From contig KZ538033.1 of the NCBI GenBank assembly GCA_000934665.2, positions 1-64,000 on the forward strand: a stretch of 64,000 nt of DNA, written 5' to 3'. This document shows positions 1 to 64,000 of this stretch, piece by piece. Source of the stretch: Catajapyx aquilonaris. Taxonomy: Eukaryota. Numbering within the stretch: position 1 is the first letter of the stretch; every line of letters starts with the position of its first letter. Made by a program: the position numbers and the translations under genes. The notes beneath the pieces were generated by a model. The model saw nothing but the letters and a program-made list of their open reading frames with translations. It was not told the DNA's origin and did no database searches.

Positions 1-195
1 TTTTCGGGCCGATATTTTGGCCTTAGGACGGCGTCGGAAAACAACTTGAAATTCCTTCCTTGCAAAATGAAACTGGTCCTTTTTCTCCCCCATTCATCAG
101 TTGCATTGCATGCTGCAAAACATTCGTTAGTGATGAAATGCATACGTCGGGAGTCATTAGACTATTATTCCTGATTATTATTATTATTATTATTA

Positions 196-241
<46 letters not shown>

Positions 242-856
242 TCGGGATCATGGAGTAGTTAAATCTGTAGATTGTATGTAATCAATATAATAACCAATTT
301 ATTTTATTCGGGATTATTATCGCTATTATTATTGTTATTGTTATTATGATTATTATTAATATTATTCGAGACCATGGAGTAGTCAAAGTCTTGAGAAAAG
401 GAAAAAATCTGGCAGGAACAGTCAAGTAATTTAACGATGAGGGCAGTTAGGCATCATTGTCTCATACGCTTGCTGCGTAATGTATTATTAATTTTCCTGT
501 TGACTATTCAGAATGTGAAAGTTGAGGTGAACTATCATACGGACATCAATCAACTTAACTAGCTTGTTTCGTTCGGGTAAATGAACTTCATTTAAGTAAA
601 GCATTCGTGTCAAAATTTATTTTGATGGATATTTTTGTGATGCAAGCAATGCGTATACACCTGCAATCACACACAGTCTATCTTAACCTACGGGCAGATT
701 ATGTCACTTTACTGCACAGATTAGATCCGAAATCCTTCGCTTCTTCAAGATCCAAGAGTAAGAACGGGGGAGAAAAAGGACCAGTTTCATTTTGCAAGGA
801 AGGAATTTGAAGTTGTTTTTCGACGCCGTCCTAAGGCCAAAATATCGGCCCGAAAA
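1..856. mobile_element. Long inverted repeat (1-95 pairs with 762-856); probable foldback/non-autonomous DNA element cut by the window start
   Basis: The reverse complement of 1-95 matches 762-856 with 3 mismatches; the spacer is AT-rich and includes (ATT)n. Confidence 0.7.
174..239. repeat. (ATT)n microsatellite, with degenerate continuation to about 365
   Basis: Visible run of ATT units. Confidence 0.95.
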
Positions 857-1501
857 TTCCGCGCTGAGTACGGTTGCAATGAGCGCACTACGGAGAGTTT
901 TTTCCGTAGTGGGACCTGTGAACGTCGGATGCACTGTTCGCCAGATAAAAAATCGAATGTGGGCTGATGCACCCGAATAACATGCATTTGCCTATGTCCC
1001 GGGTCGGTGAAGCCGACGGTCTACGTCACTCCCCCCCCCGTGGCTTTCTTGGAAGGGGTGGGCTCAGAGATTAGCCCTTTTGGGCGGGTGGAAAACAGGT
1101 CTCGTGGACCCTCCATATACTGTGCTTGGATGACTCAAGGCTCCGTGAAATTTTCCACCAACATGTTTCACTACATCATCACCAGTTACCCTTGACGTGG
1201 TGCTAATCACTTGTGAAGGAAAATTGTGTCAGCTCATCATAGCTTTTAGACACAACTGGACTTCATAAATCATATCTTAAAGTTCTCATGGATTTAAATA
1301 ATTTTACTGCCACAATTATGATGCAGGTAAAAATAGCGAAGCAAATCCTCATGACATCTAGTCTCCAACTTTGGAAGTAGGATGGAAATGAGGCTTGTCC
1401 CTATAGTGGCTCAGAAATCTCCCTGCCAATACTGTATTGTTTAAGCGCTTAGTTTAATTTGGGGGAAAAAGAAACTTTTGTAAAAATGAAAGCATACGCA
1501 C

Positions 1502-1658
1502 TTGTAATCTCCTGTTTCGAAAGTGTGCTGTGGGCAGGTGGCATAACACTTGCCCTCGAATAGCACCAGGTTGTGGTCACAGCTCGTACAATGGTCAGGC
1601 TCTCCCTCGCAACTGCCGCACAAGGATGCACAGGATATGCACTGCTTCTTCTCAGAAT
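1502..1658 (-). CDS. Fur2: Fur2 exon with a furin-like Cys-rich repeat ([27 protein letters not shown]...[11 protein letters not shown])
   Basis: Acceptor gtcacag|AT; donor AA|gtgcgt, with an alternative TGC|gtatgc that would end the exon at 1498. Confidence 0.9.
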
Positions 1659-4600
1659 CTGTGACATGGAAATTAAAATTATTAGTACAATGATTTGAAA
1701 AATTCTTCATTCTGAATGACATTTGTGTCCATTAGTAACCAAAGATCTGTGCTATCAAATATTTGCATATAAATTTTTTAACATCCAAACTGCACCAATT
1801 TTTGGTATGTGGTAATACACAGAGTAGATATCCACTTTTGTATGCAATAAACTGATTTCCTAAGTAGCGGAAATCAACTTGCGTTTGAATCTCAAGGCTT
1901 GTTGCTTCCCATTGACATGTTAACCCTTAACTACGTAGGTGGGTGAAACACCTTTAACTACGTAGGTGGAGCCTGAGAGGCTCCAACGGTATATTTAAAT
2001 TTATGCTAATCAACTAAATTGTTATATTGGACTTTTCACATACAGAAAGTGCAGTTCAGATCATTAGGCTTCCGATAACGTAAAAATCACACGCTGAGTC
2101 AGCATATTCCGACAGGAAAAAATTCTTAATTAAAAGGTTACATCATGCTTGAGACGCTCAGTCTTCACCTGCATAGGTAGAGCCAGTATAGAGTCCAGGA
2201 GGGACCTGTTCCTCGTTACGAATTTTTTTAAACCAAACAATAGGGACTAAAAAAAAATTTCTTTCCTTTTCATGCTTAGGAAGGTTTGTCTGACAAAGTC
2301 ACGGAAGGACAGGGGAAAATAAAATTCGATGAAAAAGTTACATGCGTTTAAATAGTGCTTGGAGCCTCTCAGGCTCCACCTACGTAGTTAAGGGTTAAGA
2401 GTGTCCTTCTGAGTTGAAGGATCATATTGTACCCAATCAGTCTTGCAAAAATAATATTACTACCTTGGAAATATCCCTGCGGACACTCTTGCATGCAGAT
2501 GGACATGTCTGTAACCATCAGGTATGACTCGATGCACTCCAGACAGTCAGCTATTCCAGGGCCAACACACATCTGGCAGGTCTCGTGGCAAGGAACGCAA
2601 GTCTTGTAGTGGTCGGTGAAGGTGCCCCGAGGACATTCCGACACACATGTGCTGAAATTAATTCAATGTAATCTCAAGCTGGCACTTTTTAAACAAGACT
2701 CAAGCCGATTTCAAGTGCTAATATTCTTCAAACTTGGTACAAGTCTAGTTACATGCAGTAGTCCAATCTCAATAGCATCAGAGAAACTATATTTTGTTAT
2801 AATATTATTATTAATTTAACTGCCGTAACAAATACTACCTGTGGCAGAGTTGCTCTATTATAAAAATAGGTCTGCACAAATAAAGTTATGCAATGAAATT
2901 ACAAAGAATGTGGTCACGTTCATGCTGGATTCAAGGACCATTATGGACAGGTTCAATGTGGGACTATTTATTTTGAAAAAATATTTTATATTTTCCTGAC
3001 TTCACTGCCAGATTATTATGACTAAAACTTTTAAATGTATCCTTCTAAGAGATTCATGGACAGAAGTCTATCATGCGCATCTGAAGTAAGACATTTTTGC
3101 CTCCTCAACATGGTCCAACTCAGCCAACGCACAACGTACCCGTTCATCTTGTAGTTCTTGCATCCCCGGCACAAGGAAGCACCGGTTCCATAGCAGCCTC
3201 GTTGGCACTCTTGGTGACAGCCCTCGTACAGCACCTCTTTCCCATAGTTGGGGTCCTCCTCTTCTTTGGGTGGTTGCCTTGTCACTGCATTTGGCGACAT
3301 AACACTCTCCTGCACTTGACTACCAGAAAACGTGAACAGATTTGAGAAGTCATGGAAGTTGCTGTTGGATCTGTAGCCAGGACTAGATGAAAGCAAGCCG
3401 CCCAATCCAGAGGCCTGTGTTGGGGGTGGTCTCGATGCCCCGAGAGACTTGGCAGCTAGTGGCGATGATGACGGGAACCCACCATTGCCATTGGTGCGAC
3501 TCCTGAGTCGCACAGGATTTGTGTCGCTGCCATATAATATCAACTGCCACTTCTTGAGAACTCCTGGCTGGTTAATCCGCCTGGATCCTGAGTTTATAAT
3601 CTCCAAGGTCCATCTACCCTCAGCCCGCTCCCCCCAGAAATGGACACTCAAAAATGGCCACTCATCAAAATTGGAACTAATGACATCCCTAGGTCGCTCA
3701 AACAGCAGAATGGACGTGGTGCCCATTGGGGAGGTGAGCAGAATCCGGAGATTGCCACGGGGGAAGAAACGAAGTGAAATCTTGCACTGGACATGCTCGA
3801 GGAAGCGAACCTCATTCATGGTTCCAGCACATCCATCCAGGTCCATGTATACCTTGAGTTTGTCGTTGTTCATGCCAGGTATCACTCTGTAAGACAAAAC
3901 AAACCACATGAAATATGCATAGACTTTCATCATCTAATAGCAACACAGCATCTCTTTGGGGGCATTAGGGGAGCCGCACAAATCTCTGGTTTGTTTTATA
4001 CTTCAATCATGAATTAACTGCTTCGGGCACTCAGATACTGACGTACGTCTCTTGGTTGATTAATTAAAATTATGTACGTAGGGTGTTTCGTGGGTGGAAC
4101 AACCCTTTGAATAATATGCCACACTTTATGCCCAGTGGGGATTGGTTGTGATTTTAATTTCTCAGATACCGTGATACCGGTACGACATAACTTGCCTCTC
4201 CTCAGTGATTTCCTGTGACTTGCAAATATGTTGCGGAGGGACAGTGATCCACTGCTCAGCCAGTGACACCATTCCTTCTGCATCCATCAGGCCATACCCA
4301 AACTTGTGACTCACTGAAACAACAGAAACACAACGTCAGTATTGCAACTGTCTTGCTCCACATTGCGGAGACCAACCTTTCCTGCTGACACCGTTCATAG
4401 TCCATCCTCCTTCTTTGTCCAGTGGGTCAGGCCGGGAACTCATGACCACCAGGTACTGCATGTCCCTCCAGGTCAGGTCTGGGTTGGCCTCCAGTGCCAA
4501 GGCGCAAATTCCGGCAGCTAGAGGAGCAGAAGCTGACGTCCCTGCAAATTGTACAATGCAATTAGTACTTTATGCTCATTGAAATGATCTCAACAAATAC

Positions 4601-7325
4601 AAATTTACGAACCAGGTTGGTCCACATTCGCAAACCAGAGTGTACAACTTATACAACACGAATGCGACCCAATATCATACATTATAATACTAATCATTAA
4701 TCACGTGACCACTAATTAGAGTAAATGAAATGGGCTAATGAACCGGGAGCGCGCGACCACTAATATTTTAACCGGCATGTTGTGAGCCCCTGACACAAAC
4801 GGTTATTGTTTGTGGCACATAAATATTAACAGGAATTGATGCCCTTTTTTCTCTCTGCCAGCCATCAACTTACAAGCAGCATTGCAGGATGACAAAAGCA
4901 CGTCAATTTCAACTGCAATTCGGTCATTAGCAGCTCGTCACATCAAATATAATTAAGCTTTATATTTTGATGCATATATTAACTAGTAAATAATACTTTT
5001 CAGATTATATGAACACAATGTTTCAGCAGGGTCTAGTTTTCTCCAGTTATACAGTGATCGGATTAACTTCAAAATTAGCGTATTTATTTTAATTAATCGA
5101 TCACACCTAATTAAATCCATTCCACTTTATACAATTAATTAAATTTATTTCCATCCCATTGACTTACCCACACTCGTTCAATATTCAGTGAAATAATTGA
5201 TTTCAATTCTTTTCACATTATTGTTGGGACTTATATCTTCCAGACTCACACAGAATTACAATGAACAAAATCTGATAAAAACGAGTACCATACTTCAGTA
5301 ATGACTCAGTAATTTTTAATGTCTTTCGATGAGCTGGTCTTGCCCTGCAAGGTCATTCGATTCTTCTCCATTCAACTATAATTCGCTTCAACTGGTCATT
5401 CGTGCCAATCAATTAATCATTCATTCGTCAATCACTTCCCATTATATCCATTCATTCGTATCCATTTTCCTTAATTTTTCAACGAACTGACATGCATTCC
5501 GTTCTACTCGTTTCGCCAATATGGCCAATTTCGCGAATTCTATTCTGGTGCTTGTCAATGGAGTGTCCAAAATATTTATAGGCCTGCTGTTTTGCTTCTA
5601 AAATGTTCATGCAGAATAAATTGAGGGCTTCAAACTCGTTAGTCCCCGTAAATTCCCACCCTCAGCAACACCTTCTGGACACGAAAATTGCATCGCGGCC
5701 ACACCTTATTCCCCCTGAGGTGGATGGCCACTTTAAACTTTTCGAGCTCTCGCAGGACACACGGACACACACAGGATGCACTTTGCGAATTAATCGCAAC
5801 ATCCTGCTCTCTACGTATAGGTACCTGTGTGCTCCACAGTGCAGATGTGATCCGGCCTCAATTTCCCGTCCATGTCAACCGTGGCCACACTTTTGTCGTG
5901 TCCGGGAGTACCGGAACTGTAAGTCGTGGCCAGTGTGGACGAGCATTCCTCCAAGTACCACGGCTTTTGTCTGAAAATAAATGAAACTGGTCATGCTCAC
6001 AATTCACTGATTCGCCCACAGGAAACAGCAAAAAGTTTCGTCCCGTTGTGTCACTCATGCGAGTTGTGCGGGTACCAGCCTACACTTAATTATGCACAGT
6101 GCAGAGTACATGTTAATGTAATTACTTAGAAACTAACGTTCACTTCACGCTCTGTTTTTCTATGTACCTATATATAATACCAGTGAGAATTAATTCCGCG
6201 CTTGTTTCTGGCATAACATGGCGAGAGAAAATGCTTACCCTCCTTGAGTAGCACTGGAAATTGACAAAGTGAAGATGGAGTTGGTGTAACCATCGCAGTT
6301 GCAGTTGTCCGTGTGTCGACCTCCATTTCCAGACGCCCACACAAAAATGGAGCCTTTGCCCTTCCGTCCCTGCAAAGAACAACAAGAAAATGGTCAGTTC
6401 CGAATCGGAGTGGTGGAATCCTTTAATACATTTGCACAATTGCAAGTCCCAGAGGGGTGGGTGTGGGGAGAAGAAGCCAAGTCAAGGTCTGAAAGGAATC
6501 CTTAAGACGCAATTTCCAAAGCCCCAAAGGTGCTGCCGACTCTTTTCTTCAAGCCAAGCTCTTACAGTCCACAACCTCAATCCTCTTGGGAGTTCAGCAC
6601 ACACGACGCATGCTCCCAAAAATAAAGGGTCGTCAGCCAGAAAAGAGAGACCATGAATTTTCGGCCATCCCCCCCACCCTTTATATATATAAAAAAAATA
6701 GTCCAGGATGAAGGCAGATCTTTCATCCTGAGGGAGTAAAAAAAGAGAGAGAACCGGCTCTCAGTTCTCCCAAAAAGTAGGCTGTCATCGAATGAGGCTT
6801 CTCTATTACGTCAGAGGGTGCAATTAGTAGAGGCTCGGAACATTCGCCCAACATTACTCGTCCGTGGTAGTCGAGTAAATCAAGTTGGAGGAATGGGTGC
6901 CAAGGCAGCAAACTTGCAAAGAAAATGGGAGAAGAGCTGGGAGGTGCCAGGGAAAGAACGGACCGGATTAAAACCTTTCAATTGCCGGGACTGCACATAC
7001 CCACAAATAAAACGCCAAAGAAAAGAAGGAACAGTTCCATAGACTTACAGCACCTCAATAATAAATAACCATCCTATTATTACTCCAGGAGATAAGACGT
7101 GCCTGCCTGCATTAGAGGGTCTCAGAAGGTTTTTCGCCATGTAAAAAAAAGGAACGTCTTCTCCGCAATGAATCTCCATCAATCCGGACCGTAACTAAAA
7201 GCCGAGCTGGATGGGAGATGCTATCTTAAATCGTAACAAATTCGAAGTGGTAAGGACATTCTTTGCATTTTTAACCCGCGCACTTTATTTATTCACAGGC
7301 GCGACTTCGATCGCTACAAGGAGCG

Positions 7326-7373
<48 letters not shown>

Positions 7374-10300
7374 AATTTTTTTGGAGGGGGAAAAAATGTG
7401 TTGAACAGACACTACTTAATGAGATATTTTATGCAGTACTTTACAGAGTGTACGACTGTAGCTATAGGAGTGTATATTAAAGCATAATTTGCACCAAAAG
7501 CTTATGGCTTTTCCCCAAGAAACGCAAGTCAGAATCAATCATTCGTGACATTTAATTCGGCTGTGCGACAGTTTCTAAAAGCGAAGACTACGCAGAGAAG
7601 ACTTGAGGGGTAGGGGAATTAATAGTCAAGCGCTTTCCCCTAAAATAAATCACTCTAAAAACACATCTCCCAGAATGAAAAGTTGGGTACGCCCCTGGAG
7701 CCATCCTCCGCATCAGGGCTAACTTTTTAAATTCGAGTGCAAGGATGATGGAAAGTTGCAAGTTTTTTTTTTTTGCTTTTTTTGCAGAGAAAGAGAGCGA
7801 AAAGGGAGGAGCTGTTGGGAGAAAGCAAAAGGTTGCAAGTTTGCTGGGAGGGTTCGTTTCCTTTTCCAACCCTAGAGGCCATGGGGATTGCATTCCCTTT
7901 GATTTCCTACCAAACACCGCAACACTTTCGTGCCAAATGCGGAACGTCCCACAGGGCAATAACTATACCACTATTTTTTTGAAAAAAAAAAAAAGAGGTT
8001 ACAACATCACCTGGTTTTGAAAACGCGCCAGATCGGAAAATTGCTCATCTGATGCTAATTGCAGAGCAAACAAGCTCCGACCCTGAGGCCTTACAGAACA
8101 TTCCCCTGTGGGCGACACATAGTATTATTTACAGTATCACTAATGCATGCTGATGTGTACAGAAACCTTACGCAATGCACATATCAATTTTTGATGGCCC
8201 CGAGTGCCCAAGAATGGATTCCATTTTCGAGCCAAATGGAAAAACCACGTGAAAGTGAGATCAACCTGCTTTCTTATCCGGTGAGAATGAGAGTCCATGT
8301 AATAACCTCCGGAAAAAAGATCGCATTGTGTGTAGGCGACAAAGGAAAAGTGACATTGTCGGACGCTTCTTCTCTTTTTTTTCAAAAAAAGGGGGTATCA
8401 CCACACGGTCGCCTTTGATTAGTTGGCAAAACAATCGTGACGCCAACCTAATTACTGGAGGCCGCTTTTGCAATTACTTCGGTCAGCCCTAATCCTGCCC
8501 GTTCACTGAGCTTACATTTGGTTCACCGGAGGGTTGTTACTCGTTAAACCCACAGTCGAGCACATTCTTCAACCTGAAGTTTACAGTGATGTACGATGCT
8601 CCCCGACAGCAAGTTTCCTGCAGGACACTTACTTGAGTATATCAGGAGATGCACCCAAAATCGGTTACAGTTCACAAAATAATTTGATCTCGAGTCCACT
8701 CAACATGGCATCGTCGCAAGATTACAGGTCCTGCACGTGTAATAATTGGCCCAAAAAAGCAACAGTCCGGACAAAACTCGTATAAAGCGGGGGTAAAAAA
8801 AATCCGAGTTCATACATATCTCAGAAGGTTTCCTAGTTCCAGTACGCGCAGATCAATACCCTAGGAGAGTCTACTTGCTGGCTATGAAACATCCCGCTGA
8901 TGCTGAGTCTGGGCCCTGGGTTTGTTGGGTTGGGTATAAATCTCATGACTCGTGTTCTTCAAGAGAGAAAAAAAAAGAGTCTGCTTACTCTCGCACAAAC
9001 TTCAGTGTCAATATCCTAGGAAGCTTCTCCTTAATGAAGTCGTAAAAAACCCAGTAAATTAACACCGAATATTGCGGGGCCCTCTTTTTCTCTCGAAAAA
9101 ATCTGCCAACCCTTGCACCCTGAAGTGTTTTATTGCATTGTAAACACTACCCGGGCCTGCACATGTAACGCATTCCTTCCATGTCCGTATATGCGATTCC
9201 ACACATTAGTACCCTAGAGAGGTGTTTTTTTTTCGCCAATTTTGTTTATATATGGAGAGTGATTTGGGAGCTGGGGACATCAGCGTGTTATGCTGCTACC
9301 AAGTGGAATGTCCGGCATAAATGGGTCCCGACTGCGTGTTAATACCGAGGCGCCACTTGCAAAAACACAATTGTGGCCTGGCTGCATGCACCCAACTCCC
9401 CTCCTGGTATCGTCACAGAGACGGACTGATGGAGCGCCACCAATTAGCGAAATTGACACCTATTACACTCTATTACGGGGGCAAGCCGGTAAATGCTGCT
9501 GGAGGGCGACGGGGCACACACACACACAAAAAAACAAAGTGCCACAAATTAACAGGTAATAGAAACAATAAAAGGTAAAATCGCCTTACCGCACCAGTTG
9601 GCTTATTTTGAGGAGAAACTGCTTGGATGCCAATCCTGGTTTAAATTGAGTCAAAACCGCCTTTAAAGATTCAATTTTAGTGGGATGAAACGTGCTGGAG
9701 TGACAAGAAGATATGAGCATAATGAAACATGTTTTTTTGTCGCCCCGAAAAAATGCTGACGAAGCCAAGTGTTGAGACAGAGCTCATTAATCCTATCAAA
9801 GAACTGAACGACCCGCCCTTCAATTTTTGCTGTGGTCCGCGTAAATCTCTTCATTGGCTTGCTATAACCCTTCCCCAGTAGCTGCAAAAACCTGCACCGT
9901 CATATGCTTAAATTCCCAAATCAAACCCAAAGCACATTTTTGGACAGAGCAGGCAAATTTTAGCTAATAACGAGATTAACTGTTAATGTTACAATATCAG
10001 CTTAACACAAGTCCGTTCTTACAGATTTTTAAAAATGAGAAAATGTCAACTCAATACTGAGTTCAAAAATCCAGAGGTCACGACCCAACATCGAGTTCTA
10101 CCCTATAAACAACTTGTAATCAGGCCAATTACCCATCTCTAATCTGCACCACCCAGTATAAAGCTCCCAGGATTAGAGTTCAAAATTGTCCCGAAACTCT
10201 TGCAATATTTTTTCTGACCTCTCCTGTAGAATCGGAATTTCAACACGCACTCAGGAAAGTGCAATATTATAGAGCTCTCACCATTTTCATCTTTTCTCCG

Positions 10301-13300
10301 GTACAGTTTCCGGGGTTTTCGAGACGTGGACGGCATCATCCGGATAAAGGTGCAGAAGGGGAAGGCTTGTTGCTCTCGGGGCTTTGAGTTAAATCACAGC
10401 GAGAGAACGGAAGCATTCAAATGGAGTTTGAATATCAAGCCGGTTTGTGCGGCTTAGTTTCCCCGGCTTACCTGTATTTTACTTATTTCTAGGAAACGTA
10501 GGGGGAGGGCTGGAGGGAAACACTATAGAGCCTTTCTGAGTAGGCCGACCCCGTACATGATATTCCTCTTAGCAGCCGAAAGGTGTCCCCGGATTGGTCT
10601 TGCAAAAGTGACGTCGTCGGCCCGGTCCTTTCGGATGCAAAATGGTGCTCTACCCAACTCCATTAGGCCGAGGCCACCAGCCGAAGCTTCTGATTCGAAT
10701 ATTAAAGAGGCTTCCCCACCCAAGCCCGCCATGGGTTTTTTTTTCTCCTTGAATAAAAAAAGCCAGGGTTGCCGGTGCGTGGTAAATAAGATTATAAATC
10801 ACTTAAGTATCACTCTGTCGGGGCGATACATGACTGCGATTGAGTCTTGGAGGAAGCACAAAAAAGGCGCAGGCGAAAGATGGTCCGGAATGGACCTTGC
10901 TGGAGTGCTGCTTGTTCCTCGAGGTGTGCTCCCCATAAAAAGGGCGTTAATGTAACGAGGCCCCTCTTTTGTCCCGGCATTACTCAAGTTGTAAAATGAT
11001 GGCTTCAGCCGGCGGAGCAGCCAAGGGAGAGATCCGGGAATTGGCGCCTTTATTGCTCCTGGTTTTCAATACCACTCGCACACTACGACCATCCCCTCTG
11101 CTTCCATCTAGAAATTAAACCTGGCCGGTCCCCTCCATTTGATTCATTCCCGAAAAAAAACGGGCAACAACTCACTCTGTCCGGAAAAAAATGTCACACC
11201 AGGCTGTTTACGCCATCAAATCCGGATAAAAACACAAATTAATTACAACAATTTTCATCCTGCCTGTGGATTCGTCCAGACTGCTGAAAGATCGCTTTTC
11301 TCCTGCAGGTCTATTGGACTGAGGCCTATATGGGAACAAAGAGGTAGAGCCCTTTTCCAGCTATAGCCTTTATACAGAGAGGTGCATACTGCTGTAACTG
11401 TCCGGGATGAATAATGGGGGTCATTAACGCCCCCAACCCTTCCGATTATTTAGTCGGTTCCTAATGTAAGAGCTAAAACTGAATGAGTCACACGGATATG
11501 GCCTACGTGAAGGGGGAGGGCTCCAGACCTCCAAATTAAAATGCACTATAGTAATTCACCCGATTTTTTTTGCGCAGTCAGTCTGCAAACGTTGCAAGTG
11601 CGCCATACACTCGCACATAGAACTAAAAAAAAAGAGAGTATGCTACAGTATAATACTTGGGAGACATCAGCTTAAGCCTCCAATTTATTCGCCAAATTTC
11701 AATCCTATTACATCAGATTTGCAGCCATAACGGCTTGGTAATATTCTAGGTTTAATCCGGATTCTCGAAGAGGGACAATAGGTTTTCTTCCTTCAATCTA
11801 CGTTGATTGTTCCGGTTGTACTCGGCATGCAAAAGGTGTGATTCAACTCTCCTCCTTGCTGCAAGAGGCAGCAAAGCTATCGGAAAAGGAAGCTCTTGGT
11901 GGGGGTGGTGGACGGCTTGATTTCCAATACTACCCGACGTCGACACAGACCTGAGGAGTCAATAGGAACCGGGGAGTAACCCCCTCCTTCCCTCCCTCAA
12001 GAAAAGGAAAAGAAGAAGAAGCGAACCTCACGATCGCTTCACAAACAAAAGGGGGAGATTGGAGGCACAGGCCAAGCCAGGGGCTGACCAAGGAGAAGAT
12101 ACAGAGTGGTACGGCCAGGCTGTTGTCATAGGAAGAAAAAAAAAAATAGAGAGAAAAAAAGGGACGAGCGATTCCATCGCCTGCCACACGTCCTACAACC
12201 ACTCAGACACATTACGGAGTGGAATGACCTCCCAGAGGCATAGGAATGCGGATCGGATTCAGATACAATGGCAAATCCTCGTCCCAATAACGGATTCTCG
12301 TGTGTGGATCTCCATGGGGGATCCCCGCTGCCTGATGTTGAGGGACGCAGAAAAGAAAATTGCATTTCTTTCGATTTGGTTCAATGACTCTCCATCCCTG
12401 CGAAGATATAGGAAGCCTTTTCCCCAAGATTTTGACTTGTGCGCTGCGGATGATGCAAGGATGTCATTTCAAGCATTGCCTCAAAGTTTGAATTGCGGCA
12501 AAAGCTTTGGTTTGTATTTAGGTGGCACTCCAATGGGGTACTTACTAATAAGCAGAAATGATGGGGGCAGAAAGTAACGATTTTCCAGTCTGAAGCACTT
12601 TAGATCCATTACTCAACTTTGCCAACTTCACATTGCGTGCTTTGCCGCACTTGAAGCGCCTGTTGGAGCTGTTACTTAATGCACGGTGGGAAGGAAATTC
12701 GCACACAATTATTGCGGTTCTTTTTGCGGTCTAGAGCCACAAAACCAGAAGAAGAAAACAAAAAACCCATCCCACACATTTCCACCACACCCTTTTGTCT
12801 TCGGCCTCGATATGTCCGCCAAACGGTTATAAATATGCGAGGAACGGAAAGAAAATTGCAACGTCAACCGGTTTTCCCAAACTAAATGGACTCTGCACTT
12901 TTTCTTGGCTGGTCGGGCCATAAAGCCTCGCAGTGTGAAAATGAGTAGGATTGTTCTCAAAACTATTGGATGACAGTTTGGTAACCCTGCAAGGCTTGTG
13001 TAGGGCCCAGAAAAACGGGGAGGTTTTCTCCCCAAAAAAGAGAAGAAAAGAAAGGGGGGGGGGGGGNGGGGGGTCTGCTGGCACATCCCCAAGAGCAGTT
13101 TCGCACATCAAGGCCTCGGACTCGGGGGTGGCAAAGGCGAAGCCCCATGTGAAACAGACTATCGCGGCTGTTTAGGGACATTAGGAAGCCTTGGCACCAA
13201 GCTGACGTTCCCTTTTATTGGAACGATGCATTTCCATTTGAGCTCAAGCCACGGCTGCTTCCGAATGATCCCATGGCGCTAGTATTTCTTCAGAGCCTGA

Positions 13301-16300
13301 GTGTGCCGTGGGGGTGAAAAGACACGTACCTTGAATTTTCGTGGGGGCCAAAGTGGCAACCCAGCTCCAATCAGCATTAGCGTCCGGATGACGTGTGGAC
13401 TGTCGATTGGTCTGGAAGTTGGGAGAAGCGGTGTTGCCGCGTATATTCTGCCCGTGTTTCAAAAAAGTATTCAAAAATATTCAGGGTGGTGTGACTCTGG
13501 CAGATTTGTTATATTATACGGCTTGTCCCAATGCATTTTTGTCAGCTCTTGAGTGCTTGGAGAGACCAAGACCTTTCGAGGAATTGACCATCTCGCGTGC
13601 GCCAGACCCGTTCATTTTCTGGCCGTCGATGCCATTTTCTCCCGTCAGCACAGCTCCGGTTTCTTGGCAGTGCATCAGAGTACGAGGAAAAAGATTACGT
13701 CACCTAATCGGGTCATAACCCAAGCCAGATGCCCGTTATAGTCTCTCTTTTTTTGCTTGTTAAGTAGCCATCTTTTCTGCTGTATTCAAGATGCTGGTAC
13801 TGGGTAAGAGTCGAAGCGCCTGTTTATGGTTAGTGGAGTTTAATATTTCATTGAAATTAAAATAAAATGAGAGAGATGCCTTTTAAGTAGTGCTCTTGAC
13901 ACGTAAAGAGTGGCCTACAGTTTGCACAATCACCAGGGGAGTTGTAAAACCATGAATAACAGTCACGAAAATGCCCCCTTTTGCTATTAATTTACATGCA
14001 AAATGTGTACAGAGAGAGTGAAAATGAGCTACATTATGGCCAGCATTATTAAGTCCAATTAAGGGAGAAATCTCAAGTGACTGCATGTACATAATCGAAT
14101 CTATTCATTTATTTGGTAATGCCCAAATGAGTGTTGTTAAAACTGCATCCATTTTTTAAAATGCAGTGAAAATGATGACTATAACATAATTCTGCAAACT
14201 CAAGAGACTATGTAAGGGCCATGTATTAGGGAACAAAATATCAATAAAGATGTTACAATCATAATGTGCTTTCATATTCAACGCGCCCTTAAACGATTAA
14301 AAATCTAATCACCAAATTTCTGCAATTGACTTGTAAATAGCCCCATTCTGATTTTAACTGTATACAGTATTAATTTACAATACTGAAAATAAAACGGAAT
14401 AAAAATCAAAACTCGGCGCAATGATATAAATAGTGCCATTGGATCGCAAAATTCATTGCTCGGCTCCACATCCAGCAGCCAATTGCAAACAGGATAAGGC
14501 GGAGTCGTTAGTCTCCGAGTTTGGAGACACACAAGAGCTCCCCTCCAAAATGTATCGCAAGCCCACATGTGGAGTGCGTAAGCGGGCATATTATACCAAC
14601 TTATCTCCGGGGCAGGGGCATCCATGGGGTGGTTAAAAAAGTCCCATTTCCGAGGTCCACCTGCCTCGGTTCACTTTGATTCATAACCTCATCCACACGG
14701 GCTCGAAACCGAACTGCTCTATAGGCCTCGACTACGACATGAATAATTCACGATTTCGATAGCGAATGACTCTAATAAAACTGACATGCCACGGGGATCA
14801 AAGAAGTGCATGAAAAATGACCTGCAATTTTTTTACTCTCTCCTTTCCCTTGCGCAGAATGTGCATACCGCGTATCGAGTGGTACTTACGTTGGTAATTC
14901 CGTAAATGAAAGCTCGACGTGCAAGCGGTCCTGGTCCATCAACCGTCTTTCCGTCGTCTTCAGGTCCCCACGATGCGCTGTACACATCCACGTGGTCAGG
15001 GTTCAAACCCAGAGCCCTCGCCTCAACCGCATCATTCACGGTCCCATCCAGCATCCGAACACCTGCGAAAATAAATGGCGTTAAAATTGTTTCTGTAATG
15101 TTCTCGCTGCTTACAAGCCCGAAAAGCATCTCCTTACTACAAACCATGGGTTTTTTGCGGCCACAACTTTCTCAGCCGGCAGATGGCGAGGGGCTATCAG
15201 CTGCGGCCAAGAGATCTCCTCTCTGGCCCTGGGTATAATCAGGGTAATGGATTGCCCTGCCACCTGCCCCGGTCAGAAGTGTGCTGGCTGGAAAAAGCCG
15301 CTTTTAACCTGACCTTAAAGTGCAGATGCCGCTGCAAAGTTTCCCGGAAGAAAAGGCACACAGGTAAACGACTTCTTTCTTGCCATTCCCAAGTTATTTT
15401 CTCAAAAGACACCCGGTACGAACTTGCCTCCTAAACGTCTTTTAAGCGATTCGCTAGTTGCAATATGTGGGCATACAAGTTAAATCCAAGCACACTCCGG
15501 AGTAACCCAACTTATTACCTCGTTTCTAGGCCACATCCTGCAATATTGTATGGATATAAAGCAGCCCTGAAAATGATCAGAAATAAGGTTACTCCTGCAG
15601 CTTCCAACAATCTTCTCGAGCGCTCATTTTTCACAGCGACCAGCCTTCAAATGGAAATCGCTCGATACAGAGAAGATTGTTTTTTTTTCCCTATCTCTCT
15701 CTCTTTCTCTTCGCCCAAAGAGCAGCCTAAGACATTCATCTTCCTGGCAACTTATTTCGCCCCGTCCTTTTTTTTATTTCTGGAAAGATGAGTTAAAGCG
15801 GTACAGGGTGTGTAAGTACTGTACAACTATAGTGTGTGTACCTATATCCAGCAGGATATAAACATCCCGAGGCAGTTGCGAGTTGGTGTAGGAGCAGACT
15901 GGAGGCAATTTTGGCCTCTTTTTTCTCCCAAGGAAAATGTTGGCGCTCTTCAAGTGGCCTCATTTGGCCCATCCGCGCCCCCTCCCCTTTTCGGATCCCA
16001 GTGATGATTGCACCAGCCTATTCCTTCATGGCTGGGAAGAGGATGGTGGGGAGGGAAGGAGAAGTTTAGATCCCGCCGTCAGCTTGGCTTATGGCTGCAA
16101 ACACTTTCTTCATGGGAATAATCAGCGCGACCAGCCCACAACAAGGCGGCTAAACAGCTTCATTCCCGGAAAATTCCGGGCACCAAACTACAGGCACTTC
16201 AAACCGCGGTTTTATTTGAAGGGGAAAAAATCGCGACTCGCCATTTTCCCATTTCTTACAGCGGGCGGTCTGCATATTTCGGTAAAACTTTCATCAATTA

Positions 16301-18738
16301 AAATTACGTATTTACACGCTTTTCGAGAACATACACCAATAGTCAATAGGCTAATTACGGATATTTGAAAATTACTAATTACGCAACGATTTTTGAAGCG
16401 CTTATTTATATTTTCAGACATAACACTAGTCGTTATAGCGTATGTGGAATTACACCAGTCTGATGAGAGGAAAATATTTGCTCTCGCAGAACGACAACAC
16501 CTGCACCGCAATAATAACCGGGGCCTAGAGCACTTATGTAGATATGATCTCAATTCCAACAGTACAGTGAGTCTTATCTGATTAGCAAGTACCAGCACAG
16601 CGAAAAGGCAGTAAACAGTCATTACATAGATAACTTATACACAAACCAGAAAAGCATACACCTGTCTTGTCTACATTTATATCACTGTACAGCACACAGG
16701 TTGGTGCATTATTAAATGCAATTATTTTGTGAAGCTAAACAATGTGGTGAATGTTTGCTTTTCTTTAAACTATAAGGTATAGCAAAAGTAGTGCTTGTTC
16801 CTTAGCAAAAATATCAATAGTAAACGACCTATTTAATATTCCAAAACTGCTTCCGAAGCCCTCGAGCTATCACCTAAACCTGAATAAATTCGTGATCTGA
16901 CCACTGGTCCATTCAGCTGCTGATTAATCAAATTACCCTCCACCATATTGCGCAGGAACAAAAAAAAAGAAGTGCGCAATACATAAATTACCAGCAGGCC
17001 CGTGCATGCGATCATAAAAAGAGTGCATACTGTACGTAAATATTTGACTAGACAGGAAGATTGCTCTAGTCGCAAGCCTAGAGAGAGAAGAGAGCCCCGC
17101 TATCCTCTTCTCCCAACTATATACCTACTCTCTCTTTTTTAATTTTTATGCAATTCGCGCTATCTTGTTTAACCAAACGAGCAAAGTTCTCGTTAATGAT
17201 TCATTTCGTTGCATCGTTGGAAGTTTCGAACGTTACGGCGGATTTTTAATTAATGACGAACGCCGCGAGGAGCTTAACTCTTGCAGATACGGAGGACCAG
17301 AAAACCCTGAGAACACTGAGTGTCTGGCGACATTTTCTTTGCGATATATCACCAGAATCGTGCCAATCGTCTCCCGTTTTTTTCTGTTTTTTTTTGGAGG
17401 GCCTTTAGTAGGGTGAGTATTTTCACTTCGAAATAACGCGGATCCAGTACATTTCCTCGCTTGCCTTGCTAACGGAGCCTATTCATTCGGAAAAGAGGCC
17501 TCCTCGTCTCTGTTCTTGCTCCTCAGCACTGCAAATGGTACTTCAGGGTCCATAATGACCCTCCACCTAATGACTAAGGGCCCTCTCCACTTCTTTGCCT
17601 TTTCTCAGGGAACTGCCGACTATTTTTTTGGGGGCCCTCCCTGTGTTTCCAGAAGCTTTTATTTGCATTACCAATATTAACGAGTCTCTGTGGGTGTGAC
17701 GGATAAATTTATCTGGGGGTTTTATATGGCTTTCCTCTTCCACGCCCTAGTCAATATTTATACTGTAAGGAAGTGCCTGCTGCCTTCATTTTCTGTACAT
17801 GTTGCATTGTTTCAGGTCTGCCAGCGATATAGGCCTCGCAATTAATTTTATGGCAAATTTCACGCAAGAATTATAGTGATTAGCTCGGAACCGGGTCAGC
17901 CCTTTTTTGCGGATTGTATGAGTTTCACATCATTATTTAGGTAACCTTCACTCCAGTCGTAATCCGGTTTCAACAATAGAGATGAGGCAGATGCAAACTT
18001 TGCATTATCCCTTTTGCCTTAATGAAGTAGGCCTATCGACTCGGCGAGAAAGGATATTATGTTCTATTGTGGAGAAGCGGTCTTTTTCATTATCGTTCCC
18101 AACCGCCCCCTTTTGTCGTTTCCCCAGCATCGAAAATTATAGACTGAGCGTGACTTACGAGCCAAGTTGGCTCGAAAGTTGCGCCAAGCACACGGAGAAT
18201 ATTTAACACAACAGACATCGATATAAACTGGTGCTGGGGAAAGGGGGGGCATGAAGCGTTGCAAAAGGGGATTGGTGGAGGGTTACCTTTGACGCAAATG
18301 ATTCAGCCCAACCTTTGATCGCTAATGAAGTCGAGGATATTGGAATTAGCAAAGTTAGAGCCTCGCAGGCATTAATCAATTGCCAAAACCTATCGTACGC
18401 ATTATAAGGATTAATAATTTCTCTCCGTGACATTAAACTGCAGTCCTCTGCCCTCCTGGTAATTACAGGTTAATATCTGGCGGTGGACGCTAAATAGGCC
18501 GCAGATATGGATGGATTTATTAGAGCAATTAGAGGACGGTATATAGCGACTCGGGGTCTGGAAGGGCCATAAACTCACCTCCTATGCTGGCGTTGTAAGC
18601 GACACCGACGCCGCAGAAGCCGTTGAAGGCCACTCCGGCCACTTCTCCTGCGCATCGGGTGCCGTGCTTGTTGTCGCCGTTGTCTCGAGGCATCGGGTCC
18701 TCGTCGTTGTCGTTGATGTCCGTGCTGGCCAGCGAATC
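1502..18738 (-). CDS. Fur2: Furin-like protease 2 (proprotein convertase, S8B), partial spliced CDS: join of 18579-18738, 14890-15062, 6239-6369, 5825-5970, 4377-4541, 4196-4313, 3140-3886, 2464-2651, 1502-1658; both ends lie outside the window
   Basis: Manual splicing gives one continuous frame with matching phases (1,0,2,1,1,2,2,1). It contains [34 protein letters not shown], the P-domain LEHVQC...PRGNL and CxxCxxxC repeats. Motifs such as [22 protein letters not shown] and [17 protein letters not shown] match my recollection of arthropod Fur2 rather than Fur1. Confidence 0.93.
1924..2394. mobile_element. Non-autonomous piggyBac-type MITE (471 bp) in a Fur2 intron
   Basis: TTAA at 1920-1923 and 2395-2398; 19-bp TIR CCCTTAACTACGTAGGTGG / CCACCTACGTAGTTAAGGG; internal inverted repeat with GGAGCCTGAGAGGCTCC palindrome; no transposase ORF. 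Confidence 0.9.
2464..2651 (-). CDS. Fur2: Fur2 exon with furin-like Cys-rich repeats ([11 protein letters not shown]...[11 protein letters not shown])
   Basis: Acceptor aatttcag|C, donor CAAG|gtagta; 188 nt, phase 2 to 1. Confidence 0.93.
3140..3886 (-). CDS. Fur2: Fur2 exon: P domain, Ser/Gly/Pro-rich linker and first Cys-rich repeat
   Basis: Core of ORF 3031..3933; acceptor tgtcttacag|A, donor GG|gtacgt; 747 nt, phase 2 to 2; [18 protein letters not shown] and [11 protein letters not shown] motifs. Confidence 0.95.
4196..4313 (-). CDS. Fur2: Fur2 exon at the end of the catalytic domain ([39 protein letters not shown])
   Basis: Follows a 63-nt intron; acceptor tgtttcag|TG; non-canonical donor GAG|gcaagt; 118 nt, phase 1 to 2. 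Confidence 0.92.
4377..4541 (-). CDS. Fur2: Fur2 exon with catalytic Ser ([33 protein letters not shown]...NGVSRK)
   Basis: Acceptor atttgcag|GG, donor AAAG|gttggt; 165 nt, phase 1 to 1. Confidence 0.96.
5825..5970 (-). CDS. Fur2: Fur2 exon ([48 protein letters not shown])
   Basis: Acceptor ttattttcag|A, donor ACAG|gtacct; 146 nt, phase 2 to 1. Confidence 0.95.
6239..6369 (-). CDS. Fur2: Fur2 exon with oxyanion-hole Asn ([43 protein letters not shown])
   Basis: Acceptor ttctttgcag|GGA, donor GG|gtaagc; 131 nt, phase 0 to 2. Confidence 0.96.
7330..7371. repeat. (GA)n microsatellite
   Basis: About 20 perfect units. Confidence 0.97.
13054..13073. repeat. Poly-G run with an ambiguous base (n at 13067)
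   Basis: Seen directly; run length may be poorly resolved in the assembly. Confidence 0.9.
14890..15062 (-). CDS. Fur2: Fur2 catalytic-domain exon (GVRMLDG...[31 protein letters not shown])
   Basis: Acceptor tttattttcgcag|GT, donor AAC|gtaagt; 173 nt, phase 1 to 0. Confidence 0.96.
18579..18738 (-). CDS. Fur2: Fur2 exon with catalytic His ([53 protein letters not shown])
   Basis: Acceptor ttttgtgcag|GAT, donor GGAG|gtgagt; 160 nt, phase 0 to 1. Confidence 0.96.
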
Positions 18739-21700
18739 CTGCACAAAACGCAACAGAAAAACGGGGATTAATCATAATTCCGTTTGTACGCAGCTGCGCG
18801 CGCATGTTTCACGGCCCGCCCACATGCGCACGCAGAATTAAAACCATTCCCACATGAGCTACGTCCGCATGCTCGCGTAGCTCCGTCAGCCAGTTGCTGA
18901 TTGGTTGTAAATACACAAAAAAAAGCAGCTTGGAACCTAGAGTGTACTACCGCATATTAATTACGGTTACTTTGATCTGATTTCGGCTACCAAATTTTAT
19001 TATGTAGGCAGAGAATTCCTTTAATCTTGGGTGTAGTATCGGACATGGTGAATAGTTCGGAATGCTGTGTGCTGCATGCTTTGCCTCATTTTCGAGGGGC
19101 CAAAACATGGCATGTGTTTTGACCGCCCACACTTGAATGCTATGCAAATCCAATATTTAATTTTCATTCGGGGAGCATGGCACTTGTTTCAACACTTGCA
19201 ATAGCAAAAGTATTATTAATGACATTAACTTTGAATGACGTGTGAAATGAAAAGTTCTGAAAACATATCGAATTATTCAGTGCAACTGGCCGTTGTTTTT
19301 CTCCTCTCGTCGCTGACACGAGTGTACTATACATCAATCATGAATATTAGCCTAACAAATATTTGCACTCATTGGCCCGCACATTTCACGTTAGAATATC
19401 CGGATCTTTATGAATTCCTGCTGAAATATTTACAAACCTCAGCCAATATACTTGGGGTCGTGAATATTTGAATAACTTATACTGTACTAATACCAAGCAA
19501 TATTTAAATAGAGAAGTAGGCCAGAGGATGACAGACCTTTGTGAAGTCATGTTTCCATGTAGACACAATGATATCGGATAGAAGCAAATGCGACGGAGAA
19601 AAGGCCAACTCAGCATGTGAACTGTATAAAATACACAGTCCTGCTCAATTATTTCTTACAAAGAGTTTTATCTTCTTGGATTCGTCCCGATGTGGGTTAC
19701 AGCAAAAAGCGGAAAGCGCAATGTTCATGTTTAGCCTCCAGTATTGAACCATTGTTTGATAGAGTTTATACAAATCAAAGTACCATTCTTGCTGCACTGT
19801 ACTGCACTGCATAAATACTGCGATAGCACTCTATTCGCAAAAACAAAAAAAGTCCGGAGCTTACCATCCTAAACCCAGCAAAATCAATACGGCCTGCAGG
19901 ATTGTACACAAATATTCCCTTTGCATTATATTCGCAACAATAAAAGCTGTTGTCACCGTGTCTATCGGGGCCCCACCAAAACATCAAAAAAGCAAAAAAA
20001 TGGCCAGCACTCTACCCACAAATATTCATTTCCCTGCTGCCCCAGATCCACATCGTTCAAAACTTCTGCCATTTTTTAATCCCGTCCCCGAAAAAAAAAA
20101 AATATCCGGGTGCGATAACTCACGTGCTATTTGTTGCCGCGAATGATATTATACACGGCCTGCCTCCGTATAGTTGATTAAGTTGGCGCCAGCATTTCCA
20201 CTGAATCACGAACCTGCACTTTTCATACGATTTTGCTAATTTAGTCCCATCACTGTGAATTAAAGCCTAGATACCGTTTTCATATAAGCGTCGGGAGAGC
20301 TCTCTCCATTGTTGCGCTCTCATCCATTACTCGGGGAATGCGGGCTTCTGCGCATGGGGGGAATTCCATGCGCGAAAATTTTCCATGGGTAGGAGATGAA
20401 CTTCTCCCGGAAATTATTTATCGAATTCCGGACAATCAAGTTGCACGCACTGTCTCCTAGACCCAATTAGGTAAAGCACGCTCTGCAATTATCCCAGATT
20501 ACCAGAGCTGGAGGGGGAGGGAAGATGATCAGAAAGAGGAGGGGGAGAAGCAGCTTGGTCCTATAGGATGAAAAACTATGAGGGAGGGGGAGGGAAGGGA
20601 GGGTCCTATTTAATTTCAAGTTTCTTCCTATCAAAGTCTGACGCGCGCAATCCCAAAACTTTCGATTACAAAGTTTGAAATTCCGTTCGGTAGTAAAATT
20701 ACTGGATAGGACTGGAAGGGGAGGGGGGGAGAGGATGCGAGGAAATAACAAATTAGGGGGGACGATCTCGATAAATGACCGATTTATTAAGCCGTTAATG
20801 CATCGCCGCAAAAGCATGCCTTATTTGTTGCATGCATATTCATGCAAAAGGCAAGGTAATCAATTGTGTACTTTTTTTTACTAACCCCCAGTTTGTGCTA
20901 TTCCTTCCCGGGCCATTACTGCGCATTATTGCCATAATGGGTGACACATTGCTGCTGGCAGGGTTTCAGGCGGATCTCCAAAAAAGTTTTTTTGAAAAAA
21001 AAGGAGAGAATTTGGAGGGACAAACCCCTGAGAACTAAATCCCCACACTTCCCCATCCGAAATCACGGGCAATTTATTCGCCAAACCGTACAAAACGAGG
21101 GCGTAACTCTGGCTGCAAAGTCTGTTTGTCCGACTAACACATCCGCACTGAGCTGGGACCTCTTGGTTTGTTAAATATTCAGCACATGCCCTTTGACTGA
21201 TCATGGGATCAAGCTTTTCAAGCCGAACACATGCACACGCACTTACGAAAAAAATTCGCGAAAAATATCTGCACGAAAACACTGATTTCTCTCCACATAT
21301 GAACCAGCAGATTATTCTGCACACTCGGTTCGATGCACCGAGTAAATGTTTTTCTTCCGCCAAATTTCGACCTGATATGCTACATGCATGTGCATCAGCA
21401 ATCAATGAATATAACCTCTAAATGTAACATATTTTTTGAGTGAATTCCTGGCGAGTCCTCTAGACCGAGAAAGGACACCCACTCAGCTACTTCCAATAAC
21501 CGGATGAGCTTTTCCAAACAGAACTTGTGGACCCAAGGCTCGGGCAATGTTATGCCGGTTGGAAAAGGGATTATCGGTCATGCCTGTTTCTCTTATAATA
21601 GGTTTCCTATTGATCTCCTTTCGGGCTCTACTGGAAGGCCATTTTTTCCCCCTTCAACCCCTTAGTGGATGTTCACGTGTTCTTCAGACCCATCATTTTC

Positions 21701-24700
21701 TTCCTTATCTAGGTTATCTGCCCCATGTTTACCTACGTCATCACGGCATGGCCCGAGCCGAAATTAAGCGATCTAGACGTCTCCTCCGGGCCATAAAAGA
21801 GTCACCTGTAAATCAAGAAGACTGTCGCAAAAGCACATTGCTTCTCCATTAGGCGGAAACAGCAAAAATGCGGCTGTGAGATCATAAATTTCAGTCCCGA
21901 GGATGAAAAATAAAATGTATCTAGAGCCTTAATTTGTTTTTCAGGCCTACCAGGGAAGAGCTGTTTACTGAATAAAAATCCAAGCCTTTTCCTCCCAAGA
22001 TGTACGGCCTCCCATTTCTACTTTCCGTATACCTTCTCCTACCATTACCAAGTAATTACCATTCATCAAGTGTTGGAATAAGCTGGGTTGCGGTGGTTTC
22101 GCCTTAAGAAACACAAGCCGGAGGAATAATGGCAAAGAAACGTGCAGGCGTAAATCCCCTATGATAAACTGCTGCTTCAAGAATGTAACTGGCGATTACT
22201 GGACAACAAAAGCAGCGTTTTCTCTAGTTGCATCTGGAAAATATAGCCGGATTTTTTTCATTTCTTTTTAAAACAAAAAACAAAAAAAAACATACACAAG
22301 CGAAGGGAGTAATGAGGCAGAAAGATTCTTTCGCAATTTTGAAGCCGGAGCATCGACGAGAGGAAACCCTAAACGTCAGGAAGCGGGAGAAAAATGGAAA
22401 ATCTGGCTGGAAAAGCACGTGCAGGAAACATGGTAAAAATTTAATGCACCAAGACCCATGCATTGCAATATTTATTAAGCTACTGCCGCTGCACTGCTCC
22501 AACAGCTCACTCTCTTTTTTTTAAGCTAAAACCAGTCCCGGTGATTTAAGGCAAACGAACACAATCATTTAGAGCTCAATGCGTGTCGACGACTGCAGCG
22601 TGTTACGTCTCTCACAAAAAAACAGTTATTTAGTACCGATTTGAACCCCGACTCTCTCCACTCAATACATCATTCCTCTGAGTATTGACACTCGTCGTCA
22701 GGCCAGGACACCATCGGATTTTCTACCAGATAAATTGCACTGCGATGAAAGCCAGCTCGTTCTTTATAATCACTGCAATTTGCAATTACCCTGCCCTTCC
22801 TTAATCTAATGGATCTAACGCCGGTTTTGCACCCCAAAAAAGTGTATCTAGGTTGCGATCCACTCTTCCTGACACGGCTAGAGGGAAAGGAAAAAAGGAG
22901 TGGAAAAAAAGGCATAGATCCGTTGGCGGCAGTGGCTGGAATCGGAAACAACACTTTCCGGGCCGATTCCCGGCTCGCTCGCATTTGGGCCCAAAACTCG
23001 GAGCCAAAGAACGAGGAGGCGGAGGAAATAGAAGAGTTAGACGGACTTTGATGGAAGAGGATGGGAAGAGCCCAACATCTTCCCGGCGCCCACCGAGAAA
23101 ACCTACTGGCACCAATTGGATTCGACTGCCAAGTTACCAACCTTAGGGATATATCCAGTTATGAATTGAACGACAGAAAACCGCGACCTACATTACGCTT
23201 TTCCGATCCGTCGACACGAAACTGGTCTGAACACGCAACTAAATTGCTCTCGGACGTTATATTCATATTGGGTCTGCTTTATTGCATAACCGTCAATATG
23301 CTTTTGTAAGTTCTGATGGGATGTTAACAAGCTCGTTGAAATAACATACCTGTTACATCAGCATTACAGCATATCCCTAGGCATACGGGCCTTAGTTGCC
23401 TTGGCTTCAACCCATACCGCTTCACAGTGTCGCAAGATAAACCCACGAACCCAGAGTCCATATCTCGCGCCCAAAACCAAGCCGTAAGCCTGGGAAAGGC
23501 TATAAACATCCGACGCACTTGAAAACACCCCCCTCCGAAAATGGGCCGCACTTTCTCCTCAGCCGAGCCCCAGGAGACTATTAGGTTACCATCCCTTTCT
23601 CGTTAGGCTCACACATAATAATCACAACAAACCCCAAGTAATTTACAGGTCTGGAGCACAAAAGGAAGGGAGCCTGGGTGGGCGTGCCTTCCAACTGCCC
23701 CCACAGGGACGACCCATGCTCGACCAAGGAGAATAAGCCCTGATTTTAATGAGCCTCTTAATTGGAAACCTGAGGACAGGGTGTGGTATCCGCTGCAGTC
23801 CACTCGCCCGGCTACCGTGTCCCATTGTGTGAAACCCACGCAGCACGCCATTGCCTGTGGGACCCTCTGGTGTCCGCGTCTGGCAGGAGGAGAAGGCGTG
23901 GGTGCGCCATTTTTGGGATTCACAAAAGGAATCTCGAGCCTTGTTTTTTCTTCGTGGAATCTCGCATGGAATGCATAAAAATCAACCTCCGAGTATAGTC
24001 CATTTTCGGTAGAGAGCCATGATAGCACAGTTAATCTACCAGGCCGGCACCTATTAATTCCCCATGAATATGATGGGGCTAGTGACACACGTAGCCGCAG
24101 GACCCTTCTCATCGCTTCCGTCCCATTTAAGTGAGGTTCTCCGGACTGCGGTGGACACAATGCGTTCAGTCGGGCGCACGAATAACCTCCGGGATCCGGA
24201 AGTCGTCGGAGTAAAATCTCTCCCCTCCGGTTCTCCAGTTTTCTTTTGCGGGGCATCTCCGTCGTAAAGTGGGGGAAGGAGGAGGGGAAGCCCACCCCCC
24301 TTCCCTCTCTCTCTTCTTAGCCTCCCTGTGCATGCAATTTCCGTAAGTCGGTACTTCAAACGGGCCGATCTTATCTGTAGGCGGCTGCCTCGGGACGGAA
24401 GGAAACCGGGTGACTAATTGAAGAAGCCGTCGGGGGCGAAGCAGAGGTATAGCCCTCTTTCCACAATGTCGAGCTAGAGAAGAGCTAGGGGAGTTTGGCC
24501 GGAGAAGGAAAAACCTAGTACGCATCGGGGCTTGCGATGCATTTTTATTACGCCCTTTCCGTACGTGCGAAGGCTTGGGAGCTTGGTTGTGCGGTACGTA
24601 GTGCTCCCTACGGATTTTGCACGAATTCGGCGGAACTGCGGACGTACTAAGCCTTTGTTGAACCACTGTATACAGTCTCTTGAACTACCGGTACTAGAAG

Positions 24701-27700
24701 GTGAAAATGCTAGAAACATTTTCGCAACATTTGCATAAAATCTACAGTAAGAAGAGGTCATGCAGTGTAGGTTGTACGCACAGGAATTTCTCCCAAAACG
24801 CACCGGATTTCCGTATATACGCCACAGGAGTTGTCACCTCTCCGGCAGTATATAGTATCGCGCGTCAACCAGCAGCAGGAAGTCAATTCATTTCGAAATC
24901 CATTCCACCCCCTCTCCACTTCTCTCATTCCGTGCCTCTCATCCCCTCTCTTCTGGTGAAATGAACCTTGTAGTTACAAGAAAGGCGGAACCTTCGAAGA
25001 TTCTCTGCGGTGCGGCATCCAATTACCGAAATTTCTCAAGTCCCCCACTCTCCGGCATAGCCACTTCAATGGCTTTAGTAATTAAACACAGGCATAATAA
25101 ATTACTGAGTAGCGAATCAAAGGACCCTGCTGGATGGACTGGATGGATAACACCAGCCAAGAAGTGGGTGGGTGGGTGAAGACGTAGAAGCACAAAACCG
25201 CAGGGGGGAAAAAAGAAGAAATCCTGCAGCAGCATTGTGGTCCATTAAGCCGTACAGAGAGCTCAGACCATGCACACACACCGGAGGAGGATGCTTCTAC
25301 TCAACGATTTCGACGACTTACAGCAGCCATCAAGGCTGCTTGCGGAATGCTTTTGTAGGCTTGTAATTATAATAAGTAACGGCAAAGGAAGCTCAGCAGC
25401 AAGGAGATGCCGGAGGAGCATCAGCAGCACACCACCACAAGAGCTCGAAAGCTTCTCACAAAGAGGACCCGGAATGAAAAACGGATAAAGCTCGCTCCTG
25501 ACGACTATACCCCCAGCCAGTGATGACTATGATGATAAGCTTCCGAATACTTGCCAGAAATTAGGGGTGTTGTCGGCCATGCTCTACCCCCATCTTCCCC
25601 CCACCGTAATTATTCAGGTGCGCTTCCACACCTTCCATTTATAACCCCCCCGTACCTGCTTATTATTTATGAAGCAGAACTTTGAACTTTCTTAATAAGC
25701 CTGCAGGGGTGCTGCTTATGACGCTTTTGCTGCATTTTCAAGCCCCAGTTCTACATGCCCAAAAAGGTGAGCCAGAACTAATAAAAATCCTGTTACAACA
25801 CTCGACAATTTATTTTCCCACTCTCACCATATTGATCAAACCGGTTGCCAAGTCACACTGATTCACCAACCAGACCGCGCCAAACCAATTTCTAGCAATC
25901 ACCGTTCCCTCTCCCAATCCAATCCCCTCCTTCTCAAACCGGTACCACCCCCTCCAAGACTCGTCAGTGGTTCCCAACCCTAGGGCCGTGTAGATGTTAA
26001 GAAGGTCCTCGTGCTGAACAGCAGAATCTCTCAAGAGAACAACCTCGCTCTCTCCTCCGATTAATCAAGCCGTCCTCTCCAGCGGCAGCCCAATTTGTAC
26101 CCCCGACCCCAAACACTGGGCACAAGAGGCAGATCCAACCCTCGCCTGTCAATACGAATCTCCTTCTCTAGTCTTCTCTCTCGTTCTCTCTTCCCCCACC
26201 ATCCACCAGTCAGGGGTCATGGGGTAATGAAATTAACAGGCACAAGAGCTCGGTCTGGACCGGACCTCATGTCTGATCAGATCTCTTATCATATAAATCA
26301 CATTGTCGGTATGGGGTTACAGGGTGCTTCGGATGAAATTTCGCAATTTATCTACGCAATAATTAGCTGCCTTCACCCCTTTCACGACCAGTTCAAAACG
26401 TGGGAGTGGTGTCGGAACTTGCACATGTTGGACACTGCTCTTATTTGGACGGCCCGATTTGGACACGGTCCGGTTGGAAAGACACGGGAGAGAGTAAAGG
26501 ACATGTGATGAGATGGGTTGGTGCACACATGGGCCATGCACCTTTTTCGGGGGACACCGAATAAACAGAGTTGTTTGTCCAAATGGCAAGGGCAAATCTG
26601 GCCCCGGTTTTGTGCTGTGCGCAGCAATCAAGTCTGGACGGGAAAAAGGGCCGTACCACCAGACTGAATGAAACGTCATAATGTGCTTGGCCAAAATTGC
26701 TGTTGTAAATTGCCGAAATAAAGAAGTATGAATATTTATGTGCAGTACTGTTTGCGAATAATGCGCAGAGACATTAGCAGAGCACACACAGCCCCGTGCT
26801 TTAAAACGATTGCATGTACATGGGGTGGGGGGGAACTGCAATGCTTAATCCAAGCAACGAGTCGCTTGACGACAAGCTGGAATGAAGTAAAATTAATTAA
26901 AAAAGCGACAAACACATTTCTCATCACGAGGCTACACGGCTCTTGCTTTAGTGAGCGGCTTCTTTCGAATTAAATGTGTTAAATATTACATTCCTTGCCT
27001 TGTTAGAGTGTACCTCAAACGTCTACTTGGAAATGCTGCGAAGGTACTCCATAGTTATGATAACATGGTACAGTATATTGTACTTCGCAATAATTACTTA
27101 GCTACTGTTCGCAACATAGTCTTGCGAACATGCCTACGCAAAGTGATACAGACTTTCCAACCACTCGGGACCAATGCTTCTGTCCTCTCCGCAGTAATTG
27201 TTACTGTTCTCAGTTTGACTGAAACAGGAAGGTTTTCATAAAGGATGCTTACAGTGCAGTTGTGGCAATAATGTACTCAGAATGTGTAAAATGTATTGCA
27301 AATTGCAATCATGGAAAATAACACTCCCAGAATTGATTTTGTTGTATACAGTTTCTCCCCCTATAAAGGCATTAACTGAAAGGTGAAACTCAGTTGTGAA
27401 GTAAGCCTTTAATGACACGACGACTAAGTGTAGATGGGAAATTTTTTGCAGGTATGTTAATGACAGTACAGTACAGAGCATGTTATGTACACATGTGCAA
27501 GTATGCTGTGTAATGACGCGCCAAACAAAAGCGCTTGTGTGTGTTAACATACTGTAACATCTTCCGCGTATCAGATCGGGCCGAATTTCAACCTTAGTTG
27601 CGAAAATTATTTAATAAGCTTCAGGTGCTCAGCAAGCTAAGATGTGCCTATAGAATTGTACAAAAAAAATTAGTGAGGCAATATTGAAAGCGAAGAATGG

Positions 27701-30700
27701 AATTTCCATTCCTCCGCTTGGAATATTGAAAACTGTCAACATTTTCTGCGCGCTAAAGGAAGTGTTCGACTTGTTCTTAAAACGTTCTGACAGAATGTAT
27801 GAATAGCATCTGGGCCGCCAAATGTCGTACTTCTGGACTGCTTCGGCAGAAAACTGAGTGACAAAGGGCGATACGGATCCCGTACTGTATAAATCGATTC
27901 ATTTCCGTTTTTCTGCGGTATGACTGTCATCACCAGTGGTGTCAAACTTCTCTCTTGACGCTAAATGTGCAGCGAGCAGGACATGTCCCATAACACGACG
28001 CGAAATTGATAATGTACAGTAGTACTGATGCCGCCAAATATTTCGAAAAAATCATCACATATCGCGATGAAATTACAACTGAAAAGTCAATATTTCTCAA
28101 AAAGTGATACAGAAAAATTTATTTATCGCGTACCGTTATGGCTAGTTGTCAAAGTATGGACACAAGCCGGACATGTTGCCTCGGGCCAAGTAAATAGGCC
28201 AACGACACAACCAACTTCGGGTCAGAAAACTGCGTTGTAGAGTCAGAAAACAACACTGGCAGCTTCAGCGAAATATACCTCCACACAAATTGCATCTAGA
28301 CTCGTTATCCTCGCATATGGTTACATTTACAAGATTTTTGCATATCGGGAATCGGACTATAGGGCCACAAGGTATCTACTGTAACATTCATGCTGCATAT
28401 GTTTATTTAAAGCACTGTAGTCGCAATAAAAGCTGCGTACTTCATTATATAAATTCCAACTTGGAAAATGAAACTAATTAAACGAGAATGCAAACATTTT
28501 TTTCGCACATATGAAGCGATTTTATTATATCCTCCTGACCAAGCTGAATCAATACCTGAGGCCAAATCCCTCGACTGCTATCAAAAACTGACCATTTCCC
28601 CCAGAAATCCACTGAACGAAAAAAAACCCATAGGCGCGCAATGCAAATCCCGCATTTTCGAGCAATTAAAATAATTTGACGTAACTTTCGGCGTCCGGTC
28701 TGCCCACCAGAAAAGGCTTCAACGATATAGCGCAGGGTTTTTTATTTTATTTTAAAAACCGTCCGTCCCACGTACCGGTATAACTTGCTGGAAGCCACCA
28801 TTGATTCCCCTGTCAAGAGCACCAATCTACATCCGCCAACCCGATATAAAACCTGCACTCATGCATAGAACCAGCCCTCGCTCTAGCCCCAGCCTTCCTC
28901 AAAGGCCTCACTTCAGAATGTAATTGTCACACCCCTCACACCCTGCCCAGCCACACTTTGACCGCCACCAAAAAATGGTTCAATAAAAGCTACTGCGGAG
29001 CATATCGAAGGAGCGATGTGCACATACTCTCAATTTTAAACAAAATTGCTTTCACTATTTTTTCACTTTATGTAAGTAGCTAATATACTTTTGAAATGAA
29101 ATGTGAAAAAATATTTCGGATTAAACTGAAGCAAAATTTTATTTTAAGCCACACCCAGAATCATATGATATCCGACTGTGCCTTTTATTGAAATAGTAAA
29201 AATTACTCATATTAATATAGAAAATACTGTGCACTGCTACAACATGGTTGTAAGATAACTGCAATGTAATATTTTGAGAGAGGTAACGAGCACTGCAGCA
29301 CAAGGCTTGTTTGTTACGGTATAATGCTGTTGCATCCAAAGCAGAGCTCGCGAGTCATAAGCACAACATTGGCCACAGGGCACGAGCTCACATCAGGATG
29401 AATTAGTTTATTCAAGTCTTAGACTTTGCCAAGGATAATAACAAACAAGCAGTTTCGCTGAATACACTATTCAAATGCGTTCCATAAATAATTAAAGAAG
29501 AGTTTCCCCTTCCACCTCCTGACCCCCTCTCTCTGTACTGTACTCACGTTAACGCGGATAGTCATAATTGTGTTTACCTACTCCTACAATGAAGCTTGAT
29601 TTCAGCGCAGAGGACCAACTGGCCTATGCTCTTCACAACATGGACTGCACTTCACTTCGCTACTGGCTGCCCCGAGTCCTTTGAATGTTCCGAACCAGCA
29701 GGTTTTGCCCCCCAAAAAAGAGCCTAAGAGGACCACAAACACTGGCTCTTTTTTACCAGATCAAGTTGCCCCGAGGGGATTTTAAAATCATCTAGCACTG
29801 TTATTAACCGAAAAGCACTCTGGCTTTTTTTTTATATACCCATGCACTCACCGTCAGCAAGTATACACTGTTTGTCAAGTCCAGGCATCAAACATTAGGC
29901 CTAAAACACTCTGGGAGCGAGGTTAATAACTAGAATCTAATTTGATTCGTTAATTACAAGCAACGTGCGTTGGATGATCCGGACGGATGCGGGATCCCTC
30001 AAGTCTCTGGGCCGCCTAGAAGCGCCATTAGCGCGATAATTTCCCAGTGGTTGGTAGTCACGAAAGTGTGTTAAATTGAAACTGGTGCCGGGGTATGGAG
30101 TGGCATCTCTGCCGAGTCCATCTGAAATGCAGATGGAGTAGTTTTGAGTGGGGTTGGGGGGTGGAAGGTACGAAATGTATGCCCGGTAATTCCACCACCC
30201 CACTTGGAATCGATAAGGGTTCCATAACCGGCTTGGGGTCCCCTGGAATTATCCCGCAGTCGGCTTTTCTTTGACAGCTGGTGGCAGAAGTGTTGCGATT
30301 CATGACCTATTCTCGCATGCACTGTGCAAATTTCGCAACAATATGGGGCCTTCAGGGGGGTAGTGTTGCACCTGTTCGCTACACTTGTTCGACTGTGGGG
30401 CTGATCAGCTTTCATTAGATTAATAAGGCGGATCCCCGATGCCGACGCCGCCGCAGAGTAAGAACTTAAAGGGGAACAATGCGGGCTTTGTGCCGAACCC
30501 AACCTAATAACAATCCCTTGATCTGACAAGTATTTGACAACAGCAAGGCCTTGTAATCCCTTATCGGATGCCAAACTAGTGACAAGTCGTGATGATAACG
30601 CTATTGTGATGCACCCACAAGCAAAAGCTCCGGGAAGCTCCACTTTCAACAGTGTGTGTCAATCCTAAATACCCAAGTTTACTGCATTATTAGTCATCAA

Positions 30701-33700
30701 AACTTTGCGGCAATAATGGGACGAGGCTTCCATCGTCAGGCTGTGGGTCCAGCTTTAAGGCCACGATCATTTGGAAAGCTGGGCAGAATTCAAGTCGGCC
30801 GATGAAATATTCAGATGTGGGAGTTTAAACATCCTCGGGCGGGTTCTACTCTCCTCCCTTTTCCATATTATAAAAGGGGTATCCCGTGCTGAAGGAATAT
30901 AGTGGACGTGTCCAGTTTAGCTGAAAGCCTGGTCGTGCGCCATGTTTGCCTGCGTTCGACCTTAATGTTCTTGGCACTAACCGCAAATGACTTTCATCCC
31001 TTGCTCCTCGTCAGTTGTAAATGACCGCCCTAACTCATTATCTTGTTTGAAAAGAGTGGGAGGAGATATTACTCGCCTCGCACAGGCACGTAACATCCAC
31101 GCCCAAGCCATTTTAATTGATTTCACTGGAGATTACCCGGCACACATCGATCGCTTGATGACTACGCCTGGTCTATAAAAGGAGGAAGCGGGACTACAAA
31201 AAATATAGAAGAAAGTATAAAAAAAAGGGAGAGAGTTCCAAAGAGTTCATTGAGGAAGTGCAACTAATTGGAATTCCTGGGATTCCTCACGTGTGTGTTA
31301 CGTCGTGTCGGGCGGGGTCCGACACGTTAGATTTGATTGAGTAGGACGAAAATGGGACCCAAATATGCTCGAGCCAGTTAGGAACTGCATTACTTACATT
31401 ACAACACATGCCGGTTTCAGTCAGCAATTTTTACAACCTGATAAATTTCCAACAGGTAGCTTCTAAAGGAAAAGCAATCAGATAATTGTTAAAATCGCTT
31501 CAATATGCAAGCAGCTACTTATCGCCGTTACTAGTCACTGCTATTTTTGAATATGCAATTACAGTTAGTCAAAAATCACCCCTTTTGCCCAACTTCAGAG
31601 GAGCACACTCCAAATCCACTCACATCATTTACCAAACAACCGCGATCACTGCATGGACGTGGTTTGCCTAGGCATCTGTCAGATTTTAATTATGTGTACA
31701 TTTTCGGCTGTACACAGTGCACTGACCCCCCCACCCCCCATTTTCCAACCCCCTCCCTCTAATTATACTCCCAAAAACTAAGCATATTCCGCGTAATGAA
31801 CCTGACGAAATACACCCATACATGATATTCTTTCGCATTAAAACAGCGCCCTTATTCCGGGAGCTCGCGGCGGAAACGTGATTTTGTAGGCGATTATACC
31901 ATTTCGGGCCTGGACTAGCTAGCCTCCCTCCCACACCACTATTTACATTAAAAAGGGGGGAGCCTGGTCACACACATTTATGCTGGGGCCTAAACTAAAC
32001 TCTTTCTGAATTCGTAACAGCCTGTACCAGGAGCCCCAGAGCAACCGATATGAAAATTCGTACAGATGGGATGGGACGAGACGCGAACAAGGCGAAAATA
32101 AAATAAGAAACATGGGCCGGATCCGACCTACAAAACTCGCAGGTTTACACCAACAAGTTTGCCATGATAATGGAAAATCTAATGCTCTCGGCGCTGAACT
32201 TGCTTCCAAGAGCGAAGAAGCCTTCCCAAGAATCCAATTCCGACTCCTCAATTCTATTCCCTTGTTTCTTTTCCCTGCTTCCTGCCTTCTTCCTGGTTTT
32301 TTTTTGGTACCGTTCTCTACCTTACACGAAGGAAAAACTGCATAATATATAGGAGTCATTTTTTTCCATCCTTCTCCTACTTCCTCTTCCTCCTGTGGCT
32401 ATGGAGAGCATTAATGTCGAAAAGTCGGCAACCCTCCTTTTCTTATTGGATTGTATATAGCTCCAAAAAAGGATGCTAGGAATGTCTGCAGAAGGTGGAG
32501 AGGGGGAAAAAAGGTAGAGTCCGGGATTCAACTTTCATGTAATGGCAGGGGTTTGACTCCAATTCGCAAATGGGAATATTTCGCACGTGCCTCCAGCTAG
32601 ACGACAAGATGAATGGATTTCGCACTGCTCGCTATATACTGTTGTTTTTTTGCGTTAGAGCCAGAGAAGCCTCGCGAGTACACCATTCTGCTCTCAATTT
32701 TATTTGTTTTCTGTATTTCTGGAGTTTTCTTGCGACCCGCTGCGTTTCGCTTCTTTAACGTCCGCCGACGTGAAAGAAACCTATTTATCGTGTTTTCCTC
32801 CTACACCAAAAGGCTTTGTACCACCCTTTTTTATTTGTTTCTCTTTCTCTCTTCCGGGACAACTAGCAGTAACCAAAGGTGACACTATAAGACTTCTCCT
32901 CCCTTATTTTTCTTATTCCGACCTGAAACCACAAACAGTCCAATGCAATCTGGAGGCAGGGCAAGGCCTCTTTTCAAGTCCTGTTACATATTCCAAAAGT
33001 TAGGGTCCAGGCAATTACGCGACCCCTCTCGCAGTGCGCCATTTGACCCCGGCCTTTGTTCCGAGCCTAGTTGGACAAACGGGACAAAAGTGCCAGGGGG
33101 CGTAATCTACATACTGTTTGGCACTGTGGACAGCAATCACGGTGTGCGCGGGATTTATTCATCGCGTCTCTCGTGAAAATTGTTATCATATCATTATCAC
33201 AGTCGGAAGGGGGAGGTGTCGGTGTTACAGGGGGACACAAGCATTACCACCTCTCCGCAATCACCATGGACCAAGGTAACATCTGTAGCTGATGCCTGCT
33301 GGATGCTGCGTCCTCAGAACACGTTGCGTCATCAATTTATTTTTCGACGGGGACGACGGGGGGGTATTGTGTTCAAATATCGCACCGTTGATGAGTGCTC
33401 TGGGTTGGAACAGATATCCGACACTATGCACGTAGGCTAACTGATGATGTCACGCATGCTGGGCACGTGTCACACAGGCCAGACTCTGCAACCTGCACCG
33501 TCATGATCAAAGTGAGGGAATAGCAATGGAAAGTACCCAGCCGAAGCTGATCAACAGCTATAAAAAAGACTACATGATGTTTGAATAGAAAAACTTGCAA
33601 ATTGTGTCATAGCATCTCGACATTGACTCTTCTTATGAAACAACATGCGTTCCTTTGTATTACTGTAATAATGTTGACATACTCTGATGTATTTATTGCC

Positions 33701-36130
33701 ACAATAACATCGCTCCAAATAAGGTTTCGCCGGGTGATATGGGATACGTCGACTACGCATCAAAACGATCGCACGCTCATTAAAAGCAGCCACTTAGCTG
33801 CAACATAACAATGGCTTCATGTTAATTGGACATGGGAGCTGCTACGTTGCCAGATTTTACGATGTGACAAATAATAACCAGTCGAAAAATGGAATTTCCA
33901 TTTTAAAAACGACTTTTGTCACCTTCTTACAATGAATGGAGAAATTACAAGTTGGCTTGTTTTCTACGCGTGCACATGTCCTAGAAAGGCTTTACATGTA
34001 GTCTTCTCGACCTTTGCACAAAAATGCTGTAGGCAATTACCTCTAGGAGGATGAACCCCCCTTGCAAAATGCAGCAAAAGCACAGTTGTGCGCAGCAAAA
34101 GCTATAACCCGACTCGAAATGACATTTCGTCCTCTCCTCTCTGATGAACCAAAATGGAAACACCCTCTTCCTTCTCCCCCATTTGTAGTTGAGTGGAGAA
34201 TCACCAACTACCTTCGCACCTCATTTGCCCCAACCACCGCCGCATCATTTTCCGCACGAAAAACAAAAACAAAAACCCTCCTCCCAGAGAGAAAAGAAGG
34301 TAGAGAGAAACAAAGACGCTCTTTTTTTTAAAGGTTGGCAGCTTTCAGAAATGCACGCATTCCCTTTCTCGCCAGCAAGATGCCATTACCTGGCAGCCCC
34401 CAACAAGAACACATCACTTATTCAAGGCAAATGCTCTCTCACGCCTCTCAGGCCTCTGTTGTTTCCGGGTAACGCGTCAACCAAGCTGGTAATAAGGACT
34501 CCTCCGCAGAAATGGATGCCTTTGTGCGTCTTTGCAACCGGAGGGAAACACACCTCTAGAAAAGCTCCTCTCCCACCCACCCCACACACAACAATGCGCA
34601 AACCTCCCTCCGGTCCCCCACTATCCTAAAAGGCAAGCTGTGATTACCAATTAGGTCTCTGAATCCGCCGGGCGATAATGAGGATTATAACGATCGCCAT
34701 TGCATACAAATCTATCGGGCGGGGGGCTGGAGCACAAAGGAAGGCGATTGTAATGTGCATGTATATTCCTTCCAGAGGATAAGGCCTGCGTTTTATAATA
34801 ACGAACGCTCTCCGATATTGCCGAACAGCGAGGTTCCGCTTAAATTAAGGCGGGTGAATACGTGGGTCAACATCCTACAGAATCAAGGCTGATTCTGAGG
34901 CGGCTGCGAAAATATTTGGCTCGCTAAAAAATATACGGTGGATTAACGCGCGAGATCATAATGTATCAGTGGCTTTATCATTTCCCATTCCAGCCATCGG
35001 AACGCATCGCGACCGGAATACTATTCACTTGCTGGAGTTAATTATCCCTCCAAGTACCGATGGTCCTGCCGTGATTAAAGTGACCGTTAAACCCGGAAAC
35101 GAGTTCTGTGCTGAGACCTGCATACACTTTCAAAAGGGGGAGCACAATCATGAAAACATGCCTACCTCCACACCAGAGTCATAAAGCCACGGGATTATTC
35201 CCAAGATGTAGTGAAATCCGGCGGCCCGAACGGGTCATGAATAGCATTGGTCCATTTTATTACCTTACTTTAGATCCCTCCTTATGCGCTCGCGTTATGT
35301 TAAGCCCGGAAAAGAAACGCCTGCGGTTTCAGAAGAAAATTACTTGCAAGCATTTTCTGAAAACTCATACTGTAATAAGACGCCTGGAAGCGACAGAGAG
35401 TGAATCAAGCAGCCAACAAAATGCCATATGCCGCAATAAAAGAAAATCGCAATTGTTCCCCCCGAAGCGGCAGATTCACCAGGTTTTAGCAACAATGTTT
35501 TTTTTTTTACAGCCAGATAATTCTTATCAGAGAACTAAAGTTGAAAGCCGCTTTTACAGGGACTGAAGCTTAGGTATAGGAAGACAGTCGTGAAATCTGG
35601 ACCGTGCACTTTTTTTCCTTCGCAAAAAGGGGACGGATCAGGTCTGCAGATCCAATACTCGGTCCAATTCCTTCCAGAGAATGGTAGAAAAAAAGAAGGA
35701 TGAATTCTACACCGACCGTTTCTCGCAATTAACTTGCCGCCTTTCCGTCCCCCTGAGCCACAAGTCGCCAATTACCATTCCGCGCGAAATACACGAACAC
35801 GAGGAAATTCGCCACACGGGAAAACTGCGGGTTTAGCACCCTTTTAGAATAGCGGATTTTGCAATGTCTTAGTTTTTTTCCCAACGCAATGTCGTCCGGT
35901 CACAAAAGGCGGTCCTTTATCATCATTTTGGAAGACGGGGGTAGATACACCCTACAGTAAATAAAGCTCAACGCCTCGTCGGCGCACTCCTAGAAAACCA
36001 ATGAACAAAAACAGGAATATGAATCAAAGTTCGAAACTACAGTATCTTTTCCCTCTGGAGCCAATTCAGGACGCTGTCCAATTTCGCTTATCAGCCTGAA
36101 GCAGGCCCCCGTGATTCTCTCTCCATTTTT

Positions 36131-36159
36131 TCTCTCTCTCTCTCTCTCTCTTCTCTCTC
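36131..36159. repeat. (TC)n microsatellite, interrupted
   Basis: Seen directly. Confidence 0.85.
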
Positions 36160-38336
36160 AACCCAGGACACCCTGAGGAGTAGCGTTGTGAAAAATTCAG
36201 TTGGGTGGTGATGACAGTTCAGAAGAAGAAAAAGAAAGAAAGATGTGGGTGGTAGCCCACCGGAAACATGGTGTCCGTACTGTCACGAACGGGACAAAAG
36301 GTCACAAAACGTACCCCCAGCCGTGTACCGCTTCTCTCCGAATATTGCATCACCGCGAGGGGGCCCCATGGAACAAAAGACTCTCTTTTGACTCAGAAAA
36401 AGGGCAAAAGGGCGCTCAGTTTTTTGTGTGTTTGGACCAAGAAAAAAGTTTCTGCCAGAGAGAAAAAAAAGGCGAGGATCGAAACAATACGGCTGCAGTC
36501 CCCTCCTCTTTTCACCAAAAACTTGGAACATTCGAACTAAGGATAATCCCAAGGTTTCTTTTTTTGTTGTTGTTGCTTAACGTACTATTTTGTTTTCAGC
36601 CCCAGATGTAGGAATGGCTTAGAAAAGTTCCCAATTAGGAGACTGGGCTCATCTTGGTTTTACAGCTCGTGGCAGCGAGGAGTCCAGAGAAAAAAGCCCC
36701 TGCCGTGTATGTAACTAGGCGACCAGAAGAGGCATGAGGGTTGCGCTGAATAGTCAGGATAAACCATTTGTAATTGAGAAAGATGTCACACGTGCATCGG
36801 CAAATACAGCGAGAGAATTAAGCGGATGGATGAAGTGGGTGGTCGGTAACATTTAGCAGAGGGAAGGGTGACATGCCGCATACCCACTGCCAACACATGG
36901 CACTGGAATGACCAATGAATACCAGCCCCCCCAGTAGCGTGGTGTTCCATTATTTACACGTTACGTCAAGCTATCAAGCCGGGCTAGCAATCCAATTTTG
37001 TGCCTTTACGGAATCAAGCCGTTACATATTAGCCCACGCCCTTATATATGGCTCTTCGCGGAACATGCCTGGTCTAAAAACCCTAATCATTTATGGCAAT
37101 CGCGGTGCTGCAGGAAGAGCCATCAATCCGCTCATTAGGAAGCGGGGAATGCGAATTCTAAACGCGACAAATGATGCTGATGACCGGCGCTCACGATTCG
37201 GAAAAGTGAAATGTGGTTCACACCTGTAGTTCCGGAGAGACTACACAATGGTCGCTGCCAGACACACTTGTCAACGAGCTGGTTAGCCTGTCACTGCGTG
37301 CGAAAAGTAACCGCTAACTGAACAGAAAAAAAGGAGCTGATTGGAACAAAATGTCAATTCTCACGTGCTTAAAAATAATCAGGAAGAGCTATAATATGCA
37401 ATTACATATTTGCATAATATCTACCTTGTTTGTCATTTTTTTGCAGGGTGAGAAGTATTTCACATTTTGCGCAGTTTTGCAACCTTCTCTCATTCGGCGT
37501 GGTCCATGGCGCGGAGATAATCTCGCTCGCTGCACGCCTAGCAATACAACACTGCGTAAATTAAATCCGACACAAGTTCGAGTTCTAAGCAAACCCGCTT
37601 AATGTTGAACGGTCCAGTTATCTGCTAGGGAGGGGAGGGTTACCAAAAAAAAGGAGTTGAAGGGGGGGTTTGGGGATGGGGGACATTGTTCTAGTTCTGG
37701 AAACAGAGGGTATCTGTAGCGGCTGCCCGCAGCCTGCAAGCTGCTCCACCTGATTTTCCGCTGCGTCGGGTCTCAATCGATGCAAGCAGCTGTTTTCCGG
37801 AGACTATTCGCCAAACCTATCAAGGAGGCGCATCTGGACTTTGCAACACGAGGCAAACCGCATTTTCGCCAATTCAGACTGCCTCCAAATGTATCGCAAA
37901 ACCGCGCTTGCGGTTGAATATGCGGTTGAAGCAAAAGATGTCGACGTTACGTGTCACACCCACATATGCACGATTTCTCGCGAGGATATTTTTTTTGTTT
38001 TACTCCCCCCAAAAAGGGCACATTTATTGGCTTGTTTATGACCGGAGCGTGGTTCATTTTCGCCACATCTAATGCTCTTTGCGTTGCGTTTTCCACCTTG
38101 CAAATTACTGCGCTCGTTCCAAACCACTGCATTTATCGTGATTATGTGCTGCAGCGAATTTTTTTCCCCCCCAACCAACCGGCGCATTTGATCTTCCCGT
38201 GAATACACAGAGCTTGTTTTCCCAGTGCGTGTTCCTCAATTTAACAAGGCTTAATGCGATTTTACTCCGCGCCCATAATTTCAAAAACTCACAATCCGAA
38301 AGCGAGGTACGGCCTATTAGTGATCAATAAAGTGTA

Positions 38337-38426
38337 CATTACCGCAGCACTTTGACGATTTCGAACGCCCAGCGCGACCAGTCTGAACACTTACCTGCAA
38401 AGAGAGAAATTAATGCGCTTTTAGTA
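38337..38426 (-). promoter_or_regulatory. Candidate recursive splice site (junction 38395/38394) with a 52-nt cryptic exon
   Basis: Minus strand: TACTAAAagcgcattaaTTTCTCTCTTTGCAG|GTAAGT, then a second donor GCG|GTAATG 52 nt downstream. Confidence 0.75.
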
Positions 38427-40014
38427 CAAAAATATACACTCAAATTTAATGTGGCCAACCGACTCACCACTCAAAACGGCACCAAAATTGAGCTAAATGT
38501 TTCCATATAACTTTCATATCTATAGTAATATACGCATTTTCTGAGCAACAAAAGCAATACGTGACAGTGCAATTAAGACCATACAACCAGTCCACACGCT
38601 GCACAAGGCAATATTCTTCCTCCATGAAAGAAATGCTCCGAAAAAAAAAGAAAGAGGCGACACGTTTCCAGGCAACAAGACCTGAATCCAGAGACGAAAG
38701 ACATTCATCCCTTCTCCCTTTGAGAATACAGGAAGAACGACTTAGTCACTTTCTCTCTGTCGCTTTCTCCACCTGCCTTCCAGATCACTGTCAAGAAAAC
38801 GGGAACCACTACGAAAATCTTTCGGTCTTTCTTTTTTTTCCCCTCCTCTTCTCTCTTCTTCGCTTTATATTGACACGAGACAGTTGCACTTCTTCTCATT
38901 TTTAGAAGCGGATCAGAAGTTGCCTACAATCCAAGTAACTGCCAGGGGCCTTTCAGTCAGGGTTCGACTAGCGTGTCGTCCACGAGTGAAAAAATAAAGT
39001 CCTACGAGATGTTGACAGCAAACCATTGAAGTTTTGCCTCCGATTTTATTTTGGTGCGGGGGAAACTGCGATGTCAGTTGGCGTTGAAAACTGGTGGAAG
39101 CTTTTTTTCCGCTCCAAAAAAAAGCCGTGGGACCAACTGTAGTCAAGCGGCCTGGTTCACGGAACCGTAACTTTGAGGTATAAAACATGGAATTTTAATT
39201 TAATTTAAATTCTCTCGGGCACTAATCGCCGTGGGAGCTAAAAACGTGACGCCCCCCCCCCTCCCAGCTAAAGAATATCGGGAAATGAAAGAGCGATCGC
39301 AAACACGATCGTCAGTCATCAAAGAGTGAGGGGGGTTTAGTCTGCTTTTCTGTGTCTGTACAGCAGCCAAAACCCAGAGCGGTAATCCCTCAGAACCGCA
39401 GCCACAAAGCGAGCAGTGACCACCGCTATAATAGCACTTTGGTTGGAGGCTCGAAGGCGCTTCCATAAATTACCGGCGGGCGCGAAAATGGAGGTCACCC
39501 CCACTCCCTTCCCTCCCTCCCCCGCCTCTCCCTACCCATTTTCGCAGCAGCAATCCTCACCCGGCAGCAGGGGTAGCAGGACCTCCGGGTTTCGAAATTT
39601 ACGACCGTCCCCATGTCGACAAATGCCTGCAGCCGAAACCTCTCAAGCTTCTTCGCCGTGACCTTCTGACCCTGCGCAACGACCGTTCCGCCGAAATTAA
39701 TCCTCTTAAATAAAAGAAAAAAAAGAGGTCCAGGGGTGGGTGAGAAAGCTTAAGCCGCTCCATTTGAATGAAAGAGGAGGAGCATCAGCGGATTTTAGGG
39801 GGCTGTAAGTTCACCTCACGTGCTAGCAAGATAATCTGCTTAGAGGGGGTGAAAGAAAACCCGGATGTTGACTAAAAGCCAGGCGATTTATTGCCTCCGA
39901 GCATGATATTTGGGTAAACCCTTAGCTCAATTTCTCGCCCAGTCAGCTAAGCGCACCGACAACGTCAAAGCCGTTTAGCCGCCCTCTCATGCTATTAGAT
40001 ATATACAGGAAATC

Positions 40015-40223
40015 AAAATAGCAGGAATCGCTGCTATTATGAACAATAGGTACAGAAATCGCTGCGATTTTAACAGAAGGTAACAGATATCGCTGCTATT
40101 TTGAACAACAGTAACATAATTCACTGCTACGTTAACTACCGGTAACAGAAAATCACTGTTATGTTAACTGACCGTCACAGAAATCACTTCTACGTTAACT
40201 AGCGGTAACATAAATCGCTGCTA
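40015..40223. repeat. Degenerate minisatellite, about 7 units of 30-32 bp
   Basis: Consensus approximately AACWRNNGGTAACAGAAATCRCTGCTAYKTT, head to tail. Confidence 0.88.
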
Positions 40224-43200
40224 GTCAGAAATAGCTCTTTTGCCCGTCCGACAACGACTATAGTCGCAATTTACTATCCTTTCTATGTAATGCTTTAAAT
40301 ATTGCGAATGCAGGGGCCTCCCTTATGGCATCTGGGCTTGGAGATGGAGCAATCTACAAATGGCAAGACATTTCCGTAAAATCATTTTCCCTGCAGCCAT
40401 GTCTGCCAGAATCCATTTTTATATAGCGTATGAAGAAATGGGGGAAGGAACTAAGTTCACAAAACGCACTTCCTTGCTTTAGAATGCATCTACGGATTGT
40501 GAAGACGGCTCCGGGGTCAGCTCTAGAAAATAAAACCGACTCCATCCAAGCAAGAGGGCTCGGCAGTTGGAAAGAGCACCACCTCGACCTCACTTCCATT
40601 CCGACATTTGCTGAATATATGCATCAGACTGATGATACTGTATTTGCCTAAGCTTCCTCTTCCTCTTTTTTTTTCTAATTGAGAACATAACACTGCAACA
40701 TGCTTAAGCATGCATGAGAACCCGTCTCTTTTCCGATGACTTCTCCTGGCGATGCGTGACTAAATAACCTCCTTTGTATTCAGCCCCGTGGCGTCTAAAT
40801 GGATTTTGAAACACCTCACCCGAGGAAACTAACGCACCGGTACCCATAAGTTAGCATATATCAGCAATAAAATTTATGCTGACTTTCCAAAGCCGGTTCG
40901 CACTTGGCCAAGTATATGGGGAGAAACTTATACCGGCGGAATAATTTTCCCTATAAGGAAACTTGGTGGGGTCCCTGCAGTCGCTGACTGTTATCCTCTG
41001 GCTTCCTTTTGCACCATGGTATGCAGGCTTACTTAATTACGTCGTGGGGGCTTTCTGGACGGCCGGGTATGGATGGGCAACTCCGGAAATTCGGCTCCGC
41101 AAGCAGGACAAGCGTAAAGAAGGCCCCTCCGGAGATAGCGCCGACTTGTTGGGAATGCAAGGCGCGGACTCGATGCCCGCCGTCCCTTTTTATCGCCGTG
41201 TTTTATGTCCCGGGGATGAAATGGTTCCATCCATTCCGACCACCAGGAACAAACAATTGCTTTCCAACTGGCGCATACCATGCATCAAATACATGTGTAT
41301 AAGGACCCGGGGTCTCAGAGCTCAAACAGACGGAAACGATCCGGAATGTGACGAGACACCCAGTGTTCCCAGCAGAATCCGCTCACGTTCATAAAAATAA
41401 CTGCTAATTTTGAACACAGCATGTTTGAACAACTGCTACGTTTGACACTAGCATGAATGGATAACCGCACAATATCACATAACTATCACTGCTAATATGA
41501 CAGTAGCAGATAATAATCCCTGTTAATTTGGCAATAGCGGATAATAATCACTATTATTTTTTGAATAAGCTGTATGTAGGGGGGTCGAAAATCGCGGTTT
41601 TTGCTCAGACTTGCTCGAGTCGTTCTTATTCGCCTGTGCCTGGAGGACAGAGCACACATTTGGCGGCAGGTTAAATCCGAGGAGTAGCCTGCAGCGAGCG
41701 GCGCATCGATTGATCCGTTAGCACTCTTCAGCTTACGCAGCAGAGAAGTGGGAATCAAACGCTGAAGGCGTCCCATTATTTCCCAGGGAGGGAAAGAAAA
41801 AAAAGAGGGGGGGGGGGAGAGGAGGAGAGAATGGGAAGGGAGGAGGAAGGGTGCAGTTTCCACGGCCACAATTTCCAACATTTCAAATGCAGACAGCATT
41901 TTCCCGCAGCGTAGATTGCATCAGAAGTTGAGTGGGCCTTGGCAACAAGCAAAGAGGTGACTAAACATGTCAAGTTTTGCGCAGATACATCGTCTGGATC
42001 AGAACCCCCCCCCCGCTCGAGACAATCGCCCCAAAAACTTCTTTTTTTGTGTGTGTGTGAAACGAAAACCCAAGATCGAAGTTCAAATAGCTGAAAGAAA
42101 AGTTACTTTCCACAAAAGAAAACTTCAAACTTTATAAACGTTGCCGAAATGTTCGTTTTTTTCACAGACTTCTTGTCCCGCAATGTGAACATTCTGACAT
42201 CAAAAAAAGCCAAACATGTCACACTTTCAGGCTGTAGTTTAGCGGTACAAATAACCGCCAACACACAGTGGCATGCGTATGATGAACCCTGCTGACCACA
42301 AATAAATGAACTGGCTGCCCTCCGAAAATTTATCACCTGCGGAGTCAATCGATTGTGCGACAAACCAACCCTGCATGTAATTGGAATATTCCAAGGGGTT
42401 TGATATTACCCCAGCAGTGACGTTGCAGCTTCAAGAAAGATGCAGCCAACCAGTAGATATTCCGTTCCGTTGGAGATAAATGAGGTCTGTCCTGCGCCAG
42501 GCATCGGCTAATTTGAAACTCTTGATTCTAATTGCAGCATGCTGCCTATTATTCAGGACGAGCTAGAAGCCATTAGAATATCGTCGGAGGCCTCGGGGGC
42601 ACCAAGTGCTGAAGGCAGTTATATATTGCGGTAGGGTGAGCCCCAACCAAAGCCAAGCGTCCCGTTCATTCCTAAAAGTATTATGTACTGCATTATTCAT
42701 CCACGTGGATTTGCATCAAAAAAACAAGGCCGTGCCCAGGAGAGATAGAGAAAAAACCTTGTTCTTAACAAATTCTTTAGTAAAAAGTGGGTGAAGATCC
42801 AACCCGACCAGAATTTTAAAAAAAGAGTGGAATGCGACAATCAAGTAAACTTGTTTCCGCGCTAATAACCTCATAAAACTTGCACTGGGATTGTGTCCCG
42901 CGAGACCCACATTTTCTTGTCCTCTACTTGACGCAGGAAATGTGCTACGGAGTAGCTTCCAACCCACTATCTCGTGATAAAGAAACAAGAAAAAAGTACT
43001 CGTAGTAGGGAGAACCAAGCCTTTTTCTACCGCCCCCCGTATGCGAAAACTCGCTAAAGAAACACTGTTAGGGCCGGAATAACATCGCTTATCGCATTCA
43101 AATCTTACAAGATTACAGGCTTGCGCAGATGGAAGGAAAAGAGTGAACGCCAATACGGACAGAATTGGGCACATATTGATCAGAATCTTCTACATCATTT

Positions 43201-45807
43201 GCCTAATTTATACACGAAGTTCTGAACTGTGTGCTTGCAATTTTAATTTATTAACTTCGTGTTTTCGTATTTATTTACATTTATATAATTTAGCACTTAT
43301 TTTTGTTCCTTTGGTGTATAGGGAAACTCCTTATAGGCTCACTTGTCAGCAGGATTGCAGGTGTGCATTACGAATTTGAACATACTGAGTATTGCTAATT
43401 CATCAAGACGTACTGCCACTGCAAATCCAGTCCTCGCAGAAGTGGATTTGATCTTAATTGGCAATTAATAAACCGCTCGTAACAGGGACACACCTGGAAA
43501 TTAGACCTCTAAAAATGGGAGGCCTTCGCCGGAGCTTCCGGAAAAGACTTCCAAGAATCCGGAACCTAGACTCTCTCTAAGCCCCCGGAATCCTCCTGGA
43601 CGATAACAACATTGGTTTTCAATACCACCAGAGCCCCCAATGACAAGGCGGCCAAGATTGTATATGTCAACGGCCGCAAAATATATAGCGCTATAACTAA
43701 GGGAGAGAGGGGGTGGGCTGGAAAAAGAAAATTATTTTATCCGGGGGGGGCTTCAGCCGTTAAATCTGACGCTCAATGCTGCTCATTGGGAAGAGGCAAT
43801 CAAATTACAAAGTGTGCAAGGGAGGGCTGGAAGGGGGACTGGGGAGAGGAGGAGACGGGGAGAGAACCGATCCTCTCCCTTCCAATCATCTGGCTTGCTT
43901 TCCAGAGAAGGGAAAAGGAGACTGGAAAGTAATGAGGAGGCGGCTTCCTTCTCTGCGGAATTCCACAGAAAATGAACGAAAGGATTTTTTTTCTCGTGTG
44001 TAATGTAAGTTTGACAGACTTTTTCTCAAGCTGGAAATGTGGTAAAATGTCAGCCCACAAATAATAAAAAATCTGTCACGCATTATGCAAAAAAAAGTAG
44101 GCTGCGGACCGAGTCATGATCTAGGAATAGTCAGTAGCGGACGGAATAAAAAGAAAACGAATGAATGGAAACGTCCAATGCTGTTAACAATTTGTGTGAC
44201 TTATGCCCATACTTATCGCGACTTATGGTCATACTAGTCCGAATAAATTTCCAAAGCCGGTTACGTCCAATGACGCCACGAACGACTCATACAAATAAAA
44301 AGCCTTCTCCCAGAGCCATTCCCGTCCTCTTAGACGACATTTTTCATTGTAAAAGGATGCTCTATTTTCTCCAGGCGAGAGCGAGGGCCAAATGGACACA
44401 AGTTTATGATTCCGACCCAAGAGGAGGAGATTTATAAGCATTTCCGAGGAGTCGCTCCATTCGGTAACCCCCGTAAACATCCTTTCAATTTATAACTTCG
44501 GTTAGCGGCAGGTCCTCCCCACCAAAAAAAAAAGCCACATACACACCCCGGATTTTCAGCAGAACCTTTCCTTTTTATCTGGGGGAGGTAAGAACCCTGT
44601 TTCAAGTCACGAGTCCTTTGGGTGTGATCAAAATCATGTCGTGAAGGGTTATACCATCAGGGGCTCGGCAGCCGGATAATGCGTCATGATCAATAAAATC
44701 AGGATTTGAAATTAATATGTAGGTACTAACCCTTCCTTGAAGATAATGACACTGCCTGTTATCAGTGTTCGGGTGCAAAATGAGACGATGTCAAGACTCT
44801 GCTTCCGCGAGCGAAAGAGGCTATTATGTATGCATTCAGCAGTGCTCCTAATGGCCCAGGAAAAATGGAAATGGGAAGGGTAGATGGGGAGGTTTTTGGT
44901 ACGAGCAGCCCACCCCTCGAGGCCTATCAAGGCAACAAGGTGCGGCAAAAAACAAATTGCCAAAATTTAGTTTGCAGGAAGAAGTTAATAAGCTCGGTTC
45001 TGATCATATCTCAGGCTTCGTCATCACGATGCTGGAATAGATTAATAACATTCTATGTATGGTGTAGACTGTTCAAGAAGAAGGGGAACAAAAATTACCA
45101 CAAAAATCAAGCATTTTGAGTCAGTAATTATGTCAAGAAAAATAGTAGAATTTGAGGTAGATTTTGTCTGGACGTTAACTTTCTGATGGTCTAGTTAGTT
45201 CTTTTGTTCTAGGACAGTAGACAATCTCTCACACTTTGAAATCATTTCATTACGCCCGATTGTTCAGCTACAATTCACGTCTTCACATTGCGCCTTTTGT
45301 TATGGAGCAAAATGAACGCAATGTATACAGGGACCTACAATGTCTCGCAGAAGTAGTTGCTTTCCAAGGTATAGTTGCTACACTTACAACAATACAATCG
45401 ATAGTTTCGGTGAGCCCGACTTTATAGCAGCCGCTTTGGTTTTTATTTTTTGAACTTCACATGTAGATCAGAAAGTTTTCTTCAACTAACCGTCTCCAAC
45501 TCTTGCTGCAGCCTTTCATCAAATCAACATTTTGATGAAGTGGCCGAGAGGAACTTTTCTCTGAAACTTTATTGGAAGAAAAGCCAAGCTTGAAAACATG
45601 GCTTCAAAAAAGTTTTTTTTACCTACAAGAGTTCGAATAATTTACATAATCTTCTATAATCAACTCCGTGTTCAACTAGGTTACGTGTTACAAATCCGTC
45701 CATAACATACTATAGCGTTCAACGTAATTGGTCTAAATGTACATCAGAATTTCTGTGGTAATTATAGCGTTTGTAGATTGTAAAATGTAAGTCAGGATAC
45801 ATCAAGG

Positions 45808-45966
45808 GATACATATGTAATTGAATTACATTGTTGGTTTCCAGTTTTGCCAACTAGAAGATTGTGAAGTTTGAGTTAGCACAGTTGCACTTGGAGTTGT
45901 CACAACTGGCAACCAACAATGCAATTCAATTACCTATGTATCATGACTTTAGAGTCACCCTGTATA
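45808..45966. mobile_element. Palindromic MITE remnant with a Tc1/mariner-like end
   Basis: 39-bp arms (45808-45846 and 45904-45942) with 3 mismatches; the right flank ends AGTCACCCTG-TA. Confidence 0.6.
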
Positions 45967-48900
45967 TTGGATCACCACCTAACCACATATCGTGCTTTGA
46001 GTGAACTTTGATTATGAAGCTTGAACATATATCCAGAACGGAACTTAATTTCATATTGCTCTGAGCAAATACCCGGTGAGGAGCGCTCTGATGCACATGT
46101 GCGTATTTTTGCAAAATATTATCCGCCATAATTTAACGCCCACTATGCAAGAAAAGCTAAAATATTCAAAAACATCTGCCACACTTTGTTGCGAAGAATG
46201 TAACATCGACATATTTGTTGTACACAGTCATGCTGGATAATATACTTTTTTTTTACTTTATCCTCCTGAGACCATGCTCATCATGTCATCATGGTCATCA
46301 TGTGACCATCCTTGATTCCATGCTTTTGGGATTCTCTGTAGGTAATGTATTCAGGGGTTGTTTGTCCAGATGGCATTCTGTAAAATGCGCGTTTAATCCC
46401 GCCTCGTCGCATCTTGTCATATATCCTGTCAAGCGATCGACATTGGAAGGTATTGCACAGCTGGAAACCGCCTCCAAAAACACCTACAGTGAGTTCTCAA
46501 CTAACGACCGTTACACAGCGCAGGTTGCAACCTAGCACCCTGGATTAGACATTTTAATTTGCGCCCAAAATGTAATTTCGAGGCAGCCTAGAGCTGTTGT
46601 GCCGTCATCTATAGCAACGTCAGTCAAACTAAGCCTCTGCCTGACTCACTATTCGATTCCAGTAATCCTTTCCCCCCCTGAAGCTTTTCAAGGTTGTCTT
46701 CATGTGCGCAAATGCCACCGGGTGTCACAGTTCTCATCCTCACTTATCCAGGCAGCCAGGCAGAGTACACAGTGATCTCAAACAGACGCGGTTTCCAGCA
46801 CACTTGTCACTTTTTTATATGCACAGTGTGCTCAGTATCGTGACATCCCGCAATATTCAAACCAGTTCTTTTGATGACCCGGCAAGGTGCTGACAAAATT
46901 TGAATGTGTCCCATTGTTTCGACTTGCCCCCATCCACATTAGTTGGAGCAGAATTCCTCCCCTATTTTTGAGTCCCGGCGGCCCAGAAAATTCGTATTTG
47001 CCTTTCCCCAGTCACTGCTGTTTACTTTTTCCAGATGACAGCGTGTGGCACATTCGTAAGTCGATAGGCCCGAGACCCATCCCTGAGGGGGCCTTCGTGT
47101 TATTTGCATAATGTGCACGCATCATTCCCTATAGTCTAGTGGGGGAGGGAGGACTATTGCTATAGGCACAGGCCTTTTACGGACGACTGTGTGCTCATCC
47201 ACTTCCGCCTCATGGCCGCTTGCAACCATGCAGATTTGAGTTCAAACCCGTAGAAAATCTTTTGTTTTTAGGCTGGGAGGTTTAGTTTAGAACTGTAGAG
47301 AAGCGAAGGAGATATTTACAACATAACCCAACACAGTGCTAACTTACTCTATAGCGCACTGTAGACATGACTGGCCATCCTATGAAGGTCAATGTGTATA
47401 TTTCTGATCTATCCCAACCAGGAAAAATACACACCGGGTTATATAAATCCTCTCCAAATAAATTCTTTACAACAAAGATGCCCTTGTCACCCAACCTGGC
47501 CAGCCTTCACCTTGGCCACCAGGAAAACAAACAAATTGCGCAACATTCGCACGATCATTGCTGATTACTCCCAAAGCAGGAAACCCTCAAAAAATATTGC
47601 AAGGCCGAATTTTTATGTTTTCCAAGGCTCTTGCTTTTCCTCCCCCATCAGCAAGAGCATGCTGGCAAAGCAACAAGGTGATTAGTCGCCTACTCCGGGT
47701 AAGCTTACCCCACATTTCCTCACCTCACGGATACTTCTGGAGGCCCCACCTGATTTATGACCTCTCTACTAAATGAGGTTCAAATTCCACGCTAATATTC
47801 GACACCTCCATTGGTTGGCATACCTTCCGGGGAAAAAACGCGAATTTTGTGCGGTTTTGGTGTGAAGCCCTGCAAAACTGCTACTATAAACCAGGCACGA
47901 AAGTGTCGTAAACGTCCCGTTTTCTCCGCGGTCCGTAATTCCCACACTCAGACGTCCAAATTAACGGCCGCCGGTCTCCGAATGGTCATCGCGTTATTTC
48001 TCCCAGCTCAGTAATTAAGAACAATTAGCTATTTCTGCATTTTCTTCCTTCTTGTATAGGTCTATCTAGCCATCTATTTTTTTGGGAAGGCGTGTAGCAA
48101 GCTTTTCGAGAAGCCTGAGAGAGCTGGCCTTCCCAAAGCCATTACAAGCTCCGTCCGGGCGTGAACGGGCAGAGAAGGAGCATTCTTACAGCTTCACACG
48201 AGATCACAGGGATATGAAGCGGCGCTTGGGCACAGAGAGCTTCGCCAGCTGTGGCCTTTCTAACCTCGTGAACCCCATGAACCCTGGGAGGCAGCGTTTT
48301 CCGGCCAAACGACCAAGGCGTGAGGAATGCTTCAGACGGTCCTCTCATGGAAACCCTTCATTTTGCCATCTTTGACATGCATGCCATGTGAACGTCTTAT
48401 GTACTCAGCCTGGGACATGCAATAAGGCGTCTACATGGGAGGCTGAAACAACATTGCACATTTTGGCTGGAGTCATTCATAACTCCAGCAGGAGCCCCCA
48501 TTTTTCAACGTCACTTCCTTCTCACCGTGCTTTCGCCATGATTAACAACTAGCGAGGCAACAGGGCCTTCATAAATCCCAGACCAACCCCCGGAGCTCTA
48601 AATAGTGTAATTAAGAAAATGGGAAACATTATCCTTGACTCTGGATCAGGCACCTCGCAAACCGAATCCGGATTATCCAACCTTAAGCGAAGTCATCTTG
48701 TGCACTCGCCTAATTACTCACAGGCTCGAACCCAGGACTTACTCAATTTGCATCTAGAAACGCAATCAAATCTTGGGGATAGAGGCAAGGTTCGCCATCC
48801 ATTAGGACTGTACCTGATGCCTTAATCGCCAAGGTGGACCTGGCTGGAATTGGTCCAAAAATAGTGTCGCTTCCGCATATAAATAACGGATCGGGATGAT

Positions 48901-49796
48901 TCGCCCCTAGGTTCGCCCTCGGGGCAGACACATACAAATGGCCAGCCGCCTTCAAGGTGTCGGCCCTTCGTTTTGCTAAGGTAGGAAGACCTTTTGTCTC
49001 ACGTGGAAGAATACCCTCCTTTGTCTTGATTTCCTGGATGGCTCACTTGGGCTCGCATGTACAAGGGGAAGCCCCATCGAGCCTATGCAAGATCGGAATA
49101 CTGGAGCAGGAAGACCGCCGTTTGGAAAATTTATTCCGCTCCATTCCTCTTCCGCTTCGTGGCAGTATATCCCCAATTCCCTGCATCATTCCATGTTCTT
49201 TTTCCTCTTTTTTTAAAAGAAAAAAAGAAGGGGGGGGGGGAAGCGCCTTTTTCTACACCCCTTGGAAACATCAGGTCTACTCGCATTCCCCGGAATGAAT
49301 TTATGGGCGCTGACACCACGTGTAAATGTGGCGACACGTCCATGGAACCAGCGTAACTTAATCTGGAATATTCCAGTTGTATGTAGAATGTTACCAGAAA
49401 AAGCAGGTCAAGTATGGCCGCATGTACGGAAAAAAAAGTCTCCTGCTGCATTATCATAAAGAAGACAGGAGTTAGCGAGCAGCGCAAGAAAACCGCATGA
49501 AATATAAGTACAATCCCGGATCTTCATTTCTTCCATTCATTTCCCGGGAATTATGGCCACGGCATTCGGAGAGCCCGCCGCTTTTACGTGCATTAAAAAA
49601 CTCTCATGGTCCAGAGGCCTGATTTACCTCGAAATGTCCCTCCATCGGTTCCTAGAAAGCGAGCCATCCTTCAGAACGGAATTTATTCTCAGCCAGTCCC
49701 AACAATAGCCCCCAGATTTCTTCCCCCAACCCAACCCAGCAAAAGTCTATACCGCGGCCTAGGCTAGAGGATGCAGTTCCTGGCCAAGAGAATTCC

Positions 49797-49800
<4 letters not shown>

Positions 49801-49840
<40 letters not shown>
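49801..49840. repeat. (CT)n microsatellite
   Basis: 20 perfect units. Confidence 0.97.
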
Positions 49841-49844
<4 letters not shown>

Positions 49845-52800
49845 CTGAGAGAAAAATAAGAAAAAGAGCAGACCATACCCCCAAGAAGAAGAAGGAAAAA
49901 AAAATCGCCCGGTGGCGCTCGACAAACGGTCTGCAGACTGCCATAAGTTAGACAAATGGAGTTATCAATATAAAAACGATGACGACGTGATAACCATAAA
50001 ATTCGGCACCAAAATTGCTACCGCTCCAGGAAAAAAGGGTGACCACCACGTGGAGAGATATTGGATTTTTTTCTCTCTCTCGCCCGACATCAGCAGACCA
50101 AGAGAACAATGTGATCTCTGGCAAATATGGTACAATATGCAGATGGGTGGAATTGGTTAATGACAGAACGGGCAGCAGTAAAGTGGGGCCTTTGAAAAAC
50201 ACTGCAGCTCAATTTAATGTCAAGTGATTTCTAGATTTGGAGGTTGGGCGCAGTCAAACAGCAATTAAAACCTATTTTTGAAGCATTAACAAAAAAATAC
50301 GACCGGCACATTTTAATTAGTATTACAGTGCAAATTGTGCGAGTAATTTGTACTTTCATCTCAATGGCCTCACCCATTTCGCCATGTTGCTGAAGTGCAG
50401 TCCTTTTTGTTTAATTTTTAATATGACAATGTACGAATGACAGTGCTCTTAGGCGTCTCCAGACGGTTGTTTGAAGCACACGTAAGGTCGCAAAAAATTT
50501 GTAAAACCTCTGAAGCAACTGTTGGCATTTTCACATTAGGAAATGGTCAACTTCAGTCTTATTATTAAAAATGCAACACACATTTCAATGCAATTTTGCA
50601 CAAAATATTCTGTCAACTGCACGCCCTAGTCCCACAGACTTTTAAATAAATTACTCGACTCACAACAGTGTTACCACAAAGCATTACCGGCACGATTTTA
50701 AACAGACGGAAAAATACGCGTTCAGACCAGTCCACTCTCTCCATGTAACAAAATTAGCCCATCCCGTTACCTGACCATGTTACCACCAGGCAACGAGTTA
50801 CATCAACCCAGCTTCCAAGTGCTTCTACCCCAAACCGCAAAAGCCGGCCTAGGCCTCTGCGGGCTTTTCCGCCTTACACGAGGTGCCCGGAAAAGAGGAT
50901 TGACCCCCATCGCCCATAGGGAGATCTCCCCAGGTTATTTATCAACAGGCGTGCAGCAACATGGGGTAAAGGAAAAGGAGAAAAAGGAATGACGCCGGAA
51001 GAATAGCCGTCAGACCAAGATCGAACCCCATCCTTCACCTGAGAGACTCTGGCGCCATGCCCAGAAAACTGCAAAAAGAAAATTGTGTCACGAAATGACA
51101 AGATACACCCTGCTGTGTTGAAGGAAACAAGGAGACACCCTTTGCGTGTAAGCTTCGAACTTTTTCGGTGGGATCACTTCAATTCTGATGGAAAAAATAC
51201 TCTCCAAGGTCCCGTATAAATTAATCATGCGGGTATATACTCTCGTCGTGGATTAGAGGATGGCTTGGTAGCTTGAATCCTCCGCCATTATCTGCATGCA
51301 TCTGCAGGCACGCAGGAGGAACGTGCACATGTTCTAATTTTAATCCGACAAATGTACAGTGTGGGCACAAAATTACACTCATTTTCCGTGTGGAATGCCA
51401 ATTCGTGGCGGGGGTACAGTCGGGACATTTTTTCGCAATTTATTATTAAACGGGGACGGATCCGTACCCGGCGACAAACTTGTGCATTATTTATTATAAT
51501 GAAGTTGCTGCAGGTTGGACTCGACGGCGGGGCATGCAACGGGGTGTTAGGTGAGAGTGCAGAAGTTTATTAAAAATAAATGTGCACATTTTGTTAGGAA
51601 TGTGCAAATTTCGTCCTTTCGCTTTGAACTATGCAGATGTTGCAAGTGCCAATATTATCGCCGAGCAAAAGGTTAGTGCGAATAATACTGAACGCTCTAC
51701 AGCACCTGCTGGTTTATACATCAACAGAGCTGTTGACACACGAGTTTAACATGACGTCAAAGGTTCTCATGAGGTGACAACATGCAAAATATAACAAGCC
51801 GGTGGGTAAATTATTAATTATAAACTCTTTGAAAATGCACCGTTGAACAAAGAGAACCGAAACCGCCAAATGACAGAAACACGGCGTCGACACACCACGC
51901 AGGTTTTTGCAAAAAAAAATATATTTATGAAAAAGAGAGCCTAAACCCGATCACTTTCCCTCAATTACTCCTGAAATAGTGTCCAAAAAGGAGAGTTTAA
52001 AACGAGCAGTTTTAGTGACAGAGACATACCGTGAGGGTTGAAGTCGTTCCAAATTCGCGTGGGGAATAATGTATCACCCGAGTACCTACGACGGACAATC
52101 GTAATCCTTGCAAAACGCGCAACTTCTGCTCTGATTGGGAATTTCATCCATCACGGTTCTGTTATACAGGAATGGGCGCAACTGCTAACTGCAACTGGGG
52201 GAAGGCCTCCTCTTCTCTCTATATATAGTTTTTTCTTCGTTTCCGGTCAGGATCCAGTTTCAAGGAGAAATACGAGCCTATTAGTGCGAGCAAATTGGTT
52301 AGGAACGACACAAAAGCAACATGGTGGGGGTCCAAATTGATCAAATTCCAGAGAGTTCGATTTCCTGCCTCTCACTTCCAATTATGTCACCATAGTGCAA
52401 AAACCTGGCGAGATAGAAATAGTCTAACAAGCAATTTTTTGCAACATCCAGTGCACTGCAAAGTTTGTACATAAAATGAAGTGAAACTCGCGTCAACATT
52501 ACCTGTGTGTACCACTCTCTGAAACTCAAATGGCAGAGTTTGGGGCAGTCCGAGTTTGCAAAAATCACTCTGCTCTTTTTCTGCACTAGAAACCAAAAAA
52601 GGCTTAAAGCACATAGGGCCCAATCACTCACTTCCATTTCCTTCTTTATGGGCTTTACCTGCGTGCTCACACCGTCCCATTTTACGCTTTTTGTGCTCGC
52701 AAAATCGTTCGCCCACCCATGAGGGTGTAAACCCGATTCCATTTGGAAAACAGTTGCATGCCGGCTCGCATAATTTGAAACCAACTATGGCGGAACTGGA

Positions 52801-55800
52801 GGGGGTCGATCGAGAGACCCCAACAGCGATGGTAGCTCTTAACAAAAACCTGCCTAGCAGTTGAAGGAGTCAAAAAGTGCGCAAATTCTGATATTTTGCC
52901 GGCAGTGAAATAATACTGGGACTGCATTATCGCATTTCGCAAAATGCCACTGGGCATTACAAGACCACACATTACGTGGTGCAAGTTCCTGTACAATGCA
53001 GTACATTGCCTTGACTGAATTCAAATTCGCAAAAGTATTTATCCGAGTTCGTAAACGCGAATGCAACAAAAATGTTTTGTCGCACATAATTATTATTGCA
53101 TTAATTTTGACAAATGAATCACTTTCAGCAATTAAATCCCACCTCACATGAAATACACCGTAAAGATTCGCAAATTGGACGAATCGTTTGAAACGTGTAA
53201 TAAACGTGGGACATTTATTCCCAGTCACTTTGAACCTTTTCACACGCCCGATATTTCTTTCTCGAGCGCCAAACCAGCAGCATTGGCAGTATTTTCCATG
53301 CACACAGCCCCCCAATCGAACCAAGCAATTTCCAATCATAAGCTGCACTGAATGTCAAGCCAGGAAATATGCTTTTCATCGCCGTTCCCCCCAAACTACC
53401 CAAATGATGCCCAGGTGTTACGATAGCAATAGAAATGCACATTCCGGCACTAACAAACGACCCTGTGTTCAATTACTAAACGCAGTCCATGTTTTTACGC
53501 CTTGCTATGCGTACATTGTATTCAACAAACTTTTTCCGGTTCTGCTGTTTTACAGACTTATTTTAATTGAAGCAGAGCTAAGGGGTGGTGCACGTAGCCA
53601 GGAAATTAACTCTGAAGTGCACGGAAAACATTCCAAGTAGCCATTAGTGCAAACCATTTATGAGATTCGGAGGCCGTTACAAAGCACACAGCAGAGAGCC
53701 TGTGCAGACTGAAGCATTTATGGTCCACGAAACCTGCACTCACCCTCCTAGATGCATAGAGCCAGCCTATTTTTCTATGTGAACACACGTCACATTTTTG
53801 TTACTAGGCTGCACAGCGGCCCATGTACTGTTCTCTGAGGGTTTTCAGAGGAGTAATCGTGGTTGCAGCTGCAGCAAGCAGATTCAAGTTTGAACTACGG
53901 AAACTTTCTCCCCCTTGAATTGCCATAATCCTTGCAGAGCATTTCTCATGCTGCCGCGGAGGAAAACTTGCCACATAAGAAATCACGATTCCATCTAAAA
54001 TTAGATCTCATTTGCGAAGCGTTTCATCATCAGTTGGAGGGGAAGACATTCCAGTGGCCTTACTAAGACGGCAGGGGGAAAACAGAGGCTCACTATAAAA
54101 ATGGGAGGGGAAAAAAATTTGACCATTTACTACCAGAAAATTCAGCGAAAAAATTAGTCTAAGCGAATCCCAAGCAATTCCCAAGTCCCTCACTATTTAT
54201 ACGACTCTTTAATTCGATTCATCACCAACCCTGCGACACTTAGCCGGATCGAATGAGTTCGTACCCAACTTTTTTTATGCACCGGGGAGATAAAGTTGTT
54301 GCAGGAAATTCCTAGGACGGAAGGGTGAAAGATGGGTATAAAACCTATCCACCAAAACCCTTACTAGTTTCGTTAGATTTCGATTGCTTTCCACCCAATT
54401 TCTTGGCACTTTCGAGATCCTCCGGACTGCGATCAAGTCCCACTTAATCAGATTATGGCCGCCCATCATTCAAGCTGCTTATTTCGCTAACGAAGTCCGA
54501 GTCATTAATCAGAGAGAGAGAGAGGGAAAGGGGAGGGGACGCTGTTATATCCCCAAATGACATTATAGTTGTCTTTCCGGATGATGCCCACAGCCATCAA
54601 TAATGTGCCGACGCAGTAGAAAACGCGAGCAAAAAAGCAGGAGTAGCAAGTGTGTGGTATACTGATATGGACAGATAATAGAAACATGTATGAATTTCAA
54701 TATTTAAAAAAAGTATTCACTCTCCTTCCAATTCACCACATAAAAATCTGGCCCAAGTTCTCAAATATGACCTCGCAGCACTCTATTTATTTATAAGGTC
54801 TCATGTATGCTGAATCTTGAAGTAGTACATTCCATGCATATATAAAGGAAAAAGGATTCAAGATTGCACTGATTATGCGATTCCATCGACGGATATATCC
54901 CCCTCCCACTCGAACTGCAATGCAGACGTGGAAAAGGTACATATACAATCGAGATTGATGGCAATATTCAGAGAGAATATAAATCACCTCGAAAAGTACG
55001 GCAGCATGAACTGAGTTAGGACCTACATTCGCCGGATATTCGCTTTTATGTCTCCATATCCAAGTGCATTTCGGGTTACCAAAAGACCAGATTTGAATGT
55101 CATAAGATAGAAAATGTGTTTCCCATCAGAAATGTGCGGGGCTGAGGGAAACTTTAGAGGTATAGAGGGGGCTATATATACACACACACTTCCTGCCTAG
55201 GCACACTGTATAAAACCCCGGCTGCAGATGTGATCAATGACTCCCTTTGCAGTTCTGAGTGATGTTTGCGGTATGGCATTATGGGGACGATTTTTTTCCC
55301 GGTCCGGATCCGAGAGAGAAAAAAAATGATACACATATATATAGTATGTCTGCCAGAAATAGTATTTCCTAATTAGTTCCACTCTATTCCTTCAGCCCTC
55401 ATTGCAGCTCATATACCGTTGGCAAGCAGAAATTGGAATGCTTATTAATTAATGCGGCTAAAAGGAGTCACGGGAGCACTACTCTGACGCCATCCTCCAA
55501 ATGAGAACGGCCCTGTCCTGGTTACTAATTCACGTCTACTAATATTATGTCATCGTCCGGCGACGTAATCGCCGTCCATCAAGAAAATATGAATGAGCAT
55601 TACAATTCAAAGCGATTTTTATAGGTCCGGCTCAGAGATGACCACTGTCCTTTTCTGCCGAATTTGTGGAAGGAAAAAAAGTGCTGGAGGTTCCGTCTGT
55701 GCTTATCAGCTCACTGAAGGAGAAGAGAATTGCGGCAGTCTTGTGAGTATTGAGGCCAAACTGGTTCGGACCAACCTGCAGGGCGTTCCGATGCTTTCTG

Positions 55801-57097
55801 CTTCGCCACCCGATTCCCTTTCCTCTTTTTTTTCCGGCTTCTTTTCTTCTCCACCAGTTTACTCCCAGGACTAAACTATATCAAGCATATAGACCAGTAT
55901 GGCCCCAAAACTGTGCTTCGTTAACTTGTGTGAGGCAAGAGTATAAGTGTCGATAATGGGTAACGACTTTAAGTTTGTTAGAGAAATTCTCCTCCTCCCG
56001 CACCCTCACCCTACCCGAAATGAATCTCTTGCAGAAACTCGGCTCAAAGTTCGAAATAATTATCAGAGTCGGTGCCTGGCCGAGAGTATACACTAGCTGC
56101 ATCTCGCCCATTATCTTTCACACTGGCAAAATTTCTACAGCAGCACGAACCGGATGGAAACTCTCGAAAGTCGCAAGTTTCTGTCACGTGACTAGTCCGC
56201 TAACTATATACACAAAACCAGTAGTTAGCCTCACCCAAAATGCAATGTGAAACCGATCGGCCGACACGGACAGCCAACAATGCTGGTGGAGCAGGGTTTG
56301 AAAAGCACTAAATTGCCGCCGAAAACACAATATGTGTTTGCGATGGCCCCACTATTGTGCTGGCTGGGAAACAGGAGGATCCTTATTAAAATAACAATAT
56401 TTATGCGTCGTGCCCATAAAAGCCGAATCACAATGTTGCATAAGCGGAAAATAATGGCGCTGACTCGAATTTCATCGGCGAATTAGTAAGTTCCATAACA
56501 TTATAAGCATGCTAACATGGTCAACACAATGGGCTAATTAGGCTCGTTTAATGCGGACCCCCAATTTTAGTAGTCTCCTTAGAATTTAACCGGTTGGATT
56601 TGTACCATTGCGGGCACAAGGTGAGTCAAAAATATATTACACATTCCAAGCATGGCCCCAGTTTCCAATCAATATTCCTCTCATTTCTTGGCAACGATTA
56701 CTGCCTCCTCCACTTTTGATATTACAAAGTCTGAGGCTGTAATACTCGCCGGGGCTGAAGTTCCCTCGCCGCCAATCCTCATGTCCCACTTGTATTAAGA
56801 ACCCCCTTCTGAAACGGTGCTGCGAGACAGCTGACAAATTATTCCACTGCCCTAGGAATATCGATTTGTGCGAAAAAGGGTGGGGTGGGTGGGTTGGTAG
56901 GGGGTCGCGAAATGCCCAATTAGCATAGGCATCTTGTTATTCTGATTGATAAAGTTGGGAGAATGGTCCGGATGGCTTATTAGTATAATGCATAATTTGC
57001 ATATCTTCCACGATTTGAGGGGGAGTTCCTACGTGTCCAGACGTGAAGTTCATTATCTGCATGGTGAAATATTCGCTGCGCCACGTTTCAGGCAATG

Positions 57098-57164
57098 ACT
57101 TACTGTTCGGTGTGTATTAAAGGATGCTTACCTGTAATGAGAGAGAAAAAAATCATGTTAGTCA
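57098..57164 (-). promoter_or_regulatory. Candidate recursive splice site (junction 57132/57131) with a 28-nt cryptic exon
   Basis: Minus strand: TGACTAACatgaTTTTTTTCTCTCTCATTACAG|GTAAGC, then a second donor ACA|GTAAGT 28 nt downstream. Confidence 0.75.
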
Positions 57165-57663
57165 ACCTTTGACAACAGCACTTTGTCGCAATGAAATTAA
57201 TTACAGCGCCCCAGTGCGGTCAACCTCTGACCTCCCGGCCCACGCACTAATTAATGTGAGTGGGGATTAATCCGTAAGGTTAAATCCTTGTTTAGAAGAG
57301 GACGGAGTGGACCTTGTAAACGAACGGATTAGTTTCCGTCACGTTAGCAAGGTGTGTCATTTTGTGTTCGACTCCCTGTGGAGGGTTCGTGTTTTGAGCC
57401 CCGGGAATTGTGCAATTGATGGCACGGCAAATCCCGGTTACAGCTGCAAGTGGGGCATAATTAATTCCCTCAAGCCAAGGGGGTATTACGAGTGTGTGAG
57501 CAGGTGCCACCAGGGTTAGCCTAACCCACGATGGAGAGCGGTGCCACGATAGAACCGGATTTATGACTCCCAAAGTGTAGTTTGGAGAAAAGTAAGGGGG
57601 GGAAGGGGGTTTCGGAAATTTCAAAGGATTTAAACCTGGATGAAATATTGGCATCTCACAATA

Positions 57664-57702
57664 TACAGGGTGTGCTGAAGTTGATGATACGTACACCCTG
57701 TA
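57664..57702. mobile_element. Tiny Tc1/mariner-like remnant (TA-CAGGGTGT...ACACCCTG-TA)
   Basis: 10-bp perfect inverted ends including TA, around a 19-bp spacer. Confidence 0.45.
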
Positions 57703-60700
57703 GCTGGGTGTAGTCTCCAGCAGTATATTAGAGCCCCGACTTGTATTTCCCCCCAGAAAGTGCAAGGCTCGCCTCCCTGACAAAAGCTGGAGCAGGCAGC
57801 AACATGACCCGAGGTCGTGTCCCTGTCTCTGTATATAGTTGGGTTGATACCCGAAACGGCAGAGTGGGCACAGTAGCCTCCCCTCCCAGCCCCCTCTCCT
57901 TCATTAGCGGGCATCAAGAACCCTCTGCGTGCTCCGCATTTGGCCGGAAGCAAAAGCCCAGCTGAAACACGGCTGGAAACACGCGTTCCAGAAACAAAAG
58001 GGGGCGTCTTGTCGGGTGAGCTGGAGCCCAAGTGACACCTCGTGATGTCGCCGAGGAAGAAAACACACCAATGTCTCTTGCTTCACTGACGACATTGTAA
58101 CGACAAACTCATTCCATCCCCAAGCCTCTGATTATTTCCCCTCCATTAACTCAGCTCTTGCCTTGTTGTGAAAGGCTTTCCATTCAAGTCTCCATTCGAC
58201 CGAAATATTACCCTTGACTTCCGTCTGCCTCTTTTTTTTTTTGTAGCAGGCCGTGCTCTCAAAAAGTATATGGAGAAAGAGTTCAAAATGCCAAAAGCTA
58301 TGTGTATACCTTTCAGTAATGGGCAAAGGCACTGCAGGCACTCGTGGTAATGGAGTTGCTAAAAATACCTGCAAGTTTCGCATTTCCTTCCTGCACTGCA
58401 CAAAATGTTCTGTCAATGCAATTAGGAAAAATATGACAATTATGCACAAAAAAATTTGTAAATTTTTGAATATAGACACGCATTTCAAATTTAATGATAG
58501 CCCAATGCCACTCTAGAATCAAAGCACATCAGCCACTGGGATATGCCACATATTCGCACGTACATTATACAATACAGTACATGCGGTAATGAGTAGCATT
58601 AAAATTAGTAACATAATTACACTTCCAAAATCAGACGCGTGGAACGCTATTAGAATCGCGCACAAAGGCACTGCTTAAATATTTAACACCTATATGTTGT
58701 AATTTTGGAAAATCGGTGTTCCGGATCAGGTTTTTAAAATGCAAAATTGTCACGTTTTGAAAAACCGGGCGTATCGGACGCCTGTCTGAATCGGTTTCAC
58801 AACCCTTTTGGTGCGTATACGACAGAATGTAAACCGATTATTTTAAGCCGTAAATATTTATTAGGCTTCGCATGCACACGCGGGGCCACTACTTTGTTAT
58901 GTTAATTTCATCTCCTCTTGTATGCTCTTTGACGCCGAATTATAAAATAACTGCGCCCTGTTTTTACTTCCATGAACTTTCCCATTTATGTGGTTAGATC
59001 CACCCTGCACGGGCTCACAACACCCACAAATAATATAATAACGACACGCTTAATTCTATTAAACTGGAAGTAGGGGGGCTTACAACGCACCACCATCACA
59101 CCGACACATACCACCCTTGCCTTTTTCATCCCCAGCAGTTCCAGGAAACAGCCGCGGTTACCTGCAGCTGTCACGGTCAATTCCCCAACCCAACTACCTC
59201 TTTCCCCTATTATACCCGACAATGTAAGGCCGGATCTAAGTAGAAAAGAGTGCAACTTTGCATGCCAAATCAGCGCCTAGTAGTATCTTCTCTTCTCTTT
59301 TCCCCCTCCAATCTAATCCTGGAAGGTCTCCCCCCATGAAATTCCTCTGGTAATCCAGCCCCCACTCGGCCCTATTGACTTCCCTTCCTGATCCCTTAAC
59401 CCGGAGAACAATTACGGCATGGTTCTTAAAACCTCTTCCCACTTCTATTTCGGAGCTCTAAGCTAATGACACTTTCTATTAAGATTTATCGCTAATAGGC
59501 CTATTGGGGCGAAGGGATGGGAGGAGGGGGAAGAGGAGAGAGATGAGCCAAGAAGTTTCAACTGAAGGAGCAGCTCTGAGAGGACTGGCTAACCAGGCTG
59601 GGTAATGCACTTAAACGTGTTTTATCTAGACGTCCTGTTCATTAGTTGCGCCTGGCAATAGAGGGGGAGAGATCCCCAGACCTGAGCTGTTCCTGAATTC
59701 TGGGAGCGTTTTTATGACTTGACGTGAGTTACATCTCGTCGCGTGAGAATTGCAGGGTTTCCCAATGCTTGCCTTTATTTGCCTGCAGATACGAGCACAT
59801 AAGATCAGCCGGGTGTTATACAAAGAGCAGCAGATGACCTTAGACCCAGGAATACACACTTCATAATGTGACTTGTCTCTATGATAATTATGCAGGATAT
59901 AATAATCCAATCAAAGGAAAGACAAAGCATCACTGCCACATTTATGATCTTGATATGCACGTCACCATATTATTAAAATACATGGAATTACCTCAGTGGC
60001 AAGAATGGCTCATTGCGCATGGATACTTCCACAGTTGTCTCGCATGCGGCAACCAAATGAAAATAATTTTCCATACACTGTGCTTTTCCATGCACACTGC
60101 ACAAAAAAAAATTCAAAAAAGAGAAAACTGCATTTAATACAAGAATCCTTTCATTCAATACACCTGAACGCGAACTATGCGGAGCGTGTACAGTGCAACT
60201 AATCCACAGACGAGACTTTCAGTGTAGTATAGAACAAAGGCCATGCCAGCATATAAATGAAGGGCCGAGGTATGGAGCTATAGCAAGAGCAGTCGTTTTA
60301 ATTTAAAGTTCCGCTTTATTTTTTTTGATTCCCATATCAAATATCAATAGGATTGCAAGTGCACTGTAAGTTTAAAAATCTGGATTTCAATTTGCAACAA
60401 TAATTTGCTTCACAATTGACTATAGCTTTTACGAGTATTATTGTGCAGAAAATGTGTGTCCCAAGTCTGTATTTTGGTACCACACAACCTATAACGCTTT
60501 TTGCTCATTCTCTTCAGACTTCGTTCCATTCCCTTCCATCCGAAAGACTAATTCGGAATGGGCGAGACCACCTGGACTTCTGCCCCCAAAGTTCCGGGGG
60601 CTGGAGACCTATACACTTCCAGAAGGTAGCTCTTGCATCCTCACGCCACCTGTCCAGGAGATGATTAATACACGATGATGCACTACCGACGCTTGCCGTT

Positions 60701-63700
60701 CCGCGAAAAAGACCTTTATTTGTCAATAGGAAGGCTCCTGGACAGATGAAAAATGGGCGCTGACGGCGTCCGTTATTGGACTTGCGACCCCCGCGCATTA
60801 TGACAGCTTTTTTTGGAGGTTCCCAGATGCATGGACCCAACAGGGGGGCTGGACCCAAGGACTACAACGTGGCCAGACACTTCCTCGTGTGTATATATTG
60901 ATAATATATAGAAAAAAAAGAGAGAGGGGGAAAAGGAAATGTGAGGGAAATCGGAGAAAGGCCACCGGATGCAGGGAAAAGTCCGGACGAAGACTGATGA
61001 TGGCTCTGCCCGCTTTAGGGTTCAGGGGATTCAGATTTGAGCCATCAGTTTGAGGGCACTTCGGCGGAAATAACGATGCGGACGTCTGTCAATGGCGAGG
61101 AACTGCTAACAGTTCAACCGAAAAGGGAAGAGAGAGGGAGAGAACCCACCAAGCAACACCTCCAGAGGGGCCAGTTGCAGAGTCTAATAATTTTTTAAGC
61201 CAAAATTGCAGGGTAGTTGTTATAGACATGCATGTTTTTGGCCGAACGTGACAGTTGCGAATCGGAAAACGCTGCAGGATTTTTCATAACTGCAGCTGGA
61301 TTAGACTTGTTCATGGAAAAAAAAAATCACAAACTGTAGTGTCAATAGTTATTATATTGAAGAAAAAAAAGAGCCGGGTTTTCTGACAGAAGGTTGTATA
61401 GTTCCGGAGGGGGGGAAACTATATTTTCGTTGCAATTCTAATGACAGGATGTGCGGATTTAAATTACAAAATTTCCGGGAAAAGCTGATGTAATCGTATA
61501 GGCTGGGTTGATGTATATTTTTCTACCAATATTACAGTGTAGATAGTTCCGCTTTTTGGAGCATTAAAAATACATTGCGAGGGAGAACGTCACCTCCGGG
61601 CACAAGTTCGCTAGATTCTGGTACAAAAAGGCAGCCAGCGTTATTTTGATTTTTCGATAAACAAGCGCACGGCTGTGTACTTCCGCATTATAATCTTCGT
61701 GCAACAACAGTTCGCAGATTCTCTTTTTCACGTGGGAATTACTACAGACTGTGATGCATGTTATCGCATAAACGTAATAAAAAGCAGGAAAATCCGTTTT
61801 TCGATCTATCTACCATGACCATATAAGTCAGTTAATTCTCATATTCACAAATTGCCAAATACATCACGTTTCAAATGAGGTTGCTAAAGTGCAGCGACTG
61901 TTTAAAAATAAATGTGGCCCTAATATTTTTGCAGTGTTACAGGTTTTAAAACGCCCAGTCAGAAAATTAAATATTGGCACATACAGTTGCGGTTGCACAG
62001 TCTGAATCAACATGCAAAACGCATATACCATCAGCAGTGACTGGGTTATGCAACGTATCTACCCAAAATTAACACCAATCGTATCATATGGCCGTACAGC
62101 AAACGTTGCCATGAGCAACGACATCTACTTCTGATTAATGGTCACATTTATACTGTACCAACTAATAACTACATTAGAGGGACTCTCGTTACTCTAGTAT
62201 TGAAAGCTTCATGATTTTCTCCGAATGATCAGGTTCACATAGTGTGTGCCACAGGTCATTGGCACACGTCAATTGGAGACTAATGAATATCCTCGTCAAC
62301 GCGCCACTGTACCGATGTAACATGAGTACTGCTCTATGGGTATCCACTAATATTAGAGCTTCGAAACACAAAATTAAACATCGACAATCATATGACGTGT
62401 TGGAATTGATCGCAGGCTAATATATACTGAAAGCCGCAATCGACATCAAAGTTCGAAATTGACAAATCGTAAATATATTTATACGATCACCCTAACTTGA
62501 CTGTACAAAATCCGGGAAACGTCCTTCAAGTTGAAAATTTCTGGTTGCATTTTACCTCTCTCGTAAGTGCTTTTCCTATGATTTAAAAGATGCGAAAGTA
62601 CACTGCACAATTTCATATATAAAAATAAATATTTATATAAATGAATAAAATAAAAATGACGGAGCATTTGCATACTTAGCAGTTATATTTTTATGCACAT
62701 TGTCAGAATAAGAGATGAACTGAAAAATCCAACCGGACTGTACTGTATAATTGCATGACCTTGTTTGTACTATTATTATTTTTATTATGATTTGCTTCGT
62801 AACAACATCAACTGTAATTTAGGTGTAACTTATAAAATTCGGAGCACAGTCACAGCCCAAGGCTCAACCTGCCCAGAATTTCCAGCCCAAAAAACTCTGA
62901 CAATCCACACGAAACTTTGGTCCCAATGACGCTGGATACGTAACTTTCGCACCTCCAAGGCACCAAATCTGGTATTTCGCTTCTGACGCACCCAAGCACA
63001 ACCATCCAGTCTCAACAAAAATTATCCCTAATTTGGCTCCACCATTGTTCCAAGCCCTGAATGCCAGAAACAATGGCCCCAGACCTTCCTTCCCCCTGCC
63101 GTGTGCTAGATGAGAAAAATAGCCCCGGTTGCAAACATGGGGTCTACAATATAGGTGTGCAGCAGCATCAAGCCTTTATCCCTGCCACCCCCAGAATGGG
63201 AACAACGGTACGAGTCCCTTGAAGACGTTTCTGGCCAACAAACCTGCCTCCATTTCCGCCCCCCCTCCCCAGAAACCCCGGAGTCACGTCTGCTGCCAGG
63301 AAAATTAAGCCTATATATGAAGCTGCACCCAGCATTATCTCCATCTCACAACCGCAGCATTCCGAGATGAATAGAAGATTCACAGGCTTGATGCGCTGCT
63401 CCAGAAAGTTTTTAGGGGAAGGAGAAAACCGACCTCTCGGTTCCAATATCGGTTTTCGCCAGTGGAAGAGCCTACTGCTACCTTTCACCTCCTTCCTGGC
63501 TGCCAAACCTTCACGGAATACCAGCCAGAAACGTATACACTGAGCTGTCATACCGACGACTCACAACAAGGATATCTTTACCAGGCAGATGCAAGTAAAC
63601 ACTAAAACTTACACAGTATCGCCAAAATTGCCTGTATACATGCACCTGCCACAAAATATTCCAATTTATGCGGCCTGTGCAGTGCACAAATTCCGTACAT

Positions 63701-64000
63701 GACATCGAATTAGATTAAAATGGCAAAAACAGGATCCTGCCTCCCCAAAAACCGGCCTATCTGTCCGGGGGAACCTGCAAAAAGAGCCGAACCTGTAAAA
63801 CCTGGTAGAAAGATAGCGTTGCGGCCACACAATGGCGCGGTATAAAAACTGCAGGGGCCTCTGTGTCCGGGACTGCAGGCGCGACGGACAAACCAACAGC
63901 TGCAGGCCTTTCCGGGAAAACCCGCACATCCAGCAGGGGGAACTCTCAAAAAACCCAACACACACACTCTTCCAACTAGGGCTATACATTATGCCCGCAC

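Follow-up and report, generated by a model that had tools for sequence, protein, structure and literature searches.

We report that a giant intron in the gene for a furin-like protease 2 orthologue carries two sites, at 57132/57131 (site 1) and 38395/38394 (site 2), which we consider probable recursive splice sites. Both lie on the minus strand, which is the sense strand of the gene, within a window that we define as the whole 64,000-nt stretch of DNA analysed. At each site an acceptor is fused directly to a donor, and at both the fusion, pyrimidine tract, branch motif, long host intron, cryptic exon and segment length that can be read from the DNA agree with those of recursive splice sites. 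The composite signals, strand, rarity and spacing of the sites are properties of the sequence as it stands, and are laid out below together with the splicing pathway that we propose from them.

The host gene and its giant intron

Protein homologue searches and Pfam identify the host gene as a furin-like protease 2 orthologue on the minus strand. Pfam matches to Peptidase_S8, to P_proprotein (E = 4.5e-25) and to the GF_recep_IV/Furin-like cysteine-rich repeats give it the subtilase catalytic domain, P domain and cysteine-rich repeats of a PCSK5-6-type proprotein convertase. The named homologues among the 120 matches listed are mostly furin-like protease 2 or furin, and the best 30 homologues share 62.7-67.5% identity with the gene product across eight exon stretches. 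In the protein searches the insect relatives are all roughly equidistant, with no close relative among them. The label Fur2, under which a sequence-only reading of this DNA had placed the intron, implied a Drosophila setting; judged by the homologue distances the organism is not Drosophila, its taxon being left at an arthropod-like, non-drosophilid animal, and the label denotes orthology only. The parts of the gene inside the window are as follows.

18739..64000, minus strand: portion of the giant intron inside the window; its 5' donor and the catalytic-Asp exon lie past base 64000
18579..18738, minus strand: catalytic-His exon, with acceptor AG at 18740-18739 and donor GTGAGT at 18578-18573
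1486..15062, minus strand: host-gene exons 3' of the His exon (approximate tblastn limits)
15062-14890, 6369-6238 and 5966-5820, minus strand: downstream exons (tblastn, approximate)
4560-4189, minus strand: downstream exon stretch interrupted by a short intron (tblastn, approximate)
3888-3130, 2653-2465 and 1668-1486, minus strand: downstream exons (tblastn, approximate)

The His exon is itself matched by Peptidase_S8 (E = 2.4e-09, profile positions 34-85). Between it and the catalytic-Asp exon lies an intron of at least 45,262 nt, which had earlier been taken to end at 57164; this end is wrong, given that tblastn places the donor exon outside the window and the intron extends beyond base 64000. 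In a sensitive tblastn search with four homologues, their N-terminal ~200 residues, including the conserved GKGVVVSILDDGIQTNHPDL block, found no match in 18740-64000. None of the 48 intronic open reading frames of at least 110 aa matches a Pfam family, and neither Rfam families nor tRNAs were found in the intron. The stretch between the two sites thus holds no ordinary coding exon, in agreement with the sequence-only reading, as judged by the lack of any tblastn, Pfam, Rfam or tRNA match there. With at least 45,262 nt the intron is a very long one, the fly introns that host ratchet points ranging from 11.3 to 132.7 kb with a mean of 45.2 kb (Duff et al., preprint), and a high-confidence recursive site is present in 63% of fly introns longer than 40 kb (Pai et al., 2018).

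Anatomy of the two sites

Both sites combine, in the same order, a branch motif, a pyrimidine run, the fused splice signals and a short candidate cryptic exon closed by a second donor.

57126..57161, minus strand: candidate ratchet point 1, AG at 57133-57132 fused to GTAAGC at 57131-57126
57161-57157, minus strand: site 1 branch motif CTAAC, likely branch A at -27
57152-57139, minus strand: site 1 pyrimidine run, 14 nt
57131-57104, minus strand: candidate cryptic recursive exon 1, 28 nt, closing donor GTAAGT at 57103-57098
38389..38426, minus strand: candidate ratchet point 2, AG at 38396-38395 fused to GTAAGT at 38394-38389
38426-38420, minus strand: site 2 branch motif TACTAAA, likely branch A at -27
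38409-38399, minus strand: site 2 pyrimidine run, 11 nt
38394-38343, minus strand: candidate cryptic recursive exon 2, 52 nt, closing donor GTAATG at 38342-38337

The core reads CAG/GTAAG at both sites (57133-57126 and 38396-38389, minus strand), the slash marking the fusion of acceptor and donor. Pyrimidines occupy 15 of 17 positions at site 1 and 13 of 17 at site 2, and both tracts carry TT at -6/-5. The two fusions thus stand where they had been seen by eye, on the sense strand, each with a CTAA-type branch at -27 and a donor 28 or 52 nt downstream, and the segment lengths of 18,737 and 19,656 nt that had been given for the intron were obtained again on recalculation.

Neither candidate cryptic exon has a length that is a multiple of 3, and the first would read VSIL followed by an in-frame stop if the intron is in phase 0. 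The donors that would compete at each site can be compared in their intronic half, the bases of the upstream exon lying beyond the window. At site 2 the rebuilt GTAAGT is stronger than the downstream GTAATG; at site 1 the rebuilt GTAAGC is no stronger than the GTAAGT that follows it.

The 500-nt flanks of each site have no second copy in the window, nor do the sites resemble one another, for which reasons we reject an origin of the sites from a repeat family. In a metagenome scan the 22-nt core of site 1 had no match, and that of site 2 matched a single contig over 23 nt with no similarity in the flanks, which we regard as a chance match.

Rarity of the sites

All 389 AG/GT sites on both strands of the window were scored with a generic log-odds model of our own, with frequencies fixed beforehand, and the bit scores given here refer to this model. 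Site 1 scores highest (14.9 bits) and site 2 second (12.2 bits). Both are outliers: the next best site reaches 5.1 bits, as does the best on the antisense strand, and a good acceptor half and a good donor half occur together at these two sites alone among the 389. The motif YAGGTAAG is present in three copies on the sense strand and in none on the antisense strand of the window, the third sense copy, at 10472, being one without a pyrimidine tract. This bears out the expectation that motifs of such strength would not be equally common on the antisense strand.

Under the same model, 400 block (local) shuffles produced a top site of 14.9 bits or more once and a second-best site of 12.2 bits or more not at all. 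When the count was instead of sites above thresholds that were chosen after the sites were known, the shuffled sequences held 0.147 sites on average, with two or more in 4/300 global and 3/300 200-nt-block shuffles. The CTAA, the TT and the downstream donor were not part of the scoring but were picked post hoc, and their frequencies among 190 acceptor-like controls are to be read in that light: CTAA falls within -45..-16 in 12 controls, TT at -6/-5 in 40, and GTRAGT within +16..+100, of which site 1 has an instance, in 6. The weaker class of donor found at site 2 is common, occurring within +16..+100 in 48 of the 190. TT is moreover a weak discriminator in this organism, because five of the seven ordinary acceptors of the host gene share it when inspected by eye.

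Proposed order of splicing

We posit that the intron would be taken out in at least three steps. In the first, the upstream exon would be joined to the acceptor at 57132, which would place GTAAGC directly behind the exon and so rebuild a 5' splice site. The rebuilt site would then be spliced to the acceptor at 38395, with GTAAGT rebuilt in turn, and the third step would join this second rebuilt site to the acceptor of the His exon at 18739. Exon definition over the short cryptic exon (28 or 52 nt), which ends in a second donor, would probably help each site to be recognised. The cryptic exon would normally be discarded because the rebuilt donor would win the competition between the two; if retained, it would shift the reading frame. 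As to the earlier reading of these positions as recursive sites, the sequence anatomy (fusion, tract, branch, long intron, cryptic exon and spacing) lends it partial support; stepwise removal, together with the use of the sites, the order of the steps and the skipping of the cryptic exons, is what we infer from that anatomy.

Alternative explanations

It is improbable, in our judgement, that both composite motifs are fortuitous and are ignored by the spliceosome or give rise to splicing noise only. By simple arithmetic under uniform base composition, each strand of 64 kb should hold about two copies of the 8-mer YAGGTAAG by itself, and the copy at 10472 is an example without a tract; one shuffle did yield a site that equalled site 1 in strength; and the window was selected by eye from many, so that some fortuitous cases are to be expected. 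What chance accounts for poorly is the pair, which no block shuffle reproduced, its confinement to the sense strand when the antisense strand offers nothing above 5.1 bits, and the presence at both sites of CTAA at -27 and of a downstream donor. Somewhat less remote, and still unlikely, is that each site is the acceptor of an alternative or poison micro-exon of the ordinary kind, 28 nt long at site 1 and 52 nt at site 2, which would send the transcript to decay with no re-splicing at the AG/GT. The downstream donor at each site, which at site 1 is a perfect GTAAGT, would suit such exons, as would the fact that both shift the frame and that the first holds an in-frame stop if in phase 0. Against this, ligation of an exon with GTAAG at its start would at once create a strong donor anew, and in flies it is mostly such rebuilt donors that are used, with removal of the cryptic exon (Joseph and Lai, 2021). 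At site 2, moreover, the downstream GTAATG is weaker than the GTAAGT that would be rebuilt.

We give very little credence to a further possibility, in which GTAAG would be the ordinary donor of unannotated exons on the same strand, stemming for example from a promoter inside the intron or from a non-coding RNA nested there, and the pyrimidine tract would be exon sequence. CAG/GTAAGT is also the normal consensus of the exon/intron junction at donors. However, the succession of branch motif, pyrimidine tract and CAG is the order of an acceptor, inspection by eye of the 100 nt upstream of either site showed neither an acceptor nor an open reading frame that convinced us, and the intronic open reading frames of at least 110 aa are without Pfam matches. 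A transcript that started there would also be devoid of the signal peptide, prodomain and catalytic Asp. Recursive splicing at both sites remains the reading that we consider probable.

Comparison with known recursive splicing

To our knowledge, good documentation of recursive splicing is confined to Drosophila and vertebrates, to neither of which the present organism belongs. The closest likeness is to the Drosophila ratchet points, known from Ubx, kuz, luna and several hundred further cases (Duff et al.; Pai et al.; Joseph and Lai). The sites described here share with them the sense-strand AG/GT fusion, a host intron longer than 40 kb, and a marked pyrimidine tract with TT at -5/-6, a dinucleotide that 196 of 197 fly ratchet points carry (Duff et al., preprint). 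Segments of some 18-20 kb are a further shared feature, 18,737 and 19,656 nt here compared with a fly mean of 17,953 +/- 9,039 nt (Duff et al., preprint), as is a cryptic exon that is short, out of frame and closed by a donor: the candidates measure 28 and 52 nt, and the fly cryptic recursive exons are of ~50 nt, generally out of frame and followed by a downstream donor (Joseph and Lai, 2021). The present sites differ in that the host is not a drosophilid and that they are known from sequence alone. In addition, whereas the rebuilt donor is the stronger one at fly ratchet points, at site 1 its intronic half does not surpass that of the donor downstream.

Within the same gene family, the Drosophila paralogue Fur1 (FBgn0004509) is recursively spliced according to Pai et al. 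(2018), whose supplementary table lists it in five rows, with introns of ~38.6 and 40.5 kb and cores such as ..CTCTCTTTGCAG/GTAAGC. Fur1 is a paralogue of the host gene and not its orthologue, and belongs to another species; the likeness between the cores is that of a shared consensus. The vertebrate recursive exons (Sibley et al., 2015, as reviewed by Joseph and Lai, 2021) resemble our candidates in exon definition through a downstream donor, in the competition between donors, and in the poison-exon outcome upon inclusion (Joseph and Lai, 2021). The vertebrate cases are, however, mostly expressed exons, with few fully suppressed intronic sites (nine; Joseph and Lai, 2021), whereas the cryptic exons here would be very short and of the fly type. 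A third comparison is with locust NPF1 (PMC8892266), where a recursive site in a very long intron, one of 230 kb, has likewise been predicted from its motif, and likewise in an arthropod outside the drosophilids. That prediction used a fly matrix and was supported by U2AF65 RNA immunoprecipitation, whereas our candidates come from the DNA.

The sequence-only reading had further supposed that recursive splicing was undescribed at this locus. Full-text searching brought up no paper on recursive splicing of Fur2, the sites tabulated in Duff 2015, Burnette 2005 and Joseph 2018 lying outside its scope, and there is no Fur2 row in the table of Pai et al. (2018). To that extent the supposition stands; it is qualified by the fly paralogue Fur1 being already listed. 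The locust NPF1 prediction was the sole non-drosophilid arthropod case that our literature search found (PMC8892266).

Implications

Annotation that relies on ORFs or on mRNA does not reveal recursive splice sites. When the donor of a ratchet point is damaged in flies, the frame-shifting cryptic exon becomes included, and loss-of-function alleles of kuz and Ubx have arisen in this way (Joseph and Lai, 2021). The anatomy described here is that of the textbook, and our understanding of recursive splicing would be unchanged by it even if both sites are used. A more far-reaching possibility, which draws on fly Fur1 already being recursively spliced and which we regard as unlikely, is that the ratchet points are real in an arthropod distant from Drosophila, that stepwise removal in segments of ~19 kb is an old feature conserved in the furin-type convertase genes of arthropods, and that the out-of-frame exons of 28 and 52 nt would act as poison exons, a built-in switch for the dosage of the convertase. 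If used, the two sites would be functional elements deep within the intron of an essential processing protease, and they would add to the thin evidence for recursive splicing of the fly type in other arthropods with long introns.

Host gene and extent of the giant intron

A single minus-strand gene spans the entire window, and its exon stretches were located by tblastn with four homologues as queries.

Exon stretches of the furin-like protease 2 gene (tblastn)
18738-18579 (tblastn limit 18738-18568), minus strand: exon stretch with the catalytic His; Peptidase_S8 profile positions 34-85
15069-14890, minus strand: exon stretch
6369-6238, minus strand: exon stretch
5966-5820, minus strand: exon stretch
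4560-4189, minus strand: exon stretch
3888-3130, minus strand: exon stretch
2653-2465, minus strand: exon stretch
1668-1486, minus strand: exon stretch

In these stretches Pfam identifies Peptidase_S8, P_proprotein (E = 4.5e-25) and cysteine-rich furin/GF_recep_IV repeats. The P-domain exon as query matched 257 proteins at E <= 0.001 (2533 candidates); among the 120 matches listed, furin-like protease 2 and furin were the commonest names, so that "Fur2", the name used in the sequence-only reading, is good as an orthology label. The best of the listed matches showed 54-55% identity, with ~81-84% of the query covered. Identity to the best 30 homologues stays at 62.7-67.5% throughout the eight exon stretches, the named ones coming from many insect orders, and a second protein search found no close relative among shorter proteins either. 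Judged from its sequence, the host organism is one other than Drosophila.

Relaxing the search to E values of up to 50 and a word size of 2 still left the homologues' N-terminal ~200 residues, which include the highly conserved block around the catalytic Asp, without a match in 18740-64000, so the donor exon of the intron upstream of the His exon lies past base 64000. This gives the intron a length of at least 45,262 nt, and 57164, the upper limit drawn in the sequence-only reading, is the wrong end. Two short tandem arrays (40022-40223 and 41469-41560) of 31-nt (62-nt) units, 74-77% matching, lie within it, in the segment that separates the two candidate sites.

Elsewhere in the gene, straight-through translation of the Ser-exon region (4560-4189, minus strand) meets a stop, and the region resolves into neighboring open frames at 4569-4339 and 4335-4165, so that this exon is probably interrupted by a short intron. 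An inverted repeat, 1-95 / 762-856, has 95-nt arms 97% complementary and 666 nt apart (left arm truncated by the window start), with an (ATT)n microsatellite (174-239) between them; it could represent a foldback or MITE-like element inserted into the intron that follows exon 1668-1486. The sole N of the window, at 13067 within a long G run (13 G before, 6 after), is probably a homopolymer position that assembly or base calling left uncertain.

Anatomy of the two candidate sites

The fusions of acceptor and donor reported at 57132/57131 (site 1) and 38395/38394 (site 2) are both present on the minus strand, each with the branch motif near -27 and the downstream donor that had been described.

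Components of the candidate recursive splice sites
57161-57157, minus strand: site 1 branch motif CTAAC
57152-57139, minus strand: site 1 pyrimidine run, 14 nt
57133-57132, minus strand: site 1 AG
57131-57126, minus strand: site 1 donor after the AG, GTAAGC
57103-57098, minus strand: site 1 next donor GTAAGT, closing a 28-nt cryptic exon
38426-38420, minus strand: site 2 branch motif TACTAAA
38409-38399, minus strand: site 2 pyrimidine run, 11 nt
38396-38395, minus strand: site 2 AG
38394-38389, minus strand: site 2 donor after the AG, GTAAGT
38342-38337, minus strand: site 2 next donor GTAATG, closing a 52-nt cryptic exon

The likely branch A falls at -27 in both. Recomputation returned the same segment lengths, 18,737 nt from site 1 to site 2 and 19,656 nt from site 2 to the His-exon acceptor (18739), and at least 6,869 nt of intron lie upstream of site 1.

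Rarity of the composite signal

The 8-mer YAGGTAAG alone is not rare (3 sense vs 0 antisense), whereas the composite signal is. The third sense copy (10465-10479, minus strand; last base of the AG at 10472) sits in the 8.4-kb intron that separates the exons at 14890 and 6369; it has no pyrimidine tract, and its 24% pyrimidines upstream rule it out as a candidate recursive site. An AG|GT junction also occurs at a conventional acceptor, that of the second catalytic exon (15064-15057, minus strand; ..ttcgcag|GTGTTC), and its poor donor half makes it an example of a non-recursive AG|GT in the same gene.

The two strands together have 389 AG|GT sites, of which sites 1 and 2 alone pass even loose joint thresholds. 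Under a log-odds model with frequencies set in advance, their scores are 14.9 and 12.2 bits against a mean of -10.0 (SD 6.4); the runner-up, at 5.1, is antisense, and the equally strong antisense motifs against which the sequence-only reading had cautioned are absent. Acceptor-like tracts number 94 and 98 on the two strands, so strand composition is no explanation. Dinucleotide shuffles, at thresholds picked post hoc with the sites known, gave a mean of 0.147 sites, with two or more in 4/300 global and 3/300 block shuffles; under the log-odds model, the top site of a block shuffle reached 14.9 bits in 1/400 and the second-best 12.2 bits in 0/400. Features outside the scoring, but selected post hoc, were compared with 190 acceptor-like controls: both sites carry CTAA within -45..-16 (12/190 controls) and TT at -6/-5 (40/190), site 1 has GTRAGT within +16..+100 (6/190), and site 2 a weaker-class downstream donor (48/190).

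Comparison with known recursive splicing

The Duff et al. preprint gives fly recursive introns of 11,341-132,736 bp (mean 45,164 bp), segments averaging 17,953 +/- 9,039 bp (median 16,368 bp) and TT at -5/-6 in 196/197 ratchet points. Pai et al. (2018) report a high-confidence recursive site in 63% of fly introns > 40 kb and an enrichment of strong donors in the segments after recursive sites, and Joseph et al. (2021) place ratchet points at the 5' end of short (~50 nt) cryptic exons, whose closing donor is usually outcompeted by the rebuilt donor. Sites 1 and 2 show every sequence feature listed for fly ratchet points with one exception, donor strength at site 1: on its intronic half, the exon half being past the window, the rebuilt donor GTAAGC has no advantage over the GTAAGT that follows.

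Alternative explanations

Chance assembly of such motifs would fit the ready occurrence of the 8-mer; on the shuffles and scores we hold it quite improbable. In metagenomes scanned for conservation of the cores, site 1 had 0 matches, and the single match to site 2, of 23 nt, was dismissed as chance. Within the window, the 500-nt flanks on each side of both sites are single-copy, and site 1 is unlike site 2, so they are not repeat-derived.

The sites might instead open poison micro-exons that are included with no re-splicing. Taking the intron as phase 0, as the alignment ..NYD|.. would suggest, the 28-nt cryptic exon runs into a stop and the 52-nt one shifts the frame; the GTAAGT that closes the site 1 exon would suit such inclusion, the weaker GTAATG at site 2 the recursive pathway, and we regard this account as unlikely. 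That the donors belong to unannotated exons on the same strand seems very improbable; none of the 48 intronic ORFs of at least 110 aa has a Pfam domain. The intron contains no Rfam family and no tRNA.

Prior description at convertase genes

FBgn0004598 we take to be fly Fur2. A Tribolium paper matches this identifier to "Endoprotease FURIN", and the Pai et al. (2018) supplementary tables have 0 rows for it; Fur1 (FBgn0004509) has 5 rows in supplementary file 1, at least one of them marked as shared with Duff et al. Full-text searches found no paper for "recursive splice" with "furin", nor for "recursive splicing" with "Fur2", the site tables of Duff 2015, Burnette 2005 and Joseph 2018, which could include fly Fur2, lying outside the search. 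Among non-drosophilid arthropods, the literature search returned only the locust NPF1 intron, with a motif-predicted recursive site backed by U2AF65 immunoprecipitation.

The likeliest reading, which we favor with some reserve, is that sites 1 and 2 are fly-type recursive splice sites carried by the furin-like protease 2 gene of a different arthropod-like animal, and from their anatomy we infer that the intron would be removed stepwise. If real, they would add a further case, with textbook anatomy, to a well-known phenomenon.

Follow-up and report, generated by a model that had tools for sequence, protein, structure and literature searches.

A candidate Drosophila-type recursive splice site within an arthropod furin-like protease 2 gene intron of more than 45 kb

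Introduction

Apart from Drosophila and a small number of vertebrate genes, there is hardly any experimental proof of recursive splicing. Duff et al. (10.1101/006163) describe 197 fly ratchet points, whose introns measure 11-133 kb with a mean of 45 kb. These ratchet points give intron segments with a mean length of 17,953 bp and a median of 16,368, have branch points mostly at -36 to -21 and carry a TT dinucleotide at positions -6/-5 in 196 of the 197 cases. According to Pai et al. 2018 (PMC6110457), most fly introns longer than 40 kb have recursive sites, with strong 5' splice sites enriched on the downstream side of these sites. Joseph et al. 2021 (PMC8605326) describe the short exons that such downstream donors can define, known as RS-exons. 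These measure about 50 nt and generally break the reading frame; their donor is weaker than that of the ratchet point, and they are skipped through donor competition.

Evidence from other invertebrates consists, in the literature searched here, of motif enrichment and a single site in the locust. Shepard et al. 2009 (PMC2773006) compared the ratchet point (RP) motif on the sense and antisense strands of introns longer than 50 kb and found it to be more frequent on the sense strand in the fly (21.7-fold), the mosquito (more than 10-fold), the beetle (8-fold), the bee (4-fold) and the sea urchin (8-fold); the corresponding vertebrate ratio is given as 0.9-1.5. Among the literature matches that we examined, the locust NPF1 site (PMC8892266) is the only recursive site of a non-drosophilid arthropod with experimental support. 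A 2026 preprint on a sequence feature of human recursive splicing concerns the flanks of first introns, which lie outside the DNA considered here.

The present analysis concerns a window of 64,000 nucleotides of Catajapyx aquilonaris (contig KZ538033.1, positions 1 to 64,000), by which the whole stretch of DNA that was analysed is meant. A first-pass annotation had pointed to a putative recursive site on the minus strand at 38395/38394, here called site B. Below, this site is placed in its host gene, compared with a similarly built second one (site A), and measured against chance and against other uses of the same splice signals.

The host gene and its intron

Very little of the window codes for protein. 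The host gene lies on the minus strand and encodes a proprotein convertase. A 300-codon open reading frame at 3034-3933 contains the P domain of this family (Pfam PF01483, E 6e-25), and its best relatives are proteins from many insect orders which their sources name furin-like protease 2. A tblastn comparison with ten furin-like protease 2 proteins outlined one minus-strand gene with exons at about 18738, 15062, 6369, 5970, 4560, 3886, 2651 and 1668. The catalytic and P-domain exons share about 80-84% amino-acid identity with the proteins of many insect orders and of a springtail, none of which is closer than the others. The first downstream coding exon (18579-18738, minus strand) encodes part of the subtilase catalytic domain, including the residues AYNASIGG, aligns with the proteins of the relatives and follows the acceptor ttttgtgcag/GATTCG (here and below, a slash marks the splice junction). 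The further exons lie on the same strand within 1486-15069, at the approximate limits given by tblastn: 14890-15062, 6239-6369, 5820-5970, 4189-4560, 3130-3886 with the P domain, 2465-2651 and 1486-1668. The match at 4189-4560 spans 124 codons compared with 103 residues in the relatives, at about 59-68% identity, and an insertion, or a short intron that the mapping missed, probably lies within this "exon".

The exon 18579-18738 must be preceded by one that encodes a highly conserved stretch with the catalytic Asp (..ILDDGIQTNHPDL..NY, or GVVVSILDDGIQTNHPDL..NY). This preceding exon is absent from positions 18800-64000, where a comparison of 120 relatives with the DNA gave 15 weak matches (E 0.04-1), none of them to the catalytic-Asp region. 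The host intron is therefore longer than 45.2 kb, with the upstream exon past the end of the window, and its in-window part runs on the minus strand from 64000 to 18739. We infer from these alignments that this part belongs to one single intron and that the intron is in phase 0. Sites A and B are both on the sense strand of this intron, which they would divide into segments of 18,737 nt (57131-38395) and 19,656 nt (38394-18739), leaving 6.9 kb or more on the upstream side of site A.

For an arthropod intron of such length, 18739-64000 is unusually clean, with no recognisable transposon, protein domain or Rfam family. A Pfam scan of 65 open reading frames in the intron (59 of at least 93 aa and 6 of 172-235 aa) gave 0 matches, an Rfam scan of the intron found no family at the gathering score, and the flanks of sites A and B have no repeat copies within the window. 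This cleanness may point to regulatory content. Two tandem arrays with a period of 31/62 nt, each with about 3 copies and 74-77% matches, lie at 40022-40223 and 41469-41560, at a distance of 1.6-3 kb from site B and, with respect to the gene, on its upstream side.

Site B and its twin at 57132

The elements of site B follow one another on the minus strand in the order expected of a ratchet point. Read directly from the sequence, the stretch is ...TACTAAAAGCGCATTAATTTCTCTCTTTGCAG/GTAAGTGTTCAGAC..., with the junction at 38395/38394. A candidate branch-point sequence, TACTAAA, occupies 38426-38420; its putative branch A at 38421, recognised by motif alone, lies at -27 from the acceptor and within the range of -36 to -21 seen for Drosophila ratchet points. 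A second, closer candidate, TTAAT (38413-38409), has its A at -16. The 3' splice site (38395-38409) consists of the uninterrupted 11-nt pyrimidine run TTTCTCTCTTT at 38409-38399 and a following GCAG, with the acceptor AG at 38396-38395, and it is abutted by the regenerated 5' splice site GTAAGTGT at 38387-38394, of which GTAAGT covers 38394-38389. The first-pass annotation, which had described TACTAAA and an acceptor fused to a GTAAGT donor on the minus strand, had placed all of these elements correctly.

Both halves of the site are strong. The acceptor has TT at -6/-5 and pyrimidines at 13 of the 16 positions from -20 to -5, and it equals or exceeds in strength five of the six mapped acceptors of the host gene, which have 9-14 pyrimidines out of 16. 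The donor GTAAGTGT scores 7/7 on the simple consensus MAG/GTRAGT, is the strongest donor nearby and presumably can pair with the 5' end of U1 at all positions from +1 to +8, one G-U pair included. The site as a whole, TCTCTTTGCAG/GTAAGT, has no mismatch to the ratchet consensus (Y)nNCAG/GTAAGT. As judged from its sequence, site B agrees with a Drosophila-type ratchet point in its core, its TT dinucleotide and pyrimidine tract, its place on the sense strand of a long intron and the presence of a weaker donor downstream, and it has a candidate branch point at a fitting distance. A metagenome scan for orthologous DNA with the exact 26-mer across the junction returned 0 loci.

A second candidate ratchet point of the same build, site A, lies 18.7 kb further upstream at 57098-57163 on the minus strand. 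Here GACTAAC is followed by TTTTTTTCTCTCTCATTACAG/GTAAGCAT with the junction at 57132/57131; in fuller upstream context the site reads GACTAACATGATTTTTTTCTCTCTCATTACAG/GTAAGCAT, which gives CAG/GTAAGC at the junction. Pyrimidines fill 15 of the 16 positions, again no fewer than in five of the six mapped acceptors of the gene, TT again stands at -6/-5, and the candidate branch A at 57158 is at -27, so that both sites have a CTAA-type motif with its A at exactly the same distance from the acceptor. A downstream donor, ACA/GTAAGT, would close a candidate exon of 28 nt (57131-57104). At site A the core of this downstream donor (GTAAGT) at least equals the regenerated one (GTAAGC), and the rule of donor competition is less clear there than at site B.

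When all AG/GT sites on both strands were scanned, the two that stood out were those at 38395 and 57132, both of them on the minus strand and in the host intron. Two weaker minus-strand sites, at 63793 (ttttacag/GTTCGG) and 21806 (gatttacag/GTGACT), combine fair acceptors with poor donors and are probably pseudo-sites.

The cryptic exon downstream of site B

A ratchet point that works by exon definition needs a donor a short distance downstream. Every GT downstream of the junction was scored against the seven positions of MAG/GTRAGT, and two candidate exons can be considered for site B. The first, proposed in the first-pass annotation, spans 52 nt (38343-38394, minus strand), is not a multiple of 3 and ends at the donor GCG/GTAATG with its GT at 38342-38341. 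Its coordinates and length agree with the sequence, and the accompanying statement that cryptic exons of about this size go with Drosophila ratchet points is borne out by PMC8605326 (about 50 nt, generally out of frame). As evidence, however, the 52-nt exon does not hold: its donor scores 3/7, and 89% of intron positions have an equal or better donor 20-110 nt downstream, so that GCG/GTAATG is at chance level and is ruled out as support for a 52-nt RS-exon. The second candidate spans 102 nt (38293-38394, minus strand) and ends at ATT/GTGAGT, with its GT at 38292-38291 and a score of 5/7. It has a perfect GTRAGT core, which is found 20-110 nt downstream at only 3.9% of intron positions, and the 102-nt end is therefore the better candidate. 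As a perfect GTRAGT core occurs within 110 nt downstream of both site A and site B, the downstream donor called for by exon definition does seem, on the sequence, to be present in both cases.

Inclusion of either exon is predicted to truncate the protease ahead of the catalytic His and Ser. Provided that the intron is in phase 0, translation into the 102-nt exon would meet an in-frame TAA at codon 26. The 52-nt exon would throw what follows out of frame, and translation would first meet a stop at codon 81, which lies 28 nt into the exon 15062-14890.

In a first alternative, the signals are real and in use but serve something other than a ratchet point: site B could bound an expressed alternative exon, such as a regulated poison cassette of 52 or 102 nt that leads to nonsense-mediated decay (NMD), or CAG/GTAAGT could act as a plain donor, either for an alternative first exon or for a separate non-coding transcript that begins within the intron. 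Taken together these uses are unlikely. The premature stops that both exons carry or cause are what poison exons have, PMC8605326 mentions expressed RS-exons in Drosophila (fewer than 50), and a dual-use site in rat tropomyosin is cited in Shepard et al. 2009 (PMC2773006). Against this, PMC8605326 sets more than 500 intronic ratchet points in flies beside those fewer than 50 expressed RS-exons. The ratchet donor (7/7) also outscores both downstream donors (5/7 for GTGAGT at +102 and 3/7 for GTAATG at +52), a relation that in flies predicts skipping of the exon (PMC8605326). As for a plain donor, CAG/GTAAGT does score 7/7 in that role, but the candidate branch point, the pyrimidine tract and the YAG would then be superfluous and are nonetheless all present at two sites about 19 kb apart, and an isoform starting from site B would be made without the signal peptide, the prodomain and the catalytic-Asp exon.

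Motif statistics

The other alternative is a chance juxtaposition without function, in which a pyrimidine-rich stretch and a CAG happen to precede GTAAGT. For the core of site B taken by itself, this would be no great coincidence. Over both strands of the 64 kb there is a single copy of CAGGTAAGT, with 0.35 expected, and 29 of 100 shuffled sequences had at least one. The 17-mer pattern YYYYYYYNCAGGTAAGT, which includes the pyrimidine tract and was allowed up to one mismatch, has site B as its only match (0.14 expected; at least one in 14 of 100 shuffles). Site B alone is thus only mildly unusual, and it must be borne in mind that the window was picked from about 250,000 and that the site was picked by eye.

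The picture differs once the intron is considered as a whole. A composite motif was taken from the Drosophila literature, TT(-6,-5)-N-Y-AG/GT-R-A-G with at least 12 pyrimidines among the 16 positions from -20 to -5, and in the 45.2-kb part of the intron the sense strand has it twice (38395 and 57132), the antisense strand 0 times. Shuffled sequences held 0.023 such sites on average; at least one was reached in 23 of 1000 shuffles and two or more in 0 of 1000. These figures are to be read with the reservation that the pyrimidine thresholds were set only after the values of 13 and 15 had been seen, and with a looser cut-off of 10/16 two sites are reached in 3 of 1000 shuffles. Because dinucleotide shuffles break up native pyrimidine tracts and thereby understate chance, a control with natural sites was added, which keeps these tracts and derives the expectation for GTRAG from its local frequency. 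Of the 22 natural acceptor-like sites on the sense strand, 2 continue directly with GTRAG, where 0.036 would be expected (binomial P 6e-4); the antisense count is 0 of 13.

Some observations do lean towards chance. The 22 acceptor-like sites on the sense strand imply that pseudo-acceptors are common, and the loosest listing (at least 10 pyrimidines, donor of at least 5/6, whole window) shows little strand difference, with 6 sites on the minus and 3 on the plus strand. They are outweighed by the full-feature sites, two against none, with the shuffle and natural-sequence results just given, and by the number of details that sites A and B have in common, namely the candidate branch A at -27, the TT at -6/-5, the GTRAG core and a GTRAGT within 110 nt, the last being a 3.9% event at each. 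In addition, the published sense/antisense enrichment of 4-22 fold in large introns of insects, as given in PMC2773006, means that most RP motifs on the sense strand of such introns are not there by chance. Site B in its intron context clearly exceeds chance, and a juxtaposition without function is correspondingly improbable.

A model for splicing at site B

The explanation that best fits these results is that site B is a functional intronic ratchet point of the Drosophila type which would normally be spliced out completely; we put the probability of this at roughly two in three. It is preferred because of the motif statistics together with the context, that is, the sense strand, the intron of more than 45 kb, the twin site and the composite count of two against none. 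The expectation of the first-pass annotation that the regenerated donor should normally win and leave a zero-nucleotide exon is consistent with what can be read from the DNA, in particular the strand, the motif, the twin and the 7/7 donor.

Under this ratchet model, the acceptor at 38395 would be recognised during transcription jointly with a downstream donor, most likely GTGAGT at 38292 and less likely GTAATG at 38342, whereby a short cryptic RS-exon is defined. What is then joined to 38394 could be the upstream exon itself or, if a first recursive step has taken place at 57132, the product of that step; either way, GTAAGTGT would come to stand directly behind the exon. In competition with the donor of the RS-exon, the regenerated donor would prevail and be joined to the acceptor at 18739/18738, so that the last 19.7 kb of the intron are removed and the mRNA keeps no trace of site B. 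Should the cryptic exon be retained instead, a premature stop would result with both the 52-nt and the 102-nt version.

A much wider and rather doubtful extension would be that ratchet points of the fly type are an old device shared across arthropods, complete with the TT at -6/-5, the branch A at about -27 and the short poison RS-exon. Genes of the furin family would, on this view, have retained long, recursively spliced introns regardless of whether the introns themselves are homologous, as in Fur1 of Drosophila and the Fur2 orthologue here. The even spacing might then reflect selection on segments of about 19 kb, and the stop-carrying RS-exon could act as a regulated NMD switch that lowers protease output.

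If the model is confirmed by RNA data, an evenly spaced pair of ratchet points in a conserved protease gene would be a handy test of the fly rules outside drosophilids, with the TT dinucleotide, the definition of the RS-exon and donor competition all open to testing there. There is also a hazard for annotation, in that gene predictors may wrongly call an exon of 52 or 102 nt at this position.

Comparison with known systems

Sites with the same core as site B, ..CTTTGCAGGTAAGT.., are listed in a table of Pai et al. 2018 (PMC6110457). Five rows of this table belong to FBgn0004509, which is Fur1, a paralogue of the host gene, and are spread over two of its introns. One of the D. melanogaster Fur1 sites (intron 3R:21257703-21298203; PMC6110457) shares the 19-nt core TTCTCTCTTTGCAGGTAAG with site B letter for letter. 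Most simply, this identity means that both sites match the consensus and does not indicate homology. Homology of introns is not expected between paralogues so old. The counterpart of the host gene itself would be Fur2. We take this to be FBgn0004598 in Drosophila. FBgn0004598, the furin linked to P30432 in PMC3411249, has no row in the Drosophila tables of Pai et al. 2018 (PMC6110457).

The closest described system remains the Drosophila ratchet point (Burnette 2005, Duff 2015, Pai 2018; for RS-exons Joseph 2018, 2021). Site B is the same in its core, in the TT dinucleotide, in a branch candidate at about -27, in lying on the sense strand of an intron longer than 40 kb and in segments of about 19 kb; the 18.7 and 19.7 kb found here fit the sizes of Drosophila ratchet segments. 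As with the RS-exons of Drosophila, there is downstream a short candidate exon that shifts the frame or contains a stop, and its donor is weaker than that of the ratchet point. The differences are that the host is not a drosophilid, that the gene is a Fur2 orthologue, that the evidence for site B comes from its DNA and that its RS-exon would be 52 or 102 nt long.

The remaining systems are more distant. The splicing of vertebrate RS-exons (Sibley 2015 and Blazquez 2018, as cited by others) resembles the model proposed here in that exon definition is followed by donor competition and that inclusion gives a poison exon. Vertebrates differ in having no sense enrichment of the strong RP motif (0.9-1.5) and in that most of their RS-exons are expressed, annotated exons, whereas site B has a strong motif of the invertebrate type. 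The Ubx microexons mI and mII (Hatton 1998, known here as cited by others) are short exons that likewise begin with a regenerated 5' splice site, but they are expressed, keep the frame and encode isoforms, while both candidate exons at site B would truncate the protease. The locust NPF1 site (PMC8892266) is, like site B, that of a non-drosophilid arthropod and lies in a very long intron, the 230-kb intron 2. It was predicted with the Burnette matrices and has support from U2AF65 immunoprecipitation, in which it differs from site B with its evidence from sequence. In itself, site B is what one would expect to find in an arthropod intron of this length, and it calls for no new mechanism.

Follow-up and report, generated by a model that had tools for sequence, protein, structure and literature searches.

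A candidate fly-type recursive splice site with a 28-nt stop-containing cryptic exon in a long phase-0 intron of a predicted furin-like protease 2 gene of Catajapyx aquilonaris

Intronic ratchet points of Drosophila with cryptic RS-exons are reportedly the subject of the work of Burnette in 2005 and of Joseph in 2018, and vertebrate RS-exons are reportedly that of Sibley in 2015. In the fly ratchet points, an acceptor with a prominent pyrimidine tract directly adjoins a donor site; TT occupies positions -6/-5 in 196 of 197 of them, their branch points are located mostly at -36 to -21, and they reside in host introns of 11-133 kb, from which segments averaging 17,953 bp are removed (Duff et al., bioRxiv 10.1101/006163). 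A high-confidence recursive site was reported for 63% of the fly introns exceeding 40 kb, the sites being regularly spaced (Pai et al., 2018; PMC6110457, in part). In work from the Lai and Ule laboratories, the ratchet point is described as being first seen as a short cryptic RS-exon by virtue of a donor located less than 100 nt downstream, after which the RS-exon's donor competes with the regenerated one (PMC8605326 and PMC6224609, both in part). According to the part of the former article cited here, the cryptic RS-exon of flies is typically about 50 nt long, generally out of frame and always skipped, while weakening of the ratchet donor in fly mutants resulted in inclusion of the RS-exon and in loss of function (PMC8605326).

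In vertebrates, the recursive 5' splice site likewise competes with the RS-exon's own one (Blazquez, 2018; PMC6224609, in part). Within the furin family, five recursive sites in two introns of about 40 kb are given for Fur1 of D. melanogaster (FBgn0004509), three of the five being present in the set of Duff et al. as well and three of the five carrying GTAAGC (Pai et al., 2018, S1 Table; PMC6110457, in part). Fur2 of D. melanogaster was not found in the same table, which covers S2 cells only and was searched by FlyBase identifier (PMC6110457, in part), and no report on recursive splicing of Fur2 was found in the literature searched. As for arthropods other than Drosophila, the literature searched contained only a motif prediction in a locust gene accompanied by U2AF65 pull-down (PMC8892266).

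The window analyzed here, i.e., the whole stretch of DNA under study, comprises positions 1-64,000 of contig KZ538033.1 of Catajapyx aquilonaris (GCA_000934665.2), and its G+C content is 39-50%. A proprotein convertase P-domain (Pfam PF01483, E = 6e-25) was detected in the minus-strand ORF 3031-3933, the relatives of which are arthropod proteins designated as 'furin-like protease 2'; the top named match was a springtail protein with 83% identity, and Drosophila proteins displayed 66-74%. Out of 120 proteins, the 74 with matches to all of six conserved exons were ranked by identity over these exons: proteins including those of insects of many orders fell within 64.6-71%, and three entries were closer (74-77.5%), one being the springtail protein and the other two unnamed. 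Judging from tblastn with homologues and from the Pfam P-domain match, on which both the identity of the gene and its exon map (Table 1) are based, the host gene is the furin-like protease 2 (Fur2/PC5-like) of a non-drosophilid arthropod. Downstream of the exon ending near 4189 (window 4170-4200, minus strand) the sequence reads ..GAGAG/GCAAGT instead of a GT donor (here and below, a slash marks the splice junction), and the respective intron may be of the GC-AG type. The assembly contains a single N at window position 13067.

Table 1. Coordinates of the gene exons, the long intron and the elements of candidate recursive sites A and B in the window.
Feature	Position	Strand	Basis or remark
Gene exon	18738-18568	minus	tblastn with homologues; covers catalytic His region (...HGTRCAGE...)
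Gene exon	15069-14890	minus	tblastn with homologues
Gene exon	6420-6238	minus	tblastn with homologues
Gene exon	5966-5820	minus	tblastn with homologues
Gene exon	4560-4189	minus	tblastn with homologues
Gene exon	3888-3130	minus	tblastn with homologues
Gene exon	2674-2459	minus	tblastn with homologues
Gene exon	1671-1486	minus	tblastn with homologues
Long intron	18739..64000	minus	at least 45.2 kb; 5' end beyond window
Site A: branch-point-like motif TGACTAAC	57164-57157	minus	branch A at 57158, -27 from junction
Site A: polypyrimidine tract T7-CTCTCTC-ATT-AC	57134..57152	minus	T7 at 57152-57146; then CTCTCTCATTACAG, ending in AG
Site A: AG of candidate recursive 3' splice site	57133-57132	minus	sequence
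Site A: candidate ratchet-point donor GTAAGC	57131-57126	minus	would be regenerated once the upstream exon is spliced on
Site A: putative cryptic 28-nt RS-exon	57131-57104	minus	phase 0: GTA AGC ATC CTT TAA = VSIL-stop; length 3n+1
Site A: RS-exon donor GTAAGT, context ACA/GTAAGT	57103-57098	minus	strongest donor within 200 nt downstream of ratchet point
Site B: TACTAA, then TTTCTCTCTTTGCAG/GTAAGT	38389..38430	minus	branch A 38421 (-27); AG 38396-38395; donor 38394-38389
Site B: possible 52-nt RS-exon	38394-38343	minus	weak donor GCG/GTAATG 38342-38337

The exon at 18738 opens on the minus strand with cag/GAT TCG CTG (D S L), and this beginning aligns with the ..NY/DQLASTD.. of the homologues; therefore, the preceding intron is in phase 0, just as the original prediction had assumed. 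The exon expected to precede it carries the highly conserved ..SILDDGIQTNHPDL..NY segment with the catalytic Asp. When the N-terminal 330 aa of 75 homologues were used in tblastn, only chance-level matches were obtained above position 18800 (best E = 0.029), and a motif scan for the upstream exon in six frames of the window revealed no LDDG, DDGI or ILDD. Weak matches near 63867-63941 were considered as the upstream exon and rejected, their translation being nothing furin-like. As the preceding exon is absent from the window, the intron must be at least 45.2 kb long and run past the window end; its true length and the end of the upstream exon are what we infer, the 5' end lying outside the window. 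An intron at the same phase-0 position (..NY/D..) is present in five metagenome relatives (L016, L017, L019, L048 and L052), where it measures only ~70 bp to 1.7 kb versus more than 45 kb here, and two further relatives (L004 and L007) have this position without an intron. By sequence comparison, the NY/D intron position is old; since the intron found there in other taxa measures 70 bp to 1.7 kb, the one of more than 45 kb in the present gene is an expansion.

Several repetitive elements are found within the long intron, and site A is located outside any repeat. At 45887-45969, a dispersed ~80-nt repeat displays a DNA contig word depth of ~1000-1400 versus 20-30 in its flanks; many DNA contigs end or branch there, and this repeat is the sole part of the region 38200-58199 shared with another run of the same species. 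Midway along the intron, a tandem array (40027-40214) is built of ~31-nt units (ATCGCTGC..GGTAACAGA-like), with four 63-nt copies in register. A simple repeat of the GA/TC type at 49791-49851 corresponds to a RERERE run in ORF 49652-50017, and the DNA contigs break at it. The sequencing runs matched to 54000-60000 were four DNA runs of one sample, probably that of the source, and a small run labeled with the same species, with no RNA run among them. At sites A and B, the DNA contigs covering 38200-58199 are identical to the assembly, with no joint or loose end there; these contigs probably originate from the source sample, so their agreement is not an independent confirmation of the assembly.

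Regarding the anatomy of site A, a branch-point motif, the sequence T7-CTCTCTCATTACAG/GTAAGC and a GTAAGT donor 28 nt further on had been proposed from the letters of the DNA, and all of their coordinates, as well as the count of seven T, proved correct on the minus strand. The stop claimed for codon 5 was found too, as the 28-nt piece read in phase 0 encodes VSIL followed by a stop. Pyrimidines occupy 15 of the 16 positions from -20 to -5 of the site (CATTACAG/GTAAGC), which possesses TT at -6/-5. In comparison with site B, site A is less perfect, having A at -7 and -4 and C at donor position +6, and it is not matched by the stricter pattern YYYYYYNCAGGTRAGT at one mismatch or fewer. GTAAGC itself also constitutes an ordinary donor at 6238 of the host gene and in the relative L048.

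An acceptor within a long intron could also belong to some other transcript, i.e., to an alternative exon, to the product of an internal promoter or to a nested minus-strand gene, coding or non-coding. Such units are common in long introns, and two long minus-strand ORFs (57295-57900 and 57633-58082) are situated just upstream of site A. These two ORFs are, though, among the 102 ORFs with 90 aa or more found in 19000-64000, none of which gave a Pfam match; the long intron gave no Rfam match either, the lengths of the ORFs are, by our own estimate, near those expected by chance for 45 kb, and the GTAAG standing directly after the AG would be left unexplained. We regard an origin of this kind as very improbable.

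A second site of the same structure, site B, lies in the same intron. Its core is a perfect CTCTCTTTGCAG/GTAAGT at 38396-38389, better than that of site A, and apart from the weak donor of its possible RS-exon an alternative one, ATT/GTGAGT, occurs at +102. Both sites possess TT at -6/-5 and the motif ACTAA, whose branch A is located exactly at -27 (57158 and 38421, respectively). By our reading, TT at -6/-5 is also found in about half of the ordinary acceptors of the host gene, while a CTRA motif in the interval -45..-15 is present only at A and B among the six strong-acceptor+GT sites of the window. The two sites are 18.7 kb apart, site B is 19.7 kb away from the exon at 18738, and the long intron would thus be split into segments of at least 6.9 kb, 18.7 kb and 19.7 kb. 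A third CAG/GTAAGC (10467-10474, minus strand), situated in the intron that separates the exon ending at 14890 from that starting at 6420, was rejected as a ratchet point in view of its poor pyrimidine tract, the lack of TT at -6/-5 and the length of its intron, 8.5 kb; it is probably due to chance.

Whether such structures are more frequent than chance would allow was estimated for the whole window. Both strands together contain 389 AG/GT (170 on the plus and 219 on the minus strand), and the filter requiring at least 11 pyrimidines of 16, YAG and at least 5 of 6 positions of GTAAGT was passed by two of them, sites A and B alone, both on the sense strand and in the same long intron. A null model respecting the low-complexity tracts of the window (85 strong acceptor-like sites multiplied by the GTAAG frequency of 6.1e-4 per base) predicts 0.05 juxtapositions of a strong acceptor with GTAAG versus the 2 seen (Poisson P = 0.0013). 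The sequence TTNCAGGTAAG occurred twice versus 0.12 expected, a number reached in 1 of 100 shuffles, whereas CAGGTAAG alone displayed no enrichment (3 seen versus 1.38 expected; 3 reached in 14 of 100 shuffles). For the downstream donor of site A, the probability of finding GTAAGT within 80 nt is ~0.017 by hexamer frequency and only ~0.10 on a looser ad hoc donor score. All these tests and filters were devised after the site had been seen, therefore the significance values are somewhat overstated.

An antisense near-match, TTTTTTGCAG/GTATGT, was picked up by the stricter pattern YYYYYYNCAGGTRAGT at 27442-27457 of the plus strand, which shows that near-consensus juxtapositions arise on the non-coding strand too.

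These figures bear directly on the question of whether site A is an unused acceptor/donor pair that merely looks strong in a long AT-rich intron. Such an origin by chance would be consistent with the missing enrichment of CAGGTAAG, with the similar antisense motif at 27442, with the roughly one-in-ten frequency of the downstream donor on the loose score and with the post hoc design of the statistics, and of the 160 ratchet points predicted computationally in flies only 91 were confirmed by RNA-seq (bioRxiv 10.1101/006163). It is harder to reconcile with two sites where 0.05 are expected, with their common location on the sense strand of one very long intron, with TT at -6/-5 and the branch A at -27 in both of them and with their fly-like spacing. 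Considering both sides, we deem coincidence a serious but unlikely explanation. The motifs, their rarity, strand and spacing and the context of gene and intron are properties of the sequence itself, and with them site A, considered together with site B, most likely is a genuine recursive site of the fly type in use. For the narrower proposition, namely that site A is used as a Drosophila-type intronic recursive splice site whose cryptic RS-exon is normally skipped, we rate the chances as slightly better than even.

The resemblance to the fly ratchet points concerns most of the features listed at the beginning. In site A a strong acceptor adjoins a GTAAG donor, with TT at -6/-5; its branch point at -27 lies within the fly range; sites A and B share the sense strand of one intron that exceeds 40 kb; and the segments of 18.7 and 19.7 kb are comparable to the mean of 17,953 bp in flies. 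Like most of the fly sites, site A is followed by another donor at a distance of under 100 nt, and its cryptic exon, like the RS-exons of flies, is out of frame and contains a stop. Thus, the part of the original prediction that concerned a recursive site with a short exon defined by the downstream donor stands as to its anatomy and fits the sequence, the sense strand, the phase-0 intron of more than 45 kb and the partner located 18.7 kb away. Since site A agrees with the fly ratchet points in the sequence features just listed, the mechanism envisaged in that prediction is the established one and not a new proposal.

The differences are of several kinds. The host is not a drosophilid, and its protein is about equally distant from those of all insect orders and slightly nearer to that of a springtail; the RS-exon of site A is 28 nt long, in contrast to about 50 nt in flies; and, by consensus matches, the donor of this exon is no weaker than that of the ratchet point. 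The host gene resembles D. melanogaster Fur1 as a furin-family gene with candidate recursive sites, one of which, site A, shares GTAAGC with it; however, it is a paralogue and not an orthologue of Fur1. With vertebrate RS-exons site A would have in common the exon definition of the cryptic exon, an outcome set by the competition of two donors and an aberrant transcript upon inclusion. In vertebrates, however, the recursive donor is under repression by the exon junction complex, and an RS-exon is in many cases an annotated exon (PMC6224609, in part); the motif of site A, which has a strong TT-NCAG tract, belongs to the fly type. Finally, the exon of site A is similar to the poison exons coupled to NMD (PMC8605326, in part) in being short, stop-containing and frame-shifting, and its inclusion would truncate the protein before the catalytic His and Ser. 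Fly ratchet points, though, have been shown at the RNA level and poison exons are conserved with regulated inclusion, whereas site A and its exon are candidates recognized in the DNA sequence.

With respect to conservation, the core of site A had no exact 25-nt match in the metagenome contigs searched. Furthermore, 64 related metagenome loci were found with the 56-aa exon, and all of their 279,505 bases were scanned for YAG/GTRAG with a pyrimidine tract; the eight matches obtained included none in the orthologous intron, of which at most 6.3 kb was covered, versus the 19.7 kb separating site B from the exon.

The only point at which site A seems to deviate from what is typical of flies is the relative strength of its donors. 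In all five relatives having this intron position the upstream exon ends with AAT TAC, and one of them uses TAC/GTAAGC as an ordinary donor; therefore, the donor regenerated at site A would probably be TAC/GTAAGC. Counted over the intron positions, the RS-exon donor ACA/GTAAGT matches the consensus at 6 of 6, versus 5 of 6 for the probable TAC/GTAAGC, so that the ratchet donor is not clearly stronger than that of the RS-exon as far as can be judged by such crude consensus-match scoring with an upstream exon end taken from relatives; GTAAGCAT retains matches at +7 and +8, which tempers this comparison further. At site B the donors are in the usual fly arrangement, GTAAGT versus the weak GCG/GTAATG at +52.

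It is because the RS-exon donor of site A is apparently not weaker that the switch between productive and NMD-targeted transcripts, suggested in the original prediction, retains a low probability; the idea of donor competition as such is a published model and not a new one (PMC8605326 and PMC6224609, both in part). According to it, site A would be used and the 28-nt exon would be included at a meaningful, possibly regulated rate, directing the mRNA to NMD. The in-frame TAA at codon 5, the length of 3n+1 and the count of 6/6 versus 5/6 consensus positions would agree with such inclusion, as would the reports that the stronger donor wins in flies (PMC8605326, in part) and that rare isoforms including the RS-exon, set by such a competition, exist in vertebrates (PMC6224609, in part). 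On the other hand, the cryptic RS-exons of fly intronic ratchet points are those described as always skipped (PMC8605326, in part), and the donor comparison is a crude one, with the +7 and +8 matches of GTAAGCAT weighing on the side of the ratchet donor and with the upstream exon end deduced from relatives. We therefore consider substantial inclusion of the exon rather improbable. A still more speculative version, to which we give slightly less credence, would be a fly-type ratchet point far outside Diptera at which inclusion of the 28-nt exon is tunable, the RS-exon donor being at least as strong as the regenerated one, and acts as a poison-exon switch on the output of the proprotein convertase.

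Returning to recursive splicing with a skipped exon, the reading we prefer, the course of events may be outlined as follows. The 28-nt piece 57131-57104 would first be recognized as a tiny exon, delimited by the strong 3' splice site and the GTAAGT donor at 57103-57098, and the upstream exon, located outside the window and probably ending with ..AAT TAC, would be spliced onto 57131. This would regenerate the donor TAC/GTAAGC at the junction, which could then be spliced to site B (38395/38394), and thence to the exon at 18738. Owing to such stepwise splicing via A and B, the intron would be removed as three or more pieces, and the 28 nt would normally be absent from the mRNA. Use of the sites by the spliceosome, the order of the steps and the skipping of the RS-exon are what we infer by analogy with flies and vertebrates.

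Taken together, sites A and B represent a prediction, made from DNA sequence, of a well-described mechanism, and as such are of modest value. With its two donors nearly equal in strength, site A would lend itself well to testing the rule of donor competition. If confirmed by RNA, the sites would mean that the fly-style ratchet-point code, in which the TT-NCAG/GTAAG motif is combined with a branch point close to -27, with segments near 18 kb in length and with a cryptic RS-exon, works outside drosophilids, and that recursive sites are present in furin-family genes of more than one lineage.
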